Assembly (NCBI GenBank): GCA_951812955.1
Contig: OX638340.1
Location: 3,616,001-3,680,000, forward strand
Direction of reading: 5' to 3'
DNA from: an uncultured Gemmatimonadota bacterium
GTDB lineage: Bacteria > JAAXHH01
Length of the DNA stretch: 64,000 nt
This document shows positions 1 through 64,000 of this stretch, in pieces (position 1 is the stretch's first letter; every line of letters starts with the position of its first letter). The notes beneath the pieces are model-generated. The model did not search any database. It had not been told where the DNA came from and saw only the letters and a program-made list of their open reading frames with translations. Position numbers and translations under genes: made by a program.

Positions 1-1
1 G

Positions 2-1069
2 GTCCGTTTCCCCTCGGATGATACCGCCCTCGACCGGATCGAACGCTTCATGCAGCGGCTGGGGATACCCGTGGTGGCCTCCGTGGGCGGAGAGGTCGCC
101 GTGTACAGCGCCATGGCGCTGAGTTCACTTTCGGGCCTGGGCAACCTGTTCATCCCCATGGTCGTGGCCGCGCTGATCATCCTGAACACCATGATGAACG
201 CCGTCTATGAACGCTTCAGCGAAATCGGCGTATACAGCGCCGTGGGCCTGGCGCCGGCGCACATTGGCGCGTTGTTCATGGCCGAAGCCGCCATGTACGC
301 CGTGATCGGCGGCATGTCCGGCTACCTCATCGGGCAGACCGTTGCCCGCGGCATCACGGAATACGAGATGCTTGCGGGGTTGACGCTGAACTATTCCTCC
401 CTGTCCGCGGTGGCCTCGACGGCCATGGTCATGGTGGTGGTCATGCTCTCGACGATTTATCCAGCGCGCAAGGCCTCCCAGATGGCCGTTCCGGACGTCA
501 ACAGGCAGTGGTCCTTCCCCGATCCCGAAGGCGACGACTGGCGTTTCGAGTTTCCCTTTACCATCAGCCGCACGGAGACGCTCGGCCTGTGTGCTTATCT
601 GACCCGGTTCTTCGAGTCCTACGGCGAGAGTACGCTGGGGAGTTTCATGACGGACGAGGTGGGCCTGACGGGCAGGAATGGCGGCGCGACCGGCGCAGAC
701 GCGGACTCCGCATCGGGCGCGGCTACTGATTCCGCAGCCGGCGGGAACTTCGAATCGGCAGACGCCGCGGCCACGTACGAAATCACCATGAAGACTTGGC
801 TGGCCCCTTACGACACGGGAGTCAGCCAGCAGGTGACCCTTCACGCGTCGCCCGCCGAGGACGAACACGACCTGTACGCCGTGTGGGTGCACATCTATCG
901 CCTGAGCGGCGACGTGGATTCATGGCAACGACTCAACCGCCGCTTCCTGAACGTGCTACGCAAGCAGTTCCTGGTCTGGCGCACCGTGGACCAGGAGGTC
1001 AAAACGGTCTACGCGGGTGAGGGGCGGGAGATGATTGCATCCGTAGCGGGAGACGCGGTCGAAGCTTGA
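2..1069 (+). CDS. ABC-transporter permease, FtsX/MacB-like, C-terminal part (5' end outside window) with an extra ~190-aa soluble tail
   Basis: Frame is open from base 2, with no stop before the listed Met at 50. It has an FtsX-type block ERFSEIGVYSAVGLAPAHIGALFMAEAAMYAVIGGMSGYLIG and a last TM ending STIYPARKAS. I recognise no motif in the tail. Confidence 0.6.
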   Translation, partial: VRFPSDDTALDRIERFMQRLGIPVVASVGGEVAVYSAMALSSLSGLGNLFIPMVVAALIILNTMMNAVYERFSEIGVYSAVGLAPAHIGALFMAEAAMYAVIGGMSGYLIGQTVARGITEYEMLAGLTLNYSSLSAVASTAMVMVVVMLSTIYPARKASQMAVPDVNRQWSFPDPEGDDWRFEFPFTISRTETLGLCAYLTRFFESYGESTLGSFMTDEVGLTGRNGGATGADADSASGAATDSAAGGNFESADAAATYEITMKTWLAPYDTGVSQQVTLHASPAEDEHDLYAVWVHIYRLSGDVDSWQRLNRRFLNVLRKQFLVWRTVDQEVKTVYAGEGREMIASVAGDAVEA

Positions 1070-1182
1070 GCGTTCCCCGGTCCCGCCGGGCTCGCAAACG
1101 CGCCAGAGCGCTCCCCGTGGCTGCGGCGGTAGAGATATTGGTTTGAGCGCGGTCCTGATTGTCAGGCTGAAGGAGGAATTCC

Positions 1183-1653
1183 ATGGAAGGCGGCGGCAGC
1201 GAAGGCTCCTGGCTCAACACGCTCATGGGACAGAACGTTCGGGTTATGACGCCGGGATCCGCCACGGAGGATCGCGTGACGGTCATCGAGGCCGTCGAGC
1301 CGCCCCACAGCTCGCCGCCCGTCTTCACCCGCCACGCCTTCATCGAGATGTTCCTGGTCGTCAGAGGTGCCCTGACGTTTCAGTTTCTACACGAAAGCGC
1401 CTTTGTGATCGAAGCTGGCCAGATGGTGACCGTACCCGGCTACCGGCCCCATTCCTTCTGGAACGAGGGGGACGACCCGGCGGCGGTCATGCTGATCTGC
1501 ACGCCCGCGGGGTTGGACCGGTTCTTCGAGGCTTCCGATCGGCTGCTTCGGCGCATGCCGCCGGACACGACCGATCCCGATGAGTTGAAAGCGGAGATGG
1601 CACGCCTTCGGAAGGAGTTCGGGCTGGAACACGTGGCGCCGGCGCCGCGGTGA
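1183..1653 (+). CDS. Cupin-domain protein
   Basis: AGGAGG lies 6 nt upstream of the ATG. The 156-aa protein has a single cupin-like beta-barrel core (FIEMFLVVRGALTFQF...GQMVTVPGYRPHSFWNEG). Confidence 0.55.
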   Translation: MEGGGSEGSWLNTLMGQNVRVMTPGSATEDRVTVIEAVEPPHSSPPVFTRHAFIEMFLVVRGALTFQFLHESAFVIEAGQMVTVPGYRPHSFWNEGDDPAAVMLICTPAGLDRFFEASDRLLRRMPPDTTDPDELKAEMARLRKEFGLEHVAPAPR

Positions 1654-1968
1654 GGCTTGATTGTCTTAAGGAGGTAACGCTGTCGTTCAGATATACGTAA
1701 CTTCCCGAAAAGAACGTTACGGTGTCGACGAAACACCGTGGAATAGCACACGATTGAAGGATTTGATGTATCCTATAAACTGAGTTGACCCCGTTTAGTA
1801 CGTATGAATTTTTGTACAACGAGGAGTGTTCGACACAACTCCAAGAAATGTGAATCTGTCTACAAACTGGTAATCTTGGTTTTATGTGCACCGGGTAAAG
1901 TCAGTCCGCGTGGGTATGACAGCGTTTATCGGAAAGCTCGGTCGTATGAGGATCAAGGAGTTGGCGTG

Positions 1969-2768
1969 ATGGCGAGAGTCCGAAAGTCAACTGCAATTGA
2001 ACGATTGCAGAGGTTGGTTGATGAGGCTTCAGAGCTGGATATGGAGGATGATAGCTCTCAGGAAGTTCAAAAATGGATACAGGACGTTTATACCGCTTTT
2101 ATCAACATATTCGGTGAGGATAGTTCTCAGTTTTCACGACTTCCGCAAAGTCACAAAACAACCCCAAGTGGGGTTCGTGAATACCTGAGATCAATGGTTT
2201 CCTGCGTCGCGTCTAGTCTCGATGAGATCAAGTACTTTCGGGAGGATGAAACAGAAACTGTGAAACAACCCTCAGAACAGGGTGACTTAAAAGCACCAGA
2301 TAAGGATTGTTACGACCAGGGATCGGCGACAAAAAAGTCTTTGTCGTTCATGGTCACGACGAGGCCGTCCTGCAGGCGGTTGCGAGATTTCTAGAAAAGC
2401 TGAAACTCGAACCAGTAATCCTGCACGAACAGGCGAATCAAGGCCGCACGATCATAGAGAAATTTGAGGATCATTCGGATGCGAGTTTTGCCGTGGTTCT
2501 GCTGACACCTGACGACATAGGCGCGGCCGTTACGGATAAGGCCGATCTACGGCACCGAGCTCGTCAGAACGTAATTCTCGAACTCGGATTCTTCATTGGG
2601 AAGTTGGGTCGCAACAGGGTCTGTGCTCTGAAATCGCGTTGTGTCGAAAATCCGTCGGACGTCGATGGGATGGTCTATATCAACCTCGACGAGCCAGATG
2701 CATGGAAGACCGGACTCGTGCGGGAGTTAATGGCAGCTGGTTTCGCCATCGACGCTAACTGGGTTTAG
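1969..2768 (+). pseudogene. TIR-like (COG4271 / CAP12-Pycsar-effector-type) nucleotide-binding protein split into two overlapping frames (1969-2394 and 2307-2768); either frameshifted or -1 recoded
   Basis: ORF1 starts at ATG 1969 with AGGAG 8 nt upstream and encodes a helical N-domain. ORF2 in the -1 frame reads KKVFVVHGHDEAVLQAVARFLEKL...FAVVLLTPDD...RARQNVILELGFFIGKLGRNRVCAL, which is the TIR-like domain pattern. The frames overlap by 88 nt and can be joined at A AAA AAG (2331-2337) to give a protein of about 266 aa. Confidence 0.6.
2331..2337 (+). promoter_or_regulatory. Candidate -1 ribosomal frameshift heptamer A AAA AAG, or an A6 homopolymer indel site
   Basis: In the ORF1 frame the codons are acA AAA AAG. 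An SD-like AGGGA sits at 2318-2322. An imperfect hairpin TTGTCGT-N8-ACGACGA sits at 2341-2362. This layout resembles the E. coli dnaX signal. Confidence 0.3.
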
Positions 2769-2773
2769 CAGCC

Positions 2774-3079
2774 ATGAACGCACAGTTGTCGATTTCCAAA
2801 ACCGAATTGTCAGCCTATTGTAAAAATCATGGCATCCGACGATTAGCAATTTTCGGATCGGTGCTCCGGCCAGATTTTGGCCCGGAGAGCGATATCGACG
2901 TACTGGTCGAGTTCGCACCGAGTCACACTCCCGGTCTGCTGGGCATGGCCGGATTGGAGATTGAACTATCCGAATTGTTTGGCGGTCGGAAGGTGGACCT
3001 GCGGACTCCTGAGGAATTGAGTCGTTATTTTCGACAGAAGGTCATTGACACGGCAGAAGTTCTATATGTGCAGGGATGA
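2774..3079 (+). CDS. mntA: MntA-type minimal nucleotidyltransferase (antitoxin of the HepT/MntA type VII TA)
   Basis: It has the NTase motif LAIFGSVLRPDFGPESDIDVLVEF and is 101 aa long. It starts 5 nt after the TIR-like ORF stop. Confidence 0.8.
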   Translation: MNAQLSISKTELSAYCKNHGIRRLAIFGSVLRPDFGPESDIDVLVEFAPSHTPGLLGMAGLEIELSELFGGRKVDLRTPEELSRYFRQKVIDTAEVLYVQG

Positions 3080-3188
3080 CGAAATCCCATTACAGCACAT
3101 GTTGGACGCCGAGCGGGAGGCAGTGTGTTTTTCACGAGGACACAGTTGGTTGCAGCCGCTAAGTCAAGCCTACCATATCGCGCGTGAA
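3066..3188 (+). pseudogene. hepT: Truncated hepT (DUF86 RNase toxin) remnant, first ~40 codons only
   Basis: The ORF overlaps the mntA stop, as in intact pairs. It reads MCRDDEIPLQHMLDAEREAVCFSRGHS, which resembles HepT N-termini, then stops at 3188. The C-terminal Rx4HxY region is absent, and the vapC 3' end overlaps it. Confidence 0.5.
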
Positions 3189-3550
3189 TAGTAATCCAGG
3201 ATGGTGGTGTCCGAAGTCACGAGCAGGCATTTGTTCAATTTGGCCGTGGCCACGATCGTGCGGTCGACAGGATCCCGGTGATCCCAGTCCAGTTCGAGAT
3301 TCCCAATCCATGTCCGCACGTCCACTGGACGTACTTCAATCCGTTCGGTCCGTTCCAGATTTTATGCGAAGTCCTGAATGGACAGGGGCAACACAAGATC
3401 GGCCTTTTTCACCCTAACGCCGATCTCCCAGATCGAGATCGAACTGATGCACACGCGGTCGGCTTGTGTAATCGTCTGGTCGTCGATTTTGGACAGGCGT
3501 TCGGGATCCAGTGTCCAGAAAACAAGCGCGGACGTATCCAGTACGACCAT
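3170..3550 (-). pseudogene. vapC: PIN-domain toxin VapC interrupted by an in-frame TAA
   Basis: The N-part reads MVVLDTSALVFW...ISSISIWEI. A TAA lies at 3362-3364 (minus strand). The same frame then continues ...DWDHRDPVDRTIVATAKLNKCLLVTSDTTILDYY to a TAG at 3170-3172. Total is 127 codons including both stops. Confidence 0.7.
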
Positions 3551-3780
3551 TACGTTTCATCCCATTCGTCGATTGTCGGTGTGTCGATGTCTCCATGATA
3601 GACGATCTTTCCCCGCAGTCCATCGAAGATCCTGTCAACCGATTGCTTTGGCTTTATGGGTTTTACACTGAGAACTGGACTCCGGTTATGCGTTACGATC
3701 AGATCCTCGCCCGATTCCTCGATTTCTCGAAATACCCGAAGCATATTGGCCTTCAGCTTGCTCTTCGATTTGAACAGCAT
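3550..3780 (-). CDS. Phd/YefM-family antitoxin
   Basis: The 76-aa protein has KANMLRVFREIEESGEDLIVTHNRSPVLSV, typical of Phd/YefM. It has an ATGA-type overlap with the vapC start at 3550. Confidence 0.7.
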   Translation of the reverse strand: MLFKSKSKLKANMLRVFREIEESGEDLIVTHNRSPVLSVKPIKPKQSVDRIFDGLRGKIVYHGDIDTPTIDEWDET

Positions 3781-3950
3781 ATGGACTCCAGTCTGTTTAG
3801 TAAAAGACTATGGGCATGACCCTGGTTATATTCGAAGGATTTCCTATGAACCGTCAAGGATTTATCTCATTCTCGGCAACTTAGAAGTCGGATTCCGTGC
3901 GACTATTCCGACTGTATAGGTATGATGTTCAATTCAATGTGTAAGACAGG

Positions 3951-3979
3951 TTGACAATCGACGTCCCGACGTCTAATAT
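3951..3979 (+). promoter_or_regulatory. Sigma70-like promoter of the methyltransferase gene with two GACGTC palindromes in the spacer; predicts a leaderless mRNA
   Basis: TTGACA (3951-3956), a 17-nt spacer atcGACGTCccGACGTC, then TAATAT (3974-3979). The ATG at 3986 lies 7 nt after the -10 element. Confidence 0.5.
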
Positions 3980-3985
3980 TAAAAT

Positions 3986-5122
3986 ATGGCCACTAACACC
4001 GAAAGATACGCTCCTGGTCGAGTACGAGATGCGATAATCCGGGTGATGAGACTAACGACAGAAGGTTTGTCTGCTAAACAGATCGCAGCGAGAGTTGCAA
4101 AGATAGAGGGCCACATGCCTGAGTCCTCGATCAGGTCTTATCTTCGTCTGAACACTCCAGAGACATTTGTTCGTGAAAGGAGGGGGGTATACCGCCTTAA
4201 GGTAGATCATGACAGCAGTCTGCAACGAACGATGTTCAGGAGTCCACCTTGGCAGGAACCCTTCAAGTTTGGATCGGCTACATTGTTTCATAGTGAATGT
4301 TTGGATTGGCTGGACGCAAGAGATGACCAATCAATCCACGCGATAGTTACCGATCCACCTTACGGTCTGCAGGAATACACAGCGAAAGAGCAGACGAAAC
4401 TCCGAAATAGGAAGGGGGGGATCTGGAGGATTCCTCCTGCATTTGATGGCCACGTTCGTTCGCCGTTACCAAGATTCACTACTTTAACCGATGAACAAAA
4501 ACTTTATCTTCGGGAGTTTTTCTATATCTGGTCTCGTCTACTGATCCCCAAGTTGGTACCTGGCGCCAACGTGGTCGTTGCCTCCAATCCACTACTCTCC
4601 CACATTGTCGCCGGCGCTATAGCGGATTCGGGGCTTGAAAGACGCGGCGACATCGTCAGGCTTGTTATGACTATGCGTGGCGGTGATCGGCCAAAAGCGG
4701 CACATGATGAATTCAAGGACGTCAGTGTGCTCCCCAGATCAATGTGGGAGCCATGGCTGATATTCCGTAGGCCTGTGGAGGGAAGAGTACAGGACAACCT
4801 CAGAAAATGGAAAACGGGAGGGTTTCGACGGCCGACTGGACTCAAGCCATTCGGAGATGTTATTCAATCTTCCCCGACCAGAAAAAATGAGAAGGCGATA
4901 GCACCTCACCCCAGCCTTAAGCCACAATCCTTCTTACGACGCCTCGTGAGGGGTGTTCTTCCACTAGGTGAGGGTATAGTTGTCGATCCCTTTGCCGGCG
5001 CTGGCTCTACTCTCGCGGCCGCTGAAGCAGTTGGGTACGAGTCAATCGGAATAGAAAAGGATTCTCTGTACTTCAATATGGCCAAGGAAGCACTACAGCC
5101 ACTAGCCGAGCTCGAAGTGTAG
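3986..5122 (+). CDS. Beta-class DNA methyltransferase (N6-adenine or N4-cytosine) with an N-terminal winged-helix-like domain
   Basis: Motif IV is IVTDPPYG. Motif I, VVDPFAGAGSTLAAAE, lies near the C-terminus (order IV...I means beta class). The N-terminal ~80 aa, GLSAKQIAARVAKIEG...SIRSYL, look like an HTH. Confidence 0.85.
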   Translation: MATNTERYAPGRVRDAIIRVMRLTTEGLSAKQIAARVAKIEGHMPESSIRSYLRLNTPETFVRERRGVYRLKVDHDSSLQRTMFRSPPWQEPFKFGSATLFHSECLDWLDARDDQSIHAIVTDPPYGLQEYTAKEQTKLRNRKGGIWRIPPAFDGHVRSPLPRFTTLTDEQKLYLREFFYIWSRLLIPKLVPGANVVVASNPLLSHIVAGAIADSGLERRGDIVRLVMTMRGGDRPKAAHDEFKDVSVLPRSMWEPWLIFRRPVEGRVQDNLRKWKTGGFRRPTGLKPFGDVIQSSPTRKNEKAIAPHPSLKPQSFLRRLVRGVLPLGEGIVVDPFAGAGSTLAAAEAVGYESIGIEKDSLYFNMAKEALQPLAELEV

Positions 5123-5141
5123 GGACTGAAGGAATCCTCAA

Positions 5142-5672
5142 TTACCTGTCTAGGTAAATCCAGTTCTCGCGAAGTTTACTCACGCCAAAGCGGTCAAGTG
5201 TGGCAGTTCGTGTGCCGAGTTCCCCTCTCGGATTGCGTCTAAAGTCTTCGATGGTTACCCTAGATAGGTAGACTTCCCTAAACGTCATTGGAAGTCTTGA
5301 TGAAGAGGGTTCGGTTTTGTTATCGACCTCGTATACAAATACACACATCCACTGGTCGCGCGCGCCATGTGTATCGACCGCACCGCCTTTTTTCTTCGTG
5401 GTTTTGATTTCAAGACCCTGATCTCCCGACTTAACGGAGTTTTCTGCGTAAACTCCCTGAACGAGAAGGTCAGGATGGCCATTGAAGTAGTTGTTTTCAG
5501 TAAGCACCCTTGAATGTTTAGCCAGACTGGCCGTCAGCATGTCCGATAGCACACCAGACATGATAGCGGGTCTCAACATATCGTCAAGCCGTTCCAGTCC
5601 GCGGTCTACCAGATGAGAATTGACATCGTGGAAGAAATCATAAACGTCCTGCATTGCCGACTCGAAATCCAT
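5142..5672 (-). CDS. Putative type II restriction endonuclease (PD-(D/E)xK-like)
   Basis: It is convergent with the MTase and 19 nt apart. The candidate catalytic core is GHPDLLVQ...GLEIKTTKKK. Family not recognised. Confidence 0.45.
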   Translation of the reverse strand: MDFESAMQDVYDFFHDVNSHLVDRGLERLDDMLRPAIMSGVLSDMLTASLAKHSRVLTENNYFNGHPDLLVQGVYAENSVKSGDQGLEIKTTKKKGGAVDTHGARDQWMCVFVYEVDNKTEPSSSRLPMTFREVYLSRVTIEDFRRNPRGELGTRTATLDRFGVSKLRENWIYLDR

Positions 5673-5864
5673 AATGCGGAGCTGATATGGTAAAGTCGAG
5701 TCAGGATTGAATGATTCTCTTACTACGACATTTCTGGATTGTTTGATCCGTTCGTCTCCTTCATGTTATCTGAATGCATGTTTCAACAAAATGTGATTTA
5801 CTGTGAATTTGTAAACCACTACCTACAATATCATGACCTAGAATCTCATGAAAGTAAAATCAAT

Positions 5865-7019
5865 CTATTCCTCCACGGCCCGCAGATCCAGCGCCAGGTC
5901 GCGGAAGCTCCGCACGCGGTGTAGGGTGACCAGGTTGGTGTCGTGCTGGTTCTTGCCGCCGCGCGCGGTGCGGGCGACGACGAGTAGATCGTCTCCGGAG
6001 ATGACCTGCGAGGCGTAGCTGAAGGACTCCATAATGCTCCTGCTCATGGCCACGCATCCGGCCTGGAACCAGTTGAGGGCGTCCATGCTGTACATAAGCA
6101 TTAGGATACGCCGCTCGTTTCCCGGCGGTCCGCTGAAACCGATTCGCCGAAGGGGTTCCCGGTCCTGCCACGGGTTCGTGGACAGGGTCACCGTGGTCCA
6201 GTAGAGACCGCCTTTATCGTCGTGGACGATCTGAAACTTGCACTGGGCGCCCGGCATGGGGTGGAACTGGAGGAAACGGTAGTCGAGGTTCCGACCGTCG
6301 TCCTCGACCCGTCCGATTGATGCCAGGCTCGACGTCGTGTGGCCATCGACGATCGTGCGCATGACCATCCGGATCTCGCCGTCCACCAGCACGATGTTGC
6401 CCTCCAGGAAGCTGTCGGCCGGCACCTTGTCCTTCAGGCTTTCGGGATATTTCCGCTGCGAGAGCACATCGGGGATACCAGGAAACCGGACGTGATTGGA
6501 CATGCGCCAGGCCGCCGGATCCAGGAGGTCTCGCGCCAGGTCGCCGGCCACCACCAGCGACTTCCAGTCGAAACGGCTGGGCGCGTCGCAGGTCTCGAAG
6601 GCGCGGTAGGCATGCCCGTTGTGGATCAATACCGGCGTCGGTGCGCAGTGGTGCTTCCCTTCGAAGAGCGTGACCGGCCCTTCCCAGGTGAAGCCGCCGT
6701 CCCGGGAGCGGCCGATGACGATGTCCCGGCTTTTGCGCTTGTTTCCGATGAGATAGGCGTCGTCCCCGTAGGCCCAGACGGTCGCCCAGATGAAATCCTG
6801 GCACGACGCGAGGGTCCACGTTGCGCCGTCGTCGTCACTGACCAGTACCTCGGTCTGATCCGGCACGGATTCCTTGAGCGGACTGGGACGGAACCATTCG
6901 TAACTGGCCAGCAGGCGTCCCGAGCGCATCCGCGCGATCGACGGTGAACCGGCGTATACGTTCTCCGGGTCGGGTGACGAGGCCAGTACCTGGTAGTCTT
7001 TGGCGAGCATTCGATTCAT
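5865..7019 (-). CDS. BNR-repeat / sialidase-like beta-propeller protein, no signal peptide
   Basis: It has Asp-box motifs SDDDGATW and SRDGGFTW. The N-terminus is not hydrophobic. Confidence 0.6.
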   Translation of the reverse strand: MNRMLAKDYQVLASSPDPENVYAGSPSIARMRSGRLLASYEWFRPSPLKESVPDQTEVLVSDDDGATWTLASCQDFIWATVWAYGDDAYLIGNKRKSRDIVIGRSRDGGFTWEGPVTLFEGKHHCAPTPVLIHNGHAYRAFETCDAPSRFDWKSLVVAGDLARDLLDPAAWRMSNHVRFPGIPDVLSQRKYPESLKDKVPADSFLEGNIVLVDGEIRMVMRTIVDGHTTSSLASIGRVEDDGRNLDYRFLQFHPMPGAQCKFQIVHDDKGGLYWTTVTLSTNPWQDREPLRRIGFSGPPGNERRILMLMYSMDALNWFQAGCVAMSRSIMESFSYASQVISGDDLLVVARTARGGKNQHDTNLVTLHRVRSFRDLALDLRAVEE

Positions 7020-7286
7020 GTCTAACGACCTCCTGGTGATTGGGATGTAAAAACGATTCTACCCGGGTGCAACGCGCTTGTCAACGGGAAGGTACCCGCT
7101 GGATCCGCTCGAAATCGCGCTACCCGAATACGAGAGCGCGAGACCTTCCCATAGTTCTTTACACGCGGCGCCATATTGCCCTTGATCTGAATCGCCCCCG
7201 ACCTGTATCATAGAACCGATCACCAGGACAACCATTCCAGATACGAACATAGCGCATCGAACCGGGTCCGCCGGGAGGATACACTT

Positions 7287-8468
7287 ATGGCCGGAAAAAC
7301 CAACCTGTCCCGCAGAGACTTGCTGATCAAGGGAGGGCTCGCGACGGCCGGCATGGCGCTGCTGCCATCCCACGTACTGGCCCAGTTGGCCCAACTGGCG
7401 CGGGACGAGACGCCCGTGGACTGGATCGATGAATTCGGGCCGCCGCAAAGCCCCGATTTCGTCCTGCTGGACTGGAACGGACTCGAATCTTGGATTACGC
7501 CCGTAGACCAGTTCTTCTCGGCGAGCCACTATCCCGAGCCCACCGTGGCCGGAGAGGGCTACAGCCTGGAGGTTTCCGGCGCGGTAAGACAGAAGCTCAA
7601 TCTGAGCCTCGACGAAATCAAGTCCATGCCGAGCAAAGACGTTATCTTCACCCTCGAGTGCTCGGGTAACCGGGGCGTCCCCGTTTTCAGGGGCGGCGTG
7701 TACAACGCCCGGTGGACCGGCACGCCGCTGGCGCCGATCCTGGAACGGGCAGGGATGTGGGGGAACGGTATCGAGGTGGTTTTCTTCGGACACGATGAAG
7801 GGGTCGAGAACATCACGCCAATTCGAAGCGAACCGCTGGCGATGAAACAGAATTTCGCCCGGTCGCTGACCACGAAACAGGCGATGGATCCGGACATCCT
7901 GCTGGCCTATGAGGTTAACGGACAGACGCTGCCGCCGAAGCACGGATATCCCCTGCGGCTCATCGTACCCGGCTGGTACGGCATCACCCAGGTGAAGTGG
8001 CTGAAACGCATCGAGGTGCGCACTACCCGGTACATGGGCAGGTTCATTTCGCGGGATTACGTCACGGTCCGCGAGGAGACCCACAACGGGGAGACCGTAT
8101 GGCGCCAGGAATCTGTTGGAAAAGGCAGGATCAATTCCGTCACGGCACGGGTCACGCGGGTCGGTCCCCTGCACCGGATCTACGGCGCGGTATGGGGCGA
8201 ACCGCTCAGGGAGGTCCAGGTGCGCATCGATGACGGAGCATGGCAGACGGCCGAAATCATCGAGGGGCTGGACGCCGAACACGCCTGGAAGTTCTGGCGG
8301 TTGGACTGGGACAGGCCTTCAGCGGGCGAGCATACGATCACTTCACGGGGCGTAACGACGGGCGGCACGATACAGCCCGCGCCGGACGATCCCTACCTGG
8401 CCGGCAAGAAGACTTACTGGGAAAGTAACGGCCAGGTGACCCGGACTATTCAGATCTTCGAAAGCTAG
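7287..8468 (+). CDS. Sulfite-oxidase-family molybdopterin oxidoreductase (SorA/YedY-like), Tat-exported
   Basis: GGAGG lies 8 nt upstream. The Tat motif is SRRDLLIKGG. A Moco-Cys block FTLECSGNRG and YPLRLIVPGWYG are present, followed by a dimerisation-domain-like C-terminus. Confidence 0.75.
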   Translation: MAGKTNLSRRDLLIKGGLATAGMALLPSHVLAQLAQLARDETPVDWIDEFGPPQSPDFVLLDWNGLESWITPVDQFFSASHYPEPTVAGEGYSLEVSGAVRQKLNLSLDEIKSMPSKDVIFTLECSGNRGVPVFRGGVYNARWTGTPLAPILERAGMWGNGIEVVFFGHDEGVENITPIRSEPLAMKQNFARSLTTKQAMDPDILLAYEVNGQTLPPKHGYPLRLIVPGWYGITQVKWLKRIEVRTTRYMGRFISRDYVTVREETHNGETVWRQESVGKGRINSVTARVTRVGPLHRIYGAVWGEPLREVQVRIDDGAWQTAEIIEGLDAEHAWKFWRLDWDRPSAGEHTITSRGVTTGGTIQPAPDDPYLAGKKTYWESNGQVTRTIQIFES

Positions 8469-8485
8469 GGAACGAATCCCGATCC

Positions 8486-9598
8486 ATGGTCATCGATTCC
8501 CACGCTTACTGTTTTCCTCCGGGAGACGCGAAGGCCGGGTACGCGGACGCAGGTGAACACCTCCGTTGGATACAGGCCGAGCACGCGGTCCACCACCAGC
8601 CGGCCTGGCGGGTCCGTGACCGGGCCGCCGCGTCGTCAGATGCGATCGCTCCCGCTTCGCCCGGGGACTGGTCCACGCTTCCCGACGTGGATTTCCGCGT
8701 CGATCGGACCCATGGCCGGGTGGTGTGGACGATCGACGGCGAAGACTGCACCAAGCAGTTCTACCCGCCCCACCTGCGCAACCTGGAATACACCCCCGAC
8801 GGCCTGATCGCCGAGATGGACTATGCGGGCGTGGACGCCGCCCTGCTCCATACCAATCCCATGCTGAACCGGGACAGCGCGTTTCAGGCCGAATGTATCG
8901 CCGCATTTCCCGACCGGCTGTACTCCATGGCGCCCGTGGAAGAGTGGCGCATCGCGGCGGAACCGGACCGGGTGATCAATGAGATTGAACGGGCCGTGCG
9001 CGTTCGCGGGCTGCACGCCGTCAAGTTCAACGCCACGCTGGCATATCGCGAAAGTGACGAACGCTGGTGCGGTGGCGCCTACCGCCCCTTCTGGGATGCC
9101 GTGGCCACGCTGAAGGTCCCGGTTTTCTTTACCCTGGGCGCCGGACCCGTACTCGGCTACCACAGCGATCTGACGCAGGGCTACTTCAACGAACTCCGCG
9201 TGCTCATGGAATGGATGGACCGGTACCCGGATTCGGTCTGCAGTATCACCCACGGTTTCCCCTGGCGCATGTTTCTCGAAGGCGACCGTCTCGTCTTGCC
9301 TGAGGATCTGTGGAAACCCTACGAGAACCGCAATCTCAGCATGGAAGTCTGCTTTCCCGTGCGCATCGGCGACCTCTTCGACTTTCCCTACAGCGAGGCC
9401 CTACCGGCCCTGGAGGAGTTGGTTGGCCGGATCGGTAGCGACAGGCTGCTGTGGGGCACGGACATGCCCTTCCAGAACAGGTTCTGCACGTATCGGCAGT
9501 CCCGGGACTGGATCGAGAAGTACGCGGGTTTTCTCAGCGAAGCGGACCGTGCCGCGATTATGGGCGGCACCGCCGCGCGAATATTGGGTATTGCGTAG
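8486..9598 (+). CDS. Amidohydrolase-2 (metal-dependent hydrolase/decarboxylase) family protein
   Basis: The N-terminus is VIDSHAYCF and the C-terminus has LLWGTDMPF, matching the pattern of that family. Confidence 0.6.
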   Translation: MVIDSHAYCFPPGDAKAGYADAGEHLRWIQAEHAVHHQPAWRVRDRAAASSDAIAPASPGDWSTLPDVDFRVDRTHGRVVWTIDGEDCTKQFYPPHLRNLEYTPDGLIAEMDYAGVDAALLHTNPMLNRDSAFQAECIAAFPDRLYSMAPVEEWRIAAEPDRVINEIERAVRVRGLHAVKFNATLAYRESDERWCGGAYRPFWDAVATLKVPVFFTLGAGPVLGYHSDLTQGYFNELRVLMEWMDRYPDSVCSITHGFPWRMFLEGDRLVLPEDLWKPYENRNLSMEVCFPVRIGDLFDFPYSEALPALEELVGRIGSDRLLWGTDMPFQNRFCTYRQSRDWIEKYAGFLSEADRAAIMGGTAARILGIA

Positions 9599-9675
9599 CG
9601 AGCAGCTGACGCAGTGGGAATGTGACGTTCTCGAAAACTGTTAAAAGAATAGATAACTTTGTGATACTTTAAGTA

Positions 9676-9723
9676 CCCGGACCTGCACCCGCACCCGGCC
9701 CCGCACCCGGCCCCGAGCCCGCA
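9676..9723. repeat. GC-rich hexamer/dodecamer microsatellite (GCACCC/GGCCCC units) in the leader of the next gene
   Basis: The tract cccggacctgcacccgcacccggccccgcacccggccccgagcccgc is intergenic, 25 nt upstream of the 9748 start. Confidence 0.7.
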
Positions 9724-9747
9724 GGTTTACATAACCCGGAGGATTCC

Positions 9748-10734
9748 ATGCACGTCGGTACCCAGCAGTTTAGCACGGCGGACGAAGACCTGGAGTATCT
9801 CGCCCGCCACGGCGTCTTCAACAAGAACGAGAATAACATTACCTTCCACAGGGAATATGGATGGGACGTGGAGGAACTGGCGGCCAAGAAGGAGAAGTGC
9901 GCCCGGTTCGGCATCAACATGGAGATGGTGGCCCTGCCTATCGCCCAGTTCAACGTCGACGGCGGCCAGGTGCCCAATTACATGCTGGGGAAATACGAGG
10001 AAGGCGACAAGGAAATCGAACTGGTGTGCAACATGGTGCGCCAGGCCTCGGAAGCGGGCATCCCCGCGATCAAATACTACCTTTGCGAGATGGAGAACCA
10101 GCGCACCGAGAGCGATCCGCCCGGACGCGGAGGTTCGATCTACAGCACCTGGGACCTGGAGAAGGCGAAGGACCGGCCGCCGCGGTACGACGAACCCGTA
10201 ACGGCCGAGATGAATTGGGCCCGCATAACCTACTTCCTTGAACGGGTGATCCCCGTGGCGACCGAGTGCAAAGTCCGCATGGCCTGCCATCCCTGCGATC
10301 CGTGGCTGCCGCCCGGCTATCGCTGCGTGGACCGCGTGCTCGGCGGCTTCGACGGGTTCAAGCAATTCATTGAGATCTGTCCCAGTCCGTACCACGGCAT
10401 GAATCTATGCCTGGGTTGCATGGCTGAGAGTTCGCTCGACCCGCGCAACGAGGTGCCTGACATTATTCGATACCTGGGATCGCGGAACAAGATCTTCCTC
10501 TGCCATTTCCGAAACATCGTGGGCGGGAGGAACAAGTTCCAGGAAGTCTGGCCCGACGAGGGCGTCATGAACATGCACCGCAACATGCAAGCGCTCAAAG
10601 AAGTCGGCTACGATCACATGTGCGTGCCCGATCACGCGCCTGGGCACAAGGATCCGGACAGCTACCGGCAGGCCTTCGCCTACGAGTTCGGCTATATTCA
10701 GGCGATGATCCAGGCGGTGATGGACGAGGGGTAG
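9748..10734 (+). CDS. Mannonate-dehydratase (UxuA)-like / xylose-isomerase-like TIM-barrel protein
   Basis: GGAGG lies 6 nt upstream. The blocks IFLCHFRNIVG...FQEVWPDEGVMNM...LKEVGYDHMCVPDHAP resemble the UxuA C-terminal region. Confidence 0.55.
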   Translation: MHVGTQQFSTADEDLEYLARHGVFNKNENNITFHREYGWDVEELAAKKEKCARFGINMEMVALPIAQFNVDGGQVPNYMLGKYEEGDKEIELVCNMVRQASEAGIPAIKYYLCEMENQRTESDPPGRGGSIYSTWDLEKAKDRPPRYDEPVTAEMNWARITYFLERVIPVATECKVRMACHPCDPWLPPGYRCVDRVLGGFDGFKQFIEICPSPYHGMNLCLGCMAESSLDPRNEVPDIIRYLGSRNKIFLCHFRNIVGGRNKFQEVWPDEGVMNMHRNMQALKEVGYDHMCVPDHAPGHKDPDSYRQAFAYEFGYIQAMIQAVMDEG

Positions 10735-10813
10735 GGTGCTGTTTGGCCTGGCGCGGGCAATCGACATGAAGTGAGCCAAATTGCATGGCGGTCCTGTCTT
10801 CGACACGCCACGT

Positions 10814-12592
10814 TCAAATCTGCCACTCGATCAGTTGCTGGTCCTGTTTAAGGCGTGCACGCTGATGCTGGGCGGCAATGAAGATGTCTTCCAACCCGGG
10901 CGTATCGACTTCGAGCCCCGGCAGGGAGTACCGCGCTTCCATGAGAAACCGGTCCTCCTGCGGCGATTGGATCCATGCGTGCCGCCACCACTCCAACATG
11001 CGGCCTCTCGCGTCAGCCATGGCGATGGAGGAGGGCAGCCGGTCGCTCTTTCTGAGGTTGATGTTGCCGCGGGCCGGCAGCAGGTTCCAGAGATCGTTGT
11101 TGCGCCAGCGCGCCCACGGAAAACAGTGGTCGATGTGCGGAGCGGTTCGAATGCGCGACGCAGACCATACGCAGGTAAGCGCGAATCCGTCATCGCGCAA
11201 CTGCTTCGCCCGTTCCAGGGCAACGCTGGTGTCGTAGCGGCTCTCGGTCCATTCGAACGGGTCGTTTGATACCGTTTCAGCCCCGCGATCCCGAACCACA
11301 GCGGCAGATTGATCGGTGGGGGTCGTCCACCGCGCGGTGTTGCGCAGGCTTGCCGAGTCATCCCAATTTGTAGTCAGTTGCCGCCATTCCCTTACGATGA
11401 CCGGCTCCAGCCAGCAGGCGAACTGACCGAGTGACTGCCATAGCAATGCGGGAATCCTGAGGCGACCGAACTGCGTCAGATATTCGCGGGAGAGAACGAT
11501 GGGCCGGGCGGTCGCCTGCGCCCTGGTATATCCTGATTCGAACAACTGCCGGTTGCCGGAAGCTGGATAGGTGATGTAGCGTACAGGCATCCGCTCGATG
11601 TTTACGCAGGCGTCGTTTATAGCATGGGTAAGGATGACGGCCCGGTCCGAATCAAACCTGGCACCCAGCCGAAGGTCGGAAGGCGAGACGTTCCCGAGAC
11701 GGTAGAACGCATCCTTTGCCCAGCCGTATCCGCCCGGTCCCGATGGGCGTTGCGGCAGACGATGATGCAGGACCAGGGGAAGGTATTGCTTCAACCAGTA
11801 CAGACCGACAGCGCCGAAGGGGATTTCTACGTAGTCGTCCGTACGATTGATGACTAACCCCGGCGCCGTTTCAGCGAGTCGTACCAGGATCCGAAGCAGC
11901 CCCAGCTTGTAGGTCGAGGACTTGTTGTCATTCACGATCACGTGGCGCAGCAGCGGCAGGCTGCCGGTGCCATCGTCCGGCATAGAGAAAACCAGCGTTT
12001 CCCAATGTATGCCGGGTCGCGTCAGGTCCGGCTGCGTCGAGTGGTTGCGCAGCGCGATGGCTCGGCGGTTGGCAAAACCGATAAGTTCCTCTGCCGAAGT
12101 GTCATGAAATCCCCGGGCGACATTTTCCGCGGCATCTCCGCCGCGTCGCAGCGTGAATACCAGCAGTCCGGATGGATTGAGCAGCTCGGAAAGGATGCGG
12201 AAGGCCCGTTCCCGGACATTCTGCGCCACGTGCATCCACACAGCGCTCAGTAGAATCAGGTCGAACCGCCGACCGAGCGCACGCAGAACCCTTAGATCCG
12301 GTAGGGCATCATCCATCCAAACCACGCCTGGGTGGGAGCGTTCCGCAGCGAGGTTCCGCAACGCGCTCGGTTCCACTGCCACGACTTCCCATCCTCTGGC
12401 CGCGAGCCAGTTGGCATCGCGTCCCGAACCGGCGCCGATGTCGCAGGCGAATCCAGGTTCTTCACGCAGGTGGGTCGGAGCCCAGTCTTCATGGACGTCT
12501 GCAGCATCGACTCCGTCATACTGGGCGAAGAGAGCATCTGAATTGAGGTCGTAGTATCTGGTGCTGTTCATGCGGATAGGCAAGACTGGCAC
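10814..12592 (-). CDS. Fusion protein: class I SAM-dependent methyltransferase (N-terminus), uncharacterised middle region, HNH (His-Me finger) nuclease (C-terminus)
   Basis: The SAM motif I is ACDIGAGSGRDANWLAARGWEVVAVE, followed by LILLSAVWMH. The middle contains NKSSTYKLGLLRILVRL. The HNH core is HIDHCFPWARWRNNDLWNLLPARGNINLRKSD. Confidence 0.7.
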   Translation of the reverse strand: MPVLPIRMNSTRYYDLNSDALFAQYDGVDAADVHEDWAPTHLREEPGFACDIGAGSGRDANWLAARGWEVVAVEPSALRNLAAERSHPGVVWMDDALPDLRVLRALGRRFDLILLSAVWMHVAQNVRERAFRILSELLNPSGLLVFTLRRGGDAAENVARGFHDTSAEELIGFANRRAIALRNHSTQPDLTRPGIHWETLVFSMPDDGTGSLPLLRHVIVNDNKSSTYKLGLLRILVRLAETAPGLVINRTDDYVEIPFGAVGLYWLKQYLPLVLHHRLPQRPSGPGGYGWAKDAFYRLGNVSPSDLRLGARFDSDRAVILTHAINDACVNIERMPVRYITYPASGNRQLFESGYTRAQATARPIVLSREYLTQFGRLRIPALLWQSLGQFACWLEPVIVREWRQLTTNWDDSASLRNTARWTTPTDQSAAVVRDRGAETVSNDPFEWTESRYDTSVALERAKQLRDDGFALTCVWSASRIRTAPHIDHCFPWARWRNNDLWNLLPARGNINLRKSDRLPSSIAMADARGRMLEWWRHAWIQSPQEDRFLMEARYSLPGLEVDTPGLEDIFIAAQHQRARLKQDQQLIEWQI

Positions 12593-12866
12593 GGGTAGCC
12601 AGAATAGGCGTGCTTAGACAGATAAGCGTTTTCCCGCTTCATGCGGGCGGGCATTGATTCTTGCGGGTATCCTGCGCACGTACATGATAAAGGCGGGAAA
12701 ACGGTTGAATATCCCATGTCGAAGTCATTATCTATGATCATGCCATATTAGTCGGAAAACGGTAGATGTCAAGCAATCCAATGCGTCTGCTAACCGCGAC
12801 TGTCGCTTGTGTTTGCCTGCAGCGATGGCCTGACGTGTTCTGTGTACGCGCCAATCCCGACAGGAG

Positions 12867-13670
12867 ATGACTGTGATCTCAAAACGCATACTGCCCGGCG
12901 AGCGTCTCGACGACGCCTGGATGGAAGAAATACTCACGGACTTTTACAGGGACGGTTTCGCCCTTATACCGGGTGTGTTGACCCGGGATGAAATCGATGC
13001 CCTCCGCGAGGTGACGGACCGCTGCTTCAACGATCCCGTGCTGGCCGGCACTGATTACCTGAGCGGGCAGGGGGACGGATTCGTGCTCCGCAATACATTG
13101 GAACTGGACGCCGTATTCGTGGACATGCTGATTCGGGAGCCGATCCTGAGTCTGGCTGAAGCCGTCGTGGGAGAGGACTGTAAGTTCTGCGGGCAGAACG
13201 TGATCCGGAACGCGCCGGGCCAGGCCATTTCGCTGTGGCACGTGGACGACCGGGTGGAGTTCCCGTTGCCGGAAGACGTGCACCGCCACGACCCCCGCAT
13301 CCGCATGCCGGTGCAGTGGTTCACCATCCAGATGGCCCTGACAGATATCGATTCGGTGGAGGATGGTCCTACGCAGTTCGTGCCGGGCAGCCAGTATTCC
13401 GGCAGAGATCCCAACAGCCAGGAAAATCCGGAGTTCGAAGGCAGAGGACCGGTCTCTGCGTTATGCAAGGCGGGCGACGTCTACCTGCAGAACAACCAGT
13501 GCTGGCACCGGGGAGCGCCCGTCACATCGGATCAGATGCGCTATGTCTTCCAGTCCCAGTACGCCGCCCGTTGGGCCCACAGGCGGTTCAACGAGTATAA
13601 CCACGTACCTGTGCCGCCCACGGTTCTAAGCCGGGCCTCGGACAGGCTGCGTGGGGTGCTGGGTGCGTGA
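12867..13670 (+). CDS. PhyH-family Fe(II)/2OG dioxygenase (paralog 1)
   Basis: It has WHVDD (HxD), ALTDIDSVEDGPTQFVPGS and a distal CWHRG. A GTG at 12873 has better SD spacing (GGAG + 6 nt). Confidence 0.8.
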   Translation: MTVISKRILPGERLDDAWMEEILTDFYRDGFALIPGVLTRDEIDALREVTDRCFNDPVLAGTDYLSGQGDGFVLRNTLELDAVFVDMLIREPILSLAEAVVGEDCKFCGQNVIRNAPGQAISLWHVDDRVEFPLPEDVHRHDPRIRMPVQWFTIQMALTDIDSVEDGPTQFVPGSQYSGRDPNSQENPEFEGRGPVSALCKAGDVYLQNNQCWHRGAPVTSDQMRYVFQSQYAARWAHRRFNEYNHVPVPPTVLSRASDRLRGVLGA

Positions 13671-13760
13671 CGACATGTGCTCAGGTCGGCTTGGCTATTT
13701 AACGGGGCATCCGGCCGATTGCGCAGGCCGGTACCTGGCATGGCCTGATGTACGTCTTGA

Positions 13761-14966
13761 TTAGTGCACGATAGTATCGAACCGCGCGGGCAGCGCCACC
13801 TCGAGCAGCTCGAGGTCGTCGGAGCGGTCCGTGAGGGACGTTTTCGTGTGCGGCGGAATCACGTAGGCGTCTCCCGCCTCCAGCCGGTGTGCGCCCTGGT
13901 CATCCCCGTTCAGGGTCACCTCGCCTTCCATGACGAAGGTGAAGAGGATATCGCCAGTGTGGCTCGTGACCTGTTCCGCGCCTGACGGGCTTCCCTGTTC
14001 GCCTCCTCCGCCGGGGCCTGCGTATTCGCCGCTGATCGTGCCTCCTTGCGCGGAGCCATTCGAGCCGCTGTTCGCACGTGCGACCTGCACCGATGCTACG
14101 CCGCCCGTCGCCTCGCCGATCCCTGTTTCCCGGGCTTCGAATCCCGCTAGTCTCCAGGGTTTCCAGACCGCGTCTTTGAGCTGATGGCGGCAGAATGTCT
14201 GACCGCCGAAGACACGATCGGGGTTCAGCACTCCTGTCGGCAACTCGACCTCGTGGTCGATGGTGGTCACGTGGTCCGCGGGCACGCCGATTTCGATCAC
14301 CTGCAGGTTGTCGGAAGATTCGAGCACGCGATGCCGGATTTCCGGGGGTTGGATCACGCAGTCCCCCGCCTTGAGCATGAAAGGTGGCCCCTGGTCCTCG
14401 TAGACGAGCTTCACCTCGCCACGGTAACAGAAGATCAACTGGAATCCCACCGTATGATAGTGTACAACGTCGGGAACGGGACCGGCGTCGGGGATCCGGA
14501 TGTGGGAAGCAATGATGCTCCCACCCAGGCGGCCGGGCACCAGGTCGCGGTAGTGCATGCCGGCACGGCCGATTACCCAGGGCGTGTTGTCCTTCAGCCT
14601 CCGCACGAGGAAGGCGTGCTCCGTCGGCGGGATTTCCAGCGGCGGATCGGCCCGCACGATCTCGACCCGTGTGCCGTTCGGCGCGGTGAGTTCGGTCCGG
14701 CCGCCGGCCAGAACCGCCGGATCTCGACACAGGATTCGTATTGTGCCCGGCGGTTCGGACGCGCCCTGCTCCAGCCGGATGGTGAGCCCGTGGCCGGAAA
14801 GTACGGAAACTGACGGGTAGTCGGCGGGGTAGATCTTGTCCATACGGAAACCCAGGGTCTTCATGAAGAAGGCCAGGTCCGCGGACAAGTCCGAGGTCGG
14901 CAGCCGGATCTCGGCGCCCTGGATATTGTCCTCGCGGTTGGTCTGCTTGTCGTCATGCAATTGCAT
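13761..14966 (-). CDS. VOC/glyoxalase-like N-domain plus two cupin domains
   Basis: I chose the start at ATG 14966 (AAGGGAG 8 nt upstream, 13 nt after the upstream stop) rather than 15005. There are two cupin cores: DVVHYHTVGFQLIFCYRGE... and GDILFTFVMEGEVTL... Confidence 0.5.
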   Translation of the reverse strand: MQLHDDKQTNREDNIQGAEIRLPTSDLSADLAFFMKTLGFRMDKIYPADYPSVSVLSGHGLTIRLEQGASEPPGTIRILCRDPAVLAGGRTELTAPNGTRVEIVRADPPLEIPPTEHAFLVRRLKDNTPWVIGRAGMHYRDLVPGRLGGSIIASHIRIPDAGPVPDVVHYHTVGFQLIFCYRGEVKLVYEDQGPPFMLKAGDCVIQPPEIRHRVLESSDNLQVIEIGVPADHVTTIDHEVELPTGVLNPDRVFGGQTFCRHQLKDAVWKPWRLAGFEARETGIGEATGGVASVQVARANSGSNGSAQGGTISGEYAGPGGGGEQGSPSGAEQVTSHTGDILFTFVMEGEVTLNGDDQGAHRLEAGDAYVIPPHTKTSLTDRSDDLELLEVALPARFDTIVH

Positions 14967-14979
14967 ATCGCCAGCTCCC

Positions 14980-16101
14980 TTATCCTTCGAAACGATACTT
15001 CTCAACGACGTCCATGTTCAGCTCCGTACCCAGTCCGGGTTTCACGGGGAGCCGGAAATAGCCGCTTTCCACGACCGGCGGATCGGTCAGCAGGTCGTCG
15101 CGCCAGGGCGCGTCCCATTTTTCGTCCACGAACTCCAGCACCAGTGCGTTTGGGATATTGGCCATGACGTGAAGGCTCGCCGTCGTGGACACGGCGCTGT
15201 TCGGATTATGGGGCGAGACCTGCATGTAGTAGCTTTCCGCCATGGCGGCGATCTTCTTGGTCTCCATGATGCCGCCCGTGCGCACAACGTCGGGCATGAT
15301 CATGTCCACCGCCTGGGCGGCGATCAGGTCCCGGAAGCCGAAGCGCGTATACCGTCGTTCGCCCACGCAAACGGGCACGTTGACGGACGCGGTCACCCGG
15401 GCCAGGGCGTCGATGTTCTCCGGGTGGACCGGCTCCTCGTAGAACAGCAGGCCGATTTCCTCGAGCCGGTTGCCGATGCGGATCGCGGCGCTCGTGGTGT
15501 ACCGGCATCCCACGTCGGTACAGAGGTCCACCCCGTCGCCCACGGCCTCGCGGCACCGGCGCATGTGTTCCAGGGCCATCTTCTCTTCCTTCAGCGTGAC
15601 AGAGCGAGGCGAGTCAATGCGTTCCCCTTTGACCAGCGGATCCGAGGGGAAGTACGCCTTGATGGCGGTAACGCCCTTGGCGGCCAGTTCTGCGCACTCC
15701 TCCGGGTCGGAGGCATGGCTGTAGAACCGAATGCGGTTGCGGCACGGTCCGCCGATGAGATTGTAGATGGGCTGACCGGTGACCTTGCCCACGATGTCCC
15801 AGAGGGCGATCTCGATGCCGCTGATCGCCGCGATGACCGTACCAGTCTGCCCGATCTGCTCCAGGGCGTAGTACATACGGTGGTACAGGTACTCTATGTG
15901 GAACGGATCCTCGCCGATGATGAGCTTGCTCAGTTCGTCCACGGACTGTGCGATGATGGTGCCGCCCGGCCAGTTCGTCGCGTCCCCCAGGCCCACGACC
16001 CCCTCGTCCGTGTAGACCTGCACGAAGACCCACGGCGAGCCGATGTCCGTCGATTTGCGCCAGGACTCCACCAGGTGCACTTTCACATCGGTGATTTTCA
16101 T
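14980..16101 (-). CDS. Enolase-superfamily (mandelate racemase/muconate-lactonizing type) sugar-acid dehydratase-like enzyme
   Basis: MKITDVKVHLV...VFVQVYTDEGVVGLGDAT...AISGIEIALWDIVGKVTGQPIYNLIGG is the classic N-terminal capping-domain pattern. Confidence 0.85.
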   Translation of the reverse strand: MKITDVKVHLVESWRKSTDIGSPWVFVQVYTDEGVVGLGDATNWPGGTIIAQSVDELSKLIIGEDPFHIEYLYHRMYYALEQIGQTGTVIAAISGIEIALWDIVGKVTGQPIYNLIGGPCRNRIRFYSHASDPEECAELAAKGVTAIKAYFPSDPLVKGERIDSPRSVTLKEEKMALEHMRRCREAVGDGVDLCTDVGCRYTTSAAIRIGNRLEEIGLLFYEEPVHPENIDALARVTASVNVPVCVGERRYTRFGFRDLIAAQAVDMIMPDVVRTGGIMETKKIAAMAESYYMQVSPHNPNSAVSTTASLHVMANIPNALVLEFVDEKWDAPWRDDLLTDPPVVESGYFRLPVKPGLGTELNMDVVEKYRFEG

Positions 16102-16215
16102 GAGATGCCTTTGGACTCTTTCATACAGATTCCGGCCGATTTCGTCGCTGGGCGCGCCAGATCATCTCTCCTGACAGACCGCATCGTGCCCGAATTCGAT
16201 GTCAGCCTGCTGGCT

Positions 16216-17094
16216 TCAGTCCCGTCGCAGGTTGCTGAACTCCGGTTTCGGACCGCCCTCTTCACGGTCCCACTGCCACAGTTCCGTGTAGGGCGACTGG
16301 GCGTGGAAACCGAAGATGACCGGTCCGTCTTCGCCCGCCCGTTCGAGCACGTCCGGATTGACCACGCGGGGCATCTCGTACTCGCAACGGGTCCAACGCC
16401 TCCGCCAGGGGCTCAACACCGCATAGCGCGGCTGGTCGGTCTGGTTCTTCGTCGTACCATGCCAGGTATTCACGTCGAAGAGCACGAGCGATCCTTCCGG
16501 GGCGACGGCAGTCCGGGCGTTGCCATAGGCCGAATCGGGCACGTCGAGGTACTCGTACCGGTGGCTGCCCGGGACGAACTCCGTCGCGCCGTTGGTCTCG
16601 GTAAAGGGGCTCAGGCAGAAGATCGTGTTCAAGGCGATCGAGTGGCTCGTGATCCGCCGGCCCTCGTCGGCATCGGGCATGGATGCGTCCCGGTTGTGAC
16701 CGGTGATACCGCTGTCGGAATGCAGCCCGTGTCCGCCTTCACCGGGCATCACCACCGATCCGTACACGGCGCTCAAAAGCGCGTCGGGGCCCAGGAAGTG
16801 TCTCGTCAGCCTCAGATGGTCGGGAAGCTGGTAGAACCGTTCGAACACCCGCGCCTTGTTGAAGAGCCATTCGAAACTGCCCCGCTCGCGGTTGGGGTAA
16901 CGTGTTTCGAGTTCCCTTCGCGCTTCCGCGCATTCCTCTGCCGTCAACTGGTCCGTCAGGATGGTGTATCCCTCAACCTTCAGGTCCAGCACGTGGGCTT
17001 GAAAGGATTCGTCTGTCATAGGTTGATTCCGGCTCTCATGTGATGCTTGTTCGACCAGCGCAGGGTTTGGCGGATCAACGGCCGGTATGGCCAT
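16216..17094 (-). CDS. PhyH-family dioxygenase (paralog 2)
   Basis: It has GLHSDSG (HxD), CLSPFTETNGATEFVPGSH and a distal NTWHGTTKN. The start is uncertain (17094 or ATG 17019). Confidence 0.75.
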   Translation of the reverse strand: MAIPAVDPPNPALVEQASHESRNQPMTDESFQAHVLDLKVEGYTILTDQLTAEECAEARRELETRYPNRERGSFEWLFNKARVFERFYQLPDHLRLTRHFLGPDALLSAVYGSVVMPGEGGHGLHSDSGITGHNRDASMPDADEGRRITSHSIALNTIFCLSPFTETNGATEFVPGSHRYEYLDVPDSAYGNARTAVAPEGSLVLFDVNTWHGTTKNQTDQPRYAVLSPWRRRWTRCEYEMPRVVNPDVLERAGEDGPVIFGFHAQSPYTELWQWDREEGGPKPEFSNLRRD

Positions 17095-17120
17095 CGCCCG
17101 GTCCGCGGCGTCCGCTCGAA

Positions 17121-17936
17121 TCAGCGTCCGGCCAGGTCGTCTCCGAGGTCGGTTGCGTCCACTTTGCCTTTCTCCAGGCTCACGCCGACGACGAAGAGCT
17201 CGAGGTCATCGTCCGTATGGTTGTAGATTCCGTGAGCACTGCCCAGGTTATTCAGAATGGCGTCCCCGCGGACGACCTCCTCGGTCTCGCCGTCCACCGT
17301 GATCCGGCCCCGGCCGTTCATGATCATGTAGGCTTCGTCCACGATCTCGTGCCGGTGGTAGCCCACGGAAGTACCCGGCGGCAGTAGGATATGGCAGAGG
17401 TATTCGAAATTTGTCGTGAAATCCCGACTTCCCCATACCTCCCGGAAAAGCACTTCGCCCTTTCCACCGTGATGCCGCCGGGGCTTCAGTAAGGCGCGGT
17501 TGAACCGTCCCACGGGCAATCGATCAGCGGACTCCAGCTTGACCTCTATGCGCGGGTCGTCGAAATCCTCGCACATCGGGGTGCGGGTGGGGTCCACACA
17601 GTGGAAGTTGAAGAACCAGGTATCCTGGTCCGAGTGGTTGTAGATGCCGTGGGATTCACCCGAGCGGAGGGGCACCGCCGCGCCGCCGTCGACTTCGGTC
17701 GTGCGGCCGTTGTGGGTGAACTGCATGGCGTTGTCGATGGTGACGAAGATCTCTTCCGAGTGGATGTGCGTGTGTTGCCCGATGCCGCTGCCGGGCGGGA
17801 AGATGACAGAGTGGATGAACGACCAGGGAGACTTGAACGCCGTCGCATCGAACCCCGGGTTGAAATAGCTCGCCGCGGCGCCGCCGTGGCTGACGCCCAA
17901 TCTCATCTCTTCGCGCCTTGTATGGGTTATCCGCAT
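17121..17936 (-). CDS. Bicupin protein
   Basis: Two cupin metal motifs are present: GIGQHTHIHSEEIFVTIDN and SVGYHRHEIVDEAYMIMNGRG. Confidence 0.6.
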   Translation of the reverse strand: MRITHTRREEMRLGVSHGGAAASYFNPGFDATAFKSPWSFIHSVIFPPGSGIGQHTHIHSEEIFVTIDNAMQFTHNGRTTEVDGGAAVPLRSGESHGIYNHSDQDTWFFNFHCVDPTRTPMCEDFDDPRIEVKLESADRLPVGRFNRALLKPRRHHGGKGEVLFREVWGSRDFTTNFEYLCHILLPPGTSVGYHRHEIVDEAYMIMNGRGRITVDGETEEVVRGDAILNNLGSAHGIYNHTDDDLELFVVGVSLEKGKVDATDLGDDLAGR

Positions 17937-17993
17937 GCGGACCGCTCCGGACTCCCCGACGATGGCATCATCCGGGGTGTATCTGTACCAAAG

Positions 17994-18794
17994 CTAAAGG
18001 GCGACTTCCTCGACAGGCTGCGTGCCGGTCTCGTAGGCGGGCCGCCACCGGTCGTGGGCCATGGACTCCTCCTCGCTGAGCCCGCACAGCCAGTTCCAGG
18101 TGTGGATGCGGCGTCTCAGGTCCCGGTAGGATTCCACTCCACTCGTGTATGGCGCGGCCGGCCGGTCGCGGTACACGGGGATTTCTTCCGAATCGATGAG
18201 CCAGTCGCGCTGCGGCGGTGCATTGCGGAAGTAGGAGAATTTGATCATGCTGCGGGGCTTGTGATTGAGCTTCGGGCCCGCCCGGTGCCAGATGCCGTAC
18301 CGGGTGATGGCCACGGTGCCGGCCTTCACTACGAGCGAAAGCTGGCCCGTGAGATCGCCGTAGTGGGCGAGGGCGTCGCGGTTGACCGCCCGGCAGTGGG
18401 AACCGGGCAGGATCATGGTCGGCCCGTCTTCGATCCCCACGTCCTGCGGATAATAGTAGCACTGGAGTTCGTTGATCTCGTAACCCTGGCCGGAAATGCC
18501 GTCCGAATGCCAGTCCTGACCCGCGACGGGCTCGTTTATGAGGTGGTGATGGCCGCCCGTCGGCATCAGGAAGTTGGCACCGAGCAGCGAACGTATCACG
18601 CCTGCCAGCCGCGGATGGAGCAGGACTTCGCGGACGAAATCCGGTGAACCGACCAGTTCCTTCGCGCGGCCGACCTTGACGTTGCGGCACTGCGCGTTGA
18701 AACCGGGATCCACCATTTCTTCAAGCACCGCGTAACCCTTCGCCACGAAATCCATCACGTCGTCGTCGGTCATTGTCGGTCTGATCTCCGCCAT
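17994..18794 (-). CDS. PhyH-family dioxygenase (paralog 3)
   Basis: It has QDWHSDG (HxD), DVGIEDGPTMILPGSH and a distal GIWHRAG. Confidence 0.75.
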   Translation of the reverse strand: MAEIRPTMTDDDVMDFVAKGYAVLEEMVDPGFNAQCRNVKVGRAKELVGSPDFVREVLLHPRLAGVIRSLLGANFLMPTGGHHHLINEPVAGQDWHSDGISGQGYEINELQCYYYPQDVGIEDGPTMILPGSHCRAVNRDALAHYGDLTGQLSLVVKAGTVAITRYGIWHRAGPKLNHKPRSMIKFSYFRNAPPQRDWLIDSEEIPVYRDRPAAPYTSGVESYRDLRRRIHTWNWLCGLSEEESMAHDRWRPAYETGTQPVEEVAL

Positions 18795-18806
18795 CGCAGC
18801 GCCTCC

Positions 18807-19235
18807 TCAGTTCCACTTCTCGAGTATGAAATCGAAACCCACGTAGTCGTTTTCCAGGTCCTTGTACTCGTACAGCTTGGGGATGGGGTACTGCACCACG
18901 CGCCACCCGTCGGCAACGGCCTCCAGCACGGAGTCGTACGGCGGCTCGTCGCCCGGCAGTCTCAGCACGGGCTTCTCGCCGGGAACGAATACCACCCAGC
19001 CCACGATCCCGGACCGCATATTGGTCGACCGTGCGGTCAGGTACATGATCTTCGGCCGGGGCGGGTTTTCCAAGAACGATTCCAGCTTGTCCAGGTCCCG
19101 TTCTTCCAGTGCGCCGTTTTCGAGTTTCCCGCGGCTTTCAGCGATCCACTGCCTGATTTCCGATTGCATTTCGTGATGTCCCTTTGCCGAGTCTGACGTC
19201 GCGGACAATACAGATGCTAAAGGTGTAATGTACAA
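18807..19235 (-). CDS. Hypothetical protein, first gene of the minus-strand PhyH/cupin operon
   Basis: It is co-oriented with the next gene and 12 nt upstream of it. I recognise no motif. An internal ATG at 19169 (MQSEIRQW) is an alternative start. Confidence 0.4.
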   Translation of the reverse strand: MYITPLASVLSATSDSAKGHHEMQSEIRQWIAESRGKLENGALEERDLDKLESFLENPPRPKIMYLTARSTNMRSGIVGWVVFVPGEKPVLRLPGDEPPYDSVLEAVADGWRVVQYPIPKLYEYKDLENDYVGFDFILEKWN

Positions 19236-19533
19236 GGCGTTCTGATTATCGATGTCAGGAGTACGAATGCTCCTGCAATGGTACAGAGGCTACCGGTACC
19301 GTGTCAAGCAGGAATGAACCGTCTTTTTTGAAGGTGGTTTCGGCATGGAAGCCGCTGGTCTTGACAGCGTCCGGCACGCCGCTTAAGTTGCCTTCTGACG
19401 GTCATCGAAATGCGATCATCCAGGTCATTCAGTTCATTCCGACCAGCTGAACAGCGTGCGCAATTCGGGCAGAAACTTCCGGTCCGTCGATTTCCCGTTA
19501 CCAATTTCGATTCTCAGTTTAAAGGTATTCTAT

Positions 19534-20283
19534 ATGTCCCACGCGCAACCCCTGAATGCCCAGCAGATCGCCTACTTCAAGCTAAACGGCTACCTGGTCC
19601 TGAAGAACGTTTTCGACGAGGGAACCCTGGAGGCATGGCGGCGGCAGATCTGGCGGGCGCTCGATGGCTGCCTCGAAGATCCCGCGACCTGGCCCAGGGA
19701 AACGAGCGGTCTAGACGGGTACGATTACGATCCGCCCGAATCGGCCCTTGTGCACCATCCACAGATGATGGCGATCATCGACCAGCTCAGCGGGGGAACT
19801 TTCGTCGCTGGCGACGGCATTCCGATCATTCGGTGGCCCGATCCAGGAAAGTCCTGGGAAATGCCCCAAACGGGACATATCGATGCCTACGGGGGACGCT
19901 GGCTGCCCTTCATGATCGGCGCGACGACCTACCTGTACGACGTGGAACCCGGCGGCGGAGCCTTGATCTACTGGCCGGGAAGCCACCACGCCGCTCACCG
20001 GTACTTTCTCGAGCATCCCTCGCATGTCGACGGCAGCTTCCTGGAGATCGAGGGGTTTTCGTGGGACGTGTTCTGCGACAACCCGGCCACCGGCGGCCAG
20101 GAGTTTACCGCGAAGGCCGGCGACGTGGTGCTCTGGCATGCCTACCTGACCCACAACGGATCGGAAAATACCAGTCATTCGCCGCGCTTCGCCCTCTTCG
20201 CACGCTGGAACCATGAGAAACACCTGGAGCAGTCCTTCAGATACGAGATCCCCGAGGATCTGTGGAAGTATTGGGCGGTGTGA
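19534..20283 (+). CDS. PhyH-family dioxygenase (paralog 4)
   Basis: It begins MSHAQPLNAQQIAYFKLNGYLVLKNVF. It has TGHIDAYG (HxD), GGGALIYWPGSH and a distal YLTHNGSEN. The ORF-track N-extension from 19456 looks non-coding. Confidence 0.75.
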   Translation: MSHAQPLNAQQIAYFKLNGYLVLKNVFDEGTLEAWRRQIWRALDGCLEDPATWPRETSGLDGYDYDPPESALVHHPQMMAIIDQLSGGTFVAGDGIPIIRWPDPGKSWEMPQTGHIDAYGGRWLPFMIGATTYLYDVEPGGGALIYWPGSHHAAHRYFLEHPSHVDGSFLEIEGFSWDVFCDNPATGGQEFTAKAGDVVLWHAYLTHNGSENTSHSPRFALFARWNHEKHLEQSFRYEIPEDLWKYWAV

Positions 20284-20452
20284 GAGAGAACGCCTAAACT
20301 GCGGTTGTTTGATAGAAAACCGTCGTCTCGTGTAATGAGGCATACCTTAGAGCTGAAGATCCGTACAGAGATTCCCGGTTCAAGCCGGTTCGCTGTCTCG
20401 CCGTCGACAATATGATTTCGAGAACAGTCGCTGTTCCCCGACTATACTGTCA

Positions 20453-20863
20453 ATGAGCTCAGTACCGGAACCGGATCAAGAGGAAGATCTTATGGGGAAA
20501 ATCATGAATGATTCCGCGAGCGTATCCGTTTTCGAGGTCGTTGGCAACGCTCTTTGCGTTGCTTCCGACGACGGCCAGAGAGTACACGACCGACTTTCGA
20601 CTGCATTGAAGGATAGCCGCCATGTGAATCTTTCTTTTCGCAACGTGACATCGCTTACTTCGGCTTTTCTGAACACCGCGGTCGGCCAATTGTATGGAAC
20701 CTTCAGCGAAGATCATATACGTACGCAGTTGAACATCGAAGAAATGTCCCTGGATGATCTGGTGTTACTCGAGCGTGTGGTCGACACAGCGAAGCAATAC
20801 TTCAAAGACCCTCAAAGATTCGAACAAGCGCTTCGTGAGGAAATGGATGACTATGACGACTGA
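20453..20863 (+). CDS. STAS-like domain protein (DUF4325-type)
   Basis: The pattern GQRVHDRLSTALKDSRHVNLSFRNVTSLTSAFLNTAVGQLYG matches what I recall for DUF4325 (x-V-x-LDF-x-GV...SSF). It has an acidic C-terminus. Confidence 0.5.
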   Translation: MSSVPEPDQEEDLMGKIMNDSASVSVFEVVGNALCVASDDGQRVHDRLSTALKDSRHVNLSFRNVTSLTSAFLNTAVGQLYGTFSEDHIRTQLNIEEMSLDDLVLLERVVDTAKQYFKDPQRFEQALREEMDDYDD

Positions 20864-21395
20864 TTCCAAGGCGCTCGCGGTGAATGAACACGAATTCAGT
20901 CGTAGAGATAGGTTGTTTCTTGATACTAATATCTGGTTGTATCTATTCGGTCCGCATAAACCCAAGGCAAGAGCGATCGACACGTATTCAAGTGTGCTTA
21001 AGCGGATTCTGGATGCGGGTAGCAGAATCTATATCGACGTTCTGATCGTTTCAGAGTTCATCAACGCATGCGCCAGGTTGAATTGGCATCTTGCAACAAA
21101 CAGGAAAATTGGTTTCAAAGCATTTCGAAATTCGTCATCTTTCAAATCAGTCGCCAGGTCGGTGTCAAGCGACGCCGCGCGGGTTATGTCCCACTGCTTG
21201 CGTGTGGAAAGTGGATTCTCGGACATGGCCGCGACCGAATTGCTCAATGAATTTGTCACCGGAAAATGCGACTTCAACGATCAAGTTATCATAAGACTCT
21301 GTAAAAAAGAAGAACTAACCCTGATTACACACGACGCCGATTTCAAAGGCGCGGGGATTCCGATTTTGACAGCGAACCATCGTCTTCTGAACTAA
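20847..21395 (+). CDS. PIN-domain nuclease (VapC-like)
   Basis: It overlaps the upstream gene by 17 nt (or 11 nt if it starts at 20853). The acidic triad candidates are LFLDTNIWLYLF, VLIVSEFINA and LITHDADF. Confidence 0.65.
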   Translation: MTMTTDSKALAVNEHEFSRRDRLFLDTNIWLYLFGPHKPKARAIDTYSSVLKRILDAGSRIYIDVLIVSEFINACARLNWHLATNRKIGFKAFRNSSSFKSVARSVSSDAARVMSHCLRVESGFSDMAATELLNEFVTGKCDFNDQVIIRLCKKEELTLITHDADFKGAGIPILTANHRLLN

Positions 21396-21399
21396 TCCC

Positions 21400-22227
21400 A
21401 TGCCCGCCTACCCCCGCTACCTCACCAAAGCTCAATTGGAGCAGTTCTGGTCCGACGGCTACCTGGTTTTGAAAGGCACGCTGGATCAAGAAGTGGTAGA
21501 AAAAGCCCGCGAATTCCTGCTGGACCTGATCCCGCGGGACCTGGTCATCCCGGACCACTACCACGCGAACCACGGCCGGTTCAAGCCCCACCACCCCGAC
21601 GGGAATGGCAGCTTTTTTGAACCTGCGATGCTGCCCCTGATGCAGAACGAAGCACTTTACGGCGCTGCCGTGGATATACTGGAGACAGAATACATCCGGG
21701 TGTGGGACGGTTCGGCGGGGATAACGCTAAGAAACCGCGCCATGGAAGGACGGCTCCAGAACCTCCACCTCGACGCTGTACCGGGAGGGCCCGAAGACCT
21801 GAATGAGGGGTTCCTTCGCACGGGAATAGGTATCGGCGGATGTTATTACCTGAACAAGGTTGAAGGTGAGGGCGGCGGCATCCACGTGGTTCCCGGCGGG
21901 CCGAACCGGGTGAGGGATATCATGCTTAACGAACCGGACGGTCTGACGCGCAACAACGGCTGGGGTCATATCACCGATTTTTCGTCGTCCATGGAGGTAA
22001 CCGGTGATGCCGGCGATTTCGTGCTGATGCATCACCTGATGCCCCACTCGGCCAGCGCCAATCACAACGCCGCGCCACGGATCGCCCAGTTCACCCGTCT
22101 GCAGGCCCTGACGGACGATGACGCCCGCCTCGCTCCGGGTCCCGACCGACCCCTGGACCCCGCAGCGCTTGGCGCCCTGACACCCCTGGGACGCAAACTG
22201 TTCCGCCTGGCCCCGTGGATCGGGTAA
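21400..22227 (+). CDS. PhyH-family dioxygenase (paralog 5)
   Basis: It has LTKAQLEQFWSDGYLVLKG, NLHLDAV (HxD), GGGIHVVPGG and a distal LMPHSASAN. Confidence 0.7.
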   Translation: MPAYPRYLTKAQLEQFWSDGYLVLKGTLDQEVVEKAREFLLDLIPRDLVIPDHYHANHGRFKPHHPDGNGSFFEPAMLPLMQNEALYGAAVDILETEYIRVWDGSAGITLRNRAMEGRLQNLHLDAVPGGPEDLNEGFLRTGIGIGGCYYLNKVEGEGGGIHVVPGGPNRVRDIMLNEPDGLTRNNGWGHITDFSSSMEVTGDAGDFVLMHHLMPHSASANHNAAPRIAQFTRLQALTDDDARLAPGPDRPLDPAALGALTPLGRKLFRLAPWIG

Positions 22228-22242
22228 TTTGTAGTTCCGCAA

Positions 22243-24216
22243 TTGGAACGGACGTACTCCATGTCCTCTGAACCTCCCCGGTCCCGTGGCCCTTCGGCCA
22301 TATCCCTGCGGGCCGGGATCATCGGGCTCGCGCTCTCCGCCGTGGTGGCTTTCTGGGGCCAGTTCGCCGCCGATCACGCCGGTTACAACTATACCACCTA
22401 CGCCCATATCCCCTCGGCGCTGCTGATCCCCTTCCTGATCCTGATCCTGGGTCCCCACGTCCTGCTCAAGAGGCTGGCGCCCGGGTACGCCCTGACGACT
22501 TCCGAGCTGATCGTGATTTTCGTCATGGGCCTGATCGGTTCGATGGTGCCCGACTGGGGCATGACGAGATACCTGGTCTCCCTCATCACGGGGCCCTTCT
22601 ACCATGCGAGTCCCGAGAACCGCTGGGCGGAGACTTTTTTCGAGACCTTGCCCGGGTGGCTCGTGATCAGCGGCAAGACGGACGCGGTACGGGTTTTCTA
22701 CGAAGGCGCCGCGCCGGGTTACCGGATCCCGTGGATGGCCTGGATCTCGCCCCTGCTGTGGTGGATGTCGTGTTTCGCCGCCCTGATGTGGACGGGCGCA
22801 TGCATCGTGGTCATCCTGCGAAAGCAATGGGTCAGCCACGAAAGGCTGCGCTTTCCCCTGGGGGAGGTATCGCTCAACCTGATGGGCGTGGCGAAGGACC
22901 CGAACGAGCCGCCCATGGTCCGCACGACTGCCTTTCGTATCGGCGCCGGCCTGTCGCTGGCCGTCGTGTGCTGGAACATCGCCTCCTACTGGGACATCGT
23001 TACCCCTATCCCCATCATGGGGCCGGACCTGCTGTATCTGAAGGTCCATCCGTCGATACCGGATCTTCCCATCCGGCTGAATGTCTTCGTACTGTGTTTC
23101 GCTTTCTTCATAAACGCCGAGATCCTGTTCAGCCTGTGTTTCTTCCTGCTCTTCACCACGCTGCAGCGGGGGCTGATGAACATGCTCGGGATCACGGCGG
23201 CCACGACCATGTCTCCTACCGGGCTCGTGGGCACCCAGTCCATCGGTGCCCTGATCGCCCTGGTGGTGTGGGGATTGTGGATGGCCCGTCGTCACCTGGC
23301 CGGTGTGGCCCGGCGGGCGTTTCGAAAGGATCCGTCGATCGATGACAGCAGTGAGTTCTTCTCGTACCGGGTGGCGGTTTTCGGATTGATCTTCGGCATG
23401 CTCTACCTGCTGGCATGGCTTTACAGCATCGGCATGTCGCTGCCCGTCAGCCTTGTCCTCCTGGCCGTACTCTTCATCGTCTACATCGGAATGGCCCGGA
23501 TCGTTGCGGAGGCGGGTCTGGTCGCCATGGACCTGCCGGTAACAGCCAACAACTTCACCGGGGGCATTATCGGCGCCGACAACCTGGACCCGTCCTCGAT
23601 CACCGCTATGGGCATGACGAACGCCTTCGCCCGGAACTGGCGGACCTTTACGATGATCGGGCTGTCTCACGCCGCCTACCTGCAGCGCTGGATGGGGCCG
23701 TCCACCCGGCACCTCTTCCTCTGGATCTGCCTGGCCTTCGCCGTCAGTGTCGTAACTTCCCTCTACTACTACATCAGCGCGGGTTATGCAGTCGGCGCCG
23801 ATAATCTGCTGTCCAAGCCCGGCGACCTCGTACCCTTCTTCTACAACACGATCATGACGTGGAACAGCAGCGCAAGCAGTGTCTCGGAACTGGAACTGAT
23901 CTTCTTCGGGAACGGTATCGTCCTGTACATGCTGATGATCCTCGGACGCTTCATGTTTCTCTGGTGGCCGCTGCATCCCATCGGCCTGGTCGCCGTGGCC
24001 GCGGACACCGTGCGGTTCATGTTCCTACCCTTCCTGCTGGCCTGGCTCGTCCAGGTAATCCTGCTGCGCCTGGGTGGAGGAGCCCTTTACCGCAGAGCGC
24101 AGCCCCTGTTTCTCGGCATCCTGGTTGGATATGTCCTTGGGATGGCCCTCTCATTCCTGGTGGACAGCCTGTGGTTTCCGGCCGCACCGCACCAGTTCGA
24201 ATCCTTTATCAACTGA
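22243..24216 (+). CDS. Large polytopic membrane protein of uncharacterised family (paralog A), candidate transporter
   Basis: It is 657 aa with many hydrophobic segments throughout. It shares blocks with 28259-30250: RKQWVSHERLRFPL, WWPLHPIGL and LLRLGGGALYRRAQP. From memory it may be DUF6785/DUF6784-type; not verified. Confidence 0.7.
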   Translation: MERTYSMSSEPPRSRGPSAISLRAGIIGLALSAVVAFWGQFAADHAGYNYTTYAHIPSALLIPFLILILGPHVLLKRLAPGYALTTSELIVIFVMGLIGSMVPDWGMTRYLVSLITGPFYHASPENRWAETFFETLPGWLVISGKTDAVRVFYEGAAPGYRIPWMAWISPLLWWMSCFAALMWTGACIVVILRKQWVSHERLRFPLGEVSLNLMGVAKDPNEPPMVRTTAFRIGAGLSLAVVCWNIASYWDIVTPIPIMGPDLLYLKVHPSIPDLPIRLNVFVLCFAFFINAEILFSLCFFLLFTTLQRGLMNMLGITAATTMSPTGLVGTQSIGALIALVVWGLWMARRHLAGVARRAFRKDPSIDDSSEFFSYRVAVFGLIFGMLYLLAWLYSIGMSLPVSLVLLAVLFIVYIGMARIVAEAGLVAMDLPVTANNFTGGIIGADNLDPSSITAMGMTNAFARNWRTFTMIGLSHAAYLQRWMGPSTRHLFLWICLAFAVSVVTSLYYYISAGYAVGADNLLSKPGDLVPFFYNTIMTWNSSASSVSELELIFFGNGIVLYMLMILGRFMFLWWPLHPIGLVAVAADTVRFMFLPFLLAWLVQVILLRLGGGALYRRAQPLFLGILVGYVLGMALSFLVDSLWFPAAPHQFESFIN

Positions 24217-24310
24217 GTACTACCCTCATAAACTCACCAGAACACAGGATCGCGGAACCGTAAATGAAGCCCTGATATCGAAACCGTAAAAGAACGTCTG
24301 ACGAAAGTTC

Positions 24311-24368
24311 GCAATCATCCGAAACGGAAGCGAGACGCAATCATCCGAAACGGAAGCGAGACGCAACC
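24311..24368 (+). repeat. Perfect 26-nt tandem duplication (2 full copies plus a partial third) forming the 5' leader of the sulfatase gene
   Basis: gcaatcatccgaaacggaagcgagac occurs at 24311-24336 and 24337-24362. A third partial copy, gcaaCcatgg, contains the ATG at 24369. Confidence 0.9.
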
Positions 24369-25733
24369 ATGGCCACGAAATCCGGACGCCCCAATCTCCT
24401 GTTTATCATGGACGACCAGCACCGGCACGACTACCTGTCCGCGGCGGGAGCGACCTTCGTGCGCACGCCGAACCTGGACTGTTTGGCGGAACGCGGGGTC
24501 CGATTCAGCCAGTGCATAACCAACGCCCCGGTCTGCGCGCCCGCGCGCATCGGCCTGGCCAGCGGCTACCAGCCCGCGCGGCTGGGGTGCCTGGACAACA
24601 ACTGCTACCTGCCCCGCCATATCACGCCCTATTACGTCCGGCTTCGGGACGCGGGATACCGGGTCGGGTGCGTGGGGAAACTCGACCTGGCCAAGCCGGA
24701 TCCCTACAACGGCCGCCACGGCGACCGAGCCCGGGTGTTCGGTTGGGGTTTCACCCATCCCGTGGAATGCGAAGGCAAGATGCACGCGGGCATGGCGGAC
24801 CAGCCGCGGGGACCTTATGGATTCTGGCTTCAGGAGCAGGGACTCTTCGAACGCTTCCGGACGGATTACGCGGCCCGGGGAGCGCGGGGCTGGATCGAGG
24901 GTGCTTCCCATGATTCTATATTGCCTGAGGACGCTTTCGAGGATGCCTACATTGGCCGCCGCGCCGTGGAATGGATGGACACCGTCCCCGACGATTACCC
25001 GTGGCATCTCTTCGTCAGCTTCGTGGGGCCGCACGATCCCTTCGATCCGCCTACGTCATACGCGGAACGATACCGGGGCGCTGCCGTGCCGCCGGCAATA
25101 CGAAGCAACGAAGAGGGGAAGCCGTCCTGGGTCAACGCCCGTCGGCGCGACCTGTCCGAAGATGAAGTGGCAGTTACGCGCCGGCAGTATTGCGCGGTCA
25201 TCGAACTGATCGACGACCAGGTAGGCCGGATCATCGAAGCCGTAGAACGGCGGGGCATGGCGGAGGATACCATCGTCGTGTTCGCCAGCGACCACGGCGA
25301 AATGCTGGGCGACCATGGCCTGTACACCAAATCCGTTCCCTACGAGGTGGCCCTGCGCGTGCCGCTCATTGCCGCTGGACCAGGCATAGCGGGAGGGCGT
25401 ACTTCCGACGCCCTCGTGGAACTGATCGACGTCAATCCGACCCTGTGCGGTCTGGCGGGTCTGCCCGCCCAGGAAGGGCTCGACGCCAGCGACTTCAGCG
25501 CCGTGCTCACCGGGGATCGTTCGACCCACCGCGAGGAAGCGGCCAGCGCGCTTCGCGAATTCCGGCTCGTACGCACGGCGGATCACAAGCTTGTGGTGCA
25601 CCACACGGGTGAAACGGAGCTATACGACCTGAAAAACGATCCTGAAGAGCTTGAAAACGTGGCGGCCGATCGGCCCGATGCGGTCAACGCGCTGCGAAGG
25701 CGTCTGCAGCGGCGATTTCACTTCCCGCCCTAA
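24369..25733 (+). CDS. Formylglycine-dependent sulfatase, no signal peptide
   Basis: It has PNLLFIMDDQHRHD and the CxPxR signature VCAPARIGLASG. The catalytic domain begins at about residue 8. Confidence 0.85.
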   Translation: MATKSGRPNLLFIMDDQHRHDYLSAAGATFVRTPNLDCLAERGVRFSQCITNAPVCAPARIGLASGYQPARLGCLDNNCYLPRHITPYYVRLRDAGYRVGCVGKLDLAKPDPYNGRHGDRARVFGWGFTHPVECEGKMHAGMADQPRGPYGFWLQEQGLFERFRTDYAARGARGWIEGASHDSILPEDAFEDAYIGRRAVEWMDTVPDDYPWHLFVSFVGPHDPFDPPTSYAERYRGAAVPPAIRSNEEGKPSWVNARRRDLSEDEVAVTRRQYCAVIELIDDQVGRIIEAVERRGMAEDTIVVFASDHGEMLGDHGLYTKSVPYEVALRVPLIAAGPGIAGGRTSDALVELIDVNPTLCGLAGLPAQEGLDASDFSAVLTGDRSTHREEAASALREFRLVRTADHKLVVHHTGETELYDLKNDPEELENVAADRPDAVNALRRRLQRRFHFPP

Positions 25734-25787
25734 CGCCGGCGATTTCACTTCCCGCCGTGACCCTCCGTGACCATGCCGGACATGCCG

Positions 25788-26624
25788 TCAAGACCGGCCG
25801 TAAGGCGCGCCATCGGGCGAGGCATGTTGCGGTGAGACGATCTGGCGTCGTTCGGGCGTAAGACGGTCCAGCAGTTCGGGCGAGGGCTGGTACCCGTGGC
25901 GGAAATTGCCCCAGGAAGGTCCGTACCGGTAGACCACGATACGGCGCGTTCCCGCGTTTCGCCGGGTGGCCGAACCGTGGGAGATGCCATCCACGAACAA
26001 CAGGGCGTCGCCGGCCTCCATAAACAGTTCCGCGGAACCGGTAATGCCCTCCACGGAAGCGCCCTTGGGCTTCATGGCGTGCCGGGCGAATTCTGGGTGG
26101 ATGAAGTTGGATTTGTGACTGCCCGGGATGACCATGGTGGCGCCGTCCCCGGGACCGATGTCGGTCAGGGCCATGAGCACATTGACCTGCCCGCACATGA
26201 ACCGGCCGCCGTGGTAGCGGAAGCCGTTGCGCATGATGGGCGGGTATCCCCCGGAATGCAGCCCGATCGCCTCTCCCGGCTCCCGGAAATTTGCGAAGTT
26301 CTCGTCGATGAACAGCGGGCCGTGTGCGTAGTCGAAGGTACCCTCCCCGCCCACGAAATGCTTGACCCGGTCGAACCACGAAGGATGGTCGATCAGGGCT
26401 TCGAACGGGGCGCCCGCTTCGTAAATCTGCTGGAGGTTCAGGCCGTCCACGGTGCCGTAGGTATGGGCGTTGACGAATCCGTGCCATTCGCCCGGCGACA
26501 GGGCCGGGAATTCGTCCAGGGAGGCGTTCAGTTCCGCCACTTCCGCCCTCGACAGGGCCTGCTTCAGATGGAGGAATCCGTTCAGGTCGAAGAGATAGAC
26601 ATCCAGGTCGTCAAGATTGCTCAT
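25788..26624 (-). CDS. PhyH-family protein (paralog 6) with H-S-G in place of the HxD iron ligands
   Basis: The start is ATG 26624 (MSNLDDLDVYLFDLNGFLHLK). It has GLHSGGY (codons at 26250-26258), ALTDIGPGDGATMVIPGSH and a distal DGISHGSATR. Confidence 0.65.
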   Translation of the reverse strand: MSNLDDLDVYLFDLNGFLHLKQALSRAEVAELNASLDEFPALSPGEWHGFVNAHTYGTVDGLNLQQIYEAGAPFEALIDHPSWFDRVKHFVGGEGTFDYAHGPLFIDENFANFREPGEAIGLHSGGYPPIMRNGFRYHGGRFMCGQVNVLMALTDIGPGDGATMVIPGSHKSNFIHPEFARHAMKPKGASVEGITGSAELFMEAGDALLFVDGISHGSATRRNAGTRRIVVYRYGPSWGNFRHGYQPSPELLDRLTPERRQIVSPQHASPDGAPYGRS

Positions 26625-26808
26625 GGGATTGTACCGTTTCTCCAGGGAAATCCTGTTGATTTGTCCCGCCCGATTCGTTACTCTCTTGATCGGCAATATA
26701 TCTCGCCAACCAGCGATACACAACCCAATTGCACTGGGAACCGCGCGAGACGCCGGCCGGATCCATTCCATCCCGAAATATCCGCGTAGACAGGACGAGG
26801 TAACCTGA

Positions 26809-28182
26809 ATGAAGGCCGTTTCACAGCCCAACGTGCTGATTGTGCTGAGTGATCAACTGCGGCGGCAGGCCCTGTCCACCTACGGCGATCCGAACATCGT
26901 CACGCCTCACGTCGACGACCTGGCCGGCCGGGGTGTTCGATTCGAGAACGCCAGTTCTACCTGTCCCATCTGCGTCCCTTTCCGTTTCACTTTCATGACG
27001 GGGCTGTACGCCCATGACCGGAAGGTACCTGGTATCGAGTACAGGATGTCTCCCGCGGAACGCACCCTGGCCGACGAGTTCAACGAGGCGGGGTACGAAA
27101 CGATCTATACGGGCAAATGGCATCTCGACGGAGGTCACGGCCGCATGGGGTCCGCCCGGCAGTGCGGGCGGATGCCCGTGAAGAAGGCCTACCGGGGCCG
27201 CTGGCAGAAGTGGATGGGTTTCGAACTCAGAAACGGCCCCTTCGATACCTTTTATTTCGAAGACGACGACCCGACGCCAAAACCGGTAGAAGGATACCAG
27301 ACCGACGGGCTTTTCGAGCTCGCCATGGACTACCTCGAGACCCGGGATCCGTCCCGTCCCTTCTGCATGGTGGTTTCCGTCGAGCCGCCCCACGATCCTT
27401 TCGAGGCCCCGGAGGCGATGCAGCGCACCTGGGAGGCGATGGACATCGTGCTTCCGCCCAACGTCGACGCGGCCGACGCCGAGGCCATGGAACGGATCAT
27501 GCTCAACCGGAAGCGGTATTACGCCATGGTGGAAAACCTGGACTGGAACATGGGGCGCCTCGGCGCATTTCTGCTGCGAACCGGCCTCCACGGCGAGACC
27601 GTGGTCGTGTTTCTTTCGGATCACGGAGAACTCGGCGGCGCCCATGGACTCCGGGGAAAGCAGTGGCCTTACGAGGAGTCGACGGGAATCCCCCTGATCG
27701 TGGCGGATCCACGGCACCCGGACCGGGCCGGTGCCTTGATCGAAGATCCGGTCTCCACCGAGGACCTGTTCCCCACCATACTCGGTCTGGCCGGGCTGCG
27801 ACCACGGGACGCCCTTCCCGGCGAAAACCTTGCACCGTTGATACACGGCAACACCGGACGGCTGGAGCGGGAAGGCGTGATGCTCGAGTTCGTGGCTGAA
27901 CTGCGTCAGGGCATGGCCTTCTACGACCAGGTCTGGCGTGGGTACCGATCCGCTCGGTACAAGTATACCGTGTGCGGGGACAACCTCGGCGGCGCCGGGC
28001 CGTGGCAGTTCTTCGATCTGGCGGAGGATCCCTGGGAACAGCGAAATCTCATTGACGATCCCGCTTTCCGGCCGGAGATCACGCGTCACCATGGCCTTCT
28101 CCTGGACAGGATGAAGGAGACCGACGACCACTTCGTACTCCTACCCGCCTTCGGAATGGAAGGATTGAATACCTGGGATTGA
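26809..28182 (+). CDS. Formylglycine-dependent sulfatase, no signal peptide
   Basis: It has PNVLIVLSDQLRR and the CxPxR signature CVPFRFTFMTG. The domain starts at about residue 7. Confidence 0.85.
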   Translation: MKAVSQPNVLIVLSDQLRRQALSTYGDPNIVTPHVDDLAGRGVRFENASSTCPICVPFRFTFMTGLYAHDRKVPGIEYRMSPAERTLADEFNEAGYETIYTGKWHLDGGHGRMGSARQCGRMPVKKAYRGRWQKWMGFELRNGPFDTFYFEDDDPTPKPVEGYQTDGLFELAMDYLETRDPSRPFCMVVSVEPPHDPFEAPEAMQRTWEAMDIVLPPNVDAADAEAMERIMLNRKRYYAMVENLDWNMGRLGAFLLRTGLHGETVVVFLSDHGELGGAHGLRGKQWPYEESTGIPLIVADPRHPDRAGALIEDPVSTEDLFPTILGLAGLRPRDALPGENLAPLIHGNTGRLEREGVMLEFVAELRQGMAFYDQVWRGYRSARYKYTVCGDNLGGAGPWQFFDLAEDPWEQRNLIDDPAFRPEITRHHGLLLDRMKETDDHFVLLPAFGMEGLNTWD

Positions 28183-28258
28183 ACCCCGCGATCCTCGCTA
28201 AGCACCGCACAGGATCCGTCGGCGGCTGTGTCTGAATCCAGAGGAAATCGAAGCATAC

Positions 28259-30250
28259 ATGTCCCAAACCAGCGAGACGACGCCACAGACCGGCGAAACC
28301 GGAAGCGGTGGCGCGGCTAAAACACTGACGACCGGTCTCACCCGCAGGGCCCTGCTGATCGGCATCTTTCTGTCTGTCCTGCTGAACATCTGGACGATTC
28401 ACGCGGGCTACATCAGCCAGTCGTCGTTCATCAGCCTGACCCACCTGCCCGTTTCCGCCCTGTTCCCCTTCCTGCTGGTGCTGCTGGGGCTCAATCCGCT
28501 GTTGAAAGTCTTCTGGCCGTCCAGGGTACTGCACCGCAATGAACTGATAATCGTGTTCTTCCTGGTCTTTACCGCGTCGACCATTCCCGCGTGGCCCTTC
28601 AGTTCCTACTGGATCAGCGGTATCACGGGGCCGTACTATAACGCCACCACGGAGAACCAGTGGGCGGAGCTCTTCTTCCAGTATCTGCCCTCCTGGCTGA
28701 TCGTCCAGGACGAGCAGCGCGCCCTCTCGTGGTTTTTCGAAGGCATCCCTGACAGCCGCCCCCCGGTCTTCGGCATCATTCGCAATGCCTGGACCGTACC
28801 GATGTTCTGGTGGGTCACCTTCTTCCTCGCCATCTTCGTGGTCGGCGCGTCGGCCATGGTCATGCTTCGCAAACAGTGGGTGGAACACGAGCGGCTGTCC
28901 TTCCCGCTCGCCCAGATTCCGCTGATCCTGGTCGAAGAGGAGAAGGGCCGCGCGTTGCCCGCCGTGATGCAATCGAAGCTGTTCTGGTACGCTTTCGGCA
29001 TCACGTTGTTTATTTTCCTCTGGAACATCGTCGGTTTCTTCAACTGGGTCAGCGCCATCCCCATTGGGCCGCTGCACAACTTCCCCGTTGTGATCGCCCG
29101 GGCGTTTCCCGCTATTCCCGTCAAGTTCAATTTCCTGGTTGCGGGCGTTGGATACTTCACGAACCTGAACGTCCTTTTCAGCATATGGGTGTTCTTCGTC
29201 ATCATGACCATTCAGCAGGGCATCATGACCCGCCTCGGCGTGCCCAATGCCTTCGCGGTCGTCAAGTCGCAGCATTCCGGCGGGTTTCTCGTGTTTGCTC
29301 TGTACGCTTTGTGGGCGGCGCGGCGGCACCTGAAGGACGTCGTGATGAAAGCACTGGGCAAGGCGCCCCACGTGGATGATTCGAAGGAGTTCTTTTCCTA
29401 CCGGATGGCCGCGCTGGGCGTCCTGGGTGGCGTTACCTACATCGTGTGCTGGCTTTATGCCACGGGCATGTCCCTCGGAATCATCGCCTTCATGATGGGG
29501 TCGTTGCTGATCATGTTCGTGGGCGTGACGCGCATCGTGGCGGAAACGGGCATCGTGTTCCTTGACCTGCCCTTCGAGACCCACGACTTCACGGTGGCCG
29601 TCATCGGTTCGGGGAGTATCAGTACGCGGGATCTGACAAACCTCGCCATAGCCAATTCCTACGCCCGCAACTGGCGGACGCTCGGCATGTGTTCCATGGG
29701 GCATATCGCCAAGGTCGACGACGAGATGGGCGGTACGGGTAAAGGATCCTTCAAGACGATCACGGCCGTTCTCGCCCTGAGTATAGTCGTGTCGTTGATA
29801 TTCACGATTTACCTGGGATATAACCACGGAGGGGCTTCGCAGTTCTTCGAGCCTGCGTTCACCAACGGGACCAAGCTACCTTACGACAACCTGGTCAAAT
29901 GGATCAATAACAGGGAGGCGATCACCGGGACCGAGTTCTGGTTCATGGTCTTCGGAGGTGTGATTACCACACTGCTGATCCAGGCTCACCACCGGTTCAC
30001 CTGGTGGTCGCTGCACCCCATCGGATTCACCGTTGTGCTGACGCCGGGCATGGCCAGTTCGGCTTTCTCGCTGTTTGTGGTCTGGTGCGTGAAGGCCCTG
30101 CTCCTGAAGATCGGGGGCATCCAGCTGTACAGAAAGGCCGTACCCGCTGTCATGGGCATGCTCGTTGCGTTCGTACTTGGCGTGTTTCTTTCGTACGTGG
30201 CCGACGTCGCCTGGTTTCCCAGGGCAGGCCATCCCGTTCAGAACTGGTAA
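28259..30250 (+). CDS. Large polytopic membrane protein of uncharacterised family (paralog B)
   Basis: It is 663 aa and collinear with 22243-24216. Shared blocks are RKQWVEHERLSFPL, WWSLHPIGF and LLKIGGIQLYRKAVP. Confidence 0.7.
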   Translation: MSQTSETTPQTGETGSGGAAKTLTTGLTRRALLIGIFLSVLLNIWTIHAGYISQSSFISLTHLPVSALFPFLLVLLGLNPLLKVFWPSRVLHRNELIIVFFLVFTASTIPAWPFSSYWISGITGPYYNATTENQWAELFFQYLPSWLIVQDEQRALSWFFEGIPDSRPPVFGIIRNAWTVPMFWWVTFFLAIFVVGASAMVMLRKQWVEHERLSFPLAQIPLILVEEEKGRALPAVMQSKLFWYAFGITLFIFLWNIVGFFNWVSAIPIGPLHNFPVVIARAFPAIPVKFNFLVAGVGYFTNLNVLFSIWVFFVIMTIQQGIMTRLGVPNAFAVVKSQHSGGFLVFALYALWAARRHLKDVVMKALGKAPHVDDSKEFFSYRMAALGVLGGVTYIVCWLYATGMSLGIIAFMMGSLLIMFVGVTRIVAETGIVFLDLPFETHDFTVAVIGSGSISTRDLTNLAIANSYARNWRTLGMCSMGHIAKVDDEMGGTGKGSFKTITAVLALSIVVSLIFTIYLGYNHGGASQFFEPAFTNGTKLPYDNLVKWINNREAITGTEFWFMVFGGVITTLLIQAHHRFTWWSLHPIGFTVVLTPGMASSAFSLFVVWCVKALLLKIGGIQLYRKAVPAVMGMLVAFVLGVFLSYVADVAWFPRAGHPVQNW

Positions 30251-30283
30251 TCTTGCTGCGTCCTGCTGATCTCCAGCAGGCGC

Positions 30284-30688
30284 GTGGGAGCGTTGAAAAT
30301 GTCGGAAGAACAGGATCCCCAGGAAATACTCGACCGCATCCTGGAAAACGACGGCCGATATCCCAGGAGGGCCTACCTCTTCGTCCTTGAGGCGGTTTCG
30401 TATACGGTGGAGAAACTGTCAGAACGCAGGCACATATCGGGGAAGGAACTTTCCATGGGCATCAGGGATCTCGCCCTCGAAAGGTTCGGCATCGCGGCGA
30501 AACTGGTGTTCGAAGAGTGGAACCTCACCAGAACCCGTCACTTCGGCGACATCGTCTTCAATCTGGTCAACGAGGGGTTACTGCGGAAAACCGAAGAGGA
30601 CGACATCGAGGATTTCGACGAGGTGTTCGACTTCACCACCGCGTTCGAAACCGAGTTCCGGATCACCGTGGAATCGAAGGACGGCTGA
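30284..30688 (+). CDS. Small conserved hypothetical, resembles the Minf_1886 family (Planctomycetes/Verrucomicrobia-type)
   Basis: The blocks YPRRAYLFVLEAVSYTV...RHISGKELSMGIRDLALERFG...FGDIVFNLVNEGLLRKTEEDDIEDF match my recollection of that family. ATG 30299 is an alternative start. Confidence 0.4.
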   Translation: MGALKMSEEQDPQEILDRILENDGRYPRRAYLFVLEAVSYTVEKLSERRHISGKELSMGIRDLALERFGIAAKLVFEEWNLTRTRHFGDIVFNLVNEGLLRKTEEDDIEDFDEVFDFTTAFETEFRITVESKDG

Positions 30689-30797
30689 TCACCGTTCCCC
30701 ATGGTGTTGTTTCGGTCTGCTTCGGCATCATCCCCCGGGCCTGAATTAGATGGGGCCTTCAGGCCTCAGCGGAATCCCTGACGCCAGATCTTTGGCC

Positions 30798-32717
30798 TTA
30801 TGCCCTCCGGACCGTGCGCTGCCGTCTCCCGAAAGTAGGTTTCGGCGCCTGAGTTTGCGATTCGGACCCGCTTTGGGTATTCGAACCTTCGTCCCGGGAA
30901 TCCGAGCTTGTCTCCGATTGAATGGATGGTTCGTTCACGGCTTCGGGCTTGTCTCCGGCAGCCTTCGCGGTCCTGGATCCGGGCTTGTCTCCGGCAGCCT
31001 TCCTGGTCCTGGATCCGGGCTTGTTTCCGGCAGCCTTCCTGGTCCTGGATCTGGGCTTGTTTACGGTCGCCTTCACGTCCTTGGTCTCGGGTTCATCTCC
31101 GGCAGCCTTTGCGTCCTTAGCCTCGGGCTCGTTTTCGGCAATCTTCACGGCCTTGGTCTCGGGTTCATCTCCGGCAGCCTTTGCGTCCTTGGCCTCGGGC
31201 TCATTTCCGGCAGCCTTCGCGGTCTTGGTTTCGGACTCATTTCCGGCAGTCTTAGCGGTCTTGGTTTCAGACTCATTGGCCACCGCGGTCTCACCGCCGG
31301 ATTCCTCGGCGGTTTCAGCAATGACTGGTTGCGTTTCCACAGTTTCCGGCGAATCGTCCTTTTTCGGTGCAGCATCCTTGCCTCTTCGGGTTCTGCCGGT
31401 CCTGCTCCCTTGACCGTTACCTCTGGAGGCGCGGCTTTTCTTACCGTCGCCTTTTTCCCCGGCCGCGGATGTGTCGCGGTCGCTTCCATCATCGGGCGTG
31501 AGGGCTTTCTCTTCCTGCTGTACGGTTTCATCCTGCGTGTTCGTTTCGTCGGCCGCGGAGGAAGGTGCACCGTTCGTCTGCTGTCGCGTGCCGCGCCGGC
31601 CTCCTGACTGTCGGGGCTTGCCCGATGAGCGCTTTGAACGGCTCGTGCCGGATCTCGCGGATGAACGGGAAGCGGACGGTTTCGCTTCGGCCGCCACCGT
31701 CTCGTCGCCGGTGTCTCCGTTGGCCGCGGGGGGCAGGGAACGGAAGTTGAGCCGGCCGGAAGCGGTCGGCACGGATTTAAGCTTGTTGATCAGTCGCTTC
31801 GGAAAGACCATGCGGGCCGTGATCAGCGGATTCCCCCACTGGCTGACGCGGAGTCCGCCCCCCAGGCTGACCAGGGCGTAGGCCGTATCGTAATCCAGTC
31901 CCTTGTCCTGCGAGATCCATTTCACCATCTCGGTGATCGCCAGTCTGGCAGCCTGGTCGACCGAGGACGCGGAAGTAATGGTGACCCATTCGCCCTTCGA
32001 TTCGACCCGGGGCCAGGAAAACCGGCCGCCGGGTTGCGTGTCCACCCGGAGCGTGACCTCGGCCGCGACTTCCACGCCCGATCCGGAAATCTGTCCGTCG
32101 CCCATGCAGGCCTTTACATCGCCCAGCGACAGCAGGGCGCCGTTGACCTGGACGGGAAGGTAGACCCTGGACCCGGTCGTGATCTCCAATGTGTCCATGT
32201 TGCCGCCGTGTCTGCCGGGGTAGACGGTTTCGATCTCCCCGTGCTTCGTGGCCACGCCAAGGACGCCGATCACCGGGCGCACCGGAAGGGCAAGCCGGTC
32301 GTCCAGCTTGACTTGATTGTCGTCTACTTCCAGGACACGTACATTGTGATTCTGGATGTCCTGCCCGGGGACGCCCGCTTCCGAACGGACGGCGAACACG
32401 CCGGTATCCGACGTTTTGATCTCCTTCACCTGAATGGAAAGCACGTCGCCGATATGGGCTTCTTCTATGCATATGGGACCGGATACGGGAATACCGTCGG
32501 ACTTGTCAACGTCACCATGGGTTCGGGGTTCTTCCGTAAGGAGACCCCGGAAACAGTCCTGTGTTTCCACGACGACGGTCTCACCGCGGTTCACAGTAAT
32601 GGCGGGTGAGACGTTCGGGCCGAATACCTGGTGTAACTGGTCTCTGGTTACCCGTCTGGTCAGGACTGCTTGCTCGTTCTTGGACGTCCGCGACGTCCTG
32701 GATGATCTGCGAAACAA
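30798..32717 (-). CDS. Acetamidase/formamidase-family domain fused to a ~300-aa low-complexity K/E/A/T/S-rich tandem-repeat tail
   Basis: The N-terminal ~330 aa have GPICIEEAHIGDVLSIQV...GRHGGNMDTLEI...LSLGDVKACMGDGQISGSGVE. The C-terminal half consists of repeats such as AAGDKPGSRTRK and AAGDEPETK. Confidence 0.7.
   Translation of the reverse strand: MFRRSSRTSRTSKNEQAVLTRRVTRDQLHQVFGPNVSPAITVNRGETVVVETQDCFRGLLTEEPRTHGDVDKSDGIPVSGPICIEEAHIGDVLSIQVKEIKTSDTGVFAVRSEAGVPGQDIQNHNVRVLEVDDNQVKLDDRLALPVRPVIGVLGVATKHGEIETVYPGRHGGNMDTLEITTGSRVYLPVQVNGALLSLGDVKACMGDGQISGSGVEVAAEVTLRVDTQPGGRFSWPRVESKGEWVTITSASSVDQAARLAITEMVKWISQDKGLDYDTAYALVSLGGGLRVSQWGNPLITARMVFPKRLINKLKSVPTASGRLNFRSLPPAANGDTGDETVAAEAKPSASRSSARSGTSRSKRSSGKPRQSGGRRGTRQQTNGAPSSAADETNTQDETVQQEEKALTPDDGSDRDTSAAGEKGDGKKSRASRGNGQGSRTGRTRRGKDAAPKKDDSPETVETQPVIAETAEESGGETAVANESETKTAKTAGNESETKTAKAAGNEPEAKDAKAAGDEPETKAVKIAENEPEAKDAKAAGDEPETKDVKATVNKPRSRTRKAAGNKPGSRTRKAAGDKPGSRTAKAAGDKPEAVNEPSIQSETSSDSRDEGSNTQSGSESQTQAPKPTFGRRQRTVRRA
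30945..31304. repeat. About 10 tandem copies of a 36-nt (12-codon) unit inside the 30798-32717 CDS
   Basis: Units start at 30945, 30981, 31017, 31053 and so on, for example gggcttgtctccggcagccttcctggtcctggatcc. They are contiguous with no spacers. Confidence 0.9.
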
Positions 32718-32765
32718 AATAGTATTACCTCTCTTGGATGGGTTGGTGAATCCAACTGGAGCGGC

Positions 32766-33785
32766 TCAACCGAAGAGCTCATCTCCATATGCGAATATGG
32801 CGGGCGTACCTCCCGTGTGCAGGAAGACGATGGTGTCGTCTGGCTGGAAGCGCCCTTCCCTGATGTGTATGGCCAGGCCGTCCATGGCCTTGGCCGTGTA
32901 TACCGGGTCGAGTACGATGCCCTCGGTCCGCGCCACCAGGCGCATGGTCTCGAGGCTGGTGCGCGACGGTTCGCCGAAATCCGGTTTGGCGTATTCGCAC
33001 GTGACATCGAAATCTTCCGGCGTGAACGTTTGTTTCAGTCCGATGACCGAGGCGCATTCGTTGGCCACGGGTGCGAGACGTTCCTGCATTTCCCGGTCGT
33101 CCCCCACCCAGTAGTTGAGCCCGACGGCCTTGAAGCAGGCGGATACGGCGCGCAGTCCGACCACCAGGCCGACGATGGTATAGGTCATGGAACTCGTGTA
33201 GATTGCCTTGGGCGCAATGCCCCGCTGTGCCAGTTGCTCGCACAGTTCCAGGGTGGCGTCCACATAGGCCACGGCGCGCAGGATCGCACCGTCGCTGCTC
33301 GTGTCGTAGGGTTTCGATCCCTTTGTTTCCAGCTCCTTCATCTGCTTTTTCAACTCGTCCTTCACGGTCAGGGGAAAGACGTACTTGATCTGGTCCGCCA
33401 TGAGGTGGTTGAGCAGCAGGTTGCCGGAAACGGGGTAGGATCTATGGTCCCGCGGGATGACCACGATGGACTTCATGCCGAGCCGTGCGGCGGCGGCAGC
33501 GGTCTGCGCGGACTGGTTGGACTGGGAATCGGACCCGTGGAGCAGGCAGTCGCAACCCCTGTCGAGGGCTGGACCCAGCGAGTAGGTGAACTGGCGGGCC
33601 TTGTTTCCGCCCATGGCCAGTCCGGTCATGTCATCGCGTTTGACGAGAATTCGGGGGCCCCCAAGGGCTTTCCCGAGGCGAGGACAGTCCTGTAGCGGAG
33701 TGGGCAGGTGGGCCACCGGCGCTCGGGTGAACCTGCCCAGCAGGTGACGCAGTTTCTGCGCGGCGTCACGGTCGTACAACTTCAA
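32766..33785 (-). CDS. PLP-dependent ACC deaminase / D-cysteine desulfhydrase family protein
   Basis: It has ILVKRDDMTGLAMGGNKARQF, the fold-type II PLP lysine motif. Confidence 0.75.
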   Translation of the reverse strand: MKLYDRDAAQKLRHLLGRFTRAPVAHLPTPLQDCPRLGKALGGPRILVKRDDMTGLAMGGNKARQFTYSLGPALDRGCDCLLHGSDSQSNQSAQTAAAAARLGMKSIVVIPRDHRSYPVSGNLLLNHLMADQIKYVFPLTVKDELKKQMKELETKGSKPYDTSSDGAILRAVAYVDATLELCEQLAQRGIAPKAIYTSSMTYTIVGLVVGLRAVSACFKAVGLNYWVGDDREMQERLAPVANECASVIGLKQTFTPEDFDVTCEYAKPDFGEPSRTSLETMRLVARTEGIVLDPVYTAKAMDGLAIHIREGRFQPDDTIVFLHTGGTPAIFAYGDELFG

Positions 33786-33845
33786 TATGACTGCTCCAAC
33801 AGGCGGTACGCGGGACCTCCGCTTGGAAAGGTCCGTCGCGTTCGC

Positions 33846-35618
33846 CTAATGACCGAATGCAGCGCCCTCGATCCGGGGGTCCGGCGCACCCAGGCGATAG
33901 CCTGTGTCGGGGTCCACCATGATACTGTGGCCGTCACCCTGGCGGTAGGATCCACCGCCGAATCCGCGGCTGCTGAGCTCATGGCCCTTGGCCTGCAGTG
34001 CGTCCGCTGTCTCGCGCCCCACTCCGCCTTCCAACCGAAGGAAGTCCGGAAACCACTGGTGGTGTACACGCGGCGCGTCGACCGCTTCCTGGATGTTCAT
34101 GCCGTGATCGACGACATTCAGGATCAGCTGCATAGTCGTATTTATGATAGTGCGTCCTCCGGGGCTGCCCACGACCAGGTACAGATCGCCGTTACGCGTA
34201 ACGATGGTCGGCGACATCGAACTCAGCATACGCTTGTTCGGTTCGATGATATTCGGCGGCGTGCCGATCTGTCCGGTGGTTCTCGTGATCCCCGGCTGAG
34301 GATTGAAATCGCCCATCTCATTATTCGTGATCATGCCCGTTCCCGCGATGACGATGTGGGAGCCGTACCCGCCTTCGAGCGTGTAGGTGTTCGATACGCC
34401 GTTACCCCACTGGTCGACAACGGAGTAGTGCGTGGTCTGGTCGCTCTCGCTCGGCATCGTCAAATCGGGTCCCAGTTCTTCGCTGGGCGTGGCGAAGAAG
34501 GGATCGATCGTGGACCGGAGCTCTGCCGCGTACTCCTTCGTCGTTAAGTGTTCCGGTATCTCGACGAAGTCCGCGTCTCCAAGGTGCCGGGCACGGTCGG
34601 CGTAAGCCCGGCGCATCGCTTCGGCCATGATATGTAGTGTATTGGAGGAGTTATGGCCCATCCGGCCCAGGTCGTAACCTTCAAGCATGTTGAGCATAAG
34701 CGACATGGTGATGCCGCCGGAGCTCGGAGGGGGCATGGAAATGATCTCGTATTCCCCCCGATACTTGTTTCTAACGGGTTCCCGAATGATCGCCTGGTAG
34801 TTCGCCAGGTCGGTCCGGTCGATCATCCCTCCCCCGGCTTTCATATCCTTTTCAATCAATTCGGCGGTCACACCCTTGTAGAATCCGTCGTGGCCGTCCC
34901 GGGCGATGTGCTTCAGGGTTTCCGCCAGGTCTTTCTGAACCCACCGGTCGCCTGCCTGCCAGGCCTCGCCGTCGCTCCGGAGCATGGCCGCCTTGCTAGC
35001 CGGGATCTGATTGAATATGACCGTTCGGCTGTTCAATCCCCGGGCGATGCGCTCTGTCAGAATGAACCCGTTTTCGGCGAGATCGATGGCGGGCTGGATG
35101 ACTTCCGCCATGGACATGGTGCCGTATTTCTCCAGGGCCAGGGCGAATCCGGCCACTGTACCCGGCACGCCGATGGCCAGGTGGTGTATGCGGTTGGTCG
35201 GAGGATGGTAGGTTGAACCGTCGCGGCGGGTGAGGGTGATGTTCGGGTTCACCGCGCGGTTGCCGTCTTCATCCAGGTACATCCGGGCATGGGCCTTGCC
35301 CGGCGCTTTCTCGCGGTAGTCGACCGCCACGGCCGTTCCGTCGGCCATGCGTATGATCATGAACCCGCCGCCGCCGATGTTGCCGGCGGATGGGTGGGTC
35401 ACCGCCAGGGCCAGTCCGAGCCCCACGGCGGCGTCTACGGCGTTACCGCCCTTCTTCAGGATGTCCGCGGCGATCTGTGTGGCCAGAGGTTCCACCGCGA
35501 CCGCCATGCCTTTCTTGCCGACGACCGGCTTGCGGGACGCCGCATTGGCATCATAGATCGATAAGGCCGAGATAAACAGGCCGCATATTGCGACCAGGAT
35601 TGTCAGGCGATGCTTCAT
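33846..35618 (-). CDS. ggt: Gamma-glutamyltranspeptidase, secreted
   Basis: The start at ATG 35618 gives the signal peptide MKHRLTILVAICGLFISALSIYDANA. It has PSAGNIGGGGFM and the autoprocessing site DQTTHYSVVD. Confidence 0.9.
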   Translation of the reverse strand: MKHRLTILVAICGLFISALSIYDANAASRKPVVGKKGMAVAVEPLATQIAADILKKGGNAVDAAVGLGLALAVTHPSAGNIGGGGFMIIRMADGTAVAVDYREKAPGKAHARMYLDEDGNRAVNPNITLTRRDGSTYHPPTNRIHHLAIGVPGTVAGFALALEKYGTMSMAEVIQPAIDLAENGFILTERIARGLNSRTVIFNQIPASKAAMLRSDGEAWQAGDRWVQKDLAETLKHIARDGHDGFYKGVTAELIEKDMKAGGGMIDRTDLANYQAIIREPVRNKYRGEYEIISMPPPSSGGITMSLMLNMLEGYDLGRMGHNSSNTLHIMAEAMRRAYADRARHLGDADFVEIPEHLTTKEYAAELRSTIDPFFATPSEELGPDLTMPSESDQTTHYSVVDQWGNGVSNTYTLEGGYGSHIVIAGTGMITNNEMGDFNPQPGITRTTGQIGTPPNIIEPNKRMLSSMSPTIVTRNGDLYLVVGSPGGRTIINTTMQLILNVVDHGMNIQEAVDAPRVHHQWFPDFLRLEGGVGRETADALQAKGHELSSRGFGGGSYRQGDGHSIMVDPDTGYRLGAPDPRIEGAAFGH

Positions 35619-35958
35619 TGATCTTATCCTCTGTTCCGCTGTTAGGTACTTAGGGAAGCTTCGAGTTTGATGCGAACTTCGGAGTTTACTACACTTCACC
35701 ACTGGATTTCATGCCTGCCCTTCACACTCGCCTGGAAAGCAGGCACAGGCAATTAAGGCGGGGTTCCCGGTCAAGTCAAGGTCTATATGTTCTAATTTGC
35801 CGAAGAACGATCACTATAAATGTACGCCGTACTGCCTTTTTGCCTTCAGTTTTTCTCTGTTGATCGGCCCGGCTCACCATCGTATATTCGAACGATGTTT
35901 CAAACACAGAAAAACGACGGCTGAACTCATCCGCGAGACCCATCCACAGGTGCCCTTC

Positions 35959-37104
35959 ATGCGTAAACACTACCGTTTGATGATCCCAGGTCCCATCGAA
36001 ATAAGCCCCGACGTGGCGGCCCACATGGGCGATCCGATCACCGCCCACTACGGAGATCGCTGGGTGGAGATCTGGCGCAAGACCATTTCCAATCTTCAGC
36101 GCGTCATCGGGACGGAAGGCGATGTTTTCGTACTCGTGGGATCGGGTCACACGGCCAACGACGTGGTCGTGAACAGCCTGTTCAATCCCGGCGACCGGAT
36201 TCTGACCCTCGACAATGGCCTGTTCGGCCGGCGTCTGGATGATCTCGCCAGGGCGTTCGGCCTTGATTCCGTGGTGTTGGAGAAGCCCTGGGGCGTTCCC
36301 TTCGAAGCTTCCGACATCCACGAAGCGGCCGCGGCCAATCCCGGCCTGAAGGCGGTATTCATGGTGCACGGGGAAACTTCAACTGGCGTGGCCAACCCGG
36401 TACGCGAGCTGGCCGCCGCCGCGAAGGAACACGGCATGCTCGTCCTGGCGGACACGATCGCGTCCCTGGGCGGAGAGCAGTACCTGATGGACGCCTGGGA
36501 CATCGACGTCACGGTCTGCGCCTCTCAGAAGGCACTTGGCGCGCCGCCGGGCCTGGCCCTCGTGGCCGTGAGCGACCGGGCATGGGACGTCATGAAAGAC
36601 CGGCGCGAGCCCCGCGGATTCATGGGCGATCTTCAGAACCTGCGCCATTTCGCCGTTACTCAGGCCGACGTCCATCCCCATCCAGGCACCATGCCCGTCA
36701 ACAACTTCGTCGCCCTGGAGAAGAGCACCGCTTCGATCCTGGAGGAAGGTCTCGAGGCGACCTGGACCCGCCACAGAAAGATCGCCCGCGTGGTGCGGGA
36801 AGGGGTCCGCGCCATGGGACTGAAGATCATGGCCGAGGAACGGGCCGCCTGCGTCAACATGACGGTTATCCTTTCGGAAGACCGGTTCAAACCCGTCGCT
36901 TTTTCCGATTTCATGAAGGCCGAGTACGGCATGCACGTCGGCCTGGGCCTGGGTGACTACGTGAATCGGTCGATCCGAGTGGGCCACATGGCGCACAACG
37001 CCAACCTGGAGGCCGTAACGCCGTTCCTGGTCGGCCTGGAACAATACCTGCGCCGGCAGGGCTTCGACGTGGCGCGCGGAGCGTGTCTGGCCGGCCTTGA
37101 CTGA
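35959..37104 (+). CDS. Class V aminotransferase (alanine-glyoxylate / serine-pyruvate type)
   Basis: The start is ATG 35959 (MRKHYRLMIPGPIEISPDV). It has HGETSTGV and the PLP lysine block VCASQKALGAPPG. Confidence 0.8.
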   Translation: MRKHYRLMIPGPIEISPDVAAHMGDPITAHYGDRWVEIWRKTISNLQRVIGTEGDVFVLVGSGHTANDVVVNSLFNPGDRILTLDNGLFGRRLDDLARAFGLDSVVLEKPWGVPFEASDIHEAAAANPGLKAVFMVHGETSTGVANPVRELAAAAKEHGMLVLADTIASLGGEQYLMDAWDIDVTVCASQKALGAPPGLALVAVSDRAWDVMKDRREPRGFMGDLQNLRHFAVTQADVHPHPGTMPVNNFVALEKSTASILEEGLEATWTRHRKIARVVREGVRAMGLKIMAEERAACVNMTVILSEDRFKPVAFSDFMKAEYGMHVGLGLGDYVNRSIRVGHMAHNANLEAVTPFLVGLEQYLRRQGFDVARGACLAGLD

Positions 37105-37153
37105 GCTGCCGGCCTTGACTGAACTGCCGGTCTGGACTGCCGGCCTGGACCGA
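37087..37153 (+). repeat. 18-nt tandem repeat (about 4 decaying copies) that reiterates the last codons and stop of the aminotransferase gene
   Basis: The copies are ctggccggccttgactga (37087-37104, including the stop), gctgccggccttgactga (37105-37122), actgccggtctggactg and ccggcctggaccga. Confidence 0.8.
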
Positions 37154-37237
37154 CCTCTGGGGCCTGGAAAGAATGCCTCTGGTCGGCTTGTACTGATTCT
37201 ACTTCAATCTCCACCGACGATTCGGGAGAAACCGATC

Positions 37238-37564
37238 ATGATCTACGAAGAACGCATCTATAAAATCATGCCTGGCCGCGTGCCGGACATCCTGGACCGG
37301 TTCACCAACCACGCCCTGCCCCTCTTCGAGAAGCACGGCATGAAGCTGGTGGGCTTCTGGCAGACCGTGATCGGACCCAGCAACCACGAACTCACCTACC
37401 TGCTGGCCTTTGAGGACGCGAACCACCGCGACCGCACCTGGGCGGCGTTCATGGCCGATCCCGCCTGGATCAAGGCCAAGGCCGAAAGCGAAACGAACGG
37501 TCCGCTGGTGGCGGACGTGGCCAACCGGCTCCTCGCGCCGGTTCCTTTCTCTCCCCTGAAATAG
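37238..37564 (+). CDS. NIPSNAP-family protein
   Basis: MIYEERIYKIMPGRVPDILDRFTNHALPLFEKHGMKLVGFW is the typical NIPSNAP pattern. The ORF-track extension from 37097 covers the repeat and looks non-coding. Confidence 0.6.
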   Translation: MIYEERIYKIMPGRVPDILDRFTNHALPLFEKHGMKLVGFWQTVIGPSNHELTYLLAFEDANHRDRTWAAFMADPAWIKAKAESETNGPLVADVANRLLAPVPFSPLK

Positions 37565-37582
37565 ACTGTCCCTTTCGGATTC

Positions 37583-39658
37583 ATGGTAAAATCCCCAAGA
37601 CTCAAAAAAGAACTCGGTTTCTTCGAAGTGTACGCCGTGGCGACGGGCACGACGCTGAGCGCAGGCTTCTTCCTGTTGCCCGGCCTGGCCGCGATGGAAG
37701 CCGGTCCGTCCCTCGTGCTGGCCTATCTCCTGGCGACCCTCCCCCTCATTCCGGCCATGCTGTGCATCGTGGAACTGGCCACAGCCATGCCCCGTGCCGG
37801 CGGCGTGTATTACTTCATCGACCGCTCTCTGGGTCCTTACGTCGGACTGATTACCGGTGTCGGAACCTGGCTTGCGCTCATCCTCAAGGTCACCTTCGCC
37901 CTTGTGGGAATGGGCGCCTATATTGCCCTGTTCTTCCCCGGCCTGCCGCAGAAACCCCTAGCCATTGTCCTGGCCGCTGGCCTCGGCGCGGTGAACTATT
38001 TCGGTGCCCGGAAGAGCGGCCGTCTACAGATCTACCTGGTGTTGGGCCTGTTGCTCCTCCTGGCCGGCTTTATTGGTGGTGGAGTACCGGCATTGGAATC
38101 TGCTGCTTTCGAGGGACTCTTCGACGTCGAGGTTACTACGCTCATGGGGACGGCCGGTATGGTCTACATCAGCTACGTGGGCGTAACCAAGGTCGCAAGC
38201 CTTTCGGAAGAAATCGAAAAACCGGAGAAGACCCTTCCCCTGGGCGTGTTCCTTGCCCTGGCCACCTCCGTCCTGGTATATGGTCTCGGCACGGCTATTA
38301 TGGTGGGTGTGATTCCCATCGAACGCCTTTCGGGCGACCTTACGCCGGCGGCAACTGCGGCCGAAATACTGTATGGCTGGTGGGGAAGCCTGTTCATCTC
38401 GGTCGCGGCCCTGCTCGCTTTCGTCTCCGTGGCGAACGCAGGCATCCTGAGCGCTTCGCGCTATCCGCTGGCGATGAGCAGGGACCAGTTGCTGCCCGGC
38501 AGAATCAGCCACGTAACTTCCCAGGGCGTGCCGGTCATCTCGCTGCTGCTTACCGTAGCAAGCATCCTCGTCATCCTGGTGGCCCTGGACCCCGTGGGCA
38601 TCGCCAAGCTGGCTAGCGCCTTTCAACTGGTCGTCTTCGCGTTCGTGTGCCTCGCGGTCGTCGTGATGCGGGAGAGCAGAATCGTCGAGTACGACCCGGG
38701 ATACCGATCGCCCTGGTACCCCTGGATGCACATCGCGGGCATGGTCCTGCCCTTCTTCGTGGTCTGGCAGATGGGTTGGCCCGCCATACTGTTCATCGCC
38801 GGGTTCATTGTCGCCGGGACCCTGTGGTATTTCTACTACGCACGGTTCCGGGCCGACCGCAATGGCGCCATCTACCACATCTTCGAACGGTTGGGTCGCC
38901 TGCGACATAAGGGCCTGGATTCGGAGATGCGGGATATCCTGAAGGAAAAGGGTCTCCGGGACGAAGACCCTTTCGAAGACATGATCACGCGATGCCAGGC
39001 CGTCGATCTGGAGCATGAAATCGAATTCGGGCGGGTTGCCAATGAGGCGGCAGAGAGGTTGTCGGCCCGTATCGGGCTTTCAGTCAATGATATCAGCGAT
39101 CGATTCATGCAAGGGACCCGTGCAGGCGGAACGCCCGTGGCAAAAGGCGTGATGCTGCGCCATTTTCGAATACCGGATCTCGCCCTGCCTGAGCTGGTGC
39201 TCGTCCGTTCGTTCGAGGGCGCACGTGTGAACTACCAGAACCCCGTGACCGGCTTGCAGGATTCAGACGAGATTCATGCGTTTTTCTTTCTGGTCAGCCC
39301 CTTGGAAAACCCCGCGTTGCACCTGCGCATGCTGGCCAGGATTGCGAATCGGGCCGATGACGAGAACTTCGGCCAGGTGTGGATCGCCGCGGTCGATGAG
39401 CACTCCCTTCGCGACATATTTCTGCGTCATGATCGGTACCTTACCGTCCCGGTCCTCCCCCAATCGCCCGCAAGCGTCCTGATTGGAAAGCGAATCTCGG
39501 AGATAGATATCCCCGAAGGATGTCGAATCGTGTGGATACGCCACTTCGATGAGGTTATCATCCCCAGGGGCGATACCGTGATCCAATCCGGCACGCTGCT
39601 GACCGTTATCGGAGAGCCCAACGACGTGAACGTTTTCCGACGAAAGTACCACGCCTAG
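37583..39658 (+). CDS. APC-superfamily amino-acid permease fused to cytoplasmic regulatory domains (PTS EIIA-2-like and TrkA-C/RCK_C-like)
   Basis: The N-terminus has FFEVYAVATGTTLSAGFFLLPG...ELATAMPRAGGVYYF plus about 12 hydrophobic segments. The C-terminus has HAFFFLVSP...HLRMLARIA and IGKRISEIDIPEGCRIVWIRH...GTLLTVIGEP. Confidence 0.75.
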   Translation: MVKSPRLKKELGFFEVYAVATGTTLSAGFFLLPGLAAMEAGPSLVLAYLLATLPLIPAMLCIVELATAMPRAGGVYYFIDRSLGPYVGLITGVGTWLALILKVTFALVGMGAYIALFFPGLPQKPLAIVLAAGLGAVNYFGARKSGRLQIYLVLGLLLLLAGFIGGGVPALESAAFEGLFDVEVTTLMGTAGMVYISYVGVTKVASLSEEIEKPEKTLPLGVFLALATSVLVYGLGTAIMVGVIPIERLSGDLTPAATAAEILYGWWGSLFISVAALLAFVSVANAGILSASRYPLAMSRDQLLPGRISHVTSQGVPVISLLLTVASILVILVALDPVGIAKLASAFQLVVFAFVCLAVVVMRESRIVEYDPGYRSPWYPWMHIAGMVLPFFVVWQMGWPAILFIAGFIVAGTLWYFYYARFRADRNGAIYHIFERLGRLRHKGLDSEMRDILKEKGLRDEDPFEDMITRCQAVDLEHEIEFGRVANEAAERLSARIGLSVNDISDRFMQGTRAGGTPVAKGVMLRHFRIPDLALPELVLVRSFEGARVNYQNPVTGLQDSDEIHAFFFLVSPLENPALHLRMLARIANRADDENFGQVWIAAVDEHSLRDIFLRHDRYLTVPVLPQSPASVLIGKRISEIDIPEGCRIVWIRHFDEVIIPRGDTVIQSGTLLTVIGEPNDVNVFRRKYHA

Positions 39659-39729
39659 GGCTCGTAGCTGGCAGCCACATCGCGCATGTCGGCGTCGGCG
39701 ATGCCCGCTTCCCGGCGCATGTGCCACGC

Positions 39730-40680
39730 CTAGGGCACGTAGGGCGTCCCTGTCCGGTGCAGTTCCTTGGTTACCGCCATCTGACACGTCACGTAGGCGT
39801 GCACATCCGCGTTGCCGCGGCGGTTCAGCAGGCCGGCGGAGTAGCCCGGGCGGGCATCCGCGATGGTGCCCACGATGAGGTTTGCGTATTCCACGGTAGT
39901 CTCGTACCGGTCCGCGATGAGGGCGTTCATCTCGCTCCAGGCGATCTTGACGGCTTCCTCCCAGTTGTAGCCCTGTCCGCTGGTCAGGTATTCCTCCCGC
40001 GACTCCACGATCCGGGTTTTCTCCACGACCGGCGCACTGCACGGAAACCCCTGCGATTTATCCACCTTCATCGTGATCGTCGAATCGATTTCCACGCCCG
40101 TGCCGGTCAACTCGCCGTCCCCCATCCGCGCATGCACGTCGCCCAGGGTGAGCAGTCCCCCCGGTTTCTGGGCGCGGATGTGCACCGTGCTCCCCGGTTG
40201 GATCGCATTGAAATCCATGTTGCCGCCCGTATCGATCTGGTGGGGAGCTACCGATTCCAGCTGTACGACGCCGATCATGGGCCGGACCGGCACTACGAAG
40301 TCGGGTGGGAAATGAACGAGTCCGTCTCGCACCGGCGCGATCAGTCGCAGGCTGCCCCAGTGCGGTCCGCCGTTGCGGTAGAAGCCGTAGGGACCGACTT
40401 CCATGTCGATGATCTCCACGGACACCCAGTCCCCGGCCTCGATACCCTCGATGAAAAAGGGGCCACACGGACGCGAATGCCGATAGGGGTCCACGTCCAT
40501 GACCGCCCCGGCCCGCAGGTCCTTCTTGGCGAGGTAGTCCTGGTCGTGTCCCCCGTAGGTCTCCACCTGGACCGTCTCTCCAGGCTGGAGCACGCCCCGG
40601 TTTACACGGTATGCCGGGTCTTCGGGGCCGGACAGGTAAGGGGTGCGGGTGAATCGGCGCATGAGATACTCCTTCCTCAC
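39730..40680 (-). CDS. Acetamidase/formamidase-family protein (no tail)
   Basis: GPFFIEGIEAGDWVSVEI...TGGNMDFNAI...LTLGDVHARMGDGELTGTGVE is paralogous to the N-domain of 30798-32717. Confidence 0.75.
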   Translation of the reverse strand: MRKEYLMRRFTRTPYLSGPEDPAYRVNRGVLQPGETVQVETYGGHDQDYLAKKDLRAGAVMDVDPYRHSRPCGPFFIEGIEAGDWVSVEIIDMEVGPYGFYRNGGPHWGSLRLIAPVRDGLVHFPPDFVVPVRPMIGVVQLESVAPHQIDTGGNMDFNAIQPGSTVHIRAQKPGGLLTLGDVHARMGDGELTGTGVEIDSTITMKVDKSQGFPCSAPVVEKTRIVESREEYLTSGQGYNWEEAVKIAWSEMNALIADRYETTVEYANLIVGTIADARPGYSAGLLNRRGNADVHAYVTCQMAVTKELHRTGTPYVP

Positions 40681-40859
40681 TGGGCTGACAGATTATGGAG
40701 TAATAGAAATCATTCTGTATTGCCTTGATGTGTTTTTTGTCACCTTCGGGCGATTGTGCGTTATATTCCGGATTGTATTCGTTCCTTCGACCCCTTACAA
40801 GCCCAAAAACAGCGCCAATGCGCGACCAAATACGCGCTGCGCGCTGCGGAGAACTGCCC

Positions 40860-41711
40860 ATGCGACTGACGGAACAGCAACATGCGTTTGTGGATACCTT
40901 CGGCTACCTCGGTTTTCCTGGGTTATTGAAAGACCGGATCGACGAGATCATCGACGCCTTCGAGTCCGTGTGGACCGAGCGCGGCGGCGGGCACGACGGA
41001 AGGCCCCACGACGGTACGGCGCGGTCCTGCATCGTGCCCTTCATCGATCAGCATCCGGTGCTGTCCTCGCTCATAGACGATCCTCGGGTCAACGGCATCT
41101 TCAGCAGCCTCCTGGGCGATGATTTCGTCTACCTGGGCAGCGACGGCAATTTCTACGTCAGCGATACCAACTGGCATTCCGACACGGACTGGTCGGGCAA
41201 GATGCGTGGCAAGCCGCCCCGCATCTACTTCAAGATGGCCTTCTATCTCGATCCCCTGACGCGGGATTCGGGTGCGCTTCGGGTGATTCCGGGCAGCCAC
41301 CGGTACGGCGACGCCTATGCCGAAGCGCTGGAAACCCGGATCAGGAAGTCGGGGGAAAACTGGGGCGTCGAGGGCTGGGAGGTGCCCGCGGTGGCGCTCG
41401 AGACGCAACCGGGCGACGTCGTCGTATTCAACCAGAACACCAAGCACAGCGCCTGGGGAGGAAGCGACCGGCGCAGGATGTTCACGATCAATTGTACGGC
41501 GCGTTTCGCCGAGAAGGATATGCAACTACTGAAGAACGAGATCGCCGCGGGCGCCCGGTTCTGGCTCGACAGCGTCTACGGCGAAGCCATGCTGGAGACG
41601 GCCGGTCCGGCGCGCATGAAGCACCTGGAGCAGCCCCTGGCCCACCAGGACCACCTGGCGGAGGAAGTGCGGAAGGCTAAACTGCGGATGGCGGAGCCGT
41701 CGAGGGGTTAA
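40860..41711 (+). CDS. PhyH-family dioxygenase (paralog 7)
   Basis: The start is ATG 40860 (MRLTEQQHAFVDTFGYLGFPGLL). It has NWHSDTD (HxD) and DSGALRVIPGSH. It is a close paralog of 53932-54720. Confidence 0.7.
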   Translation: MRLTEQQHAFVDTFGYLGFPGLLKDRIDEIIDAFESVWTERGGGHDGRPHDGTARSCIVPFIDQHPVLSSLIDDPRVNGIFSSLLGDDFVYLGSDGNFYVSDTNWHSDTDWSGKMRGKPPRIYFKMAFYLDPLTRDSGALRVIPGSHRYGDAYAEALETRIRKSGENWGVEGWEVPAVALETQPGDVVVFNQNTKHSAWGGSDRRRMFTINCTARFAEKDMQLLKNEIAAGARFWLDSVYGEAMLETAGPARMKHLEQPLAHQDHLAEEVRKAKLRMAEPSRG

Positions 41712-42712
41712 CGCCAGGTCTGACGGGCGCGGACTTCGGAGAGGAACCGCTTCGCGTTGCCTGAGAAATGGTCCTCGATCTCCCGCGCGGTCAGACCCAG
41801 CATGTCCGCCACCTGTTTTTCCTGCCTGAGCTGCTCGTAGATGACCAGCGTCGCCCTGGAATCGCAGTGGGGCGTCGTTTCCGTCGTGCCCTCGTAGTAG
41901 GTCCACGCACGCCCGTAGGTCACGTACTTGCCGCGTGCGCATCCCGCCACAACGTTGTCCGAGCCAAACATGACGCGCGAGCGGTCCTCGTGTTTCATCA
42001 GCAGGTATTGGGTGTACAGGTCGTTCACGGCCGAGGTGTCGTACCAGATATTGGGCAGGCCGGTCAGGAACTGGATCGCCCGCTCCATCATGAAGCAGTT
42101 GAAGGCCCTTGCGCAGTGGGCAAGGATCCACTGGGCGCGGGGATACCGCTTCGTGTAATCTGCGAGGTCCCGCTGGTTGTCGGGGTCCGCCGGTCCTTCG
42201 GGCTTGGACATGTGCATCGTGATGGCAAGCCCCATGTCGTGGGCCACCTCGATGAAGGATTCGGGCAGAAAATCGCGGATGCGGCAGTAGGTGGGATCCG
42301 GGGCGAAGGTCCGGTACGGCTTCAGGCCCAGGAAGCCGTGTCTTTTTACCTGCGCGGCCACGTATTCCGGCGTCATGTCGGGCGTGACCATCATGTTGAT
42401 CCCCGATACGGGATCCTGCTTCATCTCCTCGGCCATCCAGTCGTTATGCCCTTCCGTGTCGATCCCCCCCGGGATCGGTGTACCGAGGACCAGGTAGTGC
42501 ATCTCGCGGCCGGGATACATTTTATTCGCCCAGTCCAGGTGGTCCTGGTAGTCGATTTCAAGGCGGAGCCCGGAGGGGTCCGGGTCCAGTCTTCCCCTGT
42601 GCCGCTCAGACCACATGTGGACGTGCATGTCGTAGACGGTGTCCGGTACGTAATCGGCCAGTTCTTCGTCCCATATGCCCCGATCGAATTCCTGGTAGTC
42701 CGGCGCTCGCAT
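41708..42712 (-). CDS. Amidohydrolase-2 family protein
   Basis: The start is ATG 42712, with GAGGAGA 5 nt upstream. It has VYDMHVHMW, AITMHMSKP, ILAHCARAF and VMFGSDN. Confidence 0.65.
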   Translation of the reverse strand: MRAPDYQEFDRGIWDEELADYVPDTVYDMHVHMWSERHRGRLDPDPSGLRLEIDYQDHLDWANKMYPGREMHYLVLGTPIPGGIDTEGHNDWMAEEMKQDPVSGINMMVTPDMTPEYVAAQVKRHGFLGLKPYRTFAPDPTYCRIRDFLPESFIEVAHDMGLAITMHMSKPEGPADPDNQRDLADYTKRYPRAQWILAHCARAFNCFMMERAIQFLTGLPNIWYDTSAVNDLYTQYLLMKHEDRSRVMFGSDNVVAGCARGKYVTYGRAWTYYEGTTETTPHCDSRATLVIYEQLRQEKQVADMLGLTAREIEDHFSGNAKRFLSEVRARQTWR

Positions 42713-42936
42713 GTTGTCTCCTCGAGTTTTGGTCGGATCGCGCGGATTTACGCTTCTCGGGCACAACGTCCGGTATGCTTTGTGTGAACCCGAGCCATAC
42801 ATTAGTGGAACACCCATTTTAGTAGAAGTGGGCCGGAGTTTCAAGGCAAAAGAGTCTTTGACAACACCTCGTCCCGTCCACTTATTGCCCACGAGATCAA
42901 CTCCCTTAAATACCGCCATCTACGTTGGAGGCTATC

Positions 42937-44097
42937 ATGGCTGAAACACACGAAATGGACCGGCGGAATTTCCTGCGTAACACCGTCCTGGGCGGCGCGG
43001 GTGTTTCGCTGATCGGCACGCCGGTATGGGAAGCCGCGGCCCAAATGGTCAACGAACCCCAGATGCCGGCAGTAAACGGTGTCGGACTCGATGATCCCCT
43101 GCTGGTCCAGCTCAGCATCAATGAGAATCCCCTCGGCGCTTCGCACCGCGCCATCGAGGCGGTCGCGAGCAAGATGTTCGGCATGAACCGGTATACCATG
43201 CACAACGAGCTCGAGGAAGCCCTCGCCGACTTTCACGGCGTCGATCCCGAGTCGGTCTTCATGGGCGTCGGTTCATCGGAAATCCTGTTGACGGCGACGC
43301 TGGCGGCCTTCTGGGATCAGCCAGGCAATACGGTGACGGCCTTTCCATCCTATCGTTCCATACCGAGGACGACCGAGGAACTCGGACAGGCGGTCAAGAA
43401 AGTGCCCCTGACCGGAGACTGGCAGATGGACCTGTCCGCCATGGCTGCGGCGGTCGATGACCAGACCCGGATCGTCAGTATCTGCAATCCCAACAACCCA
43501 ACGGGCCAGATACTCGATGCCTCGGCGCTGGAGCAGACGATCAGGGCGATGCCGAAGGACGTAATCGTCTGCGTCGACGAAGCCTATATTCAGTTCGTGG
43601 ACGATCCGGACTACCCGTCGATGATTCCGTTGACGAAGGACGTCGAGAACCTGCTGATCTCCCGCACGTTCTCTAAGGCGTATGGACTGGGTGGCATGCG
43701 TGTCGGTTATGGCGTCGCGCACCCGTCGCTGTTGGAGAAAATGCAGCGGTTCAGCATCGGAATGCTCAACAAGAACACCCTATCGACCGTTGCGGCCCTC
43801 GCCGCGCTGGGAGACCAGGAGCACGTGAGGCGTTCGGCAGCGCTTGCACGGGAAGGCAAAGCGTATCTCTACGAAGAGCTCGAAGGCATGGGATACAGCC
43901 CCTTGCGCACGCAGACCATCTTCGTCACCGTCGAGGTCGGCCCCAACGTGCAGACTCTCATAGATCGCCTCTGGGAGAAGAAGGTCCAGGTCCGTCAGGC
44001 TTTCGACATGGAAGGCTTCATGCGGATTTCAGTCGGCCTGCCCCGGGAGAACGAAGCCTTTATCTCCGCCTTCAAGCGGGAACGCAGCGCGTTGTAG
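42937..44097 (+). CDS. Class I/II (HisC-like) PLP aminotransferase with a twin-arginine signal
   Basis: GGAGG lies 6 nt before ATG 42937. The Tat motif is DRRNFLRNTVLGGAG...AAAQ. It has LSINENPLG and a PLP block SRTFSKAYGLGGMRVGY. Confidence 0.7.
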   Translation: MAETHEMDRRNFLRNTVLGGAGVSLIGTPVWEAAAQMVNEPQMPAVNGVGLDDPLLVQLSINENPLGASHRAIEAVASKMFGMNRYTMHNELEEALADFHGVDPESVFMGVGSSEILLTATLAAFWDQPGNTVTAFPSYRSIPRTTEELGQAVKKVPLTGDWQMDLSAMAAAVDDQTRIVSICNPNNPTGQILDASALEQTIRAMPKDVIVCVDEAYIQFVDDPDYPSMIPLTKDVENLLISRTFSKAYGLGGMRVGYGVAHPSLLEKMQRFSIGMLNKNTLSTVAALAALGDQEHVRRSAALAREGKAYLYEELEGMGYSPLRTQTIFVTVEVGPNVQTLIDRLWEKKVQVRQAFDMEGFMRISVGLPRENEAFISAFKRERSAL

Positions 44098-44165
44098 ACA
44101 ACAGTCATTCAGGCAACAGGACCGGAGCGCGTCTTAGGCGCGTTACAGAAAGGTATTTCAATCCG

Positions 44166-44930
44166 ATGAATTACCCGAACACGCTCAAGCGGCGCATCCG
44201 CGACGGCGAACTGCTGCTGGGTACGGTCCTGACCGCCCATAATTCGTTTGACGCCTCGGTGGTCTGCGGTTCGGATATCGACTTCCTCTGGATCGATACC
44301 GAGCACTCCGCGAGTGCCGTAGAAGACCTGGGCATGGTGCCGGTGATCGCCCGCCAGCGGGACGTGGCGCCCATGATCCGGATCGCGTGGAATGATCCCG
44401 CCTTGATCAAGAAGGCCTACGATATCGGTGCCGTGGCGGTCATGATCCCCCAGGTCAACACGGCCGAGGAGGCGGAGCACGCGGTTCGGCACGCCCGGTA
44501 CGCTCCCGAAGGACAGCGCGGGATTTCCCCCTACTGGGCGATGATGGCGGGACTGGACTTCAAGCACGTAGTTAAAACGGCCAACGCGGAGACCGTCACC
44601 GTGCTGCAGATCGAAAGCGTCGAAGCCCTGGATAACCTGGACGAAATCAAGCAGGTGGAAGGAATCGACGTCCTCTTTCTCGGTCCCACGGACCTGTCCG
44701 CGACGATGGGCGTGATCGCTGAGACCGAATCACCCGAGGTACAGGGCGCTATGCGCGAGTTTCCCGGCCGGCTGGAAGGTTCCGGGATCATGGCGGGGAC
44801 GACGCTGGCCGATTTGCAGGATATCCAGCAGAAAATTGAATGGGGTTACCGATTCATCAACGTGGGCAGCCCCATGGGTTACGGTATGCAGGTGCTGAAG
44901 GACAACCTGGATGCGCTGCGGAGTGGATGA
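44166..44930 (+). CDS. HpcH/HpaI-family 2-keto-3-deoxy-acid aldolase
   Basis: It has DFLWIDTEHSA, PMIRIAWNDPALIKKAYDIGAVAVMIPQVNTAEEA and RYAPEGQRG. Confidence 0.8.
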   Translation: MNYPNTLKRRIRDGELLLGTVLTAHNSFDASVVCGSDIDFLWIDTEHSASAVEDLGMVPVIARQRDVAPMIRIAWNDPALIKKAYDIGAVAVMIPQVNTAEEAEHAVRHARYAPEGQRGISPYWAMMAGLDFKHVVKTANAETVTVLQIESVEALDNLDEIKQVEGIDVLFLGPTDLSATMGVIAETESPEVQGAMREFPGRLEGSGIMAGTTLADLQDIQQKIEWGYRFINVGSPMGYGMQVLKDNLDALRSG

Positions 44931-44934
44931 GCGG

Positions 44935-45741
44935 ATGATCAACGAAGAACAGGTCCGGAAATTCCAGGAAATGGGATGGCTGGTGGTGGAGGGCGTCTAC
45001 ACCCACGAGGAAGCCGACGAGGTGGCGCGACTGGCACTGCAGACGGCGGATTCCATGGATGTAGAGGAATCCATGGCCGGCTATCTGCTGGACCGTTCCG
45101 AATCGGGAGAATCCGCGCCCCGGAAGATCGACAGTCCCTACCTGCGGAATCCGCTATTTCGCGATTTTGCCCTGGATGGCAGGCTTCGGGAGATACTCCG
45201 GCGAATCACCGGCGAAGAACCCCTGCTCAAGAGCGACCAGCTTTTCATGAAACCGCCGCGGTTCGGATCGGAGAAACCTTACCACCACGACAATTTCTAC
45301 TTCCGTTGCACGCCGGGCGGCCACGTGATCACGGCCTGGATCGCCCTCGACGACGTGGACGAGGAGAACGGCTGCCTTCGATACATCTCCGGTTCGCACA
45401 AGAAGGGGATCATCGAGCACGTGGAGGTCCCCGGCCAGCCCTACAACCTGGCTCCTCCGGACGACTTGATCGATTGGGAGAACGAGGCCTCAGCGCCGGT
45501 GCGCAAGGGCGGCGTGGTCTTCCACCACTCGGAGACCCTCCACTCGTCGCGTCGCAATACGTCAGATCGATGGCGGCGCGGCTACGCGACGCATTGGGTT
45601 ACCGCTGCGGTGACCAGCGAGACCGACAACCTGGACGGCGCATATTTTCAAAGCGACGAGTACGCGGAGTACGTGCGGGCCGTGGACCGGACGAAGGATG
45701 ACGCGGCGCAAGTTGGTACCGCCGATTCGGGAGGGGCCTGA
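44935..45741 (+). CDS. PhyH-family dioxygenase (paralog 8)
   Basis: It starts 4 nt after the aldolase stop. It has PYHHDNFYF (HxD), AWIALDDVDEENGCLRYISGSH and a distal FHHSETLHSS. Confidence 0.8.
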   Translation: MINEEQVRKFQEMGWLVVEGVYTHEEADEVARLALQTADSMDVEESMAGYLLDRSESGESAPRKIDSPYLRNPLFRDFALDGRLREILRRITGEEPLLKSDQLFMKPPRFGSEKPYHHDNFYFRCTPGGHVITAWIALDDVDEENGCLRYISGSHKKGIIEHVEVPGQPYNLAPPDDLIDWENEASAPVRKGGVVFHHSETLHSSRRNTSDRWRRGYATHWVTAAVTSETDNLDGAYFQSDEYAEYVRAVDRTKDDAAQVGTADSGGA

Positions 45742-45743
45742 CT

Positions 45744-46427
45744 TTGACGACGGCAACGGTGGCCGGAACTATCACCGATCTCATGTGGTCGGAGACGGCT
45801 TCGATCTACGACGCGATCCTCGCGCACCCTTTTATCAAGGGACTAACCTCCGGGGATCTCGACCGGTCTGCTTTCGAGTTCTACACCGTGCAGGACGCGC
45901 TCTACCTGAAGGACTACGCCCGGGCCCTGAGCCTTGCCGCCGTGAAAGCGCCGGATGAGGAGACCATCATCCTCTTCAACGAGCATTCGAAGGGCTGTCT
46001 CGTGGAAGAGCGGGCCATGCAGAAGAACTTCTTCGACGTCTTCGGCCTTTCGGCGGAACAGGTGTGGGCGACGCCCAAGGCACCCGCTTGCCAGGCCTAT
46101 ACGAGCTACCTGCTATCGGTAGCCTACGCCCGGCCCTTCCACGAGGTCGTGGCCGTGGTGCTTCCCTGTTACTGGATCTACTGGGAGGTGGGCAAGGCGC
46201 TGGCCGAGAAGGGATCGCCCGATCCCATGTACCAGCAGTGGATCGACACCTACGCAGGCGAGGAGTTCGCCGAGGCCGTCGTGGCCGTCCTCGAAATCAC
46301 GAACCGGGTCGCACGGGGACTTCCGGATGTGGATCGAGCAGCCATGCTACATCATTACGTCACGACCAGCCGGTACGAGTGGATGTTCTGGGACATGGGG
46401 TATCGGAAGGAAGCCTGGCCGGTGTGA
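45744..46427 (+). CDS. tenA: TenA / thiaminase II family (aminopyrimidine aminohydrolase)
   Basis: It has HPFIKGLTSGDLDRSAFEFYTVQDALYL and VLPCYWIYWEVG. It starts with TTG at 45744; ATG 45783 is an alternative. Confidence 0.75.
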   Translation: MTTATVAGTITDLMWSETASIYDAILAHPFIKGLTSGDLDRSAFEFYTVQDALYLKDYARALSLAAVKAPDEETIILFNEHSKGCLVEERAMQKNFFDVFGLSAEQVWATPKAPACQAYTSYLLSVAYARPFHEVVAVVLPCYWIYWEVGKALAEKGSPDPMYQQWIDTYAGEEFAEAVVAVLEITNRVARGLPDVDRAAMLHHYVTTSRYEWMFWDMGYRKEAWPV

Positions 46428-46462
46428 GGAGGGCACCACGCCGGTGTCTATGGACCCAGTTA

Positions 46463-47245
46463 CTACGCTCGATCGTCGTCGCTAATCAGGTTACGCAGGA
46501 TGTCCACCAGCGCCCGTCCGGGTGCCTTCTCAGCGTATCCAGCAGATTCAAATCCCCGTTGTCCATTTCTCCGCACCTCAATCTCGCCCCACGGGACAAA
46601 GAACCCCTCTTTCAACCGGACTTCCACCAGGTCGCCGATGTCGTACAGCGTCGAGGTGTTGTTGTTAACTAGCCGGTTCGACCGGGTAATGGCCATGCCT
46701 TCTTCTCCTGAACCATCGATATCGTAGAACACCAGCAGGTCGGCCACCGTGGCGGCCACCCCGCGAAACAGGGCGTTGTTCTGAAGCGATACGATGAAGT
46801 TGGCCCCCCTGTCGGCGTCGATATCCGGGTGGATGTATAGACCGGCTCTGGTATTGGTCCAGATCCCGCGGGCGGCCCGTCGTACACGCTGGACAGCCGG
46901 GTCAGTGGATGATCCGTTTCCCGTTCGACTGGAGGCGCCGGTCCGGGCATGCTCTCTCCGTTCATGGGCAGTCTGCGAGGAAGTACGGTAACGAGGCGGC
47001 TGTTGCCGTTGGGAGGACGCCCTGGAAGACGAAGGCATCCGCAGCTTTTCCGGATTTCGGACGAGCCACTGGTAGGCCTCATTGATCTCCGTGAACTTGG
47101 CCGTGGCGCGGTCTTTCACACGGTCGGGCACCTTGTCCGGGTGCCAGATCAGCGCCAGCTCCCGGTACGACTTCTTCACGTCGTCAATAGACGCGCCTGG
47201 AGCGAGGTCGAGCGAATGAAGCGCCCTGTTCGTGGTATCGTCCAT
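46463..47245 (-). CDS. J-domain (DnaJ-like) protein with an uncharacterised C-terminal domain
   Basis: The J-domain has SIDDVKKSYRELALIWHPDKV...FTEINEAYQWL. It is followed by an S/R-rich linker and an unknown ~110-aa domain. Confidence 0.7.
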   Translation of the reverse strand: MDDTTNRALHSLDLAPGASIDDVKKSYRELALIWHPDKVPDRVKDRATAKFTEINEAYQWLVRNPEKLRMPSSSRASSQRQQPPRYRTSSQTAHERREHARTGASSRTGNGSSTDPAVQRVRRAARGIWTNTRAGLYIHPDIDADRGANFIVSLQNNALFRGVAATVADLLVFYDIDGSGEEGMAITRSNRLVNNNTSTLYDIGDLVEVRLKEGFFVPWGEIEVRRNGQRGFESAGYAEKAPGRALVDILRNLISDDDRA

Positions 47246-47375
47246 ACAGGGTTATTTAACCGATACAAAGGGTTGTCTCAAGGTTTTTGTGCCGGTATAT
47301 TCACCTCGTAGATTTTTCTGACCAGTGTGACCACTCTTTCGATTCAATATTCGTTCTTATGAACAAGGTCTAGAC

Positions 47376-48209
47376 ATGCCCATTACCGACGCCCTGCCCG
47401 ATATGAAGCGGGAACTTCGTTTTTTTCCGGCAAGATCCGAAAATCCGAAAGCGCTTTCCCGTGAACAGATCGACTTCTTCAACACGAACGGGTATCTGTG
47501 CCCCCTCGATGTATTTACGCCGCGGGAAGCCGAAGCGAACCGCCTGTATTTCGAGGACCTGATGGCCCGTGCAGAGAAGGAAGGGTACAACAGCTACTCC
47601 ATCAACGGCTGGCATCGGCATTGCGAGGGCATCTACAACCTGGCCATGAACGAGAGGATTCTGGACTACGCGGAGGACCTGGTCGGCGAGACGTTGATCT
47701 GCGAGATGACCCACTATTTCTGCAAGATGCCGGGCGACGTGCAGCGGGTGAGCTGGCACCAGGACGCCTCCTACTGGCCTCTGACCCCGAGCAAAGTGGT
47801 GACGATCTGGCTGGCCATAGACGACGTGGACGGGGAAAACGGACCCATGACGGTCATCCCCGGTTCACACCTTCACGGACAAATCCCCTTCGAGAACAGC
47901 ACGAAAGCCGAACGCAACGTGCTGGGACAGTCCGTCCACGACCCGCTCAGGTGGGGTGGCGATCCCGTGCCCTTTACCATGAAGGCGGGCCAGATCTCCA
48001 TGCACACCGACCTGCTGCTGCACGGTTCCGAGCCGAATGTTTCCGACCGCCGCCGCTGCGGACTGACGATACGGTATCTGCCGCCGGACGTCCGGGGCCG
48101 CTACCCGGAATACCACAGGGCCATCATCTGCCGAGGCAGCGATCCCTCGGGTTATTGGAGACCCATACCCCGCCCGACGGGCGACCAGATTCCTCCACGC
48201 AATCGCTAG
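47376..48209 (+). CDS. PhyH-family dioxygenase (paralog 9)
   Basis: It has SWHQDASYW (HxD), WLAIDDVDGENGPMTVIPGSH and a distal LLLHGSEPN. Confidence 0.8.
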   Translation: MPITDALPDMKRELRFFPARSENPKALSREQIDFFNTNGYLCPLDVFTPREAEANRLYFEDLMARAEKEGYNSYSINGWHRHCEGIYNLAMNERILDYAEDLVGETLICEMTHYFCKMPGDVQRVSWHQDASYWPLTPSKVVTIWLAIDDVDGENGPMTVIPGSHLHGQIPFENSTKAERNVLGQSVHDPLRWGGDPVPFTMKAGQISMHTDLLLHGSEPNVSDRRRCGLTIRYLPPDVRGRYPEYHRAIICRGSDPSGYWRPIPRPTGDQIPPRNR

Positions 48210-48298
48210 TATCTACATTGTATCGACGGCGCATTGTCGGTATCTACGGCAAGAGTGGTATCAACGCCGCAATTGTGGTATCTACGGCGCAATAGTAC
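48209..48298. repeat. Five degenerate ~19-20-nt direct repeats (core GTATCNACGGCGCAATTGTG) between convergent genes
   Basis: Copies start at 48209, 48220, 48240, 48258 and 48278. The first copy abuts the PhyH stop codon (48207-48209). Confidence 0.75.
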
Positions 48299-48335
48299 TC
48301 AAATTCAGCTATCCGCGCCGACTTAGAGACCAAAT

Positions 48336-49226
48336 CTATGCCGAAAGCGGCCTGCAGTTTTTACACGGCCGGCATCCGCCGTTCGTTGCGTCCTCCGTAC
48401 TGCTGAATTCAAGGCGGTGCTCCCGCTTGATGCGCCGCGCATCACGGCAGGTGGGGTAACAGTAAATTCCTGTAGTTCGGCTTCCGATGTAGCGTACACC
48501 CCGCTGCTTCCAATTAGCGAGATCTTCCCTCGGTATTCCTTCCCGTTCCAGCAGCGTCCATTTCATTTCCGGACCGTAGTAGTAGTTTCCCACGCCCCCG
48601 GTCGAGGGTACAAGCCGGTGGCAGGGCACCAGGAAGGGAACGGGATTCCGGGCCATGACCGTTCCAACGGCACGGACCGCCTTCGGTCTGCCCACCTCCC
48701 GGGCCAGCCAGGCATAGGGACGGACCTCTCCAGACGGTATCCTGGCCAGGTGTACCAGCACGGTCTGTTCGAATTCGGTAAGTCCCTCAAGGGTAACCGG
48801 TGGCTGAGCGATCTTTTCTCCTCTTATGGCCCGTCTGACTGCCAGGGCGTAGGTTTCCGGCAAGGAACCACGTACTACGGAACGCCCGAGCCTGTCTTTG
48901 TAAAATGACTCGAAGGCGCCGTCCTCCGCCACGTCGAGTTTAACCGCGGATATGCCCTTTGGCGTGAAACCTACGTGCGCCGGCCCGAAATCCGTGTCGA
49001 TGACATCGTACCGATCTGCAATCCTGATCATAACTTCCTCCATGAGCCCCGCGGGGGCGGTCAGTATCAGTTTGGGAGATGCCGCTGCGAGATGCCCCAT
49101 GAATGCGGCCTCTTCGCGGCATGCGGCACACACTTCCAGGTGTTCCACCACGGCCCGGCTCGCCTTATCGTACGCCTCGCCGGTTCTGATTTGATCCAGT
49201 TGCTGTCTTGCTTCGTTACAGTCCAC
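48336..49226 (-). CDS. Cytoplasmic zinc anti-sigma (zf-HC2) domain fused to O6-alkylguanine-DNA alkyltransferase (Ogt/MGMT) and a C-terminal Ada-type Zn-finger
   Basis: The GTG start at 49226 overlaps the sigma stop (GTGGACTGTAA). The ZAS motif is HLEVCAAC. The MGMT block is TEFEQTVLVHLARIPSGEVRPY...AVGTVMARNPVPFLVPCHRLV. The Ada-like block is YCYPTCRDARRIKREHRLEF...GGCRPCKNCRP. No hydrophobic TM segment is present. Confidence 0.75.
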   Translation of the reverse strand: MDCNEARQQLDQIRTGEAYDKASRAVVEHLEVCAACREEAAFMGHLAAASPKLILTAPAGLMEEVMIRIADRYDVIDTDFGPAHVGFTPKGISAVKLDVAEDGAFESFYKDRLGRSVVRGSLPETYALAVRRAIRGEKIAQPPVTLEGLTEFEQTVLVHLARIPSGEVRPYAWLAREVGRPKAVRAVGTVMARNPVPFLVPCHRLVPSTGGVGNYYYGPEMKWTLLEREGIPREDLANWKQRGVRYIGSRTTGIYCYPTCRDARRIKREHRLEFSSTEDATNGGCRPCKNCRPLSA

Positions 49227-49770
49227 TGGGGTCGTCCTCCATGATTTTGCGAAGTCTGCGTAGCGCCCGGTACACCTTGCCCCGCAGCGCCGATTCCGAC
49301 GAACCGGTGACTGCCGCGATATCCGCATAGGTGTATTGCTCGATGAATCGCAGAATGATCAATTCCCGGCTTTCTCTGCCCAGTCTTTCGAGAGCCTTCC
49401 GGATCGCCCTGGCCTGGTCGTTTTGGGGGACGAAGGCCTGCTCTTGAAGGTCGTCCTTCATCCGCTCTACCGCGCCTGTCATGCGTTTGCGCGACCTCAG
49501 CCTGTTCAACGCCAGGTTCCGCACGATGCGGTACAGCCAGGGACGGATTTCGAGCGTCCGGCACCGCTCCGAGTCGTACTTACCGGAGAGTGTTTCGTAG
49601 GCCTTGACAAAGGCTTCCTGCGTAACGTCGAGGGCATCGTCCGAACCACCGAGCATGTGGAAGGCGTAGGTGAAGAGTCTGTCCTTGTATGCCGCCACCA
49701 GGTTTGCCACCGCGCCTCTGTTGCCGCGATGGATTTCCAGCGCGATGCATCGTCCCTCTTCCTGCGTCAT
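49216..49770 (-). CDS. ECF-type sigma-70 family RNA polymerase sigma factor
   Basis: Region 2 has DALDVTQEAFVKAY...WLYRIVRNLALN. Region 4 has ELIILRFIEQYTYADIAAVTGSSESALRGKVYRALRRL. AAGGA lies 6 nt upstream of the ATG. Confidence 0.85.
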   Translation of the reverse strand: MTQEEGRCIALEIHRGNRGAVANLVAAYKDRLFTYAFHMLGGSDDALDVTQEAFVKAYETLSGKYDSERCRTLEIRPWLYRIVRNLALNRLRSRKRMTGAVERMKDDLQEQAFVPQNDQARAIRKALERLGRESRELIILRFIEQYTYADIAAVTGSSESALRGKVYRALRRLRKIMEDDPSGL

Positions 49771-49972
49771 GCAAAGTCCTTTGTTGTCCTGACTACCGTC
49801 CCAGTCACAGATAAAACACCGTCGAGGCGGATTACGTTCGGATCAAAACGAATTCGAGTATCCTTCTTGACAGCTTCTTTGCTGTTTCTTTCCTTACCAA
49901 TAAGATCCTTGTTTTCTTATCTTACTGCACATCAGTCGCAATTCGGCGAAATTCATTGTCCCATCTACGCCA

Positions 49973-50170
49973 ATGCCTCGAAAAGTCAGAGAGCTGATTA
50001 AGGATTTGGTAGATGCGGGATTTGTTGAAACAGGTGGGAAAGGCAGCCATAGGAAATTCACACATGTACGAGTATCGAAAATCGTGGTCCTATCTGGCCA
50101 CCTTGGAGACGATTCGAAAAGCTATCAGGAACAGGCCATTAACGTAGCAATCAAGGAGTCACAGAAATGA
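49973..50170 (+). CDS. hicA: HicA mRNA-interferase toxin
   Basis: The 65-aa protein has RKVRELIKDLVDAGFVETGGKGSHRKFTH, the HicA signature. Confidence 0.8.
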   Translation: MPRKVRELIKDLVDAGFVETGGKGSHRKFTHVRVSKIVVLSGHLGDDSKSYQEQAINVAIKESQK

Positions 50171-50406
50171 AGACGAGTGCTCAATATGTGAAGATAGTGG
50201 AATGGTCAGAAGAGGATCAGTGTTTCGTCGGCAGCTGTCCCGGCCTGCTCTACGGTGGGTGTCATGGTGATAACGAACAGGAAGTGTTCTCCGAGTTATG
50301 CCGGATCGTAGAGGAAACCATAAATTTGTATAGACGAGACGGCCGGTCCCTTCCTTCACCGACATCGGGAAAAGACTACGCCAATAAAATGCTGGATATC
50401 GTCTGA
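50167..50406 (+). CDS. hicB: HicB-family antitoxin
   Basis: It has an ATGA overlap with hicA. YVKIVEWSEEDQCFVGSCPGL...GDNEQEV matches the HicB/UPF0150 N-domain pattern. Confidence 0.7.
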   Translation: MKTSAQYVKIVEWSEEDQCFVGSCPGLLYGGCHGDNEQEVFSELCRIVEETINLYRRDGRSLPSPTSGKDYANKMLDIV

Positions 50407-50424
50407 TTTGCCTGCAGCTTCTGC

Positions 50425-52215
50425 CTACCCGCCTCCCCCTAGCACCCTCTCCCAGAATCCGGACGATCCAGAGTTCCGATTCCCATCCTCGGCGATGTAG
50501 ATCGTGAAGGCCGTGTTCCCGATCTGCTCGCCCCGCCAGGACCGGAATCCCCTGCGGTTCGGTTCGAGGGCGTCTCCCCGGATGTCCGATTTCCATATCT
50601 GGTTCATCGTTGGGTACCACACGAACAGACCGCCGACCTCCTCCACCAGGATCCGCTCGGCCTGCCGGTAGACGTCCATGCGCTTTCCGTGGTCACCGAC
50701 CACGCCGCCCGCCTGGACCACGAGCCGGTCGAAGAGATCGTGTTTCCAGGCGTGTCGGCCGGAGGATAGCCACAGGTTCATCAGGCTGCTGGGATCGATG
50801 AAGTCGGCCCCGAAACGGACAAGGCCCAGGGGAAGCTGGTGGCTGTTGATCGCGTCCATGAAGATCTTGACCTCCATGTTCCGCACCACCAGTTCGATCC
50901 CCAGGTTCTGCTTGATCATGGCTTGGATCGCCTCGCCCGCCTCGTGTACCGGACGCACGTCGCGCCGGACCCACATTTCCACCCGCGGGAATCCCTTACC
51001 GTCCGGATAACCCGCTTCGGCCAGCAGCTTGCGGCCCAGTGCGGGGTCGTATCGCTGGATGGGCTTCAGCGCTTCCGTCGCATCTGCCGGGAAACCGGGC
51101 GGCAGCATGGAGTAGGCCGGTGTCGCGAAGCCCTGCAGTGCGGAATTGCAGACGGCGTTCCGGTCGATGGAGTGGCTGAAGGCCTGGCGGACCTTGAGGT
51201 TGTTGAAGGGCGGGTTGTACGTGTCCATCGTGAGGTAGTAGGTGGCGAAGTCGGTGTATGAGTGCAGTTCGCCGTTCAGCTTCGGATCGGTCTTAATCCG
51301 GGCGAGCTCCGCGTTGTTTGTGATGAGGGCGAAGTCGATCTCGTCCGCCTCGTAGGAGGCGAGCAGGGGCGGCGGTGTCGACGCGTTGTACAACTTGGCT
51401 ATAATCGTTTCCAGGTAGGGGCGCGCGGCGCCGTGGTACCTCGGATTGGCCTTGAGCACGACGCGGTCGGCCTTGGTCCATTCCTCCAGGTAGAACGGTC
51501 CGCTGGCGATGGAAGTCTCTGAGCTGGTGGACCAGGTGTCGCCGTGCTTCTCGACCGCCTGGCGGGGAGAGACCCAGCTGTCGACCATCAGGTCAGGCAT
51601 GTAGGCGCAGGGTTCGTCGGTCTCGATCAGCAGGGTGTAATCGTCGATCGCGTGCACACCGAGCGAGTCGAGGGGAAGCTCCCGGCCGACTACCCTGCTC
51701 CAGTTTTTGATCGGCCGGTAGTACCACTCCACGTCGTAGGCGTTTTCCGGGTCGGCCCCGCGACGCAGGGTGAAGACCCAGTCGTGGGCGGTCAGCGGTT
51801 TGCCGTCGGAAAACTCCAGGTCGTCGCGGAGATAGAAGTACCAGCCCAGTCCGTCGGCAGTGGGCTCCCAGCTGTTCGCCGCCGCCGGGATCAGGTTGAA
51901 ATCCTTGTCAAATCGAATAAGCGGTTCCGCGATGATCCGGTGGCCGTAGGTGCCCTTGTAGATCGTGCGGAACCATTCCATGTAGGTGTTGTCGAGCTGG
52001 AACAGGCGGACGTACTGCTCCGAAGGAGGCGCCGCGTCGGGGGGCAGCGTAACGCCCGCGGAATTAACGTAGCGCGCGGACTGCCCGGACTGCCCGGACT
52101 GCCCGAACTGCCCGGATGTCCCTGACTGCCGGTCGACTGCCAGGACATGCAGGATCCCTGCCGCGGTGGCGCAGCAAACCAGGATGATAGCAATAGCGCG
52201 GGCAGTTGAGATCAT
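50425..52215 (-). CDS. ABC-transporter substrate-binding protein, family 5 (peptide/opine/nickel type), with no cognate permease or ATPase in the window
   Basis: It has an N-terminal signal anchor. AANSWEPTADGLGWYFYLRDDLEFSDGKPLTAHDWVFTLRR is the SBP_bac_5 pattern. A 9-nt repeat encodes (SGQ)n after the signal anchor. Confidence 0.8.
   Translation of the reverse strand: MISTARAIAIILVCCATAAGILHVLAVDRQSGTSGQFGQSGQSGQSARYVNSAGVTLPPDAAPPSEQYVRLFQLDNTYMEWFRTIYKGTYGHRIIAEPLIRFDKDFNLIPAAANSWEPTADGLGWYFYLRDDLEFSDGKPLTAHDWVFTLRRGADPENAYDVEWYYRPIKNWSRVVGRELPLDSLGVHAIDDYTLLIETDEPCAYMPDLMVDSWVSPRQAVEKHGDTWSTSSETSIASGPFYLEEWTKADRVVLKANPRYHGAARPYLETIIAKLYNASTPPPLLASYEADEIDFALITNNAELARIKTDPKLNGELHSYTDFATYYLTMDTYNPPFNNLKVRQAFSHSIDRNAVCNSALQGFATPAYSMLPPGFPADATEALKPIQRYDPALGRKLLAEAGYPDGKGFPRVEMWVRRDVRPVHEAGEAIQAMIKQNLGIELVVRNMEVKIFMDAINSHQLPLGLVRFGADFIDPSSLMNLWLSSGRHAWKHDLFDRLVVQAGGVVGDHGKRMDVYRQAERILVEEVGGLFVWYPTMNQIWKSDIRGDALEPNRRGFRSWRGEQIGNTAFTIYIAEDGNRNSGSSGFWERVLGGGG
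52078..52122. repeat. 9-nt in-frame tandem repeat (ggactgccc, 3 perfect plus 2 degenerate copies) in the SBP gene
   Basis: The tract is ggactgccc ggactgccc ggactgccc gaactgccc ggatgtccc. It encodes GTSGQFGQSGQSGQS on the minus strand. Confidence 0.85.
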
Positions 52216-52385
52216 GGAGGGACCATCCGTTGGTCACAATGGCCACAATCGTCACTATAGAAGGATTGCAACGTACCTTATCCCCTTTCCTACCCCGCGT
52301 CAAGTATATGACGGTGATTCGGCTTGACCCCCATCGGGCGGTCTTTATTTTGCACGTGGACCTCAACAGGCCGGTGAATCACCCC

Positions 52386-52886
52386 ATGGATTCCTTCCTC
52401 ATATCTCAGGCGCTCGCCGCCGTCGCATTCACCTGCGGCGTGATCTCCTTCCAATACAAGAAGCGACGCAACGTGTTGCTCTGGTTGAGCGCCTCGGCGC
52501 TGACCAATGCGTGCCACTTCTTCGTGCTTGGCAGAAACGGCGCGGGAACCCTGTACGTCGTGATGGGCGTGCGTGTCTTCACGGCGGCTTTCACGACCGA
52601 CCAGCGCCTGATGTACGTTTTCATGGCGCTGATCGTGGCCGGATTCTTCGTGTCCTATGAACGGCCACTGGACATACTGGCGCTTTTCGGATCGCTACTG
52701 CCGACCTACGGGAACTTTCAGAAATCCGACCGCAAGATACGGCTGATCTACATGGCCTGCGCGCTGATCTGGATGATCCACAACTACATCGCCGGCAGTC
52801 CGGTCGCCGTCCTCATGGAAACCACGTTCCTGGTCAGCAACCTGGTCGGATACTACCGGATTTACCGGTTCGCGCTAAAGGCCTGA
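52386..52886 (+). CDS. YgjV-like inner-membrane protein
   Basis: The start is ATG 52386 (MDSFLISQALAAVAFTCGVISFQYKKRR). It has about five hydrophobic helices and IWMIHNYIAGSP, which resembles the YgjV family. Confidence 0.5.
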   Translation: MDSFLISQALAAVAFTCGVISFQYKKRRNVLLWLSASALTNACHFFVLGRNGAGTLYVVMGVRVFTAAFTTDQRLMYVFMALIVAGFFVSYERPLDILALFGSLLPTYGNFQKSDRKIRLIYMACALIWMIHNYIAGSPVAVLMETTFLVSNLVGYYRIYRFALKA

Positions 52887-52946
52887 TCAGGCACACCCGA
52901 TTCACACTGAAGCCTGATAGTAGTTGCCCAGTTGGTCTTTGCGGGA

Positions 52947-53900
52947 TTACCCGTACATCCGGATCGGGGTGGGCTCGGTGGGACGGTTCTTTCGGGGCGG
53001 ACGCTGCGTAGTGACCTTCAGCGCCTCCTCCCAGCCCCGGCTCCACGTGTTGTAGTCCGCTAGCACGAATTCGGGATGGCGCTGGCTGCGGACGATGAAG
53101 TTGGGGTAGAAGGATCGTCCCGTGGGCAGGCCGGTCTGCTGATACCGCAGGTCGAGACTCCACCGGATCGATCCCGATCGGTTGGGGATGGACCGGTGCG
53201 GGATCAGCTTGTGCATGAGCAGCACGTCGCCCTTCTTCATCGGCAAAGACAGGACCTTGCCTTCGGGCAACCCGCTTTCTTCGATGCCGAATCCTTCGCT
53301 CCAGTATACGGTGCCGCGGTGGTGTACGCGGGGGATGATCTGCAGGCATCCGTTCTCTTCGTCGGTATCGCACAGGGGCAGCCAGACGGTGAGAATAAAG
53401 ACCGGATCGGCGTCTTCTTGGTGCACCTGCGCGTCCTGGTGCCAGGGCGCCACATTTTCTTTGACACGCGCAGCCAGGGCGTTCTCGTCGCCGCTGCCGT
53501 TGCCGCCACTATCGCCACTGGCCACGGCCTCCGGCAACTTCGCCCGCAGATGCTGTATGGGGCTGCACGTGATTTCGGGTCCGACGAGAGACCCCACCAG
53601 GTTCAGCATCCGGTCGTTACCGAGAAATCGGAATACCGCTTCGGCACGCATGTGCATGATGTCGATATCGTCATAGATCGAGGGGTTTTCCCGGGTGATC
53701 AGGGCCAGCCGTCGCTCGAAGGGTTCTCCCTCGTGAAGTTCGGTAATTCGTCCTTCTTCATGGAGACTGCGCGCCCGTCCGTCCACGAACGCTTCGATCC
53801 CGGCGATGACGGGATCCAGATCATCACCGGTGAGCGCTCCCTTTACGATGACGTATCCTTCATCTACAAAATGCTGAAACTGATCCTGTGTGAGTGCCAT
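52947..53900 (-). CDS. PhyH-family dioxygenase (paralog 10)
   Basis: It has LTQDQFQHFVDEGYVIVKG, PWHQDAQ (HxD), WLPLCDTDEENGCLQIIP and a distal LIPHRSIPN. Confidence 0.8.
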   Translation of the reverse strand: MALTQDQFQHFVDEGYVIVKGALTGDDLDPVIAGIEAFVDGRARSLHEEGRITELHEGEPFERRLALITRENPSIYDDIDIMHMRAEAVFRFLGNDRMLNLVGSLVGPEITCSPIQHLRAKLPEAVASGDSGGNGSGDENALAARVKENVAPWHQDAQVHQEDADPVFILTVWLPLCDTDEENGCLQIIPRVHHRGTVYWSEGFGIEESGLPEGKVLSLPMKKGDVLLMHKLIPHRSIPNRSGSIRWSLDLRYQQTGLPTGRSFYPNFIVRSQRHPEFVLADYNTWSRGWEEALKVTTQRPPRKNRPTEPTPIRMYG

Positions 53901-53931
53901 GTTATTGTATTCCCCGGTCCGTGTAGTTTGT

Positions 53932-54720
53932 TCAAGCCGCTTTCGGGATGTGAGAGATCAAGTTCTGCAGGTGCCGTAGTCGTTCGGGCGTGGCCGTGGA
54001 AACCAGGGGGCCGTTCTCCCTGCCAAAAACTTCCCGCGTCGTATAGCCGTGTTGACGGATGATCTTCTTGTACGCCTCGAGCGCAGGGCCTTCCGTATGA
54101 TGACCTGTAAATACGATCGTGAACATGCGCCGCCTTGTCCCCCCGCCCCACGCGCTGTGCTTGGTGGAATGATTGAACACGGCCAGGTCGCCGGGTTGGG
54201 TCTCGACGGCGACTGCGGGAACCTCGCTGCCGTGGAGCCCACCCCACCCTCCCTTCCTGCCCGTAAGGTGTTCGTGGACCGATTCCGCGTAGCCTTCGCC
54301 GAACCGGTGGCTACCCGGGATGACCCGGAGCGCTCCCGTGTCCCTCGTCATGGGATCCAGGTAGATCGCCATCTTGAAGAACCGGATCGGTTCGGGCCAC
54401 TGGGTGTCGGAGTGCCATCGCGTGTCGCCCACATACAGATTGCCGTCGCTGTTCCAGTACTGGTATTGATCGCCCAGCAGGCCGGCTGCGATGCCGTGTA
54501 TGCGGGGATCGTCCAGCAGCGTGCACAGGTAGGGATCATGGTTGATAAACGGCACGATGGCCAGCCGCTCCACGCCTGCGTGGTCGTCGCTCCCGTTTTT
54601 TTTCAGCAGCCCATCGAAAGCCGCTGCTATTTCATCGATCCTGTCGTTGAGCAGACCGGGAAAGTGTAGATACCCGAAGGTATCCATGAATTCCTTCTGG
54701 TGTGATTCAAGTTGAAACAT
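53932..54720 (-). CDS. PhyH-family dioxygenase (paralog 11)
   Basis: It has RWHSDTQ (HxD) and DTGALRVIPGSH. It is collinear with 40860-41711. Confidence 0.75.
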   Translation of the reverse strand: MFQLESHQKEFMDTFGYLHFPGLLNDRIDEIAAAFDGLLKKNGSDDHAGVERLAIVPFINHDPYLCTLLDDPRIHGIAAGLLGDQYQYWNSDGNLYVGDTRWHSDTQWPEPIRFFKMAIYLDPMTRDTGALRVIPGSHRFGEGYAESVHEHLTGRKGGWGGLHGSEVPAVAVETQPGDLAVFNHSTKHSAWGGGTRRRMFTIVFTGHHTEGPALEAYKKIIRQHGYTTREVFGRENGPLVSTATPERLRHLQNLISHIPKAA

Positions 54721-54787
54721 CGTAGTTCCTCATATTCGCCAGATGTCCATTGGCGCCAGCCGACAGGCTTCTTTACCTCGGGATCCG

Positions 54788-55867
54788 TCAGTATTCTTCG
54801 AGCACGGATCCCTCGATGCCCCGTGTTCCATCTTCATAAACATAATAGTAAACGACCAGCACCCGTCCATCATTCAATTCGAGCGACCAGGGATACCCGC
54901 AGTCCGGTTCCAGGGAATCGGCGCGCACGACGATTTCCGGCGCGGTATCCAGGTCGCCGGCTTCGGGATCGAGGACACGCGCCAGGCATCCCATCTGTCC
55001 TTCCCACCGGGTTCCCACCGTGGCCAGGATGCGGCCGTCCCGCAGCCCGAGCAGGTGTCCGGGACATCCCCGCATCGTCGTCGACCGCCATGGGGACCAG
55101 GTCTCGCCTCCGTCATCCGAATGGACTTCCACCAGGTGCACGTCCTGTCCTGGTGGTTGGTTCGGATGACAACGGAAGAGTACCAGGATACGGCCGGACG
55201 GCGTCATGTGGATCGCCGGTTCGCTGAAATGAGCGACGTCGTCCACGGCAATGCGCCCGGCATAAGTCCAGGTATGTCCGCCATCGGTCGACGATTGCAT
55301 CATGCCGAAAAAGGGTGGCCTGCCTTCTGGATGATCCGTCGCCTTGCCAGGTAGCAGAAGACGCCCGTCCGGCATCTCCAGCAAACCGCTCCGGCAGACC
55401 CCGGAGTGCGACGCGGGATGGCCGTTCACGGCGTCCGGCATTGGTGGAAAGCTTTCGGGATGTGTCCAGGTCGTCCCATCGTCCAGCGATCGTACGTTGA
55501 AACCCACTCCCGGGCGGGACACCCAGGTATGCTTGGAGACCTCCGGCGGATCGGCGGGTAACAAATCCACCGTGCTGGCGTGCAGGAAGATTTCACCGGA
55601 TGAAAGGGGATGGGTGCCGAAATCGACCACGCCGCCGAAGGGGTAGGCCGTTACCAGTTCAACCGGCCCCCAGGACTGCCCTTCATCTTCGGACCGGCAG
55701 GCCCGCACGTCGAAGAGGGGATGGCTGTGGTGACTGAATCCCGTGGCGGGTGACCGGTGAAATAACGTCAGCAGGTCACCGCCGGGTGTCCGGATAATGT
55801 TCGGATGGGCGCCGTACCAGCCCTCATCGCGGTAGATCGTAATATGATCCGCTACGCGCCAGCTCAT
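54788..55867 (-). CDS. BNR-repeat / sialidase-like beta-propeller protein, no signal peptide
   Basis: It has four Asp-boxes: SEDEGQSW, SLDDGTTW, STDGGHTW and SDDGGETW. Confidence 0.7.
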   Translation of the reverse strand: MSWRVADHITIYRDEGWYGAHPNIIRTPGGDLLTLFHRSPATGFSHHSHPLFDVRACRSEDEGQSWGPVELVTAYPFGGVVDFGTHPLSSGEIFLHASTVDLLPADPPEVSKHTWVSRPGVGFNVRSLDDGTTWTHPESFPPMPDAVNGHPASHSGVCRSGLLEMPDGRLLLPGKATDHPEGRPPFFGMMQSSTDGGHTWTYAGRIAVDDVAHFSEPAIHMTPSGRILVLFRCHPNQPPGQDVHLVEVHSDDGGETWSPWRSTTMRGCPGHLLGLRDGRILATVGTRWEGQMGCLARVLDPEAGDLDTAPEIVVRADSLEPDCGYPWSLELNDGRVLVVYYYVYEDGTRGIEGSVLEEY

Positions 55868-56020
55868 GTGGACTCAGTCCTTCCGGTGTTCGATCCAATT
55901 TGTTCACGTTGGATTGAATTTCAACGAAATCGACGATGGATTCAAGCACAAACCTGTGGCAGCCTTGCGGAAAACGAAAATATGGTCAGATTTCTCGACA
56001 AATCCGGACTGGCGGTTCCG

Positions 56021-56088
56021 TCTCAGGTGGACATCGCGGCAAGCCGCCTGCATGCGTCTGTCTCAGGTGGACATCGCGGCAAGCCGCC
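56021..56088. repeat. 28-nt direct duplication with a 40-nt period that reiterates the 3' end and stop codon of the kinase-like gene
   Basis: tctcaggtggacatcgcggcaagccgcc occurs at 56021-56048 and 56061-56088. The second copy holds the real stop (56063-56065, minus strand). Confidence 0.9.
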
Positions 56089-56791
56089 GGAGCGCGTCGG
56101 GCGCTCGTCCAGTTTCAATATGCCTCAGGATCATGCCGCCACCAGTTTCGGCGCTCATTTCGGATGTATCGATCTCGAGGTCATAGATGCCGGGTTTATG
56201 TACTTCCCGGTCCCAGATCCGTACGAGATCCGGGACAGGCGCGTCGGCCGGTATATCCTCTCCCCTGTGCCAGGTTTCCCTGCGGCGTCGCCACACTTCG
56301 TCAACCGGGCACCGCACGCCTACGAAATACACCCGCAGTCCGTTCAGCCGCTTCGCGCAGTCGTAGAGGATACCGCTCACGGTAGCGTAATCATCATGAT
56401 GCGCGACGTCAGAAACCACGTTCAGGCCCTTGCGAAGCTGGACTGCGATGGAATCGTAGAGCGCTTCGTACATGTTGGGTATCAACGGTTCGAGGTCGGG
56501 CCGTTCGCCGCCTGGCCGGTTCACGATAGCGGCGGGCCGCAGCCCGATCCCTGGGCGAAACCGCGGCGGCGTGATATCTATGAATCGATCGGCGCCGAGG
56601 TTCATCCATGGCTCCCGCGACATCTGCTGGATGGCGGACGCGATACTGGATTTCCCGGATCTGGGCGCTCCGTTGAGTATCACGGCTGTGCCTTGTACGG
56701 TCGTGGAATCAGGCAAGGCGCTCATCTCCTTAATGACGTGCCGCAACACTCCCGAAAGCAACCCCTGTCGCCCTGCTGGAAACAGGTCCAT
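56063..56791 (-). CDS. Chloramphenicol-phosphotransferase-like (CPT family) P-loop kinase
   Basis: The P-loop block is AVILNGAPRSGKSSIASAIQ. The start is uncertain among 56902, 56791 and 56725. Confidence 0.6.
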   Translation of the reverse strand: MDLFPAGRQGLLSGVLRHVIKEMSALPDSTTVQGTAVILNGAPRSGKSSIASAIQQMSREPWMNLGADRFIDITPPRFRPGIGLRPAAIVNRPGGERPDLEPLIPNMYEALYDSIAVQLRKGLNVVSDVAHHDDYATVSGILYDCAKRLNGLRVYFVGVRCPVDEVWRRRRETWHRGEDIPADAPVPDLVRIWDREVHKPGIYDLEIDTSEMSAETGGGMILRHIETGRAPDALRRLAAMST

Positions 56792-56912
56792 CGGCGTCCC
56801 TGTTTCGTTGTGGATTCTCCGGAATATAGGACTTATCTTCGATGAGAGGAATTGGTATTTATCTTCTACGGCCGCGCTGTACAGGTATCCTTGTAACGGC
56901 AATTATCAGCCA

Positions 56913-58283
56913 ATGACGACTCGACTAATAACGGGCAACTACGAACTCAACGCGAGAATCACCGGCGCAGGTTCGGCGCCGGCTGCGACCATCCGTTTTT
57001 CCGGAGGCGAACAGGCAAACGCTGTCCTGGAAATCGACGGCCGTGGCTTTCGCGTAGTCCGGCGGGCCGGGAGAGCTTGCACCGTGCTGAAGGACTATAC
57101 CGGCGGGGGACCGCCCCCCTGGGAGGTACGCGTGCTGAAGAAGGGCAACTTCTTCCGTTTCCGCGTAAACGGAAACACGGGCTGGATCCGGGGCCCAACG
57201 GGCGAATGGGTCGGATTGTACGATCCATGGGAGAACACGCTGGTTCTGGAGGGGTCCGGGGGATGCGGATACGAATCCTGCACGGTCACGACGCTGCCCT
57301 GGCTGAGCCAGATGACGGAACCGGTCATTTCCCTGGGCCCGGCGGGCAGTCACTACGAAAAGCAGATCATTCCAGGCGCGAACATTGAAATAGACGGGCG
57401 CTACTACATGTACTGCATGGCGGGCATGGAAGGCGACCAGGAAGGGTCCTCGCGGCGTACCATCGCCGTGGCGGAAAGCACAAATCTTATAACGTGGAAA
57501 GTGCACCCTTCGCCCGTCCTTTCCCATGCGGACGCGCCGGGAGACAATATCTACGTGAACGGCGCGGTCGTCACGCCCGAGGGGCAGGTTGCCATCATGT
57601 ACGCCGTGCAGCAGTATCCGTCCTGGATCGGATTCATGATCGCCTTGGCCGATGATCCACTGGGCCCATTCACGCCCTTCGCGGGAGATCCCGTCTACCG
57701 GCATTTCAACGACGCCGCACACGAATTCGACCTGCGGCGGGTGGACCATCCGGATTACCGTTACATCATGTTCTACGCGGGTTACACGCCGCGGCAATCG
57801 GGGGGCTGGCCGGGCGGAGACCGGGGCTACCTGCTTTACAGCGACGACCTCGTGGACTGGCGCGAGGACGCGACCAATCCCGTATTCGGTCCGGAGACGA
57901 GGGACGACTGGGACGCCGTGCACGTCCGGCCACGGTCGCTCGATCGTATCGGCGACACGTGGTATCTCTGGTACGAAGGGTGCAACGCATGGACGCCGCC
58001 GGGCACGGCAGGGCGGGAACAGTGGTGCGATTCGGTCGGACTCGCCCGTTCGGCGGACCTTGAAAACTGGTCATACTATCCCCGAAATCCAGCGCTGCCG
58101 GCACTGGGAATCGGAGCTGAGCGTTTCGACAATACCTGGACCGGCTGGCCTCGCATGGTCGTAAAAGACGAGGTAGGATACGTGTTCTACACAGGAAACG
58201 CCCAGGTTGGCCTCAGAACGATTCCGATCCGTCGCCTGGTGGACTGGGAGTCCGAAGGCGGGGAGACGCTTCGGATGTTTTAG
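56913..58283 (+). CDS. Beta-propeller glycoside-hydrolase-like protein (GH43/GH130-type fold) with an N-terminal jelly-roll-like domain, no signal peptide
   Basis: The start is ATG 56913. The blocks YYMYCMAG...IAVAES.NLITW, YIMFYAG...YLLYSDDLVDW and WYLWYEG are the pattern of 5-bladed propeller GHs. The family call is tentative. Confidence 0.45.
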   Translation: MTTRLITGNYELNARITGAGSAPAATIRFSGGEQANAVLEIDGRGFRVVRRAGRACTVLKDYTGGGPPPWEVRVLKKGNFFRFRVNGNTGWIRGPTGEWVGLYDPWENTLVLEGSGGCGYESCTVTTLPWLSQMTEPVISLGPAGSHYEKQIIPGANIEIDGRYYMYCMAGMEGDQEGSSRRTIAVAESTNLITWKVHPSPVLSHADAPGDNIYVNGAVVTPEGQVAIMYAVQQYPSWIGFMIALADDPLGPFTPFAGDPVYRHFNDAAHEFDLRRVDHPDYRYIMFYAGYTPRQSGGWPGGDRGYLLYSDDLVDWREDATNPVFGPETRDDWDAVHVRPRSLDRIGDTWYLWYEGCNAWTPPGTAGREQWCDSVGLARSADLENWSYYPRNPALPALGIGAERFDNTWTGWPRMVVKDEVGYVFYTGNAQVGLRTIPIRRLVDWESEGGETLRMF

Positions 58284-59116
58284 GCGGGTTTTCCTGGGTC
58301 GTTCGGGGAAGATGGCTCGCGCGGGGCGGACGGGGCGCGCGGGGCGGACGGGGCGCGCGGGGCGGACGGGGCGGCCGCCCGCATCTTCCGCGCCTGGTAC
58401 CGGCGCGCCAGGTAAACCGGCAGGTACACCGCGAAGAACATGACAAGCGCCACGGCGTCGAGGATGGGGATGTACCACGGCCACGGCGCGAAGAAGAAAG
58501 GCGACACCGTACCCCAGGGCGGCTTCGAGAGGTACATGTAGTTCGACCCCAGGAGCAGATTGACGATACCCACGGCCATGGCGAATACATTCAGGGCTAT
58601 AAAGGCGCGAAAGAGTCCGGCCAGCGTGGGCCGCATGCCCAGGCCCCAGGTGGCGTAAAGGACGCCCACCACGATACCGGAGTGGACGATGAAGTACTGG
58701 AAGAAACGCCACGAAGGGAAACCGGCATCCATGGCACCCGGCGTGATCACGGCGTTGGCGGAACCGACCAGGCCCCAGAAGTAGGCGATCTCGTAGGTCC
58801 GCCGGCTGCGGAACAACAGGGTAGCGGCCGTGACCAGATTCGCGACACCGCAGATATGCAGCGGCAGGTGATTCCGTATGAAGTAGTCCAGGCCGAACTG
58901 CAGGAGGCGCTGTCCCCCGGCCGAGACTTCATTGATCAACAGCATGGCGGCGAGCAGGTAGCCGATGGCGGCGGCCACACGGCCGTCCGGGTTTCTTCGC
59001 GCCAACTTAGATAGCACGACGGCGAAGATCAGGGTCAGGCCCATCACCACGAGGTGCGGGGTCCCGAATGTCTGGAATTGGGATGGGTTCATGATGTAGA
59101 ATGGGTGAGGTGGCAT
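58280..59116 (-). CDS. Polytopic membrane protein (TIGR02206/YwaF-like) with a C-terminal (APSAPR)3 repeat
   Basis: It has seven or more hydrophobic segments and HLPLHICGV. Its stop overlaps the convergent gene's stop. The start is uncertain (59116 or 59092). Confidence 0.45.
   Translation of the reverse strand: MPPHPFYIMNPSQFQTFGTPHLVVMGLTLIFAVVLSKLARRNPDGRVAAAIGYLLAAMLLINEVSAGGQRLLQFGLDYFIRNHLPLHICGVANLVTAATLLFRSRRTYEIAYFWGLVGSANAVITPGAMDAGFPSWRFFQYFIVHSGIVVGVLYATWGLGMRPTLAGLFRAFIALNVFAMAVGIVNLLLGSNYMYLSKPPWGTVSPFFFAPWPWYIPILDAVALVMFFAVYLPVYLARRYQARKMRAAAPSAPRAPSAPRAPSAPREPSSPNDPGKPA
58318..58371. repeat. Three perfect 18-nt in-frame tandem copies
   Basis: cgcgcggggcggacgggg is present three times and encodes APSAPRAPSAPRAPSAPR on the minus strand. 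Confidence 0.9.
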
Positions 59117-59248
59117 TGCCCGATCTACCGAAGATACATCGCGAAGCATTCCGGTCAAGGCGGCGGGCTGATCAGGCCGGTGCCGCCCCCGGCGATGGAT
59201 CCGGCTTTTCCGGCAGGCATCCATAACCTGAAGAGATGACCATACTCC

Positions 59249-62053
59249 ATGATTACGTTGTTTAAAAACGGACTACCACAGTCACAGATCGTGCTGTCCC
59301 CTTCGTCCGGACCGGCAGAACGGCGTGCCGCTCTCGAGTTCCAGCGCATCGCGAAATGCATGTGCGGTGTTGAACTGCCCATACATAAGGTGTCGGACGG
59401 ACAATCTCCAGCCGGCGCCGATGGATCTCCAGCCGGCGCCGATGGATCAGATCCCGTCCCCGGAGACGCCTCAGGTCGGGTATACATCGGGTGGGCGCCT
59501 CAGGATCTCGCCATCAATCTCTCCGAAACCGCCCTGGGCTACGACGGTTATGTCATCCTGTGCGCCGGCAACATACTGGTGCTGACAGGACGAAAGCCCT
59601 ACTCGGCGCTTTATGCCGCGTACCGCCTGTTCGAAGAACATCTTGGCTGCGGTTTCTTCGAAGAAGGCGAGCAGATTCCCCGGACGGATACCGTCTCGAT
59701 TGGCGAACTGACGGACTACCGCAAGCCCCGGTTCAAGTGGCGGATGTATTTTGCGAACATGCAGGATGCCTACAGCGGCATGCGCTGGTGGACCTGGGAG
59801 GAGTTCAAACCCTGGATCGACTACCTGGTCAAGAAACGGTTCAACATCCTCGAGAGCGGCAACATCGCGGACTGTTGCGGCATCGGCGCGCTGGCGGCCA
59901 ACCGGCTGGGCGTACCGGTGGAACTGACCGACTGGCAGAAAGCGCGCATCGCGTTGCTGCGGCGCGTCTTCGACTATGCCCGGGAGGCCGGAATCCGGAT
60001 CCGGTACCGCATGCAGCTTCACGTGGGCACGCCCGCGGTCAATCCCGGTTTTTCTCCCTACGCTGACGGCCGACAACTCCAGGAATTCGTGGACGGGTAC
60101 GAGGCCATGACCGGCGCGAAGATCCGCGTGGCGCCCCTGGAGTGGTGCGGCGAGTCCGAGATCGTCCTCGACCCGCGGGACCCGGTGACCCGGCGGTTCA
60201 CAACCGCCGTGGTGGAGTCTTACGGACAAGCGCTGGGTACGGACCATCTCTACAGCCTGTGGCTGCCCACGGAGGAGACCTGGGTGGAGGATGACCCGGA
60301 CCGGGCCGCGGAACTGACCCGCGCGTCCGTCGACGGCATGATCCAGGCCATCCGGGAAGGCGACCCGGACGCGGTGCTGTTCAGCCCACGGGTGTGCACG
60401 GACAATCCCACGGCGGCCGCACAGGCGCAGGCGGTCCGGGACGCAGGCCTGCCCGTGATCGGCAACATGTTCCTCAACCACGGCGGCCGCATGTACGACT
60501 TCCTGCGGTGCGACTACTACTGGGGCCTGCCGTGGTCCACGGGCATGTGCGGCCAGTGCGGCCGGGAGACCAACCCCAACGGCGATATCGAAACGGCGAT
60601 CAACAATGCCCGGTCGCTGGCGGATCACCCAAAGGCGCGGAACCTCCAGGGCTTCATGGTGTCGACCGAAACCAACCATCGGAACGTCATGACCATGGAT
60701 CTCTACGCGGAGCTGTCGTGGAATCCAGCGGACCTGGATCCCGACGACTACATCGAACGGTGGAACCGCAGGAGATACGGACCGGCGGCCGAAGGCACCC
60801 GTCCAGCCGTCCGGATATTCGCCGAAACGATCATGGCCTACTTCGACCCGTGCACCCACAACGGTCCGCTTTACCGAAACTGGGACGGCACCCTGCTGCC
60901 CGGTCTCACTTCCGGGTCCGTCAAACGGCTCATCGGATTCCTGCCGTCCCTACACGAGATGCTCGAGATCCTGCTTTCCCCGTACGATAAACTCGGAGAT
61001 TCCCCCATGTACCGCTTCGACCTGGTGGATATCGGACGCACCTACCTGGCGGGCATCTTCAACCATCGCCTGGCTGACGCGCGCAAGGCCTTTCGCGCCG
61101 GGGACAGGGAAAGGTTCGAGCGAATGGCCGGGGAGACGGAGCAGGTAATGCTCGCCATGGCCCGGTACTGCAGTGCCCATGAGCAGTTCAGGCTGAAGAC
61201 CCACGACGAATGGGCGGCGCGGTGGCCCGAGATCGTGCCCGGCCACGCCAACGGCGAAAGCAACTGGATCACCTTCACCGCGCTGATTTCCCTGGAAAAC
61301 TGGCAGGTGCTGCTGGACTACCTGCCGGAAGATTTCGCCGAGATGATCGTCCACTATTTCCTCCCCCGCGTGCGGCAGTACATCGACCGGATGCGGACGA
61401 TGATGGACCGGGGCGAGGATATTTCGGAACGGCTGGTGGACCGGGATTCAGACGTGGATCTGCCGTCCCGCGTGGCGAATTGGTCGACGCCCCAGGGCAA
61501 CACGCCCTGGTCGCCCTACGGGGACACCTGCGAGCCCGAGTTGACCGAAGAGGACGAAGCACTCGCCCTTAGGCTCATCAAGGCCGGATCCGTAAGCGGC
61601 AGCTACGACTATTATGAGGGTCCACTCGATACGCTCGTCCGCGAGATGCTGGACGAGTTCCCGTCCCCCGGGGACATCGAGGAGATCCTCGCGGAGGAAG
61701 ACTACGCGCCGCCGAGTAACCGGCTGGTATTGCACGGCGTCCCCGGTGAGACGATCGAGGGCTTCAACGTGCCCGGTTTCGTGGAAAGGGTCGAGGTCCC
61801 GCGAGAACTCCAGAATCTCATCGCGGTGCGCGAGGTACGCAGGGAGTACAATATCGCCCGGGGTGAGATCGCCCTGTACCAGGTGACCGTACCGCCGGAG
61901 GTCGAACTGACCCGCCTCGAAGACGTATCCGCTTCCTCGGACGGCCACGATGTTGCGGTATTCACCTTCCAGGAGGGAGCAACTGATTACAAGGTATGGT
62001 TCGACAGCGGGACGGACCTGGACGTGGCCTCTTTGGTAGTGAAACGGATTTAG
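59249..62053 (+). CDS. Alpha-N-acetylglucosaminidase (NAGLU, GH89)-like protein with an extra C-terminal region, no signal peptide
   Basis: FKWRMYFANMQDAYSGMRWWTWEEFKPWIDYLVKKRFNILE resembles the start of the GH89 TIM barrel. The protein is 934 aa. A 21-nt duplication lies near the N-terminus. Confidence 0.5.
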   Translation: MITLFKNGLPQSQIVLSPSSGPAERRAALEFQRIAKCMCGVELPIHKVSDGQSPAGADGSPAGADGSDPVPGDASGRVYIGWAPQDLAINLSETALGYDGYVILCAGNILVLTGRKPYSALYAAYRLFEEHLGCGFFEEGEQIPRTDTVSIGELTDYRKPRFKWRMYFANMQDAYSGMRWWTWEEFKPWIDYLVKKRFNILESGNIADCCGIGALAANRLGVPVELTDWQKARIALLRRVFDYAREAGIRIRYRMQLHVGTPAVNPGFSPYADGRQLQEFVDGYEAMTGAKIRVAPLEWCGESEIVLDPRDPVTRRFTTAVVESYGQALGTDHLYSLWLPTEETWVEDDPDRAAELTRASVDGMIQAIREGDPDAVLFSPRVCTDNPTAAAQAQAVRDAGLPVIGNMFLNHGGRMYDFLRCDYYWGLPWSTGMCGQCGRETNPNGDIETAINNARSLADHPKARNLQGFMVSTETNHRNVMTMDLYAELSWNPADLDPDDYIERWNRRRYGPAAEGTRPAVRIFAETIMAYFDPCTHNGPLYRNWDGTLLPGLTSGSVKRLIGFLPSLHEMLEILLSPYDKLGDSPMYRFDLVDIGRTYLAGIFNHRLADARKAFRAGDRERFERMAGETEQVMLAMARYCSAHEQFRLKTHDEWAARWPEIVPGHANGESNWITFTALISLENWQVLLDYLPEDFAEMIVHYFLPRVRQYIDRMRTMMDRGEDISERLVDRDSDVDLPSRVANWSTPQGNTPWSPYGDTCEPELTEEDEALALRLIKAGSVSGSYDYYEGPLDTLVREMLDEFPSPGDIEEILAEEDYAPPSNRLVLHGVPGETIEGFNVPGFVERVEVPRELQNLIAVREVRREYNIARGEIALYQVTVPPEVELTRLEDVSASSDGHDVAVFTFQEGATDYKVWFDSGTDLDVASLVVKRI
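59405..59446 (+). repeat. Perfect 21-nt in-frame tandem duplication
   Basis: tctccagccggcgccgatgga is present twice and encodes SPAGADG SPAGADG. Confidence 0.9.
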
Positions 62054-62195
62054 CGCGGGCCGCATATAACGCCAGCGGTTTGTATGACGCGTAACGGCGG
62101 AGTTTCCTTTTGACAGCCGCTGACCTCGCCGCTTAACATTGCATAGGGTTTAGCATACCGTCTGCACCGCGGAACATTGTCCGGAGCATCGACCT

Positions 62196-63002
62196 ATGAT
62201 GCCTGCACCGGAAGACTACGACCTCGACCTCAAAGTAGCGGAACTCAAGATCAATGGGTTTACGGCCTTTGAAGATCTCATTCCGCCAGAGAAGATCGAC
62301 CGGATTCGTGAGGCGTTCCTGCCCAGACTGAACCGGCTCAGGGATCGCGAGAAAGGCGGGATTCATCCGGAAGAGCGGGGTGAGGTGAGCACGGGAAAGG
62401 GGCGCCAGCAGTTCATCAACCGCTTTACGATGCACGTGCCCTGGGAGACTCCTTTCTCCGATCCGGATATCTACGAGAACCCGGTCGTGCTGGCCTTTCT
62501 CGAGAGATACTGGGGCGCGGACGATTTTCAAATCACCTGCTATCATTCCAACAACCCCTACCCAGGCAGTGAATTTCAACCGTGGCACCGGGACATCCAC
62601 CTGATCACGCCCCACGTGGGCCTGCCGGTCTGTCCCCACTTCGGCATCAAGTTTCCCCTCGTGGACACGAACGAGGAAAACGGCAGCTTCGAGGTCATGC
62701 CCGGCACCCAGTACCTGGCGGACCCGGAAATGGAGAAGGCGTACGACGAGATCCTGTGCAACGGCCATTTCCCGGGCGCGCACCGGATGAACCTGAAGAA
62801 AGGGACCATGTGGGTGCAGGACCCAAGAACCCTGCACCGGGGTACGCCGAACCGGTCCGATCACGCCCGCATGGAACTGGTCATCTGCTATTCCCGGCCG
62901 TGGTTCCGTCCGTCGACCGTAGAGATATCGCAGGCGGAATATGACAAACTATCTGAACGCGGCCGGGCAATGCTGACACGCAGCATCATCACGGCGTCCT
63001 GA
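62196..63002 (+). CDS. PhyH-family dioxygenase (paralog 12)
   Basis: It has PWHRDIH (HxD), PLVDTNEENGSFEVMPGT and a distal RTLHRGTPN. Confidence 0.75.
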   Translation: MMPAPEDYDLDLKVAELKINGFTAFEDLIPPEKIDRIREAFLPRLNRLRDREKGGIHPEERGEVSTGKGRQQFINRFTMHVPWETPFSDPDIYENPVVLAFLERYWGADDFQITCYHSNNPYPGSEFQPWHRDIHLITPHVGLPVCPHFGIKFPLVDTNEENGSFEVMPGTQYLADPEMEKAYDEILCNGHFPGAHRMNLKKGTMWVQDPRTLHRGTPNRSDHARMELVICYSRPWFRPSTVEISQAEYDKLSERGRAMLTRSIITAS

Positions 63003-63044
63003 CCCCTTTCATCTGCCTACCGCGATCTGTATGAGGAGCAGCCC

Positions 63045-63839
63045 ATGTTGACCGAGGCCCAGATCGCCCATTTCCAGACCTTCGGATTCCTGGTCATACG
63101 ACAGGCCTTCACGCGTTCGGAGGTGGAGGCACTGATCCGGGAGGCCGATGCGGCTTACGCGGCGAAATCGGACCGCGAAAAAGACGGCTCGTCTTCGATG
63201 TGGACATCTGAGTTAGTAGAGGAACGCCCGGCCTTGATGAAGCTGATGGAGGACGACCGGATCTACCTGTCCATAGGCGGACTCCTGGGCCGGGATTTCA
63301 TCTGGAACGGGTCCGAAATCATGTGGGGGATCGACCCGACGCTGGCCGATCACACCTGGCATTTCGATGGCCATAAGACCTCGCGGAATCTCGACTATCC
63401 GCGGACCAAGGTCATGCTGTACCTCGATCCCCAGCGGAGGGACACCGGCGCGCTGCGCGTCATCCCCGGTTCCCATCGGGATCCTCTTCACAAAGCGCTG
63501 TTCCCCCTTCAGGACGCCCACCTGGGCGGAGACCCCAACCCTTACGGCGTCGAGGGACCGCAGATTCCCGCCTGCGCCATCGAAACGGATCCGGGCGACA
63601 TCGTCTTCTTCAACCAGTGGCTGTATCACGCGGTGTACGGCAAGGAGGGAAAACGGAGGGTCATCGTCCTCAAGTTCGGACCCCGGCCACGGACGCACGC
63701 CCATCTGGCCATGCTGCGGGACGGCGCACCTGCCGGGTTTGCGCCACATCCGGCTTTAAGCAACAGCAAGCGTCTCCGTATCAGGCGACTGGCCGAGGCG
63801 TGCTCCGAACTCGAAGCGCAGGTTGAAAAACTGGATTGA
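63045..63839 (+). CDS. PhyH-family dioxygenase (paralog 13)
   Basis: It has LTEAQIAHFQTFGFLVIRQAF, TWHFDGH (HxD), DTGALRVIPGSH and a distal WLYHAVYG. Confidence 0.8.
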   Translation: MLTEAQIAHFQTFGFLVIRQAFTRSEVEALIREADAAYAAKSDREKDGSSSMWTSELVEERPALMKLMEDDRIYLSIGGLLGRDFIWNGSEIMWGIDPTLADHTWHFDGHKTSRNLDYPRTKVMLYLDPQRRDTGALRVIPGSHRDPLHKALFPLQDAHLGGDPNPYGVEGPQIPACAIETDPGDIVFFNQWLYHAVYGKEGKRRVIVLKFGPRPRTHAHLAMLRDGAPAGFAPHPALSNSKRLRIRRLAEACSELEAQVEKLD

Positions 63840-63858
63840 AGCGCGGACCGGCCGGCGG

Positions 63859-64000
63859 TCACACCGGCTGCCGGATCCTGGCCACTACGCCCCGCCACCA
63901 GTTCCGGAGGTCTTCGAAGGCGCTGTAGACCAGGGGCAGCGCGACCATGGCGCCAATAGTGGAGAAGATCAGGCCGCCCATAACGGATCGCCCCATGGGA
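63859..64000 (-). CDS. 3' end of an RND-type efflux transporter gene (partial, continues beyond the window)
   Basis: The minus-strand frame reads ...MGRSVMGGLIFSTIGAMVALPLVYSAFEDLRNWW...* with its stop at 63859-63861. It resembles the last TM helix of AcrB/CzcA-type proteins. Only 47 codons are visible. Confidence 0.35.
   Translation of the reverse strand, partial: PMGRSVMGGLIFSTIGAMVALPLVYSAFEDLRNWWRGVVARIRQPV

Follow-up and report, generated by a model that had tools for sequence, protein, structure and literature searches.

A ~51 kb island of thirteen diverged PhyH-family oxygenases, with a probable catabolic role, in an uncultivated sponge- and coral-associated bacterium

The window (the whole 64,000-nucleotide stretch of DNA that was analysed) carries thirteen genes, D1 to D13, whose ORFs all matched Pfam PF05721 (PhyH) at 29.8-124.9 bits against a gathering cut-off of 22. 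HMM searches thus placed all 13 in this family, as the preliminary description had proposed, and not in unrelated cupin or JmjC families. When an HMM made from these 13 sequences was searched on the window ORFs of at least 80 aa, it recovered exactly those 13 and no further PF05721-type ORF. The first segment of the island comprised the following genes.

12867..13670, plus strand: D1, PhyH-family Fe(II)/2OG oxygenase, 267 aa (PF05721, 70 bits; HxD...H...R)
13761..15005, minus strand: large bicupin, 414 aa, ending a minus-strand operon (Cupin_2 in two stretches)
14980..16101, minus strand: enolase-superfamily acid-sugar dehydratase-like protein, 373 aa (MR_MLE_N, MR_MLE_C)
16216..17094, minus strand: D2, PhyH-family oxygenase, 292 aa, directly upstream of the enolase-superfamily gene (PF05721, 70.3 bits)
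17121..17936, minus strand: small bicupin, 271 aa (Cupin_2 in two stretches)
17994..18794, minus strand: D3, PhyH-family oxygenase, 266 aa (PF05721, 41 bits)
18807..19169, minus strand: conserved protein of ~119 aa, paired with D3 (12-nt gap; pairing conserved)
19534..20283, plus strand: D4, PhyH-family oxygenase, 249 aa (PF05721, 56.7 bits; orthologs align over 249 aa)
21400..22227, plus strand: D5, PhyH-family oxygenase, 275 aa (PF05721, 29.8 bits, the lowest of the 13)

Pfam confirmed the bicupins and enolase-superfamily protein reported earlier among these PhyH genes. The large bicupin beside the enolase-superfamily gene was kept in relative loci L001 and L019. PDB matches of the enolase-superfamily protein were putative dehydratases and galactonate, rhamnonate and mannonate dehydratases, and its orthologs, under several phylum labels, were 73-97% identical. 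The small bicupin gave weak cupin matches only in the PDB. The ~119-aa protein had no match in Pfam or NCBIfam; its gene also precedes the D3 orthologs in L082, L083 and L084. The best solved relatives were KanJ for D1 (E 5e-5) and EasH for D2 (E 8e-9). Syntenic orthologs were present for both, those of D1 being 79-95% identical (dN/dS 0.05-0.11). D3 had no PDB match by sequence; its predicted structure (AF2, pLDDT 82.7) gave HygX and then KanJ as the top Foldseek matches. D3 had 186 homologs at E<=1e-5, and the 120 of these that were listed were 57-90% identical and carried several phylum labels. The catalytic H-x-D, distal H and R of D5 were in register with the D3 family, and D5 orthologs were 69-96% identical.

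Two sulfatase genes flank D6, each with a membrane protein gene on its outer side.

22261..24216, plus strand: DUF6785/DUF6784 polytopic membrane protein, 651 aa, putative importer (PF20581, PF20580)
24369..25733, plus strand: sulfatase A, SGSH-like, without signal peptide (Sulfatase, SGSH_C)
25788..26624, minus strand: D6, PhyH-family oxygenase, HxG...Dx3H (PF05721, 70.8 bits)
26809..28182, plus strand: sulfatase B, SGSH-like, without signal peptide (Sulfatase, SGSH_C)
28259..30250, plus strand: second DUF6785/DUF6784 membrane protein, 663 aa (PF20581, PF20580; 11 hydrophobic segments)

Sulfatases had been described beside the PhyH genes, and Pfam found these two. The domain of sulfatase A begins at residue 8 and has a CAPAR motif; that of sulfatase B starts at the N-terminus and has CVPFR. 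The 651-aa protein has 14 hydrophobic segments, and the sole significant PDB fold match of its AF2 model (pLDDT 85.8) was barley Yellow Stripe 1, a predicted likeness at TM 0.66-0.71. Members of the OPT/YSL superfamily carry peptides and aminocarboxylate chelates. The best PDB match of D6 was HygX (E 2e-13), and the E-x3-H of HygX, a motif described in PMC13374393, aligned with the D-x3-H of D6. This relocated motif was kept in 6 D6 orthologs.

The central part of the island includes amidases and PLP enzymes.

30798..35702, minus strand: FmdA/AmdA-type amidase with a repeat tail, PLP (PALP) enzyme and membrane-anchored gamma-glutamyltranspeptidase (Pfam)
35797..40680: class V aminotransferase, NIPSNAP, APC amino-acid permease with TrkA_C, and second FmdA/AmdA amidase (minus strand) (Pfam)
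40860..41711, plus strand: D7, PhyH-family oxygenase, 283 aa (PF05721, 50.3 bits)
41708..44930: Amidohydro_2 (minus strand), class I/II aminotransferase and HpcH/HpaI-type aldolase (Pfam)
44911..45741, plus strand: D8, PhyH-family oxygenase, PHYHD1-like (PF05721, 124.9 bits)
45744..46427, plus strand: TenA/THI-4/PqqC-family protein, directly downstream of D8 (PF03070, 147.8 bits)
47376..48209, plus strand: D9, PhyH-family oxygenase, 277 aa (PF05721, 98.5 bits)

Gene order in the 30798..35702 block was preserved in L088. A 36-nt tandem repeat lies in the same block. The APC permease was missing from syntenic L088, which at the D7 position carried a D7-like PhyH (P0223) 50% identical to D11. The HpcH and TenA neighbours noted previously were both confirmed by Pfam. 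The HpcH protein is probably a class II aldolase acting on 4-hydroxy-2-oxo or 2-keto-3-deoxy acids, with sub-threshold matches to HpaI, GarL and RhmA. The order D8-TenA was the same in L085, L086 and L088. The best PDB match of D8 was PHYHD1 (E 1.4e-23); D9 matched 6zyk, SyrB2, MysH, SnoK and EctD.

The remaining genes extend to the end of the island.

50425..52215, minus strand: SBP_bac_5 solute-binding protein with a signal/lipoprotein-like N-terminus (Pfam; kept in L085, L086 and L088)
52947..53900, minus strand: D10, PhyH-family oxygenase, 317 aa (PF05721, 78.8 bits)
53932..54720, minus strand: D11, PhyH-family oxygenase, 262 aa (PF05721, 49.8 bits)
54788..55867, minus strand: BNR_2 beta-propeller protein, without signal peptide (Pfam)
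59249..62053, plus strand: NAGLU (GH89 alpha-N-acetylglucosaminidase)-like protein, 934 aa, without signal peptide (NAGLU, NAGLU_C)
62196..63002, plus strand: D12, PhyH-family oxygenase, 268 aa (PF05721, 66.5 bits)
63045..63839, plus strand: D13, PhyH-family oxygenase, 264 aa, the final island gene (PF05721, 53 bits)

D10 adjoins D11 in L085 and L086. D11 had no solved relative below E 1e-3 in the PDB and 2286 homologs at E<=1e-5. Pfam likewise assigned the BNR-type neighbour to BNR_2. The NAGLU-like gene upstream of D12 and D13 was conserved in L085 and L086. D12 was present in L085 and truncated in L080; at its position L086 had only a 136-aa ORF without a Pfam match. In L085 and L086 the gene after D13 encodes an RND (ACR_tran) pump, and no additional PhyH gene was found within 10 kb downstream of D13 in L080.

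Alignment of the 13 showed the motifs reported earlier (an N-terminal G(Y/F) strand, HxD, (D/E)xG...PGSH and a distal His), with the 2OG-binding Arg 11-13 residues past the distal His. HxD...H and this Arg were intact in 12/13. D6 was the exception, with a relocated, HygX-like triad (H-S-G, D-x3-H). From these sequences all 13 appear to be catalytically intact and cytoplasmic. The starts proposed at 19534, 26624 (minus strand) and 40860 fitted the lengths of the orthologs (249, 278 and 283 aa). The paralogs were diverged and not recent copies, and as had been noted only D7 and D11 were close (49% identical over 266 aa). D13 was 30-32% identical to D7 and D11, all other pairs were ~20-30% identical over long alignments, and no nucleotide-level repeats were found between paralogs. 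The nearest solved relatives were HygX, KanJ and PHYHD1, at weak similarity (E 1e-5 to 1e-23; TM ~0.5 for D3).

The window was 92-96% identical in DNA to sponge and coral MAGs whose labels read Ca. Latescibacterota, "Gemmatimonadetes" or "bacterium". The island host is an uncultivated sponge/coral-associated bacterium whose closest MAGs carry the Ca. Latescibacterota label, and we infer that it belongs to a PAUC34f-type lineage. The suggested sponge association therefore held. The Minf_1886-like gene at 30284 was confirmed (TIGR04138; 134 bits, cut-off 60); the PVC link was not, the relatives being labelled Latescibacterota or "Gemmatimonadetes".

Synteny spanned the full length of the island in relatives, down to ~80% DNA identity. 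D1-D6 had one-to-one syntenic orthologs across ~25 species-level genomes, and the remainder was syntenic in L085, L086 and L088. D1-D5 were under purifying selection (dN/dS 0.05-0.14). Given this synteny and low dN/dS, the paralogs are ancient and individually maintained. The ~51 kb region is probably a vertically inherited catabolic island. Its PhyH genes, genuine and deeply diverged, are embedded in different small operons, as had been described; we infer the operon structure from spacing and synteny only. Another region with PhyH, DUF6785 and sulfatase genes was present in the genome of a close relative, where the set of PhyH, DUF6785, SGSH-like sulfatase, HpcH and Gfo/Idh/MocA genes recurs 140 kb away; the same set was found near D3 orthologs under other phylum labels. 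The second region in the close relative points to a wider family expansion, with the window as a hot spot.

The paralogs probably serve cytoplasmic catabolism of imported small polar substrates, each acting on a different one. Importers in the island were the two DUF6785 proteins (putative; one modelled with an OPT/YSL fold), the APC permease and the SBP_bac_5 binding protein. Degradative genes were those for the sulfatases, GH89-like and BNR proteins, dehydratase, aldolase, amidases, GGT and aminotransferases or other PLP enzymes. The sulfatases (CxPxR), NAGLU-like and BNR proteins lack signal peptides, which indicates catabolism in the cytoplasm. The proposed link to sulfated glycans or amino sugars is plausible, given the two SGSH-like sulfatases, the NAGLU/GH89-like protein, BNR_2, the acid-sugar dehydratase and the HpcH aldolase; KanJ and HygX, which act on aminoglycosides, are the closest solved relatives of D1, D3 and D6. 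The predicted OPT/YSL fold of the importers beside the sulfatases points to peptides or aminocarboxylates over sugars. Glycans are thus no more plausible than substrates of amino-acid or peptide type, and the substrate class is ambiguous.

With Fe(II), 2OG and O2, each paralog would hydroxylate a single C-H bond of an imported substrate in the cytoplasm. Likely substrates would be decorated or amino sugars, sugar acids, or metabolites of amino-acid or peptide type, supplied by the host or DOM. A hydroxyl placed next to O or N would give an unstable hemiacetal or hemiaminal, whose breakdown would remove a methyl, alkyl or amino group or open an acetal or ether, bonds resistant to hydrolases. 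Placed elsewhere, it would supply the group needed by the neighbouring dehydratase, transaminase or retro-aldolase, and carbon would finally flow to pyruvate and an aldehyde. Among PF05721 enzymes, MahX and MahS open acetals (PMC9676059) and HygX acts on a glycoside (PMC13374393).

For D8, it is a minor possibility that the enzyme demethylates 2'-O-methylnucleosides or, more broadly, O-methyl sugars, as PHYHD1/FJS-type enzymes do. PHYHD1 is its closest solved relative, and PHYHD1, FJS and a Poribacteria enzyme, all PF05721, perform ribose O-demethylation, the bacterial members in vitro (PMC12709175). However, D8 shares only 26% identity with the Poribacteria enzyme that was assayed, and its operon partners (aminotransferase, HpcH aldolase, TenA-like protein) suggest an amino-acid or oxo-acid route.

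It is unlikely that the island is one or several biosynthetic clusters whose PhyH enzymes tailor a secondary metabolite (aminoglycoside-like, mycosporine-like or a modified amino acid). The nearest solved relatives are indeed tailoring enzymes (HygX, KanJ, EasH, SnoK, MysH, SyrB2), which counts against the catabolic reading, and D8 is flanked by a TenA/PqqC-family protein and PLP enzymes. However, Pfam scans of the tested ORFs gave no enzyme that would form a scaffold (PKS, NRPS, terpene synthase, glycosyltransferase, sugar-nucleotide enzyme); the island is well supplied with importers, sulfatases and amidases, besides a GH89-like protein and a retro-aldolase; and single paralog families occur widely among pelagic and sponge bacteria, with varying gene neighbours.

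Equally doubtful is that some paralogs are TauD/AtsK-like oxidative desulfonating or desulfating enzymes, their sulfite being oxidised by an exported molybdoenzyme encoded outside the island.

7287..8468, plus strand: Tat-signal molybdopterin oxidoreductase, sulfite-oxidase family (Oxidored_molyb; SRRDLL motif)

Its Tat signal and family were as first described, it is syntenic in L001 and L019, and D5 and D6 adjoin sulfatases. However, it scored far under cut-off (SorA, 144 bits against 600; SoxC, 137 against 420) and lies 4 kb outside the island, in a separate gene group with Amidohydro_2 and a UxuA-like protein. Hydrolytic sulfatases, such as those of the island, release sulfate, not sulfite. 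Known sulfonate-pathway genes were not found in Pfam scans of the window, and the earlier idea of sulfite release, based on this enzyme only, found little support.

The roles that default annotation would assign (alpha-oxidation of phytanoyl-CoA, hydroxylation of ectoine, halogenation, or use of phosphonates as by PhnY*/PhnZ) are very improbable. They are favoured by the name of the Pfam family, by weak matches to the NCBIfam models for EctD, chlorinating enzymes and methylphosphonate hydroxylase, and by a phnY-like role proposed for some Poribacteria PhyH genes (PMC3909097). Against them, every NCBIfam score was 5-20 times under cut-off (equivalog cut-offs were reached by 0/13), Pfam scans of the tested ORFs gave no acyl-CoA ligase, TPP lyase (their absence also argues against the suggested branched-chain, phytanoyl-type catabolism), HD phosphohydrolase, ectoine-synthesis gene or carrier protein, D9, the top match to the halogenase model, retains the Asp of HxD in place of the halogenase HxA/G, and in D6 (HxG) the acid is relocated as in HygX.

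The island holds 13 PhyH genes among ~44, a density with a binomial probability (at least 13) of ~2e-12 even at the 2% gene frequency reported for Poribacteria. That this is far above ordinary genomes was correct; it was not new, since a 2014 paper (PMC3909097) had reported that PF05721, its function then unknown, outnumbers all other domains in sponge Poribacteria. The PhyH enrichment known from Poribacteria is now extended to a second bacterial lineage.

The preliminary description had assigned thirteen genes within about 51 kb (12867-63839, hereafter the island) to the PhyH family. All thirteen ORFs scored above the PF05721 gathering score of 22, from 29.8 bits (D5) to 124.9 bits (D8). An HMM made from the thirteen sequences was run against all window ORFs of at least 80 aa in six frames; exactly those thirteen were recovered, and no further PhyH-like ORF. 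They are numbered in window order by start position:

D1, 12867
D2, 17094, minus strand
D3, 18794, minus strand
D4, 19534
D5, 21400
D6, 26624, minus strand
D7, 40860
D8, 44911
D9, 47376
D10, 53900, minus strand
D11, 54720, minus strand
D12, 62196
D13, 63045

The alignment of the thirteen contained the (D/E)xG...PGSH strand, and HxD and the distal His occupied aligned columns in all paralogs except D6 (12/13). An Arg was present 11-13 residues past the distal His in 13/13 sequences and is, by analogy, the putative binder of the 2OG C5-carboxylate. A single paralog, D3, was modelled with AlphaFold2 (pLDDT 82.7). The top 50 Foldseek matches in the PDB were all Fe/2OG oxygenases, including HygX, KanJ, SptF, TlxJ and FtmOx1, and D3 is predicted to adopt the double-stranded beta-helix fold.

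The paralogs had been described as diverged and not as recent tandem copies, and pairwise comparison bore this out. The closest pair, D7 and D11, was only 49% identical; D13 was 30-32% identical to both, and other pairs were approximately 20-30% identical over long alignments. At 60% identity all thirteen would fall into separate clusters, and no DNA-level repeats were found between them. The island comprises approximately 44 genes, so that roughly 30% are PhyH. The probability of at least 13 PhyH among 44 genes is approximately 2e-12 even at the published Poribacteria gene frequency of 2%. Two regions of other genomes, sampled by anchoring on DUF6785 genes, held 2 PhyH in approximately 21 genes (a close relative) and 0 in approximately 19. 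These two samples suggest that PhyH expansion is general in the clade and that the window is a hot spot.

D6 (25788-26624, minus strand) carries H-S-G in place of HxD, followed by D-x3-H with the Asp four residues before the distal His. The H-x-G element had raised the possibility of a halogenase. In HygX the metal site is H-x-G ... E-x3-H, with the acid relocated (PMC13374393), and the D-x3-H of D6 aligns to this E-x3-H element. Both D6 motifs were kept in the six orthologs examined (6/6). HxG...Ex3H was also present in one Poribacteria PhyH and in a PhyH directly upstream of an enolase-superfamily ortholog in two MAGs labelled Gemmatimonadota. Related relocated-acid loci were as follows:

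9123-10001 in L040
6516-7460 in L043
794-1648 in L050

Given the aligned D-x3-H, its conservation and these relatives, the halogenase assignment was dropped and D6 was read as a HygX-type variant, its Asp being a putative metal ligand. The motif H-x-G...acid-x3-H is common to D6, HygX and the EvdO/AviO orthosomycin oxygenases (PDB 4XC9, 4XCA, 4XCB), which, like HygX, act on glycosides. D6, however, has Asp where HygX has Glu, and its relation to HygX is distant. For D3, the structural alignment to HygX gave 15-18% identity. D6 also lies between two apparently cytoplasmic sulfatases, with no aminoglycoside biosynthetic genes around it.

Relatives were found with the window's enolase-superfamily protein (14980-16101, minus strand) as query against a genome set limited to one per species. 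This protein was 94-97% identical in MAGs labelled Ca. Latescibacterota, "Gemmatimonadetes" or "bacterium", several of them closed chromosomes of 3.7-3.9 Mb. The closest contigs and MAGs of the clade (L001, L002, L085, L087) were 92-96% identical to the window at the DNA level: OY762445.1 at 94% over 18 kb, an ENA contig of 629 kb at 96% across the D5-D6 stretch, and a contig of 210 kb at 92-94% across the second half of the window. Looking up the exact enolase-superfamily sequence gave no match, and no identical copy of the window was found. The metagenome contig MKWU01000410.1 carries D13 at 97% identity. Isolate names (APA_bin_41, SB0665_bin_8, IRC1_bin_16, Plut_88884) and accession prefixes appear to denote sponge and coral projects, and the clade is probably the PAUC34f lineage of the literature (PMC7081726). 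The sponge association proposed earlier is thus consistent with the names of the nearest MAGs; the suggested PVC relationship is not, these MAGs being labelled (by record title) Latescibacterota or Gemmatimonadetes instead.

D1-D5 had one-to-one orthologs (69-99% amino-acid identity) in approximately 25 species-level genomes, with gene order and orientation unchanged, and D6 orthologs were present in all six loci that extend to its position. The order of the middle and right parts of the island was kept in L085 and in a closed 3.73 Mb genome (L086, L088) with approximately 80-85% DNA identity to the window island. The conserved order was as follows:

Start: second DUF6785 gene, Minf_1886, amidase, PLP enzyme, GGT, aminotransferase, NIPSNAP, second amidase
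Middle: D7, Amidohydro_2, aminotransferase, HpcH, D8, TenA, DnaJ, D9
End: Ada/ECF, SBP5, YgjV, D10, D11, BNR, NAGLU, D12, D13

In L085 and L086 an RND pump directly after D13 marks the end of the island. Departures from this order were local. An amino-acid (APC) permease with TrkA_C (37583-39658, plus strand) was missing in L088, and at the D12 position (62196-63002, plus strand) L086 had only a 136-aa ORF with no Pfam match. Scanning metagenomes with D13 gave two loci only. One of these, L080, has only 1.5 kb in common with the window and holds the D12-D13 pair in different flanks, D12 being truncated by a deletion of approximately 260 bp.

The dN/dS values of D1-D5 against three relatives were 0.045-0.14, in the same range as the enolase-superfamily gene. 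Ortholog conservation and dN/dS (computed for D1-D5) together show that the paralogs are old copies, maintained individually through purifying selection, and did not arise by recent tandem duplication. In a check for a mobile island, no tRNA genes were found and Pfam scans gave no integrase or transposase; island GC content resembled that of the remaining window once the window's first 8 kb are set aside.

Several smaller features were recorded along the window. Its first 8 kb have a GC content of 0.55-0.56, against approximately 0.60-0.62 elsewhere. The slot upstream of D5 differs between close strains, being filled in the 96%-identical contig L087 (1-1092) by an AAA_15 ATPase and a 137-aa ORF; it looks like a small variable slot inside the island, possibly for a toxin or defence gene. 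These features were as follows:

1650-5870, an N6/N4 DNA methylase (3986-5122) and unannotated ORFs
10814-12592, minus strand, a 592-aa SAM methyltransferase-HNH nuclease fusion, conserved in L001
20754-21395, plus strand, a PIN-domain protein in the slot upstream of D5
56017-56096, a 40-nt direct tandem duplication (88% identity) between BNR_2 and a 603-aa ORF

None of the thirteen reached an NCBIfam equivalog cut-off (ectoine hydroxylase, chlorinating-enzyme, methylphosphonate hydroxylase and 1-deoxypentalenate hydroxylase models), scores being about 5-20x too low. Cleavage of phosphonates by PhnY*/PhnZ was set aside, with scores of at most 37 against 500 bits (NF052437 and related models) and no HD phosphohydrolase neighbour in Pfam scans of the ORFs tested. 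EctD (TIGR02408) was set aside at a best paralog score of 30 bits against a cut-off of 336.5. For a SyrB2-type halogenase (TIGR01762) the best paralog was D9, with 77.9 against 226 bits, and D9 retains HxD. Phytanoyl-CoA 2-hydroxylase proper was rejected likewise: human PHYH (2a1x) was only a weak match (E 1e-8 to 0.1), and no AMP-binding or TPP-enzyme domain was detected in Pfam scans of the ORFs tested. Nor was any of the thirteen an ortholog of the assayed Poribacteria 2'-O-methylnucleoside demethylase (at most 26% identity). D8 is 26% identical to that enzyme, though its match to PHYHD1 has an E-value of 1.4e-23. Searches of PDB sequences gave these best solved relatives:

D8, PHYHD1 (E 1.4e-23)
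D9, 6zyk, an uncharacterised monooxygenase (E 1e-18), then SyrB2, MysH, SnoK and EctD
D6, HygX (E 2e-13)
D2, EasH (E 8e-9)
D1, KanJ (E 5e-5)
D11, no match below E 1e-3
D3, no match

By fold, the D3 model was nearest to HygX and then KanJ (Foldseek E 1e-9, TM about 0.5). KanJ (PDB 6S0R, 7CL2), a PhyH-family member, acts on an amino sugar by oxidative deamination. D1 has KanJ as its best sequence match and D3 as a top fold match, and KanJ chemistry, removal of a substituent, is of the type proposed for the island enzymes. The resemblance is nevertheless distant (E only 5e-5, TM about 0.45), and there is no biosynthetic cluster.

The annotations given earlier for the neighbouring genes all hold: bicupins, the enolase-superfamily protein, HpcH aldolase, TenA, two sulfatases, BNR_2, the Tat molybdoenzyme and Minf_1886 (TIGR04138). 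Coordinates of some of them, and of further neighbours, are as follows:

7287-8468, plus strand, molybdoenzyme
22261-24216, plus strand, DUF6785/DUF6784 protein
24369-25733, plus strand, sulfatase A
26809-28182, plus strand, sulfatase B
28259-30250, plus strand, DUF6785/DUF6784 protein
30798-32717, minus strand, large FmdA/AmdA amidase

Sulfatases A and B have the CxPxR motif and an SGSH_C domain without a signal peptide. Both need formylglycine at CxPxR and appear to be cytoplasmic; the window showed neither a formylglycine-generating enzyme nor an anaerobic sulfatase-maturing enzyme. The NAGLU/GH89-like protein (934 aa) and the BNR_2 protein also were without signal peptides. The enolase-superfamily protein groups with acid-sugar dehydratases, and the HpcH protein resembles the HpaI, GarL and RhmA aldolases at sub-threshold scores. 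Pfam matches further included two FmdA/AmdA amidases, two Amidohydro_2 proteins, GGT, a PALP enzyme and two aminotransferases.

Both DUF6785/DUF6784 proteins are polytopic, with 11-14 hydrophobic segments. The model of one (pLDDT 85.8) gave as its sole significant match barley Yellow Stripe 1 (TM 0.66-0.71, E 1e-8), a member of the OPT/YSL superfamily. No literature on DUF6785 was found. The gene is multi-copy in these genomes (e.g. L089, 10001-13921), repeatedly beside SGSH-like sulfatases and PhyH. A region 140 kb away in a close relative holds two DUF6785, two SGSH-like sulfatases, two PhyH and an HpcH aldolase, along with Gfo/Idh/MocA genes and short-chain dehydrogenases. These kinds of genes are found again around D3 orthologs on contigs labelled Gemmatimonadetes and Poribacteria.

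The large amidase gene contains a 36-nt tandem repeat of approximately 11 copies (30904-31312), so that the protein ends in a low-complexity tail built of 12-aa units (AAGNEPEAKDAK-like). Its ortholog in L088 is approximately 100 aa shorter (533 vs 639 aa).

A protein of approximately 119 aa (18807-19169, minus strand) is encoded 12 nt upstream of D3. Its gene was always found 12 nt upstream of a D3-type PhyH, in differing wider contexts, on contigs labelled Phycisphaeraceae, Gemmatimonadetes and Poribacteria. It had no Pfam or NCBIfam match and may be a dedicated partner or subunit of D3-type PhyH. Orthologs were located at:

8636-9010 in L082
8629-8988 in L083
8629-8988 in L084

Enolase-superfamily orthologs at 73-79% identity (L021-L048) were present, in differing contexts, under Poribacteria, Gemmatimonadota, Chloroflexia, Anaerolineaceae and other Latescibacterota labels. 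Identities of 57-79% across different phylum labels suggest, at the level of sequence, that the enolase and D3 families have spread horizontally among marine and sponge bacteria.

The simplest interpretation is that the island serves the cytoplasmic catabolism of small polar compounds taken up by the cell, each of which would be oxidised by a different PhyH copy. Operons were delimited by gene spacing and synteny. For the D8 module (aminotransferase, aldolase, PhyH and TenA-like protein), hydroxylation followed by transamination and retro-aldol cleavage would be an obvious possibility. Given the OPT-like importers, GGT, amidases and PLP enzymes, peptide- or amino-acid-like substrates are as plausible as sugars. 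The interpretation in the preliminary description stands in part: the diverged PhyH genes in different small operons and the sponge association are supported, and the PVC link and the release of sulfite are not, the molybdoenzyme lying outside the island and scoring far below sulfite-dehydrogenase cut-offs.

Precedents in the family, namely amino-sugar deamination by KanJ, removal of the O-methyl group of ribose by PHYHD1, FJS and a Poribacteria enzyme (PMC12709175), and acetal opening by MahX and MahS (PMC9676059), make the proposed logic credible. PHYHD1 and FJS are PF05721 members, as are the island proteins, and PHYHD1 is the best solved relative of D8. They show catabolic O-demethylation of a sugar within this family, and a Poribacteria PF05721 homolog was active in vitro as a 2'-O-methylnucleoside demethylase (PMC12709175). 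A wider proposal, which we consider improbable though not negligible, is that PhyH panels are an oxidative "decapping" strategy shared through gene transfer by unrelated sponge-symbiont and marine phyla. Such enzymes would remove O-methyl, N-alkyl/amino, acetal/ether and other decorations that resist hydrolases from small metabolites, sulfated or aminated, entering via the OPT/YSL-like DUF6785 transporters. The strategy would include the HygX-like relocated-triad subfamily and the D3 subfamily with its 119-aa partner.

PhyH enrichment as such would come as no surprise to a sponge-symbiont specialist. Among the Pfam domains of six poribacterial single-cell genomes, PF05721 ranked first in abundance (Kamke 2014, PMC3909097). 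It accounted for more than 1.9% of genes, and 305 sequences formed 193 clusters at 60% identity; most had no known function, and a few copies were phnY-like (PMC3909097). Poribacteria PhyH transcripts were abundant in hospite (Jahn 2016, PMC5087111). The likeness to the present lineage extends to over-representation of PF05721 in a sponge symbiont, diverse copies and co-occurring sulfatases, and Poribacteria carry the enolase ortholog (77-79%) with a D1-like PhyH (50-56%) a few kb upstream. The lineage here, however, is labelled Latescibacterota/Gemmatimonadetes, its island has 13 copies in one syntenic 51 kb (approximately 30% of genes) against approximately 2% genome-wide in Poribacteria, and no phnY/phnZ-type pair is present in the island, in contrast to the phnY-like poribacterial copies.

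SAR202 has expansions of enolase-superfamily and flavin-dependent monooxygenase genes, which were suggested to act on recalcitrant DOM and in the non-phosphorylative catabolism of sugar acids (PMC10444878, PMC5395668). There too, many ancient paralogs of one catabolic family are presumed each to have a different substrate, and the accessory set overlaps (enolase-superfamily dehydratase, Amidohydro_2, HpcH aldolase and sulfatases), but the expanded family is not PhyH, the phylum is another, and the paralogs of the present island are physically clustered.

No paper on PhyH or its enrichment in Latescibacteria or PAUC34f was found in the literature. Taken with the Poribacteria report, the finding is therefore a known phenomenon in a second symbiont lineage, to which clustering, synteny and partner genes are added. 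Why sponge symbionts have so many PhyH oxygenases has been asked since 2014. The same expansion is now seen in a second abundant symbiont lineage, in copies that are ancient, individually conserved and under purifying selection. They lie in small, stable putative operons whose partners are recognisable: bicupins beside an acid-sugar dehydratase, an aldolase along with an aminotransferase and a TenA-like protein, and sulfatases next to OPT-like importers. Such operons hint at substrate classes and offer compact, syntenic targets to express in a heterologous host and to screen for substrates. Should the substrates be decorated sugars or amino compounds from the host or from DOM, the enzymes would account in part for how the symbionts feed within sponges and would add new Fe/2OG chemistries.

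Follow-up and report, generated by a model that had tools for sequence, protein, structure and literature searches.

A STAS-PIN gene pair from an uncultured Gemmatimonadota bacterium as a probable kinase-less derivative of the VapKSC toxin-antitoxin system

Within a 64-kb stretch of DNA from an uncultured Gemmatimonadota bacterium (hereafter the window, i.e., the whole 64,000 nucleotides analyzed), two overlapping genes encode a STAS-like protein and a PIN-domain nuclease. The explanation we favor, to which we assign a probability of roughly 0.7, is that this pair (vapSC) derives from the VapKSC toxin-antitoxin (TA) and anti-phage system by loss of the kinase, and behaves as a plain type-II-like TA pair. 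The window copy itself is most likely a trigger-less TA remnant, predicted to be still functional, and a modest variant of a known system. The original prediction, made from the DNA letters, suggested that a STAS-like protein may restrain a PIN RNase in a TA or defense pair, and published experiments on the Escherichia homologues support this idea (PMC13373217). The hypothesis is thus essentially right, but already published.

VapKSC is a three-gene operon, vapK-vapS-vapC, described by Chambers, Rani, Min, Villa and Corbett (EMBO J 2026; PMC13373217; PDB 9Z7O). In that study, Escherichia VapC was toxic and its D28A mutant non-toxic, and VapS neutralized VapC in a 2:2 complex, mainly via its STAS domain and additionally via a C-terminal helix, which comes within about 6 Å of the VapC active site. 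Neutralization was abolished by the VapS phospho-mimic S48E or by deletion of residues 94-116. The upstream kinase VapK, a STAS+GHKL kinase whose activation by ssDNA is a prediction only, phosphorylates the VapS serine, upon which the toxin is released. The Ser/Thr phospho-acceptor of VapS (S48 in Escherichia) was reported to be absolutely conserved, and the vapKSC operon protected against one phage, Bas42, by about 2 logs (PMC13373217). A linkage of PIN and DUF4325 genes had been noted in 2017 for the PIN.4 subgroup by Matelska, Steczkiewicz and Ginalski (NAR; PMC5499597).

The two overlapping open reading frames of the window lie on the forward strand at 20453..20863 (136 aa) and 20754..21395. 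Within the latter, internal ATGs at 20847 and 20853 give proteins of 182 and 180 aa, and overlaps with the upstream gene of 17 and 11 nt, respectively, in agreement with the 182-aa PIN frame and the 11-17 nt overlap originally predicted. We assign the PIN-domain toxin gene, vapC, to 20847..21395 (+). For the STAS-like (DUF4325) antitoxin gene, vapS, the predicted length of 136 aa did not hold up. The ATG at 20453 is out of frame in the nearest relatives owing to an indel, VapS homologues are 119-123 aa long, a GAGGAA ribosome-binding site (20480-20485) lies 6 nt before the ATG at 20492, and in L081, a ~95%-identical genome, vapS was independently called as a 123-aa gene. For these reasons we prefer ATG 20492, and the antitoxin gene most likely spans 20492..20863 (+) and encodes 123 rather than 136 aa; an alternative start at 20504 would give 119 aa, and the 136-aa frame from 20453 is probably unused. 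The sequence motifs pointed out earlier (HVNLSFRNVTSLTSAFLNTAVGQLYG, LFLDTNIWLYLF, SEF and THDADF) are all present, as is the acidic tail of the STAS-like protein, EEMDDYDD.

The pair sits between two PhyH genes, as was predicted, and Pfam recognizes both flanks: a PhyH dioxygenase gene upstream (19456..20283, +; E 5.2e-15), which forms the left border of the islet and lies outside the system, and a PhyH-like gene downstream (21400..22227, +; E 9.1e-7), which forms its right border. The vapC stop codon ends at 21395, leaving a gap of 4 nt before the downstream gene, a spacing also present in two relatives (L002 and L081), and this gene is probably co-transcribed with the pair. The wider surroundings comprise PhyH, cupin, DUF6785 and sulfatase genes. 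With a G+C content of 0.476, the pair is AT-richer than its flanking genes (0.599 and 0.617) and the 64-kb window (0.60), and a G+C content below that of the surroundings recurs in 72 of 75 related loci.

Upstream of vapS lies a spacer (20284..20491, +; AT-richer, G+C 0.491), which presumably holds the promoter and 5' UTR in addition to the GAGGAA site; conservation in L001 and L002, the nearest relatives, covers its 3' ~130 bp. A promoter and terminator scan of this spacer found neither a sigma-70 consensus promoter nor an intrinsic terminator. A palindrome within it (GAACAG-TCG-CTGTTC, 6+3+6, at ~20424-20438) was dismissed as chance: a repeat-finding tool gave it no support, and L002 carries a different short palindrome.

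Both predicted domains score above the curated Pfam thresholds. The sole Pfam match of VapS is DUF4325 (PF14213, 'STAS-like domain'; E 3.6e-14; score 52.7 bits, threshold 23), and VapC matches the PIN domain (PF01850; E 6.7e-10; score 40.1 bits, threshold 23.6). Moreover, the family profiles of the two proteins match the two components of the solved complex, VapS matching 'Escherichia VapS' of PDB 9Z7O (E 1.4e-21) and VapC matching its chain C, 'Escherichia VapC' (E 1.6e-9). The AlphaFold2 (AF2) model of VapS, built for the 119-aa form, places helices at residues 83-101 and 103-118, and its structural neighbors are STAS domains. Residues 103-123 (YFKDPQRFEQALREEMDDYDD; 20798..20860, +), which comprise the C-terminal helix and the acidic tail, align with residues 94-116 of Escherichia VapS, and the Ser57 codon (20660..20662, +) aligns with the Escherichia phospho-acceptor Ser48; the neighboring, invariant Thr56 is kept as well. 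For VapC, the AF2 model has a pLDDT of 90.2, and its best Foldseek matches in the PDB are VapC toxins of VapBC complexes (7vwo_A, 2fe1 and 3zvk_B). The active-site stretch 'flvDTNvW' of the Escherichia toxin aligns with 'LFLDTNIW' in the window, so that Escherichia D28 corresponds to D26. All six putative catalytic residues of VapC are present on the forward strand, namely D26 (20922-20924), E70 (21054-21056), D142 (21270-21272), D145 (21279-21281), D163 (21333-21335) and D165 (21339-21341), and each is invariant or nearly so among 201 homologues.

Neither PADLOC (2023 database) nor NCBIfam yielded more than marginal matches for VapS and VapC, a near-silence explained by the fact that the VapS-VapC family post-dates them. 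Because of the 9Z7O matches, and because the operon list of the VapKSC paper (Dataset EV3 of PMC13373217) includes Poribacteria WGA-3G, i.e., locus L034 of our survey, the window pair, judged by sequence, belongs to the published VapKSC family and does not merely resemble it.

VapS and VapC each come from a family that is strongly conserved. Our survey covered 80 related loci, one genome per species, from at least ten phyla, including Poribacteria, Caldilineaceae, Latescibacterota, Nitrospirota, Nitrosomonas, Zetaproteobacteria, Deltaproteobacteria/Thermodesulfobacteriota, Binatia, Sumerlaeota, Desantisbacteria, Trueperaceae and others. A DUF4325 gene lies directly upstream of a PIN gene, on the same strand and overlapping it, in all 80 loci. 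The pairing, whose co-occurrence the original prediction had proposed counting, is therefore far beyond chance. The distribution of the kinase is another matter. Using phmmer with Escherichia VapK (the sequence in the paper's appendix), followed by an HMM of 58 VapK homologues, we found that vapS is directly preceded by vapK in 59 of the 80 loci, with no match in the other 21, among them L001, whose upstream flank is too short to judge. With a threshold as loose as E<=10, neither search returned a vapK match in any part of the 64-kb window, and a six-frame HMM search of the spacer at 20284..20491 revealed no vapK remnant or pseudogene.

Several lines of evidence bear on how such kinase-less loci arose. 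A kinase-bearing locus (L026) and two kinase-less ones (L031 and L033) occupy the same chromosomal site and differ by a clean 948-bp deletion, which spans positions 2138-3085, compared with 2202-3101 for vapK, and leaves the last ~16 nt of the kinase gene in place. On a neighbor-joining tree of concatenated VapS and VapC, Fitch parsimony requires at least four changes of kinase state, with a kinase-positive root. Furthermore, 17 kinase-less loci form a Poribacteria clade in a syntenic housekeeping context (a short-chain dehydrogenase gene upstream and an acetamidase gene downstream). The deletion, the state changes on the tree and this clade together indicate that kinase loss is real and recurrent, having occurred at least three to four times. 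Some loci of the Poribacteria clade are associated with a large DNA methylase. A phage or plasmid origin of the pair found no support: the family is almost missing from phage and plasmid collections, with a single relative in 2.9 million viral contigs, one distant match on a plasmid and one in a phage. The distant plasmid match is a full kinase-STAS-PIN operon.

The same chromosomal site in related genomes offers a view of what preceded the window arrangement. Collinearity between the window and L089 and L090 extends to the left and right of the pair, with 79-87% nucleotide identity; positions 19534-20283 correspond to 6113-6862 of L089 (87%), and collinearity resumes at 21418. Between the PhyH genes, L089 and L090 carry six genes, encoding an AAA_15 ABC-type ATPase, proteins of 153 and 83 aa, VapK, VapS and VapC. 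The ATPase is AriA-like and matches NsnB in PADLOC (4e-46). Compared with L089, the window is missing 3.1 kb, from the ATPase gene to vapK, and has an unrelated 182-bp spacer instead; nothing in the spacer region at 20284..20491 resembles vapK or L089. L089 can be aligned, at 78%, over vapS and the 5' third of vapC, and the 3' two-thirds of vapC show no nucleotide-level alignment between the two. The history must therefore have included replacement or rapid divergence, and not one deletion alone. The low G+C content had been taken to mark an insertion; the composition stands, and the collinearity indicates that the pair is a variable islet at a conserved site common to related genomes, not a recent insertion.

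Phosphorylation control, which the original prediction had considered, operates in the homologues through VapK and the VapS serine, but the window has no vapK with which to exert it; at this locus such control is probably lost or would need to act in trans. The phospho-acceptor itself is informative in this respect. All 59 kinase-linked loci have Ser or Thr at this position, compared with 16 of 22 kinase-less copies (four Ser, 12 Thr, two Pro, two Gly and two Ala). The hydroxyl is thus lost in 6/22 versus 0/59 (Fisher p 2.3e-4, not corrected for phylogeny), and these six losses are spread over several distinct branches. Of the 12 VapS proteins in the clade to which the window belongs, ten carry Pro at the acceptor, including those of the nearest relatives, L001 and L002. 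This distribution indicates that the phospho-switch relaxes once the kinase is gone. At the same time, comparison of the window with L002 gives dN/dS values of 0.10 (vapS) and 0.23 (vapC), and other kinase-less pairs range from 0.07 to 0.31, which indicates that both genes remain under purifying selection. Between the window and its ~95%-identical sister (L081), vapS has accumulated six non-synonymous versus three synonymous changes.

Arranged by the state of the kinase, the acceptor and the toxin, the window and its relatives form a series. L089 and L090 have vapK, an acceptor Ser and Glu at VapC residue 70. The window, which has no vapK, keeps Ser57 and Glu70. L081, without vapK, has an acceptor Ser, and its VapC residue 70 is Ala (GAG>GCG at 21055). 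L001 and L002 have no vapK (with the reservation already made for the short L001 flank), an acceptor Pro and Glu70. L086, also without vapK, combines an acceptor Pro with Gly at residue 70. Apart from these E70A and E70G changes, Glu70 is invariant, being kept in the other 200 of the 201 sequences compared. A 56-aa gene call at L086 had raised the possibility of a degraded vapC; we rejected it, given that the reading frame is intact and carries E70G. Orphan vapS genes without vapC occur in two loci, L087, in which a C-terminal vapK fragment lies upstream, and L088, which has neither vapK nor vapC. The toxin-inactivating changes in two close relatives suggest that the module may be heading for loss rather than serving a function, and the apparent order of decay, with the toxin disabled first and the antitoxin orphaned afterwards, suggests a course typical of a TA pair.

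Since the cis-encoded trigger is gone, we read the locus as a trigger-less type-II-like TA pair, for which we propose the following mechanism. VapC would act as a PIN nuclease toxin, presumably on RNA, and VapS would bind it (2:2 in the solved homologue) and shield its active site. Where the operon is canonical, ssDNA is the proposed activator of VapK, the GHKL kinase encoded upstream. In the window lineage, the vapK segment and the neighboring ABC-type ATPase defense gene would have been lost from the islet between the PhyH genes, leaving behind a translationally coupled vapS-vapC pair that keeps the STAS core, Ser57, the C-terminal helix with its acidic tail, and every catalytic acidic residue. 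Without the kinase, VapC would be freed only upon depletion of VapS, through turnover or expression shut-off, and the pair may persist mainly because loss of vapS before vapC would be lethal. The relatives with a dead toxin, and then those with an orphan vapS, would represent the expected next steps of decay. VapS is well folded and not an obviously labile antitoxin, so depletion as the trigger is conjecture. Complex formation, toxicity and the mode of activation are, for these two proteins, what we infer by analogy with their characterized homologues.

Alternatively, the pair might still be phospho-regulated, with a GHKL kinase that targets STAS proteins (VapK, CapK or another), encoded at a different genomic locus or supplied by a phage, phosphorylating Ser57 and freeing VapC; the locus would then be a functional two-gene defense effector with a trans-acting sensor. 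The retained Ser57 and invariant Thr56 fit this reading, as do the Thr acceptors kept in 12 of the 22 kinase-less loci (all in the 17-locus Poribacteria clade), the abundance of VapK-like proteins (1574 database matches) and the several vapSC or vapKSC copies found in some genomes. We nevertheless consider it unlikely, in view of the missing VapK in the window, the proline that prevails in the window's clade and the hydroxyl losses confined to kinase-less loci; in addition, among the best 120 of the 1574 VapK matches, none lies on contigs of that clade's genomes. Quite unlikely, too, is that the pair is an inert remnant, no longer expressed or toxic and awaiting deletion. The kinase and the neighboring defense ATPase are already gone, two close relatives (L081 and L086) carry E70A or E70G toxins, orphan vapS genes exist elsewhere in the family, the spacer scan found no consensus promoter, and the six non-synonymous versus three synonymous vapS changes relative to the ~95%-identical sister point the same way. 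The window frames are, however, intact, with catalytic residues, C-terminal helix, ribosome-binding site and coupled overlap, the deeper comparison with L002 gives dN/dS of 0.10-0.23, conservation of the upstream spacer extends to L001 and L002, and the 4-nt junction places the pair inside a transcribed unit.

It is also conceivable, though a long shot, that kinase-less vapSC works on its own, the STAS antitoxin being the sensor that responds to a trigger and frees the PIN nuclease. Such a trigger could be the binding of ssDNA, a nucleotide or a phage protein, or the action of a phage-encoded or non-cognate kinase at Ser57; regulation of the STAS-like protein by nucleotide binding, raised in the original prediction, found no support. 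Were this reading true, the long-lived and diversified kinase-less Poribacteria clade, with its DNA methylase association, would represent a distinct two-gene defense type. Finally, the STAS-like protein could in principle be an anti-sigma-factor antagonist working by partner switching, next to the PIN gene by coincidence. The overlapping-frame co-occurrence in 80/80 loci, the crystallization of the homologous pair as a complex (PDB 9Z7O) and the neighborhood of the window pair, among whose genes there is no adjoining anti-sigma GHKL kinase, PP2C phosphatase or sigma factor gene, effectively refute this.

Taken together, these results make the window pair most probably a trigger-less derivative of VapKSC. 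The principle of a phospho-controlled STAS antitoxin that restrains a PIN toxin has been published before, with a solved structure, and no new kind of system is found here. The value of the locus is rather that of a natural experiment, in which full vapKSC, kinase-less vapSC, dead-toxin vapSC (E70A/E70G) and, elsewhere in the family, orphan vapS can be set side by side, the series showing how a kinase-triggered defense module degrades. That the toxin is disabled first and that orphan antitoxins remain supports real toxicity of VapC and its neutralization by VapS in vivo. About a quarter of the nearest family members have no kinase and are invisible to the published census. The operons of PMC13373217 were found by a search seeded with VapK, so kinase-less pairs could not surface, and we found no mention of kinase-less vapSC pairs in its text.

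Of the known systems, VapKSC is matched in protein architecture and gene order: window VapS consists of a STAS domain followed by a C-terminal helix, window VapC is a PIN protein with the conserved catalytic Asp, and vapS lies immediately upstream of vapC, overlaps it and keeps the acceptor Ser (Ser57). The window differs from it in having no vapK, whose product is the defining sensor and switch of the published mechanism, in the decay of the phospho-acceptor in its clade, and in lying among metabolic genes and not recognized defense genes. The features of the PIN.4 subgroup (PMC5499597), a PF01850 PIN domain, five to six conserved acidic residues and a coupled DUF4325 gene, are likewise all found in the window; that work, however, was a classification only, without an antitoxin role, a kinase or experiments. 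With type II VapBC, the pair shares a small upstream antitoxin gene that overlaps, and is translationally coupled to, a downstream gene for a VapC-type PIN toxin, as well as the decay pattern typical of TA pairs, in which the toxin is inactivated first and orphan antitoxins remain. Yet the window antitoxin has a STAS fold, whereas VapBC antitoxins autoregulate their operon through an N-terminal DNA-binding domain of the RHH, AbrB, Phd/YefM or HTH type; no operator-binding autoregulation would be expected of window VapS; the solved homologous antitoxin, Escherichia VapS, leaves the catalytic Mg2+ in place (PMC13373217); and window VapC has roughly 50 extra residues. CapK-CapS, known from CBASS and other immune operons (PMC13373217), follows the same logic of a kinase and a STAS substrate and has a related STAS domain, but CapS has a DNA-binding domain and represses transcription, whereas VapS is without that domain and inhibits a nuclease directly. 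In contrast to SpoIIAA-SpoIIAB and RsbV-RsbW, the partner of VapS is a nuclease and not an anti-sigma kinase. Lacking one defining feature, the kinase, and sharing the architecture and gene order of the published pair, the window locus is best classified with VapKSC, as a variant (vapSC) without the kinase.

When the window was compared with L089, a syntenic relative carrying vapKSC, VapS was 82% identical, whereas VapC was only 56% identical. The nucleotide alignment ran at 78% through vapS and into the 5' portion of vapC, whereas the 3' two-thirds of vapC, together with the PhyH junction, yielded no alignment (window 21087-21417 vs L089:10584-11482). This loss of alignment within a single gene, along with the lower identity of VapC than of VapS, points to recombination or replacement inside vapC.

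VapC also varies at one of its putative catalytic residues, Glu70. In L081, a sister genome ~95% identical to the window, the residue is replaced by alanine (E70A, GAG>GCG, at window 21054-21056; L081:6001-6549, ENA ERZ18545484 ptg000768l), while it is unchanged in the other 200 of the 201 family members compared. The vapS genes of L081 and the window differ by six non-synonymous and three synonymous substitutions. A second loss of Glu70, independent of that in L081, is found in L086, a kinase-less locus of the window's clade, where E70G (L086:3353-3889, ENA ERZ23495391 scaffold_6) is accompanied by proline at the VapS phospho-acceptor site.

Several related loci depart from the usual arrangement of these genes. 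In L083, the order is vapK (290 aa), a tandem-vapS gene and a PIN gene; the middle product, P0121 (L083:4001-4687, 228 aa), contains two VapS units in tandem and is a natural VapS–VapS fusion. We also observed two orphan vapS genes lacking vapC (L087:2856-3366 and L088:1599-1955), both with alanine at the phospho-acceptor position. The former retains a C-terminal fragment of vapK and adjoins a Type ISP restriction enzyme, and the latter has an AAA_21 ATPase on one side and a DUF559 endonuclease on the other. In L020 (467-2460), where the upstream flank is short, a VapK homologue (1579-2460) lies 3' of vapS-vapC rather than 5'. In two kinase-bearing loci, L015 and L080 (vapC region ~5986-6525), the PIN match is N-terminally truncated or interrupted, and their vapC genes are possibly pseudogenes. 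Finally, five kinase-less Poribacteria loci carry a large same-strand ORF ending 11-68 bp 5' of vapS (L011:3308-5593, L014:3322-5595 and L040:3371-5644, as well as L013 and L044). In all three of those scanned (L011, L014 and L040) it encodes a ~757-aa N6/N4 DNA methylase, a possible new link between vapSC and a restriction–modification-like gene.

Among named relatives, the one closest to the window's vapS-vapC pair is a Latescibacterota MAG, and Poribacteria and Caldilineaceae MAGs supply most of the other related loci. The pair's surroundings, at window positions 13000-31000, are metabolic: a repetitive cluster comprising PhyH dioxygenases and cupins, an MR/MLE enzyme, sulfatases, and membrane proteins of the DUF6785/DUF6784 type. 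Just 5' of the PhyH gene, within a second lower-G+C patch (about 0.52 at 19050-19500), lies a conserved ORF of 120-142 aa (18807-19235, minus strand) that had no match in Pfam and has counterparts in L081, L086 and L089 at the equivalent position.

The islet between the PhyH genes holds further genes in L089. At the site of window 20284-20465 (L089:6977-9122), L089 also carries an AAA_15/AAA_21 ATPase gene, followed by genes of 153 aa and 83 aa without a family match. The ATPase gives NsnB as its top PADLOC match (4e-46) and also resembles AriA and HEC. The PhyH–PhyH junction looks like a small defence hotspot.

Follow-up and report, generated by a model that had tools for sequence, protein, structure and literature searches.

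Genes and features of the locus

The locus lies in a window of 64,000 nucleotides, the whole stretch of DNA that was analysed, from an uncultured marine bacterium whose closest named relatives carry a Latescibacterota label. The window contains 56 genes, and its remainder was annotated by Pfam scans, which recovered a NAGLU-like GH89 and a BNR protein elsewhere in it. The six open reading frames that a first-pass annotation had proposed (in order: PhyH, membrane protein, sulfatase, PhyH on the minus strand, sulfatase and membrane protein) were all recovered by ORF calling and Pfam, and are listed together with the neighbouring features in Table 1.

Table 1. Genes and sequence features of the locus; positions are counted from the first nucleotide of the window.
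Feature	Position	Strand	Description
PhyH1	21400..22227	+	Weak PhyH-family Fe(II)/2OG oxygenase, canonical H-L-D motif
Mem1	22261..24216	+	DUF6785+DUF6784 polytopic membrane protein, putative OPT-fold importer
26-nt perfect tandem duplication	24310..24361		Mem1-Sulf1 spacer
Sulf1	24369..25733	+	Leaderless Cys-type S1 sulfatase; CAPAR, DDQ, SDHGE
25-nt tandem repeat	25710..25761		Across the Sulf1 stop codon
PhyH2	25788..26624	-	HygX-like Fe(II)/2OG oxygenase
Sulf2	26809..28182	+	Leaderless Cys-type S1 sulfatase; CVPFR, SDQ, SDHGE
Mem2	28259..30250	+	DUF6785+DUF6784 membrane protein; predicted OPT/YSL fold, putative proton-coupled importer
Minf_1886-family small protein (TIGR04138)	30299..30688	+	NCBIfam E 2e-39
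Terminator-like hairpin	30690-30706		3' of the Minf_1886-family gene

Mem1 is read from the ATG at 22261, which yields 651 aa, the length also called in a near-identical contig (L001); the other candidate start is a TTG at 22243, and the distance between the end of PhyH1 and Mem1 amounts to 15-33 nt. The two pairs of membrane protein and sulfatase are each co-directional and operon-like in layout, with gaps of 152 nt (Mem1-Sulf1) and 76 nt (Sulf2-Mem2), and PhyH2 is transcribed divergently from Sulf2. L001 differs from the window by an indel in the Mem1-Sulf1 spacer. The gene of the Minf_1886 family is co-oriented with Mem2, starts 48 nt downstream of it and follows Mem2 in L001 and in two related loci (L082, L083) as well; the single-sequence AF2 model of its product was unusable (pLDDT 50.8). 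A scan for promoters and terminators gave counts at the level of shuffled sequence, except for the hairpin at the end of the locus. Neither Rfam nor tRNA scanning gave any hit in the window, so that these scans supplied no taxonomic marker.

The membrane proteins share the predicted fold of OPT/YSL transporters

Mem1 and Mem2 both contain, in N-to-C order, the Pfam domains DUF6785 (E 7e-107, 358.5 bits and E 2e-108, 363.8 bits, respectively; cut-off 25 bits) and DUF6784 (E 2e-17, 63.8 bits and E 7e-18, 65.1 bits; cut-off 26.4 bits). They are 35% identical over their full length (E 3e-138), and the paralogy noted earlier is borne out by the blocks RKQWV(S/E)HERL(R/S)FPL, WW(P/S)LHPIG and LL(R/K)xGGxxLYR(R/K)A, all of which were found in both. 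Mem1 has 15 hydrophobic segments, and the membrane proteins have 15-17. The membrane-protein AF2 model is of high confidence, and the fold predicted for Mem1 and Mem2 is that of HvYS1, an OPT/YSL proton symporter with a core and a scaffold domain. The OPT family of Pfam (PF03169) did not match either protein even at E ≤ 10, a search against NCBIfam gave no link to OPT, and a profile built from 66 homologues found nothing among the PDB sequences at E ≤ 10, so that the fold comparison is the sole source of the OPT link. The guess of the first-pass annotation that these proteins belong to DUF6785/DUF6784, and not to the MFS, ABC, SSS or TRAP transporters, agrees with both Pfam and the predicted fold.

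The designation of Mem1 and Mem2 as transporters is solid. Judged by fold, they are remote bacterial relatives of the proton-coupled, elevator-type secondary importers of the OPT/Yellow-Stripe class; transport would probably be inward and coupled to protons. With the OPT/YSL transporters (TC 2.A.67; barley HvYS1, PDB 7WSR/7WST) they have the fold in common, but no detectable sequence similarity: the identity in the structural alignments is 10-15%, the domains form a separate Pfam pair, and the genomic partners of the family are cytoplasmic catabolic enzymes rather than enzymes of peptide or metal-chelate metabolism.

DUF6785/DUF6784 is a general family of putative importers. A profile search of 1.84 billion representatives recovered 8415 clusters at 50% identity. 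The family is distributed in uncultured marine and sediment bacteria whose records are labelled Latescibacterota, Gemmatimonadota or Zixibacteria, and it is multi-copy, each genome carrying several paralogs or more. The neighbours of the DUF6785 genes include: MR_MLE, GFO/IDH/MocA and SDR proteins, xylose-isomerase-like TIM barrels, luciferase-like monooxygenases, GGT and M32 peptidases. Given this size, the multiple copies and the mostly unrelated enzymes encoded nearby, the description of Mem1 and Mem2 as 'dedicated' importers of sulfatase substrates is not supported. Our literature search on DUF6785/DUF6784 found no paper, and the annotation encountered was only DUF or hypothetical.

The sulfatases are cytoplasmic

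Both sulfatases match PF00884 (Sulf1, E 6e-39; Sulf2, E 2e-47) and carry the metal-site motifs together with the expected CxPxR signature, at residue 56 in Sulf1 (CAPAR) and at residue 55 in Sulf2 (CVPFR), and each adjoins a membrane protein gene as had been described. They are 28% identical to each other (E 4e-36). The NCBIfam models for arylsulfatase (PRK13759; 262 bits for Sulf1 and 207 for Sulf2, cut-off 481) and choline-sulfatase (TIGR03417; 230 and 182 bits, cut-off 433) matched below their cut-offs, and the best PDB matches were 6fny for Sulf1 (E 1e-47) and YidJ, 2qzu, for Sulf2 (E 2e-41). Judged by these comparisons, the two are nearest to choline-sulfatase and YidJ-type enzymes.

The reported lack of an export signal was confirmed for both proteins. 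An in-frame TGA abuts the ATG of Sulf2, and in Sulf1 an in-frame stop occurs 32 codons upstream, the stretch between being highly charged and free of ATG, GTG and TTG; these stops rule out an N-terminal extension and with it a missed signal peptide. Among the full-length sulfatases of the first 80 related loci, the catalytic domain begins within ~10-15 residues of the start of the ORF in nearly all cases; the exceptions are a few long ORFs, and every sulfatase that neighbours a DUF6785 gene lacks a leader. Since the sulfatases are cytoplasmic, their substrate must be imported. In line with the earlier remark that the window contains no maturase, the Pfam scans found no FGE (PF03781) or anSME gene among the window ORFs that they covered, nor did Pfam and motif scans combined find one in the window or the fetched loci: a crude motif scan across the ORFs of the window and of the ~160 related loci detected no pair of FGE-like motifs, and no ORF >250 aa with CxxxCxxC occurred in the window.

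The PhyH genes are found near the pairs at chance level

PhyH1 scores 29.8 bits against PF05721 (cut-off 22), has the H-L-D triad and has no sequence relative in the PDB. PhyH2 scores 71.8 bits (E 1e-19) and displays a variant iron triad, H-S-G ... D-x3-H; its best match among the PDB sequences is HygX (4xc9, E 2e-13), with the D/E-x3-H region covered by the alignment. The motif of HygX is H-x-G...E-x3-H (PMC13374393), and the variant H-x-G ... (D/E)-x3-H is common to PhyH2 and the HygX-type orthosomycin orthoester synthases. PhyH2 differs from HygX in having Asp for Glu, the alignment spans ~100 residues, and the context is catabolic instead of an antibiotic gene cluster. No pairwise similarity between PhyH1 and PhyH2 was detectable.

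PhyH genes make up 13 of the 56 genes in the window, and upon shuffling of the gene order a PhyH gene fell within two genes of both membrane protein genes with P=0.44. In the de-duplicated set of related loci (see below), PhyH was found near DUF6785 in 5/95 cases against 24/435 in the background, i.e. without enrichment. A PhyH gene does lie near each pair, as had been claimed; PhyH2, however, sits between the two sulfatases and not on the outer flank, and the proposed tie of PhyH to the module does not rise above chance. L082 and L083 both retain the PhyH1-Mem1 pair. That the PhyH genes belong to the unit could not be demonstrated, and we rejected PhyH as an obligatory member of it.

Conservation of the transporter-sulfatase adjacency

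The only two sulfatases of the window flank its only two DUF6785 genes, an arrangement that gene-order shuffling of the 56 genes yielded with P=0.004. The Sulf2>Mem2 pair is conserved in three relatives (L002, L082 and L083), in which Sulf2 is 74-91% identical, so that its conservation extends to relatives as low as 74-76% in identity. Sulf1 is missing from L083, a relative that is otherwise collinear (76-80% identical), and no sulfatase lies within 8 kb of a Mem2 relative at 62% identity. Adjacency to a sulfatase, in the order SULF>MEM or MEM/SULF, was also found in other clades (group B: L017, L018, L020, L026, L027, L070, L104 and L105; and further L043 and L045, L085, L095 and L112), with sulfatases that are not orthologous: those located beside different family members are 25-32% identical. 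Most members of the family have no sulfatase nearby.

Counted over all related loci, which are not independent of each other, a sulfatase was adjacent in 19/317 cases versus 31/1370 (OR 2.75, p=0.001), and the highest value of the raw positional profile is found at distance 1 (6.0% versus 2.3%). After the ~160 related loci were collapsed to 59 groups at ≥ 60% identity, the figures became 3/95 versus 7/435 (OR 2.0, p=0.26), where the background is formed by the same loci and not by whole genomes, and the gene calls of the related loci are homology-guided approximations. The first-pass annotation had made its reading depend on a statistical association with sulfatases in other genomes; de-duplication brings that part close to refutation, and what stands is the recurrence of the adjacency in a few clades.

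Proposed function and alternative explanations

In the mechanism that we propose, the DUF6785 family would have expanded into many paralogs within the Latescibacterota-labelled group, each of them next to its own, distinct set of cytoplasmic catabolic enzymes. At this locus, two such importers would have been paired, independently, with leaderless Cys-type S1 sulfatases, a different one for each: Mem1 and Mem2 would each take up a small organic solute that bears a sulfate, the neighbouring formylglycine sulfatase would strip the sulfate from it in the cytoplasm, and the desulfated product would serve as a source of carbon or nitrogen for the oxidative and hydrolytic catabolism around it. We give this reading an even chance of being correct; both the sulfated nature of the substrate and the functional coupling of transporter and sulfatase are inferred, and the coupling is plausible for this locus only. 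A role in sulfur scavenging is unlikely, because the related contigs appear, by their names, to be marine-metagenomic.

The locus had been described as a mirror, that is inverted, duplication of a three-gene module of PhyH, transporter and sulfatase, to which the order of the genes (Mem-Sulf followed by Sulf-Mem, with one PhyH near each pair) lends some appeal. Both pairs nevertheless lie on the plus strand, so that only the order is swapped, and the two halves contain no DNA repeat, the matches between them being at most 25-33-nt motifs. The two membrane proteins belong to different clades, Mem2 being 48-53% identical to relatives elsewhere against 35% to Mem1; Sulf1 and Sulf2 share 28% identity, yet each has relatives elsewhere at 31-32%, and the two PhyH proteins show no detectable resemblance. 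As neither the membrane proteins nor the sulfatases are mutual closest relatives, the claim of a duplicated module fails; phylogenetic placement rules out the inverted duplication, and we attach hardly any credence to it. Just as improbable is a function of the membrane proteins outside transport, for instance as glycosyltransferases, polymerases or flippases: nothing was found in favour of it in a family annotated only as DUF or hypothetical, and it was rejected after testing.

A more serious objection holds that the genes are coincidental neighbours in a catabolic island, in which DUF6785 proteins import non-sulfated solutes (peptides, sugar acids, amino-acid derivatives) and adjacency carries no meaning. 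Sulfatases constitute ~2-3% and PhyH ~4-25% of the genes in these loci, the de-duplicated enrichment is not significant for sulfatases and nil for PhyH, the neighbours are very diverse across the family, Sulf1 is dispensable in L083, and the adjacent sulfatases are non-orthologous. Against this stand the placement of both sulfatases beside both DUF6785 genes of the window, with its low probability under shuffling, the co-directional, operon-like spacing, the raw peak at distance 1, the recurrence of the adjacency in different gene orders and several clades, and the need of cytoplasmic sulfatases for some importer; on balance we hold coincidence to be possible but doubtful. It is unlikely that Sulf1 and Sulf2 are formylglycine-dependent enzymes of the phosphonate monoester hydrolase or PehA type, within the alkaline-phosphatase superfamily, that hydrolyse esters other than sulfates, with transporters that import organophosphorus or other anionic esters. 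They do match the NCBIfam model PehA ('phosphoric/sulfuric ester hydrolase') with 171 and 147 bits and the phosphonate monoester hydrolases 2w8s, 2vqr and 4upk in the PDB (E 1e-24 to 1e-31), enzymes of that kind are also cytoplasmic, and in group A the C/SxPxR motif is absent from the neighbours with a sulfatase fold. The PehA scores, however, remain far under the 900-bit cut-off, the matches to arylsulfatase and choline-sulfatase (262 and 230 bits) and to 6fny and YidJ are better, and CxPxR together with SDHGE agrees with bona fide S1 sulfatases.

Extending the import of sulfated solutes beyond this locus, we tentatively suggest, as a possibility that we would not favour at present, that DUF6785/DUF6784 represents an unrecognised and very large branch of the OPT superfamily in bacteria, through which Latescibacterota-like marine heterotrophs would import most of their organic solutes. 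Several of its subclades, among them Mem1, Mem2 and the 'SULF>MEM<PhyH-HEAT' group, might have specialised in sulfated metabolites of small size, whose desulfation, and perhaps oxidation by Fe/2OG oxygenases, would take place wholly in the cytoplasm. If true, sulfated dissolved organic matter would here follow another route than in the extracellular paradigm of the PUL type.

Significance and comparison with known systems

The analysis provides a testable function, that of an OPT-fold secondary importer, for a DUF family that comprises thousands of sequence clusters. It also shows the many sulfatases of these uncultured marine and sponge-associated lineages, which the literature usually takes for polysaccharide-degrading exoenzymes, to be cytoplasmic; the molecules on which a cytoplasmic sulfatase acts must be small, sulfated and imported. 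Sulf2-Mem2 would, if the pairing holds, offer a compact two-gene system to find the sulfated compounds that these bacteria consume.

Polysaccharide utilization loci (PULs) of Bacteroidota and Planctomycetota likewise cluster S1 sulfatases with uptake genes. Unlike in the PULs with secreted or periplasmic sulfatases, the cluster described here has no signal peptide, SusC/D, TonB receptor or glycoside hydrolase. Cytoplasmic sulfatases combined with an importer are known from Pseudomonas aeruginosa (AtsA with the ABC system AtsRBC), Sinorhizobium meliloti (the choline-sulfatase BetC with choline-sulfate uptake) and Escherichia coli (yidJ-yidK, with a transporter of the SSS type); our literature search on such import systems found nothing useful. 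As in these systems, the gene of a leaderless S1 sulfatase lies beside that of an inner-membrane importer. The present locus differs from them in that the predicted transporter fold is OPT and not ABC or SSS, and in that the cluster includes neither a regulator nor a maturase; compared with BetC and the arylsulfatases, Sulf1 and Sulf2 stay under the equivalog cut-offs. The principle that a compound is first imported and then desulfated is already known from AtsA/AtsRBC, BetC and YidJK, and the novelty lies in the class of the transporter, which makes the advance an incremental one.

Gene content of the locus

The first-pass annotation had proposed a mirror-duplicated module for import and desulfation, built from two PhyH-family oxygenases (PhyH1, PhyH2), two membrane proteins (Mem1, Mem2) and two sulfatases (Sulf1, Sulf2). 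All six open reading frames are present (see table), the Mem-Sulf pairs in an operon-like layout. The guess that the membrane proteins are of the DUF6785/DUF6784 type was exactly right (both Pfam domains in both proteins), and the peptide blocks reported as shared between them were all recovered, like the CAPAR and CVPFR signatures of the sulfatases. Pairwise comparison gave 35% identity end to end for Mem1 and Mem2 (E 3e-138) and 28% for Sulf1 and Sulf2 (E 4e-36). The probable start of Mem1 is the ATG at 22261, yielding 651 aa and matching the gene call in the near-identical contig L001. The Minf_1886-family gene directly 3' of Mem2 is kept in L001 and in the related loci L082 and L083, and L037 has a homologue (cluster c119) downstream of a DUF6785 gene, two genes away. 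No rRNA or tRNA gene was found in the window, so its taxonomic placement follows the labels given to related MAGs.

Features of the window (PF matches from Pfam; window coordinates)
Feature	Position	Strand	Match or remark
Low-GC island	2000-6000		GC 0.50 vs ~0.61; includes ORFs without Pfam match
N6/N4 DNA methylase	3986-5122		within the island
592-aa protein	10814-12592	-	SAM-methyltransferase domain, C-terminal HNH endonuclease motif
DUF4325 and PIN-domain genes	20453-21395		GC 0.53 vs ~0.61
PhyH1	21400-22227	+	PF05721, 29.8 bits
Mem1	22243-24216	+	DUF6785 E 7e-107, DUF6784 E 2e-17
Tandem duplication	24310-24361		26 nt, perfect
Sulf1	24369-25733	+	PF00884 E 6e-39
Tandem repeat	25710-25761		25 nt, across the Sulf1 stop codon
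PhyH2	25788-26624	-	PF05721, 71.8 bits
Sulf2	26809-28182	+	PF00884 E 2e-47
Mem2	28259-30250	+	DUF6785 E 2e-108, DUF6784 E 7e-18
Minf_1886-family small protein	30299-30688		TIGR04138, 'Plancto_Ver_chp'
GGT	33846-35702	-	four genes downstream of Mem2
BNR/sialidase-like protein	54788-55867	-	
TMEM164-family protein	58280-59224	-	E 4e-44
NAGLU-like protein, 934 aa	59249-62053		GH89 alpha-N-acetylglucosaminidase
Other PF05721 genes	12867-13670; 16216-17094(-); 17994-18794(-); 19456-20283; 40725-41711; 44911-45741; 47376-48209; 52947-53900(-); 53932-54720(-); 62196-63002; 63045-63839		

Fold and family of the membrane proteins

The literature searched held no mention of DUF6785 or DUF6784, NCBIfam has no model for these proteins, and the source annotations of the family read 'hypothetical' throughout. 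An AlphaFold2 model of Mem2, built on a 66-sequence alignment, reached a pLDDT of 90.6 and a pTM of 0.89, and a Foldseek search against the PDB returned only two significant matches, both to barley Yellow Stripe 1 (7wsr/7wst; E 3e-10, probability 1.00, TM 0.59-0.67; all other matches E>0.09). HvYS1, the solved representative of the oligopeptide/yellow-stripe transporters (OPT/YSL), is a symporter coupled to protons; its core/scaffold architecture is elevator-like, and when solved it was without structural homologues (PMC9691689). Pfam OPT (PF03169) did not match Mem1 or Mem2 at E≤10, nor did the family profile retrieve any PDB sequence at E≤10. By the predicted fold and this lack of a sequence-level link, we class Mem1 and Mem2 as OPT-fold transporters that form a sequence family of their own. 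That they transport at all is, on the modelled structure, highly probable, and the same match excludes a glycosyltransferase or polymerase, the identities that had been named as speaking against an importer.

Searching 1.84 billion representatives with the family profile recovered 8415 clusters at E≤1e-3 (3326 at E≤1e-30). The genome scan gave at least 581 loci, nearly all from MAGs whose labels read Latescibacterota, Gemmatimonadota, Zixibacteria or just 'bacterium'; single chromosomes carry several copies (OZ241838.1 at least five loci). In the 92% relative L002 the Mem1 orthologue (upstream of 6115) appears split into two ORFs, perhaps by a frameshift or an assembly error, or as a pseudogene.

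Origin of the two gene pairs

The mirror duplication did not hold: both Mem-Sulf pairs lie on the plus strand with their order alone swapped, so this is not an inverted duplication, and PhyH2 is located between Sulf1 and Sulf2 instead of on the outer flank. Between the two halves of the locus no DNA-level repeat was found beyond 25-33-nt matches at conserved motifs, and no pairwise similarity between PhyH1 and PhyH2 was detectable. A neighbour-joining tree built from 104 members of the family places Mem1 and Mem2 in different clades, Mem2 has relatives in other genomes at 48-53% identity (vs 35% to Mem1), and Sulf1 and Sulf2 each have relatives elsewhere at 31-32% (vs 28% to each other). The pairs were therefore assembled independently, or split extremely long ago.

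Cytoplasmic sulfatases

The claim that neither sulfatase carries an export signal was firmly borne out: the ATG of Sulf2 has an in-frame TGA immediately 5', and Sulf1 has an in-frame stop 32 codons upstream, the intervening stretch being highly charged and free of ATG, GTG and TTG, which rules out a missed signal peptide. The CxPxR, DDQ/SDQ and SDHGE motifs are all present in both enzymes; as noted before, no formylglycine maturase (FGE or anSME) was found in the window, neither among the ORFs scanned with Pfam nor by a crude motif scan. The best relatives are the choline-sulfatase BetC (6fny, E 1e-47), YidJ (2qzu, E 2e-41) and NCBIfam arylsulfatase/choline-sulfatase models, with scores well under the equivalog cut-offs, so that these matches assign no substrate; beside sulfatase activity, a phosphonate-monoester-hydrolase/PehA-type activity is a minor alternative for both. 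Among the first 80 related loci nearly all full-length sulfatases are leaderless (exceptions: a few long ORFs), and those adjoining DUF6785 genes are so without exception, so that desulfation in the cytoplasm looks characteristic of the whole lineage. The 'sulfatases' of group A are without C/SxPxR. In L005-L013 (~17100-18800), a sulfatase-fold protein encoded five genes downstream of each of the closest Mem2 relatives has no such motif in its first 200 residues and is probably not a formylglycine enzyme.

Genomic associations

The only two sulfatases of the window flank its only two DUF6785 genes (P=0.004, gene-order shuffling). The entire layout is kept in L082 (Mem2 81% identical); L083 (76-80% identical) keeps PhyH1-Mem1 and PhyH2/Sulf2-Mem2 and lacks Sulf1; a 52% relative has the order MEM> PhyH> <SULF and a 62% relative is sulfatase-free within 8 kb. 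The Sulf2-Mem2 pair is thus partly conserved. In other clades we found adjacent arrangements (SULF>MEM><PhyH-HEAT in group B, at least 9 loci; MEM><SULF in L043/45; SULF>MEM in L095 and L112) and sulfatases 2-3 genes from the membrane gene (group C, L100, L116, L129); sulfatases beside different family members are non-orthologous (25-32% identity). Tandem repeats bracket Sulf1, the indels that separate L001 from the window sit in precisely the two spacers that hold them, and L083 has a 61-nt gap (5482-5544) where the gene is missing, which suggests that Sulf1 was recently gained or lost.

Sulfatase adjacency was also counted across the family. Raw counts peaked at the adjacent position (19/317, 6.0%, vs 31/1370, 2.3%, at distances 2-9; OR 2.75, p=0.001) but are not independent because many loci are orthologous, and after collapsing to 59 groups (≥60% identity) they became 3/95 vs 7/435 (OR 2.0, p=0.26). 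PhyH adjacency was not enriched in these groups (5/95 vs 24/435). In 4/59 groups a family member had both a sulfatase and a PhyH gene no more than three genes away (0.85 expected; Fisher p=0.002), two of the four being the window's own overlapping neighbourhoods. Because the background came from these loci too, it may be enriched as well, which makes the comparison conservative but also imperfect; we read the data as suggestive, though not proof, of an association that is confined to certain clades and labile in evolution.

Neighbourhoods of 80 genome loci and about 80 metagenome loci (own homology-guided gene calls, clustered and Pfam-labelled) were highly diverse: GFO/IDH/MocA oxidoreductases, SDRs, MR_MLE (enolase superfamily), xylose-isomerase-like TIM barrels, luciferase-like monooxygenases, GGT, M32 carboxypeptidase, 2-hydroxyacid dehydrogenase, lactonase, GNAT, PhyH and sulfatases. 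Such diversity is the mark of importers with a general role, radiating together with catabolic enzymes of the cytoplasm, and not of the 'dedicated importers' proposed earlier. A gamma-glutamyltranspeptidase gene, also present in the window, directly precedes tandem DUF6785 genes (GGT> MEM> MEM>) in L044, L046, L051, L058 and L072 (~8000-12000). Some OPT-family members transport glutathione, and by analogy this clade may import gamma-glutamyl peptides.

PhyH genes do flank the pairs in part, which is uninformative here given their abundance (13/56 window genes by HMM labelling, ~23%) and the 44% of gene-order shuffles in which both membrane genes have one no more than two genes away. The 13 genes in 64 kb fall into several clusters that are dissimilar to one another; Poribacteria show a comparable massive expansion (PMC3909097). 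PhyH1 (canonical H-L-D) and Mem1 are separated by only 15-33 nt, a tight coupling that is kept in L082 and L083. The DUF4325/PIN genes directly upstream of PhyH1, a toxin-antitoxin-like pair, are kept in L082 and absent in L083. PhyH2, closest to HygX (E 2e-13), has H-S-G in place of HxD and, close to the second His, a D-x3-H motif. Such a variant triad is also reminiscent of halogenases. HygX, an orthoester synthase, likewise has H-x-G for HxD, with the carboxylate of the iron triad moved to (D/E)-x3-H (PMC13374393).

Elsewhere in the window, the low-GC island is possibly a mobile element or one of restriction-modification type. The NAGLU-like and BNR proteins are glycosaminoglycan-type glycan enzymes, and the window sulfatases carry SGSH_C domains. 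The strong TMEM164 match is to a family best known from eukaryotes.

Proposed function and known systems

Mem2 (and Mem1) would import a small sulfated organic solute in a proton-driven manner, Sulf2 (and Sulf1) would hydrolyse it in the cytoplasm in a formylglycine-dependent reaction, and the numerous oxygenases, amidases and dehydratases nearby would catabolise it onward. We consider the chances of such coupled import and desulfation at this locus about even. The names of the related contigs suggest a marine metagenomic origin; since sulfate is abundant in seawater, carbon or nitrogen acquisition is a more likely role than sulfur scavenging. In two established systems, AtsA/AtsRBC of P. aeruginosa and rhizobial BetC, the substrate is imported and then desulfated in the cytoplasm; the same is implied for E. 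coli yidJK. The locus would follow the same, already known logic, but with a different transporter class, and it is this class, an uncharacterised DUF pair with a predicted OPT fold, that is new here.
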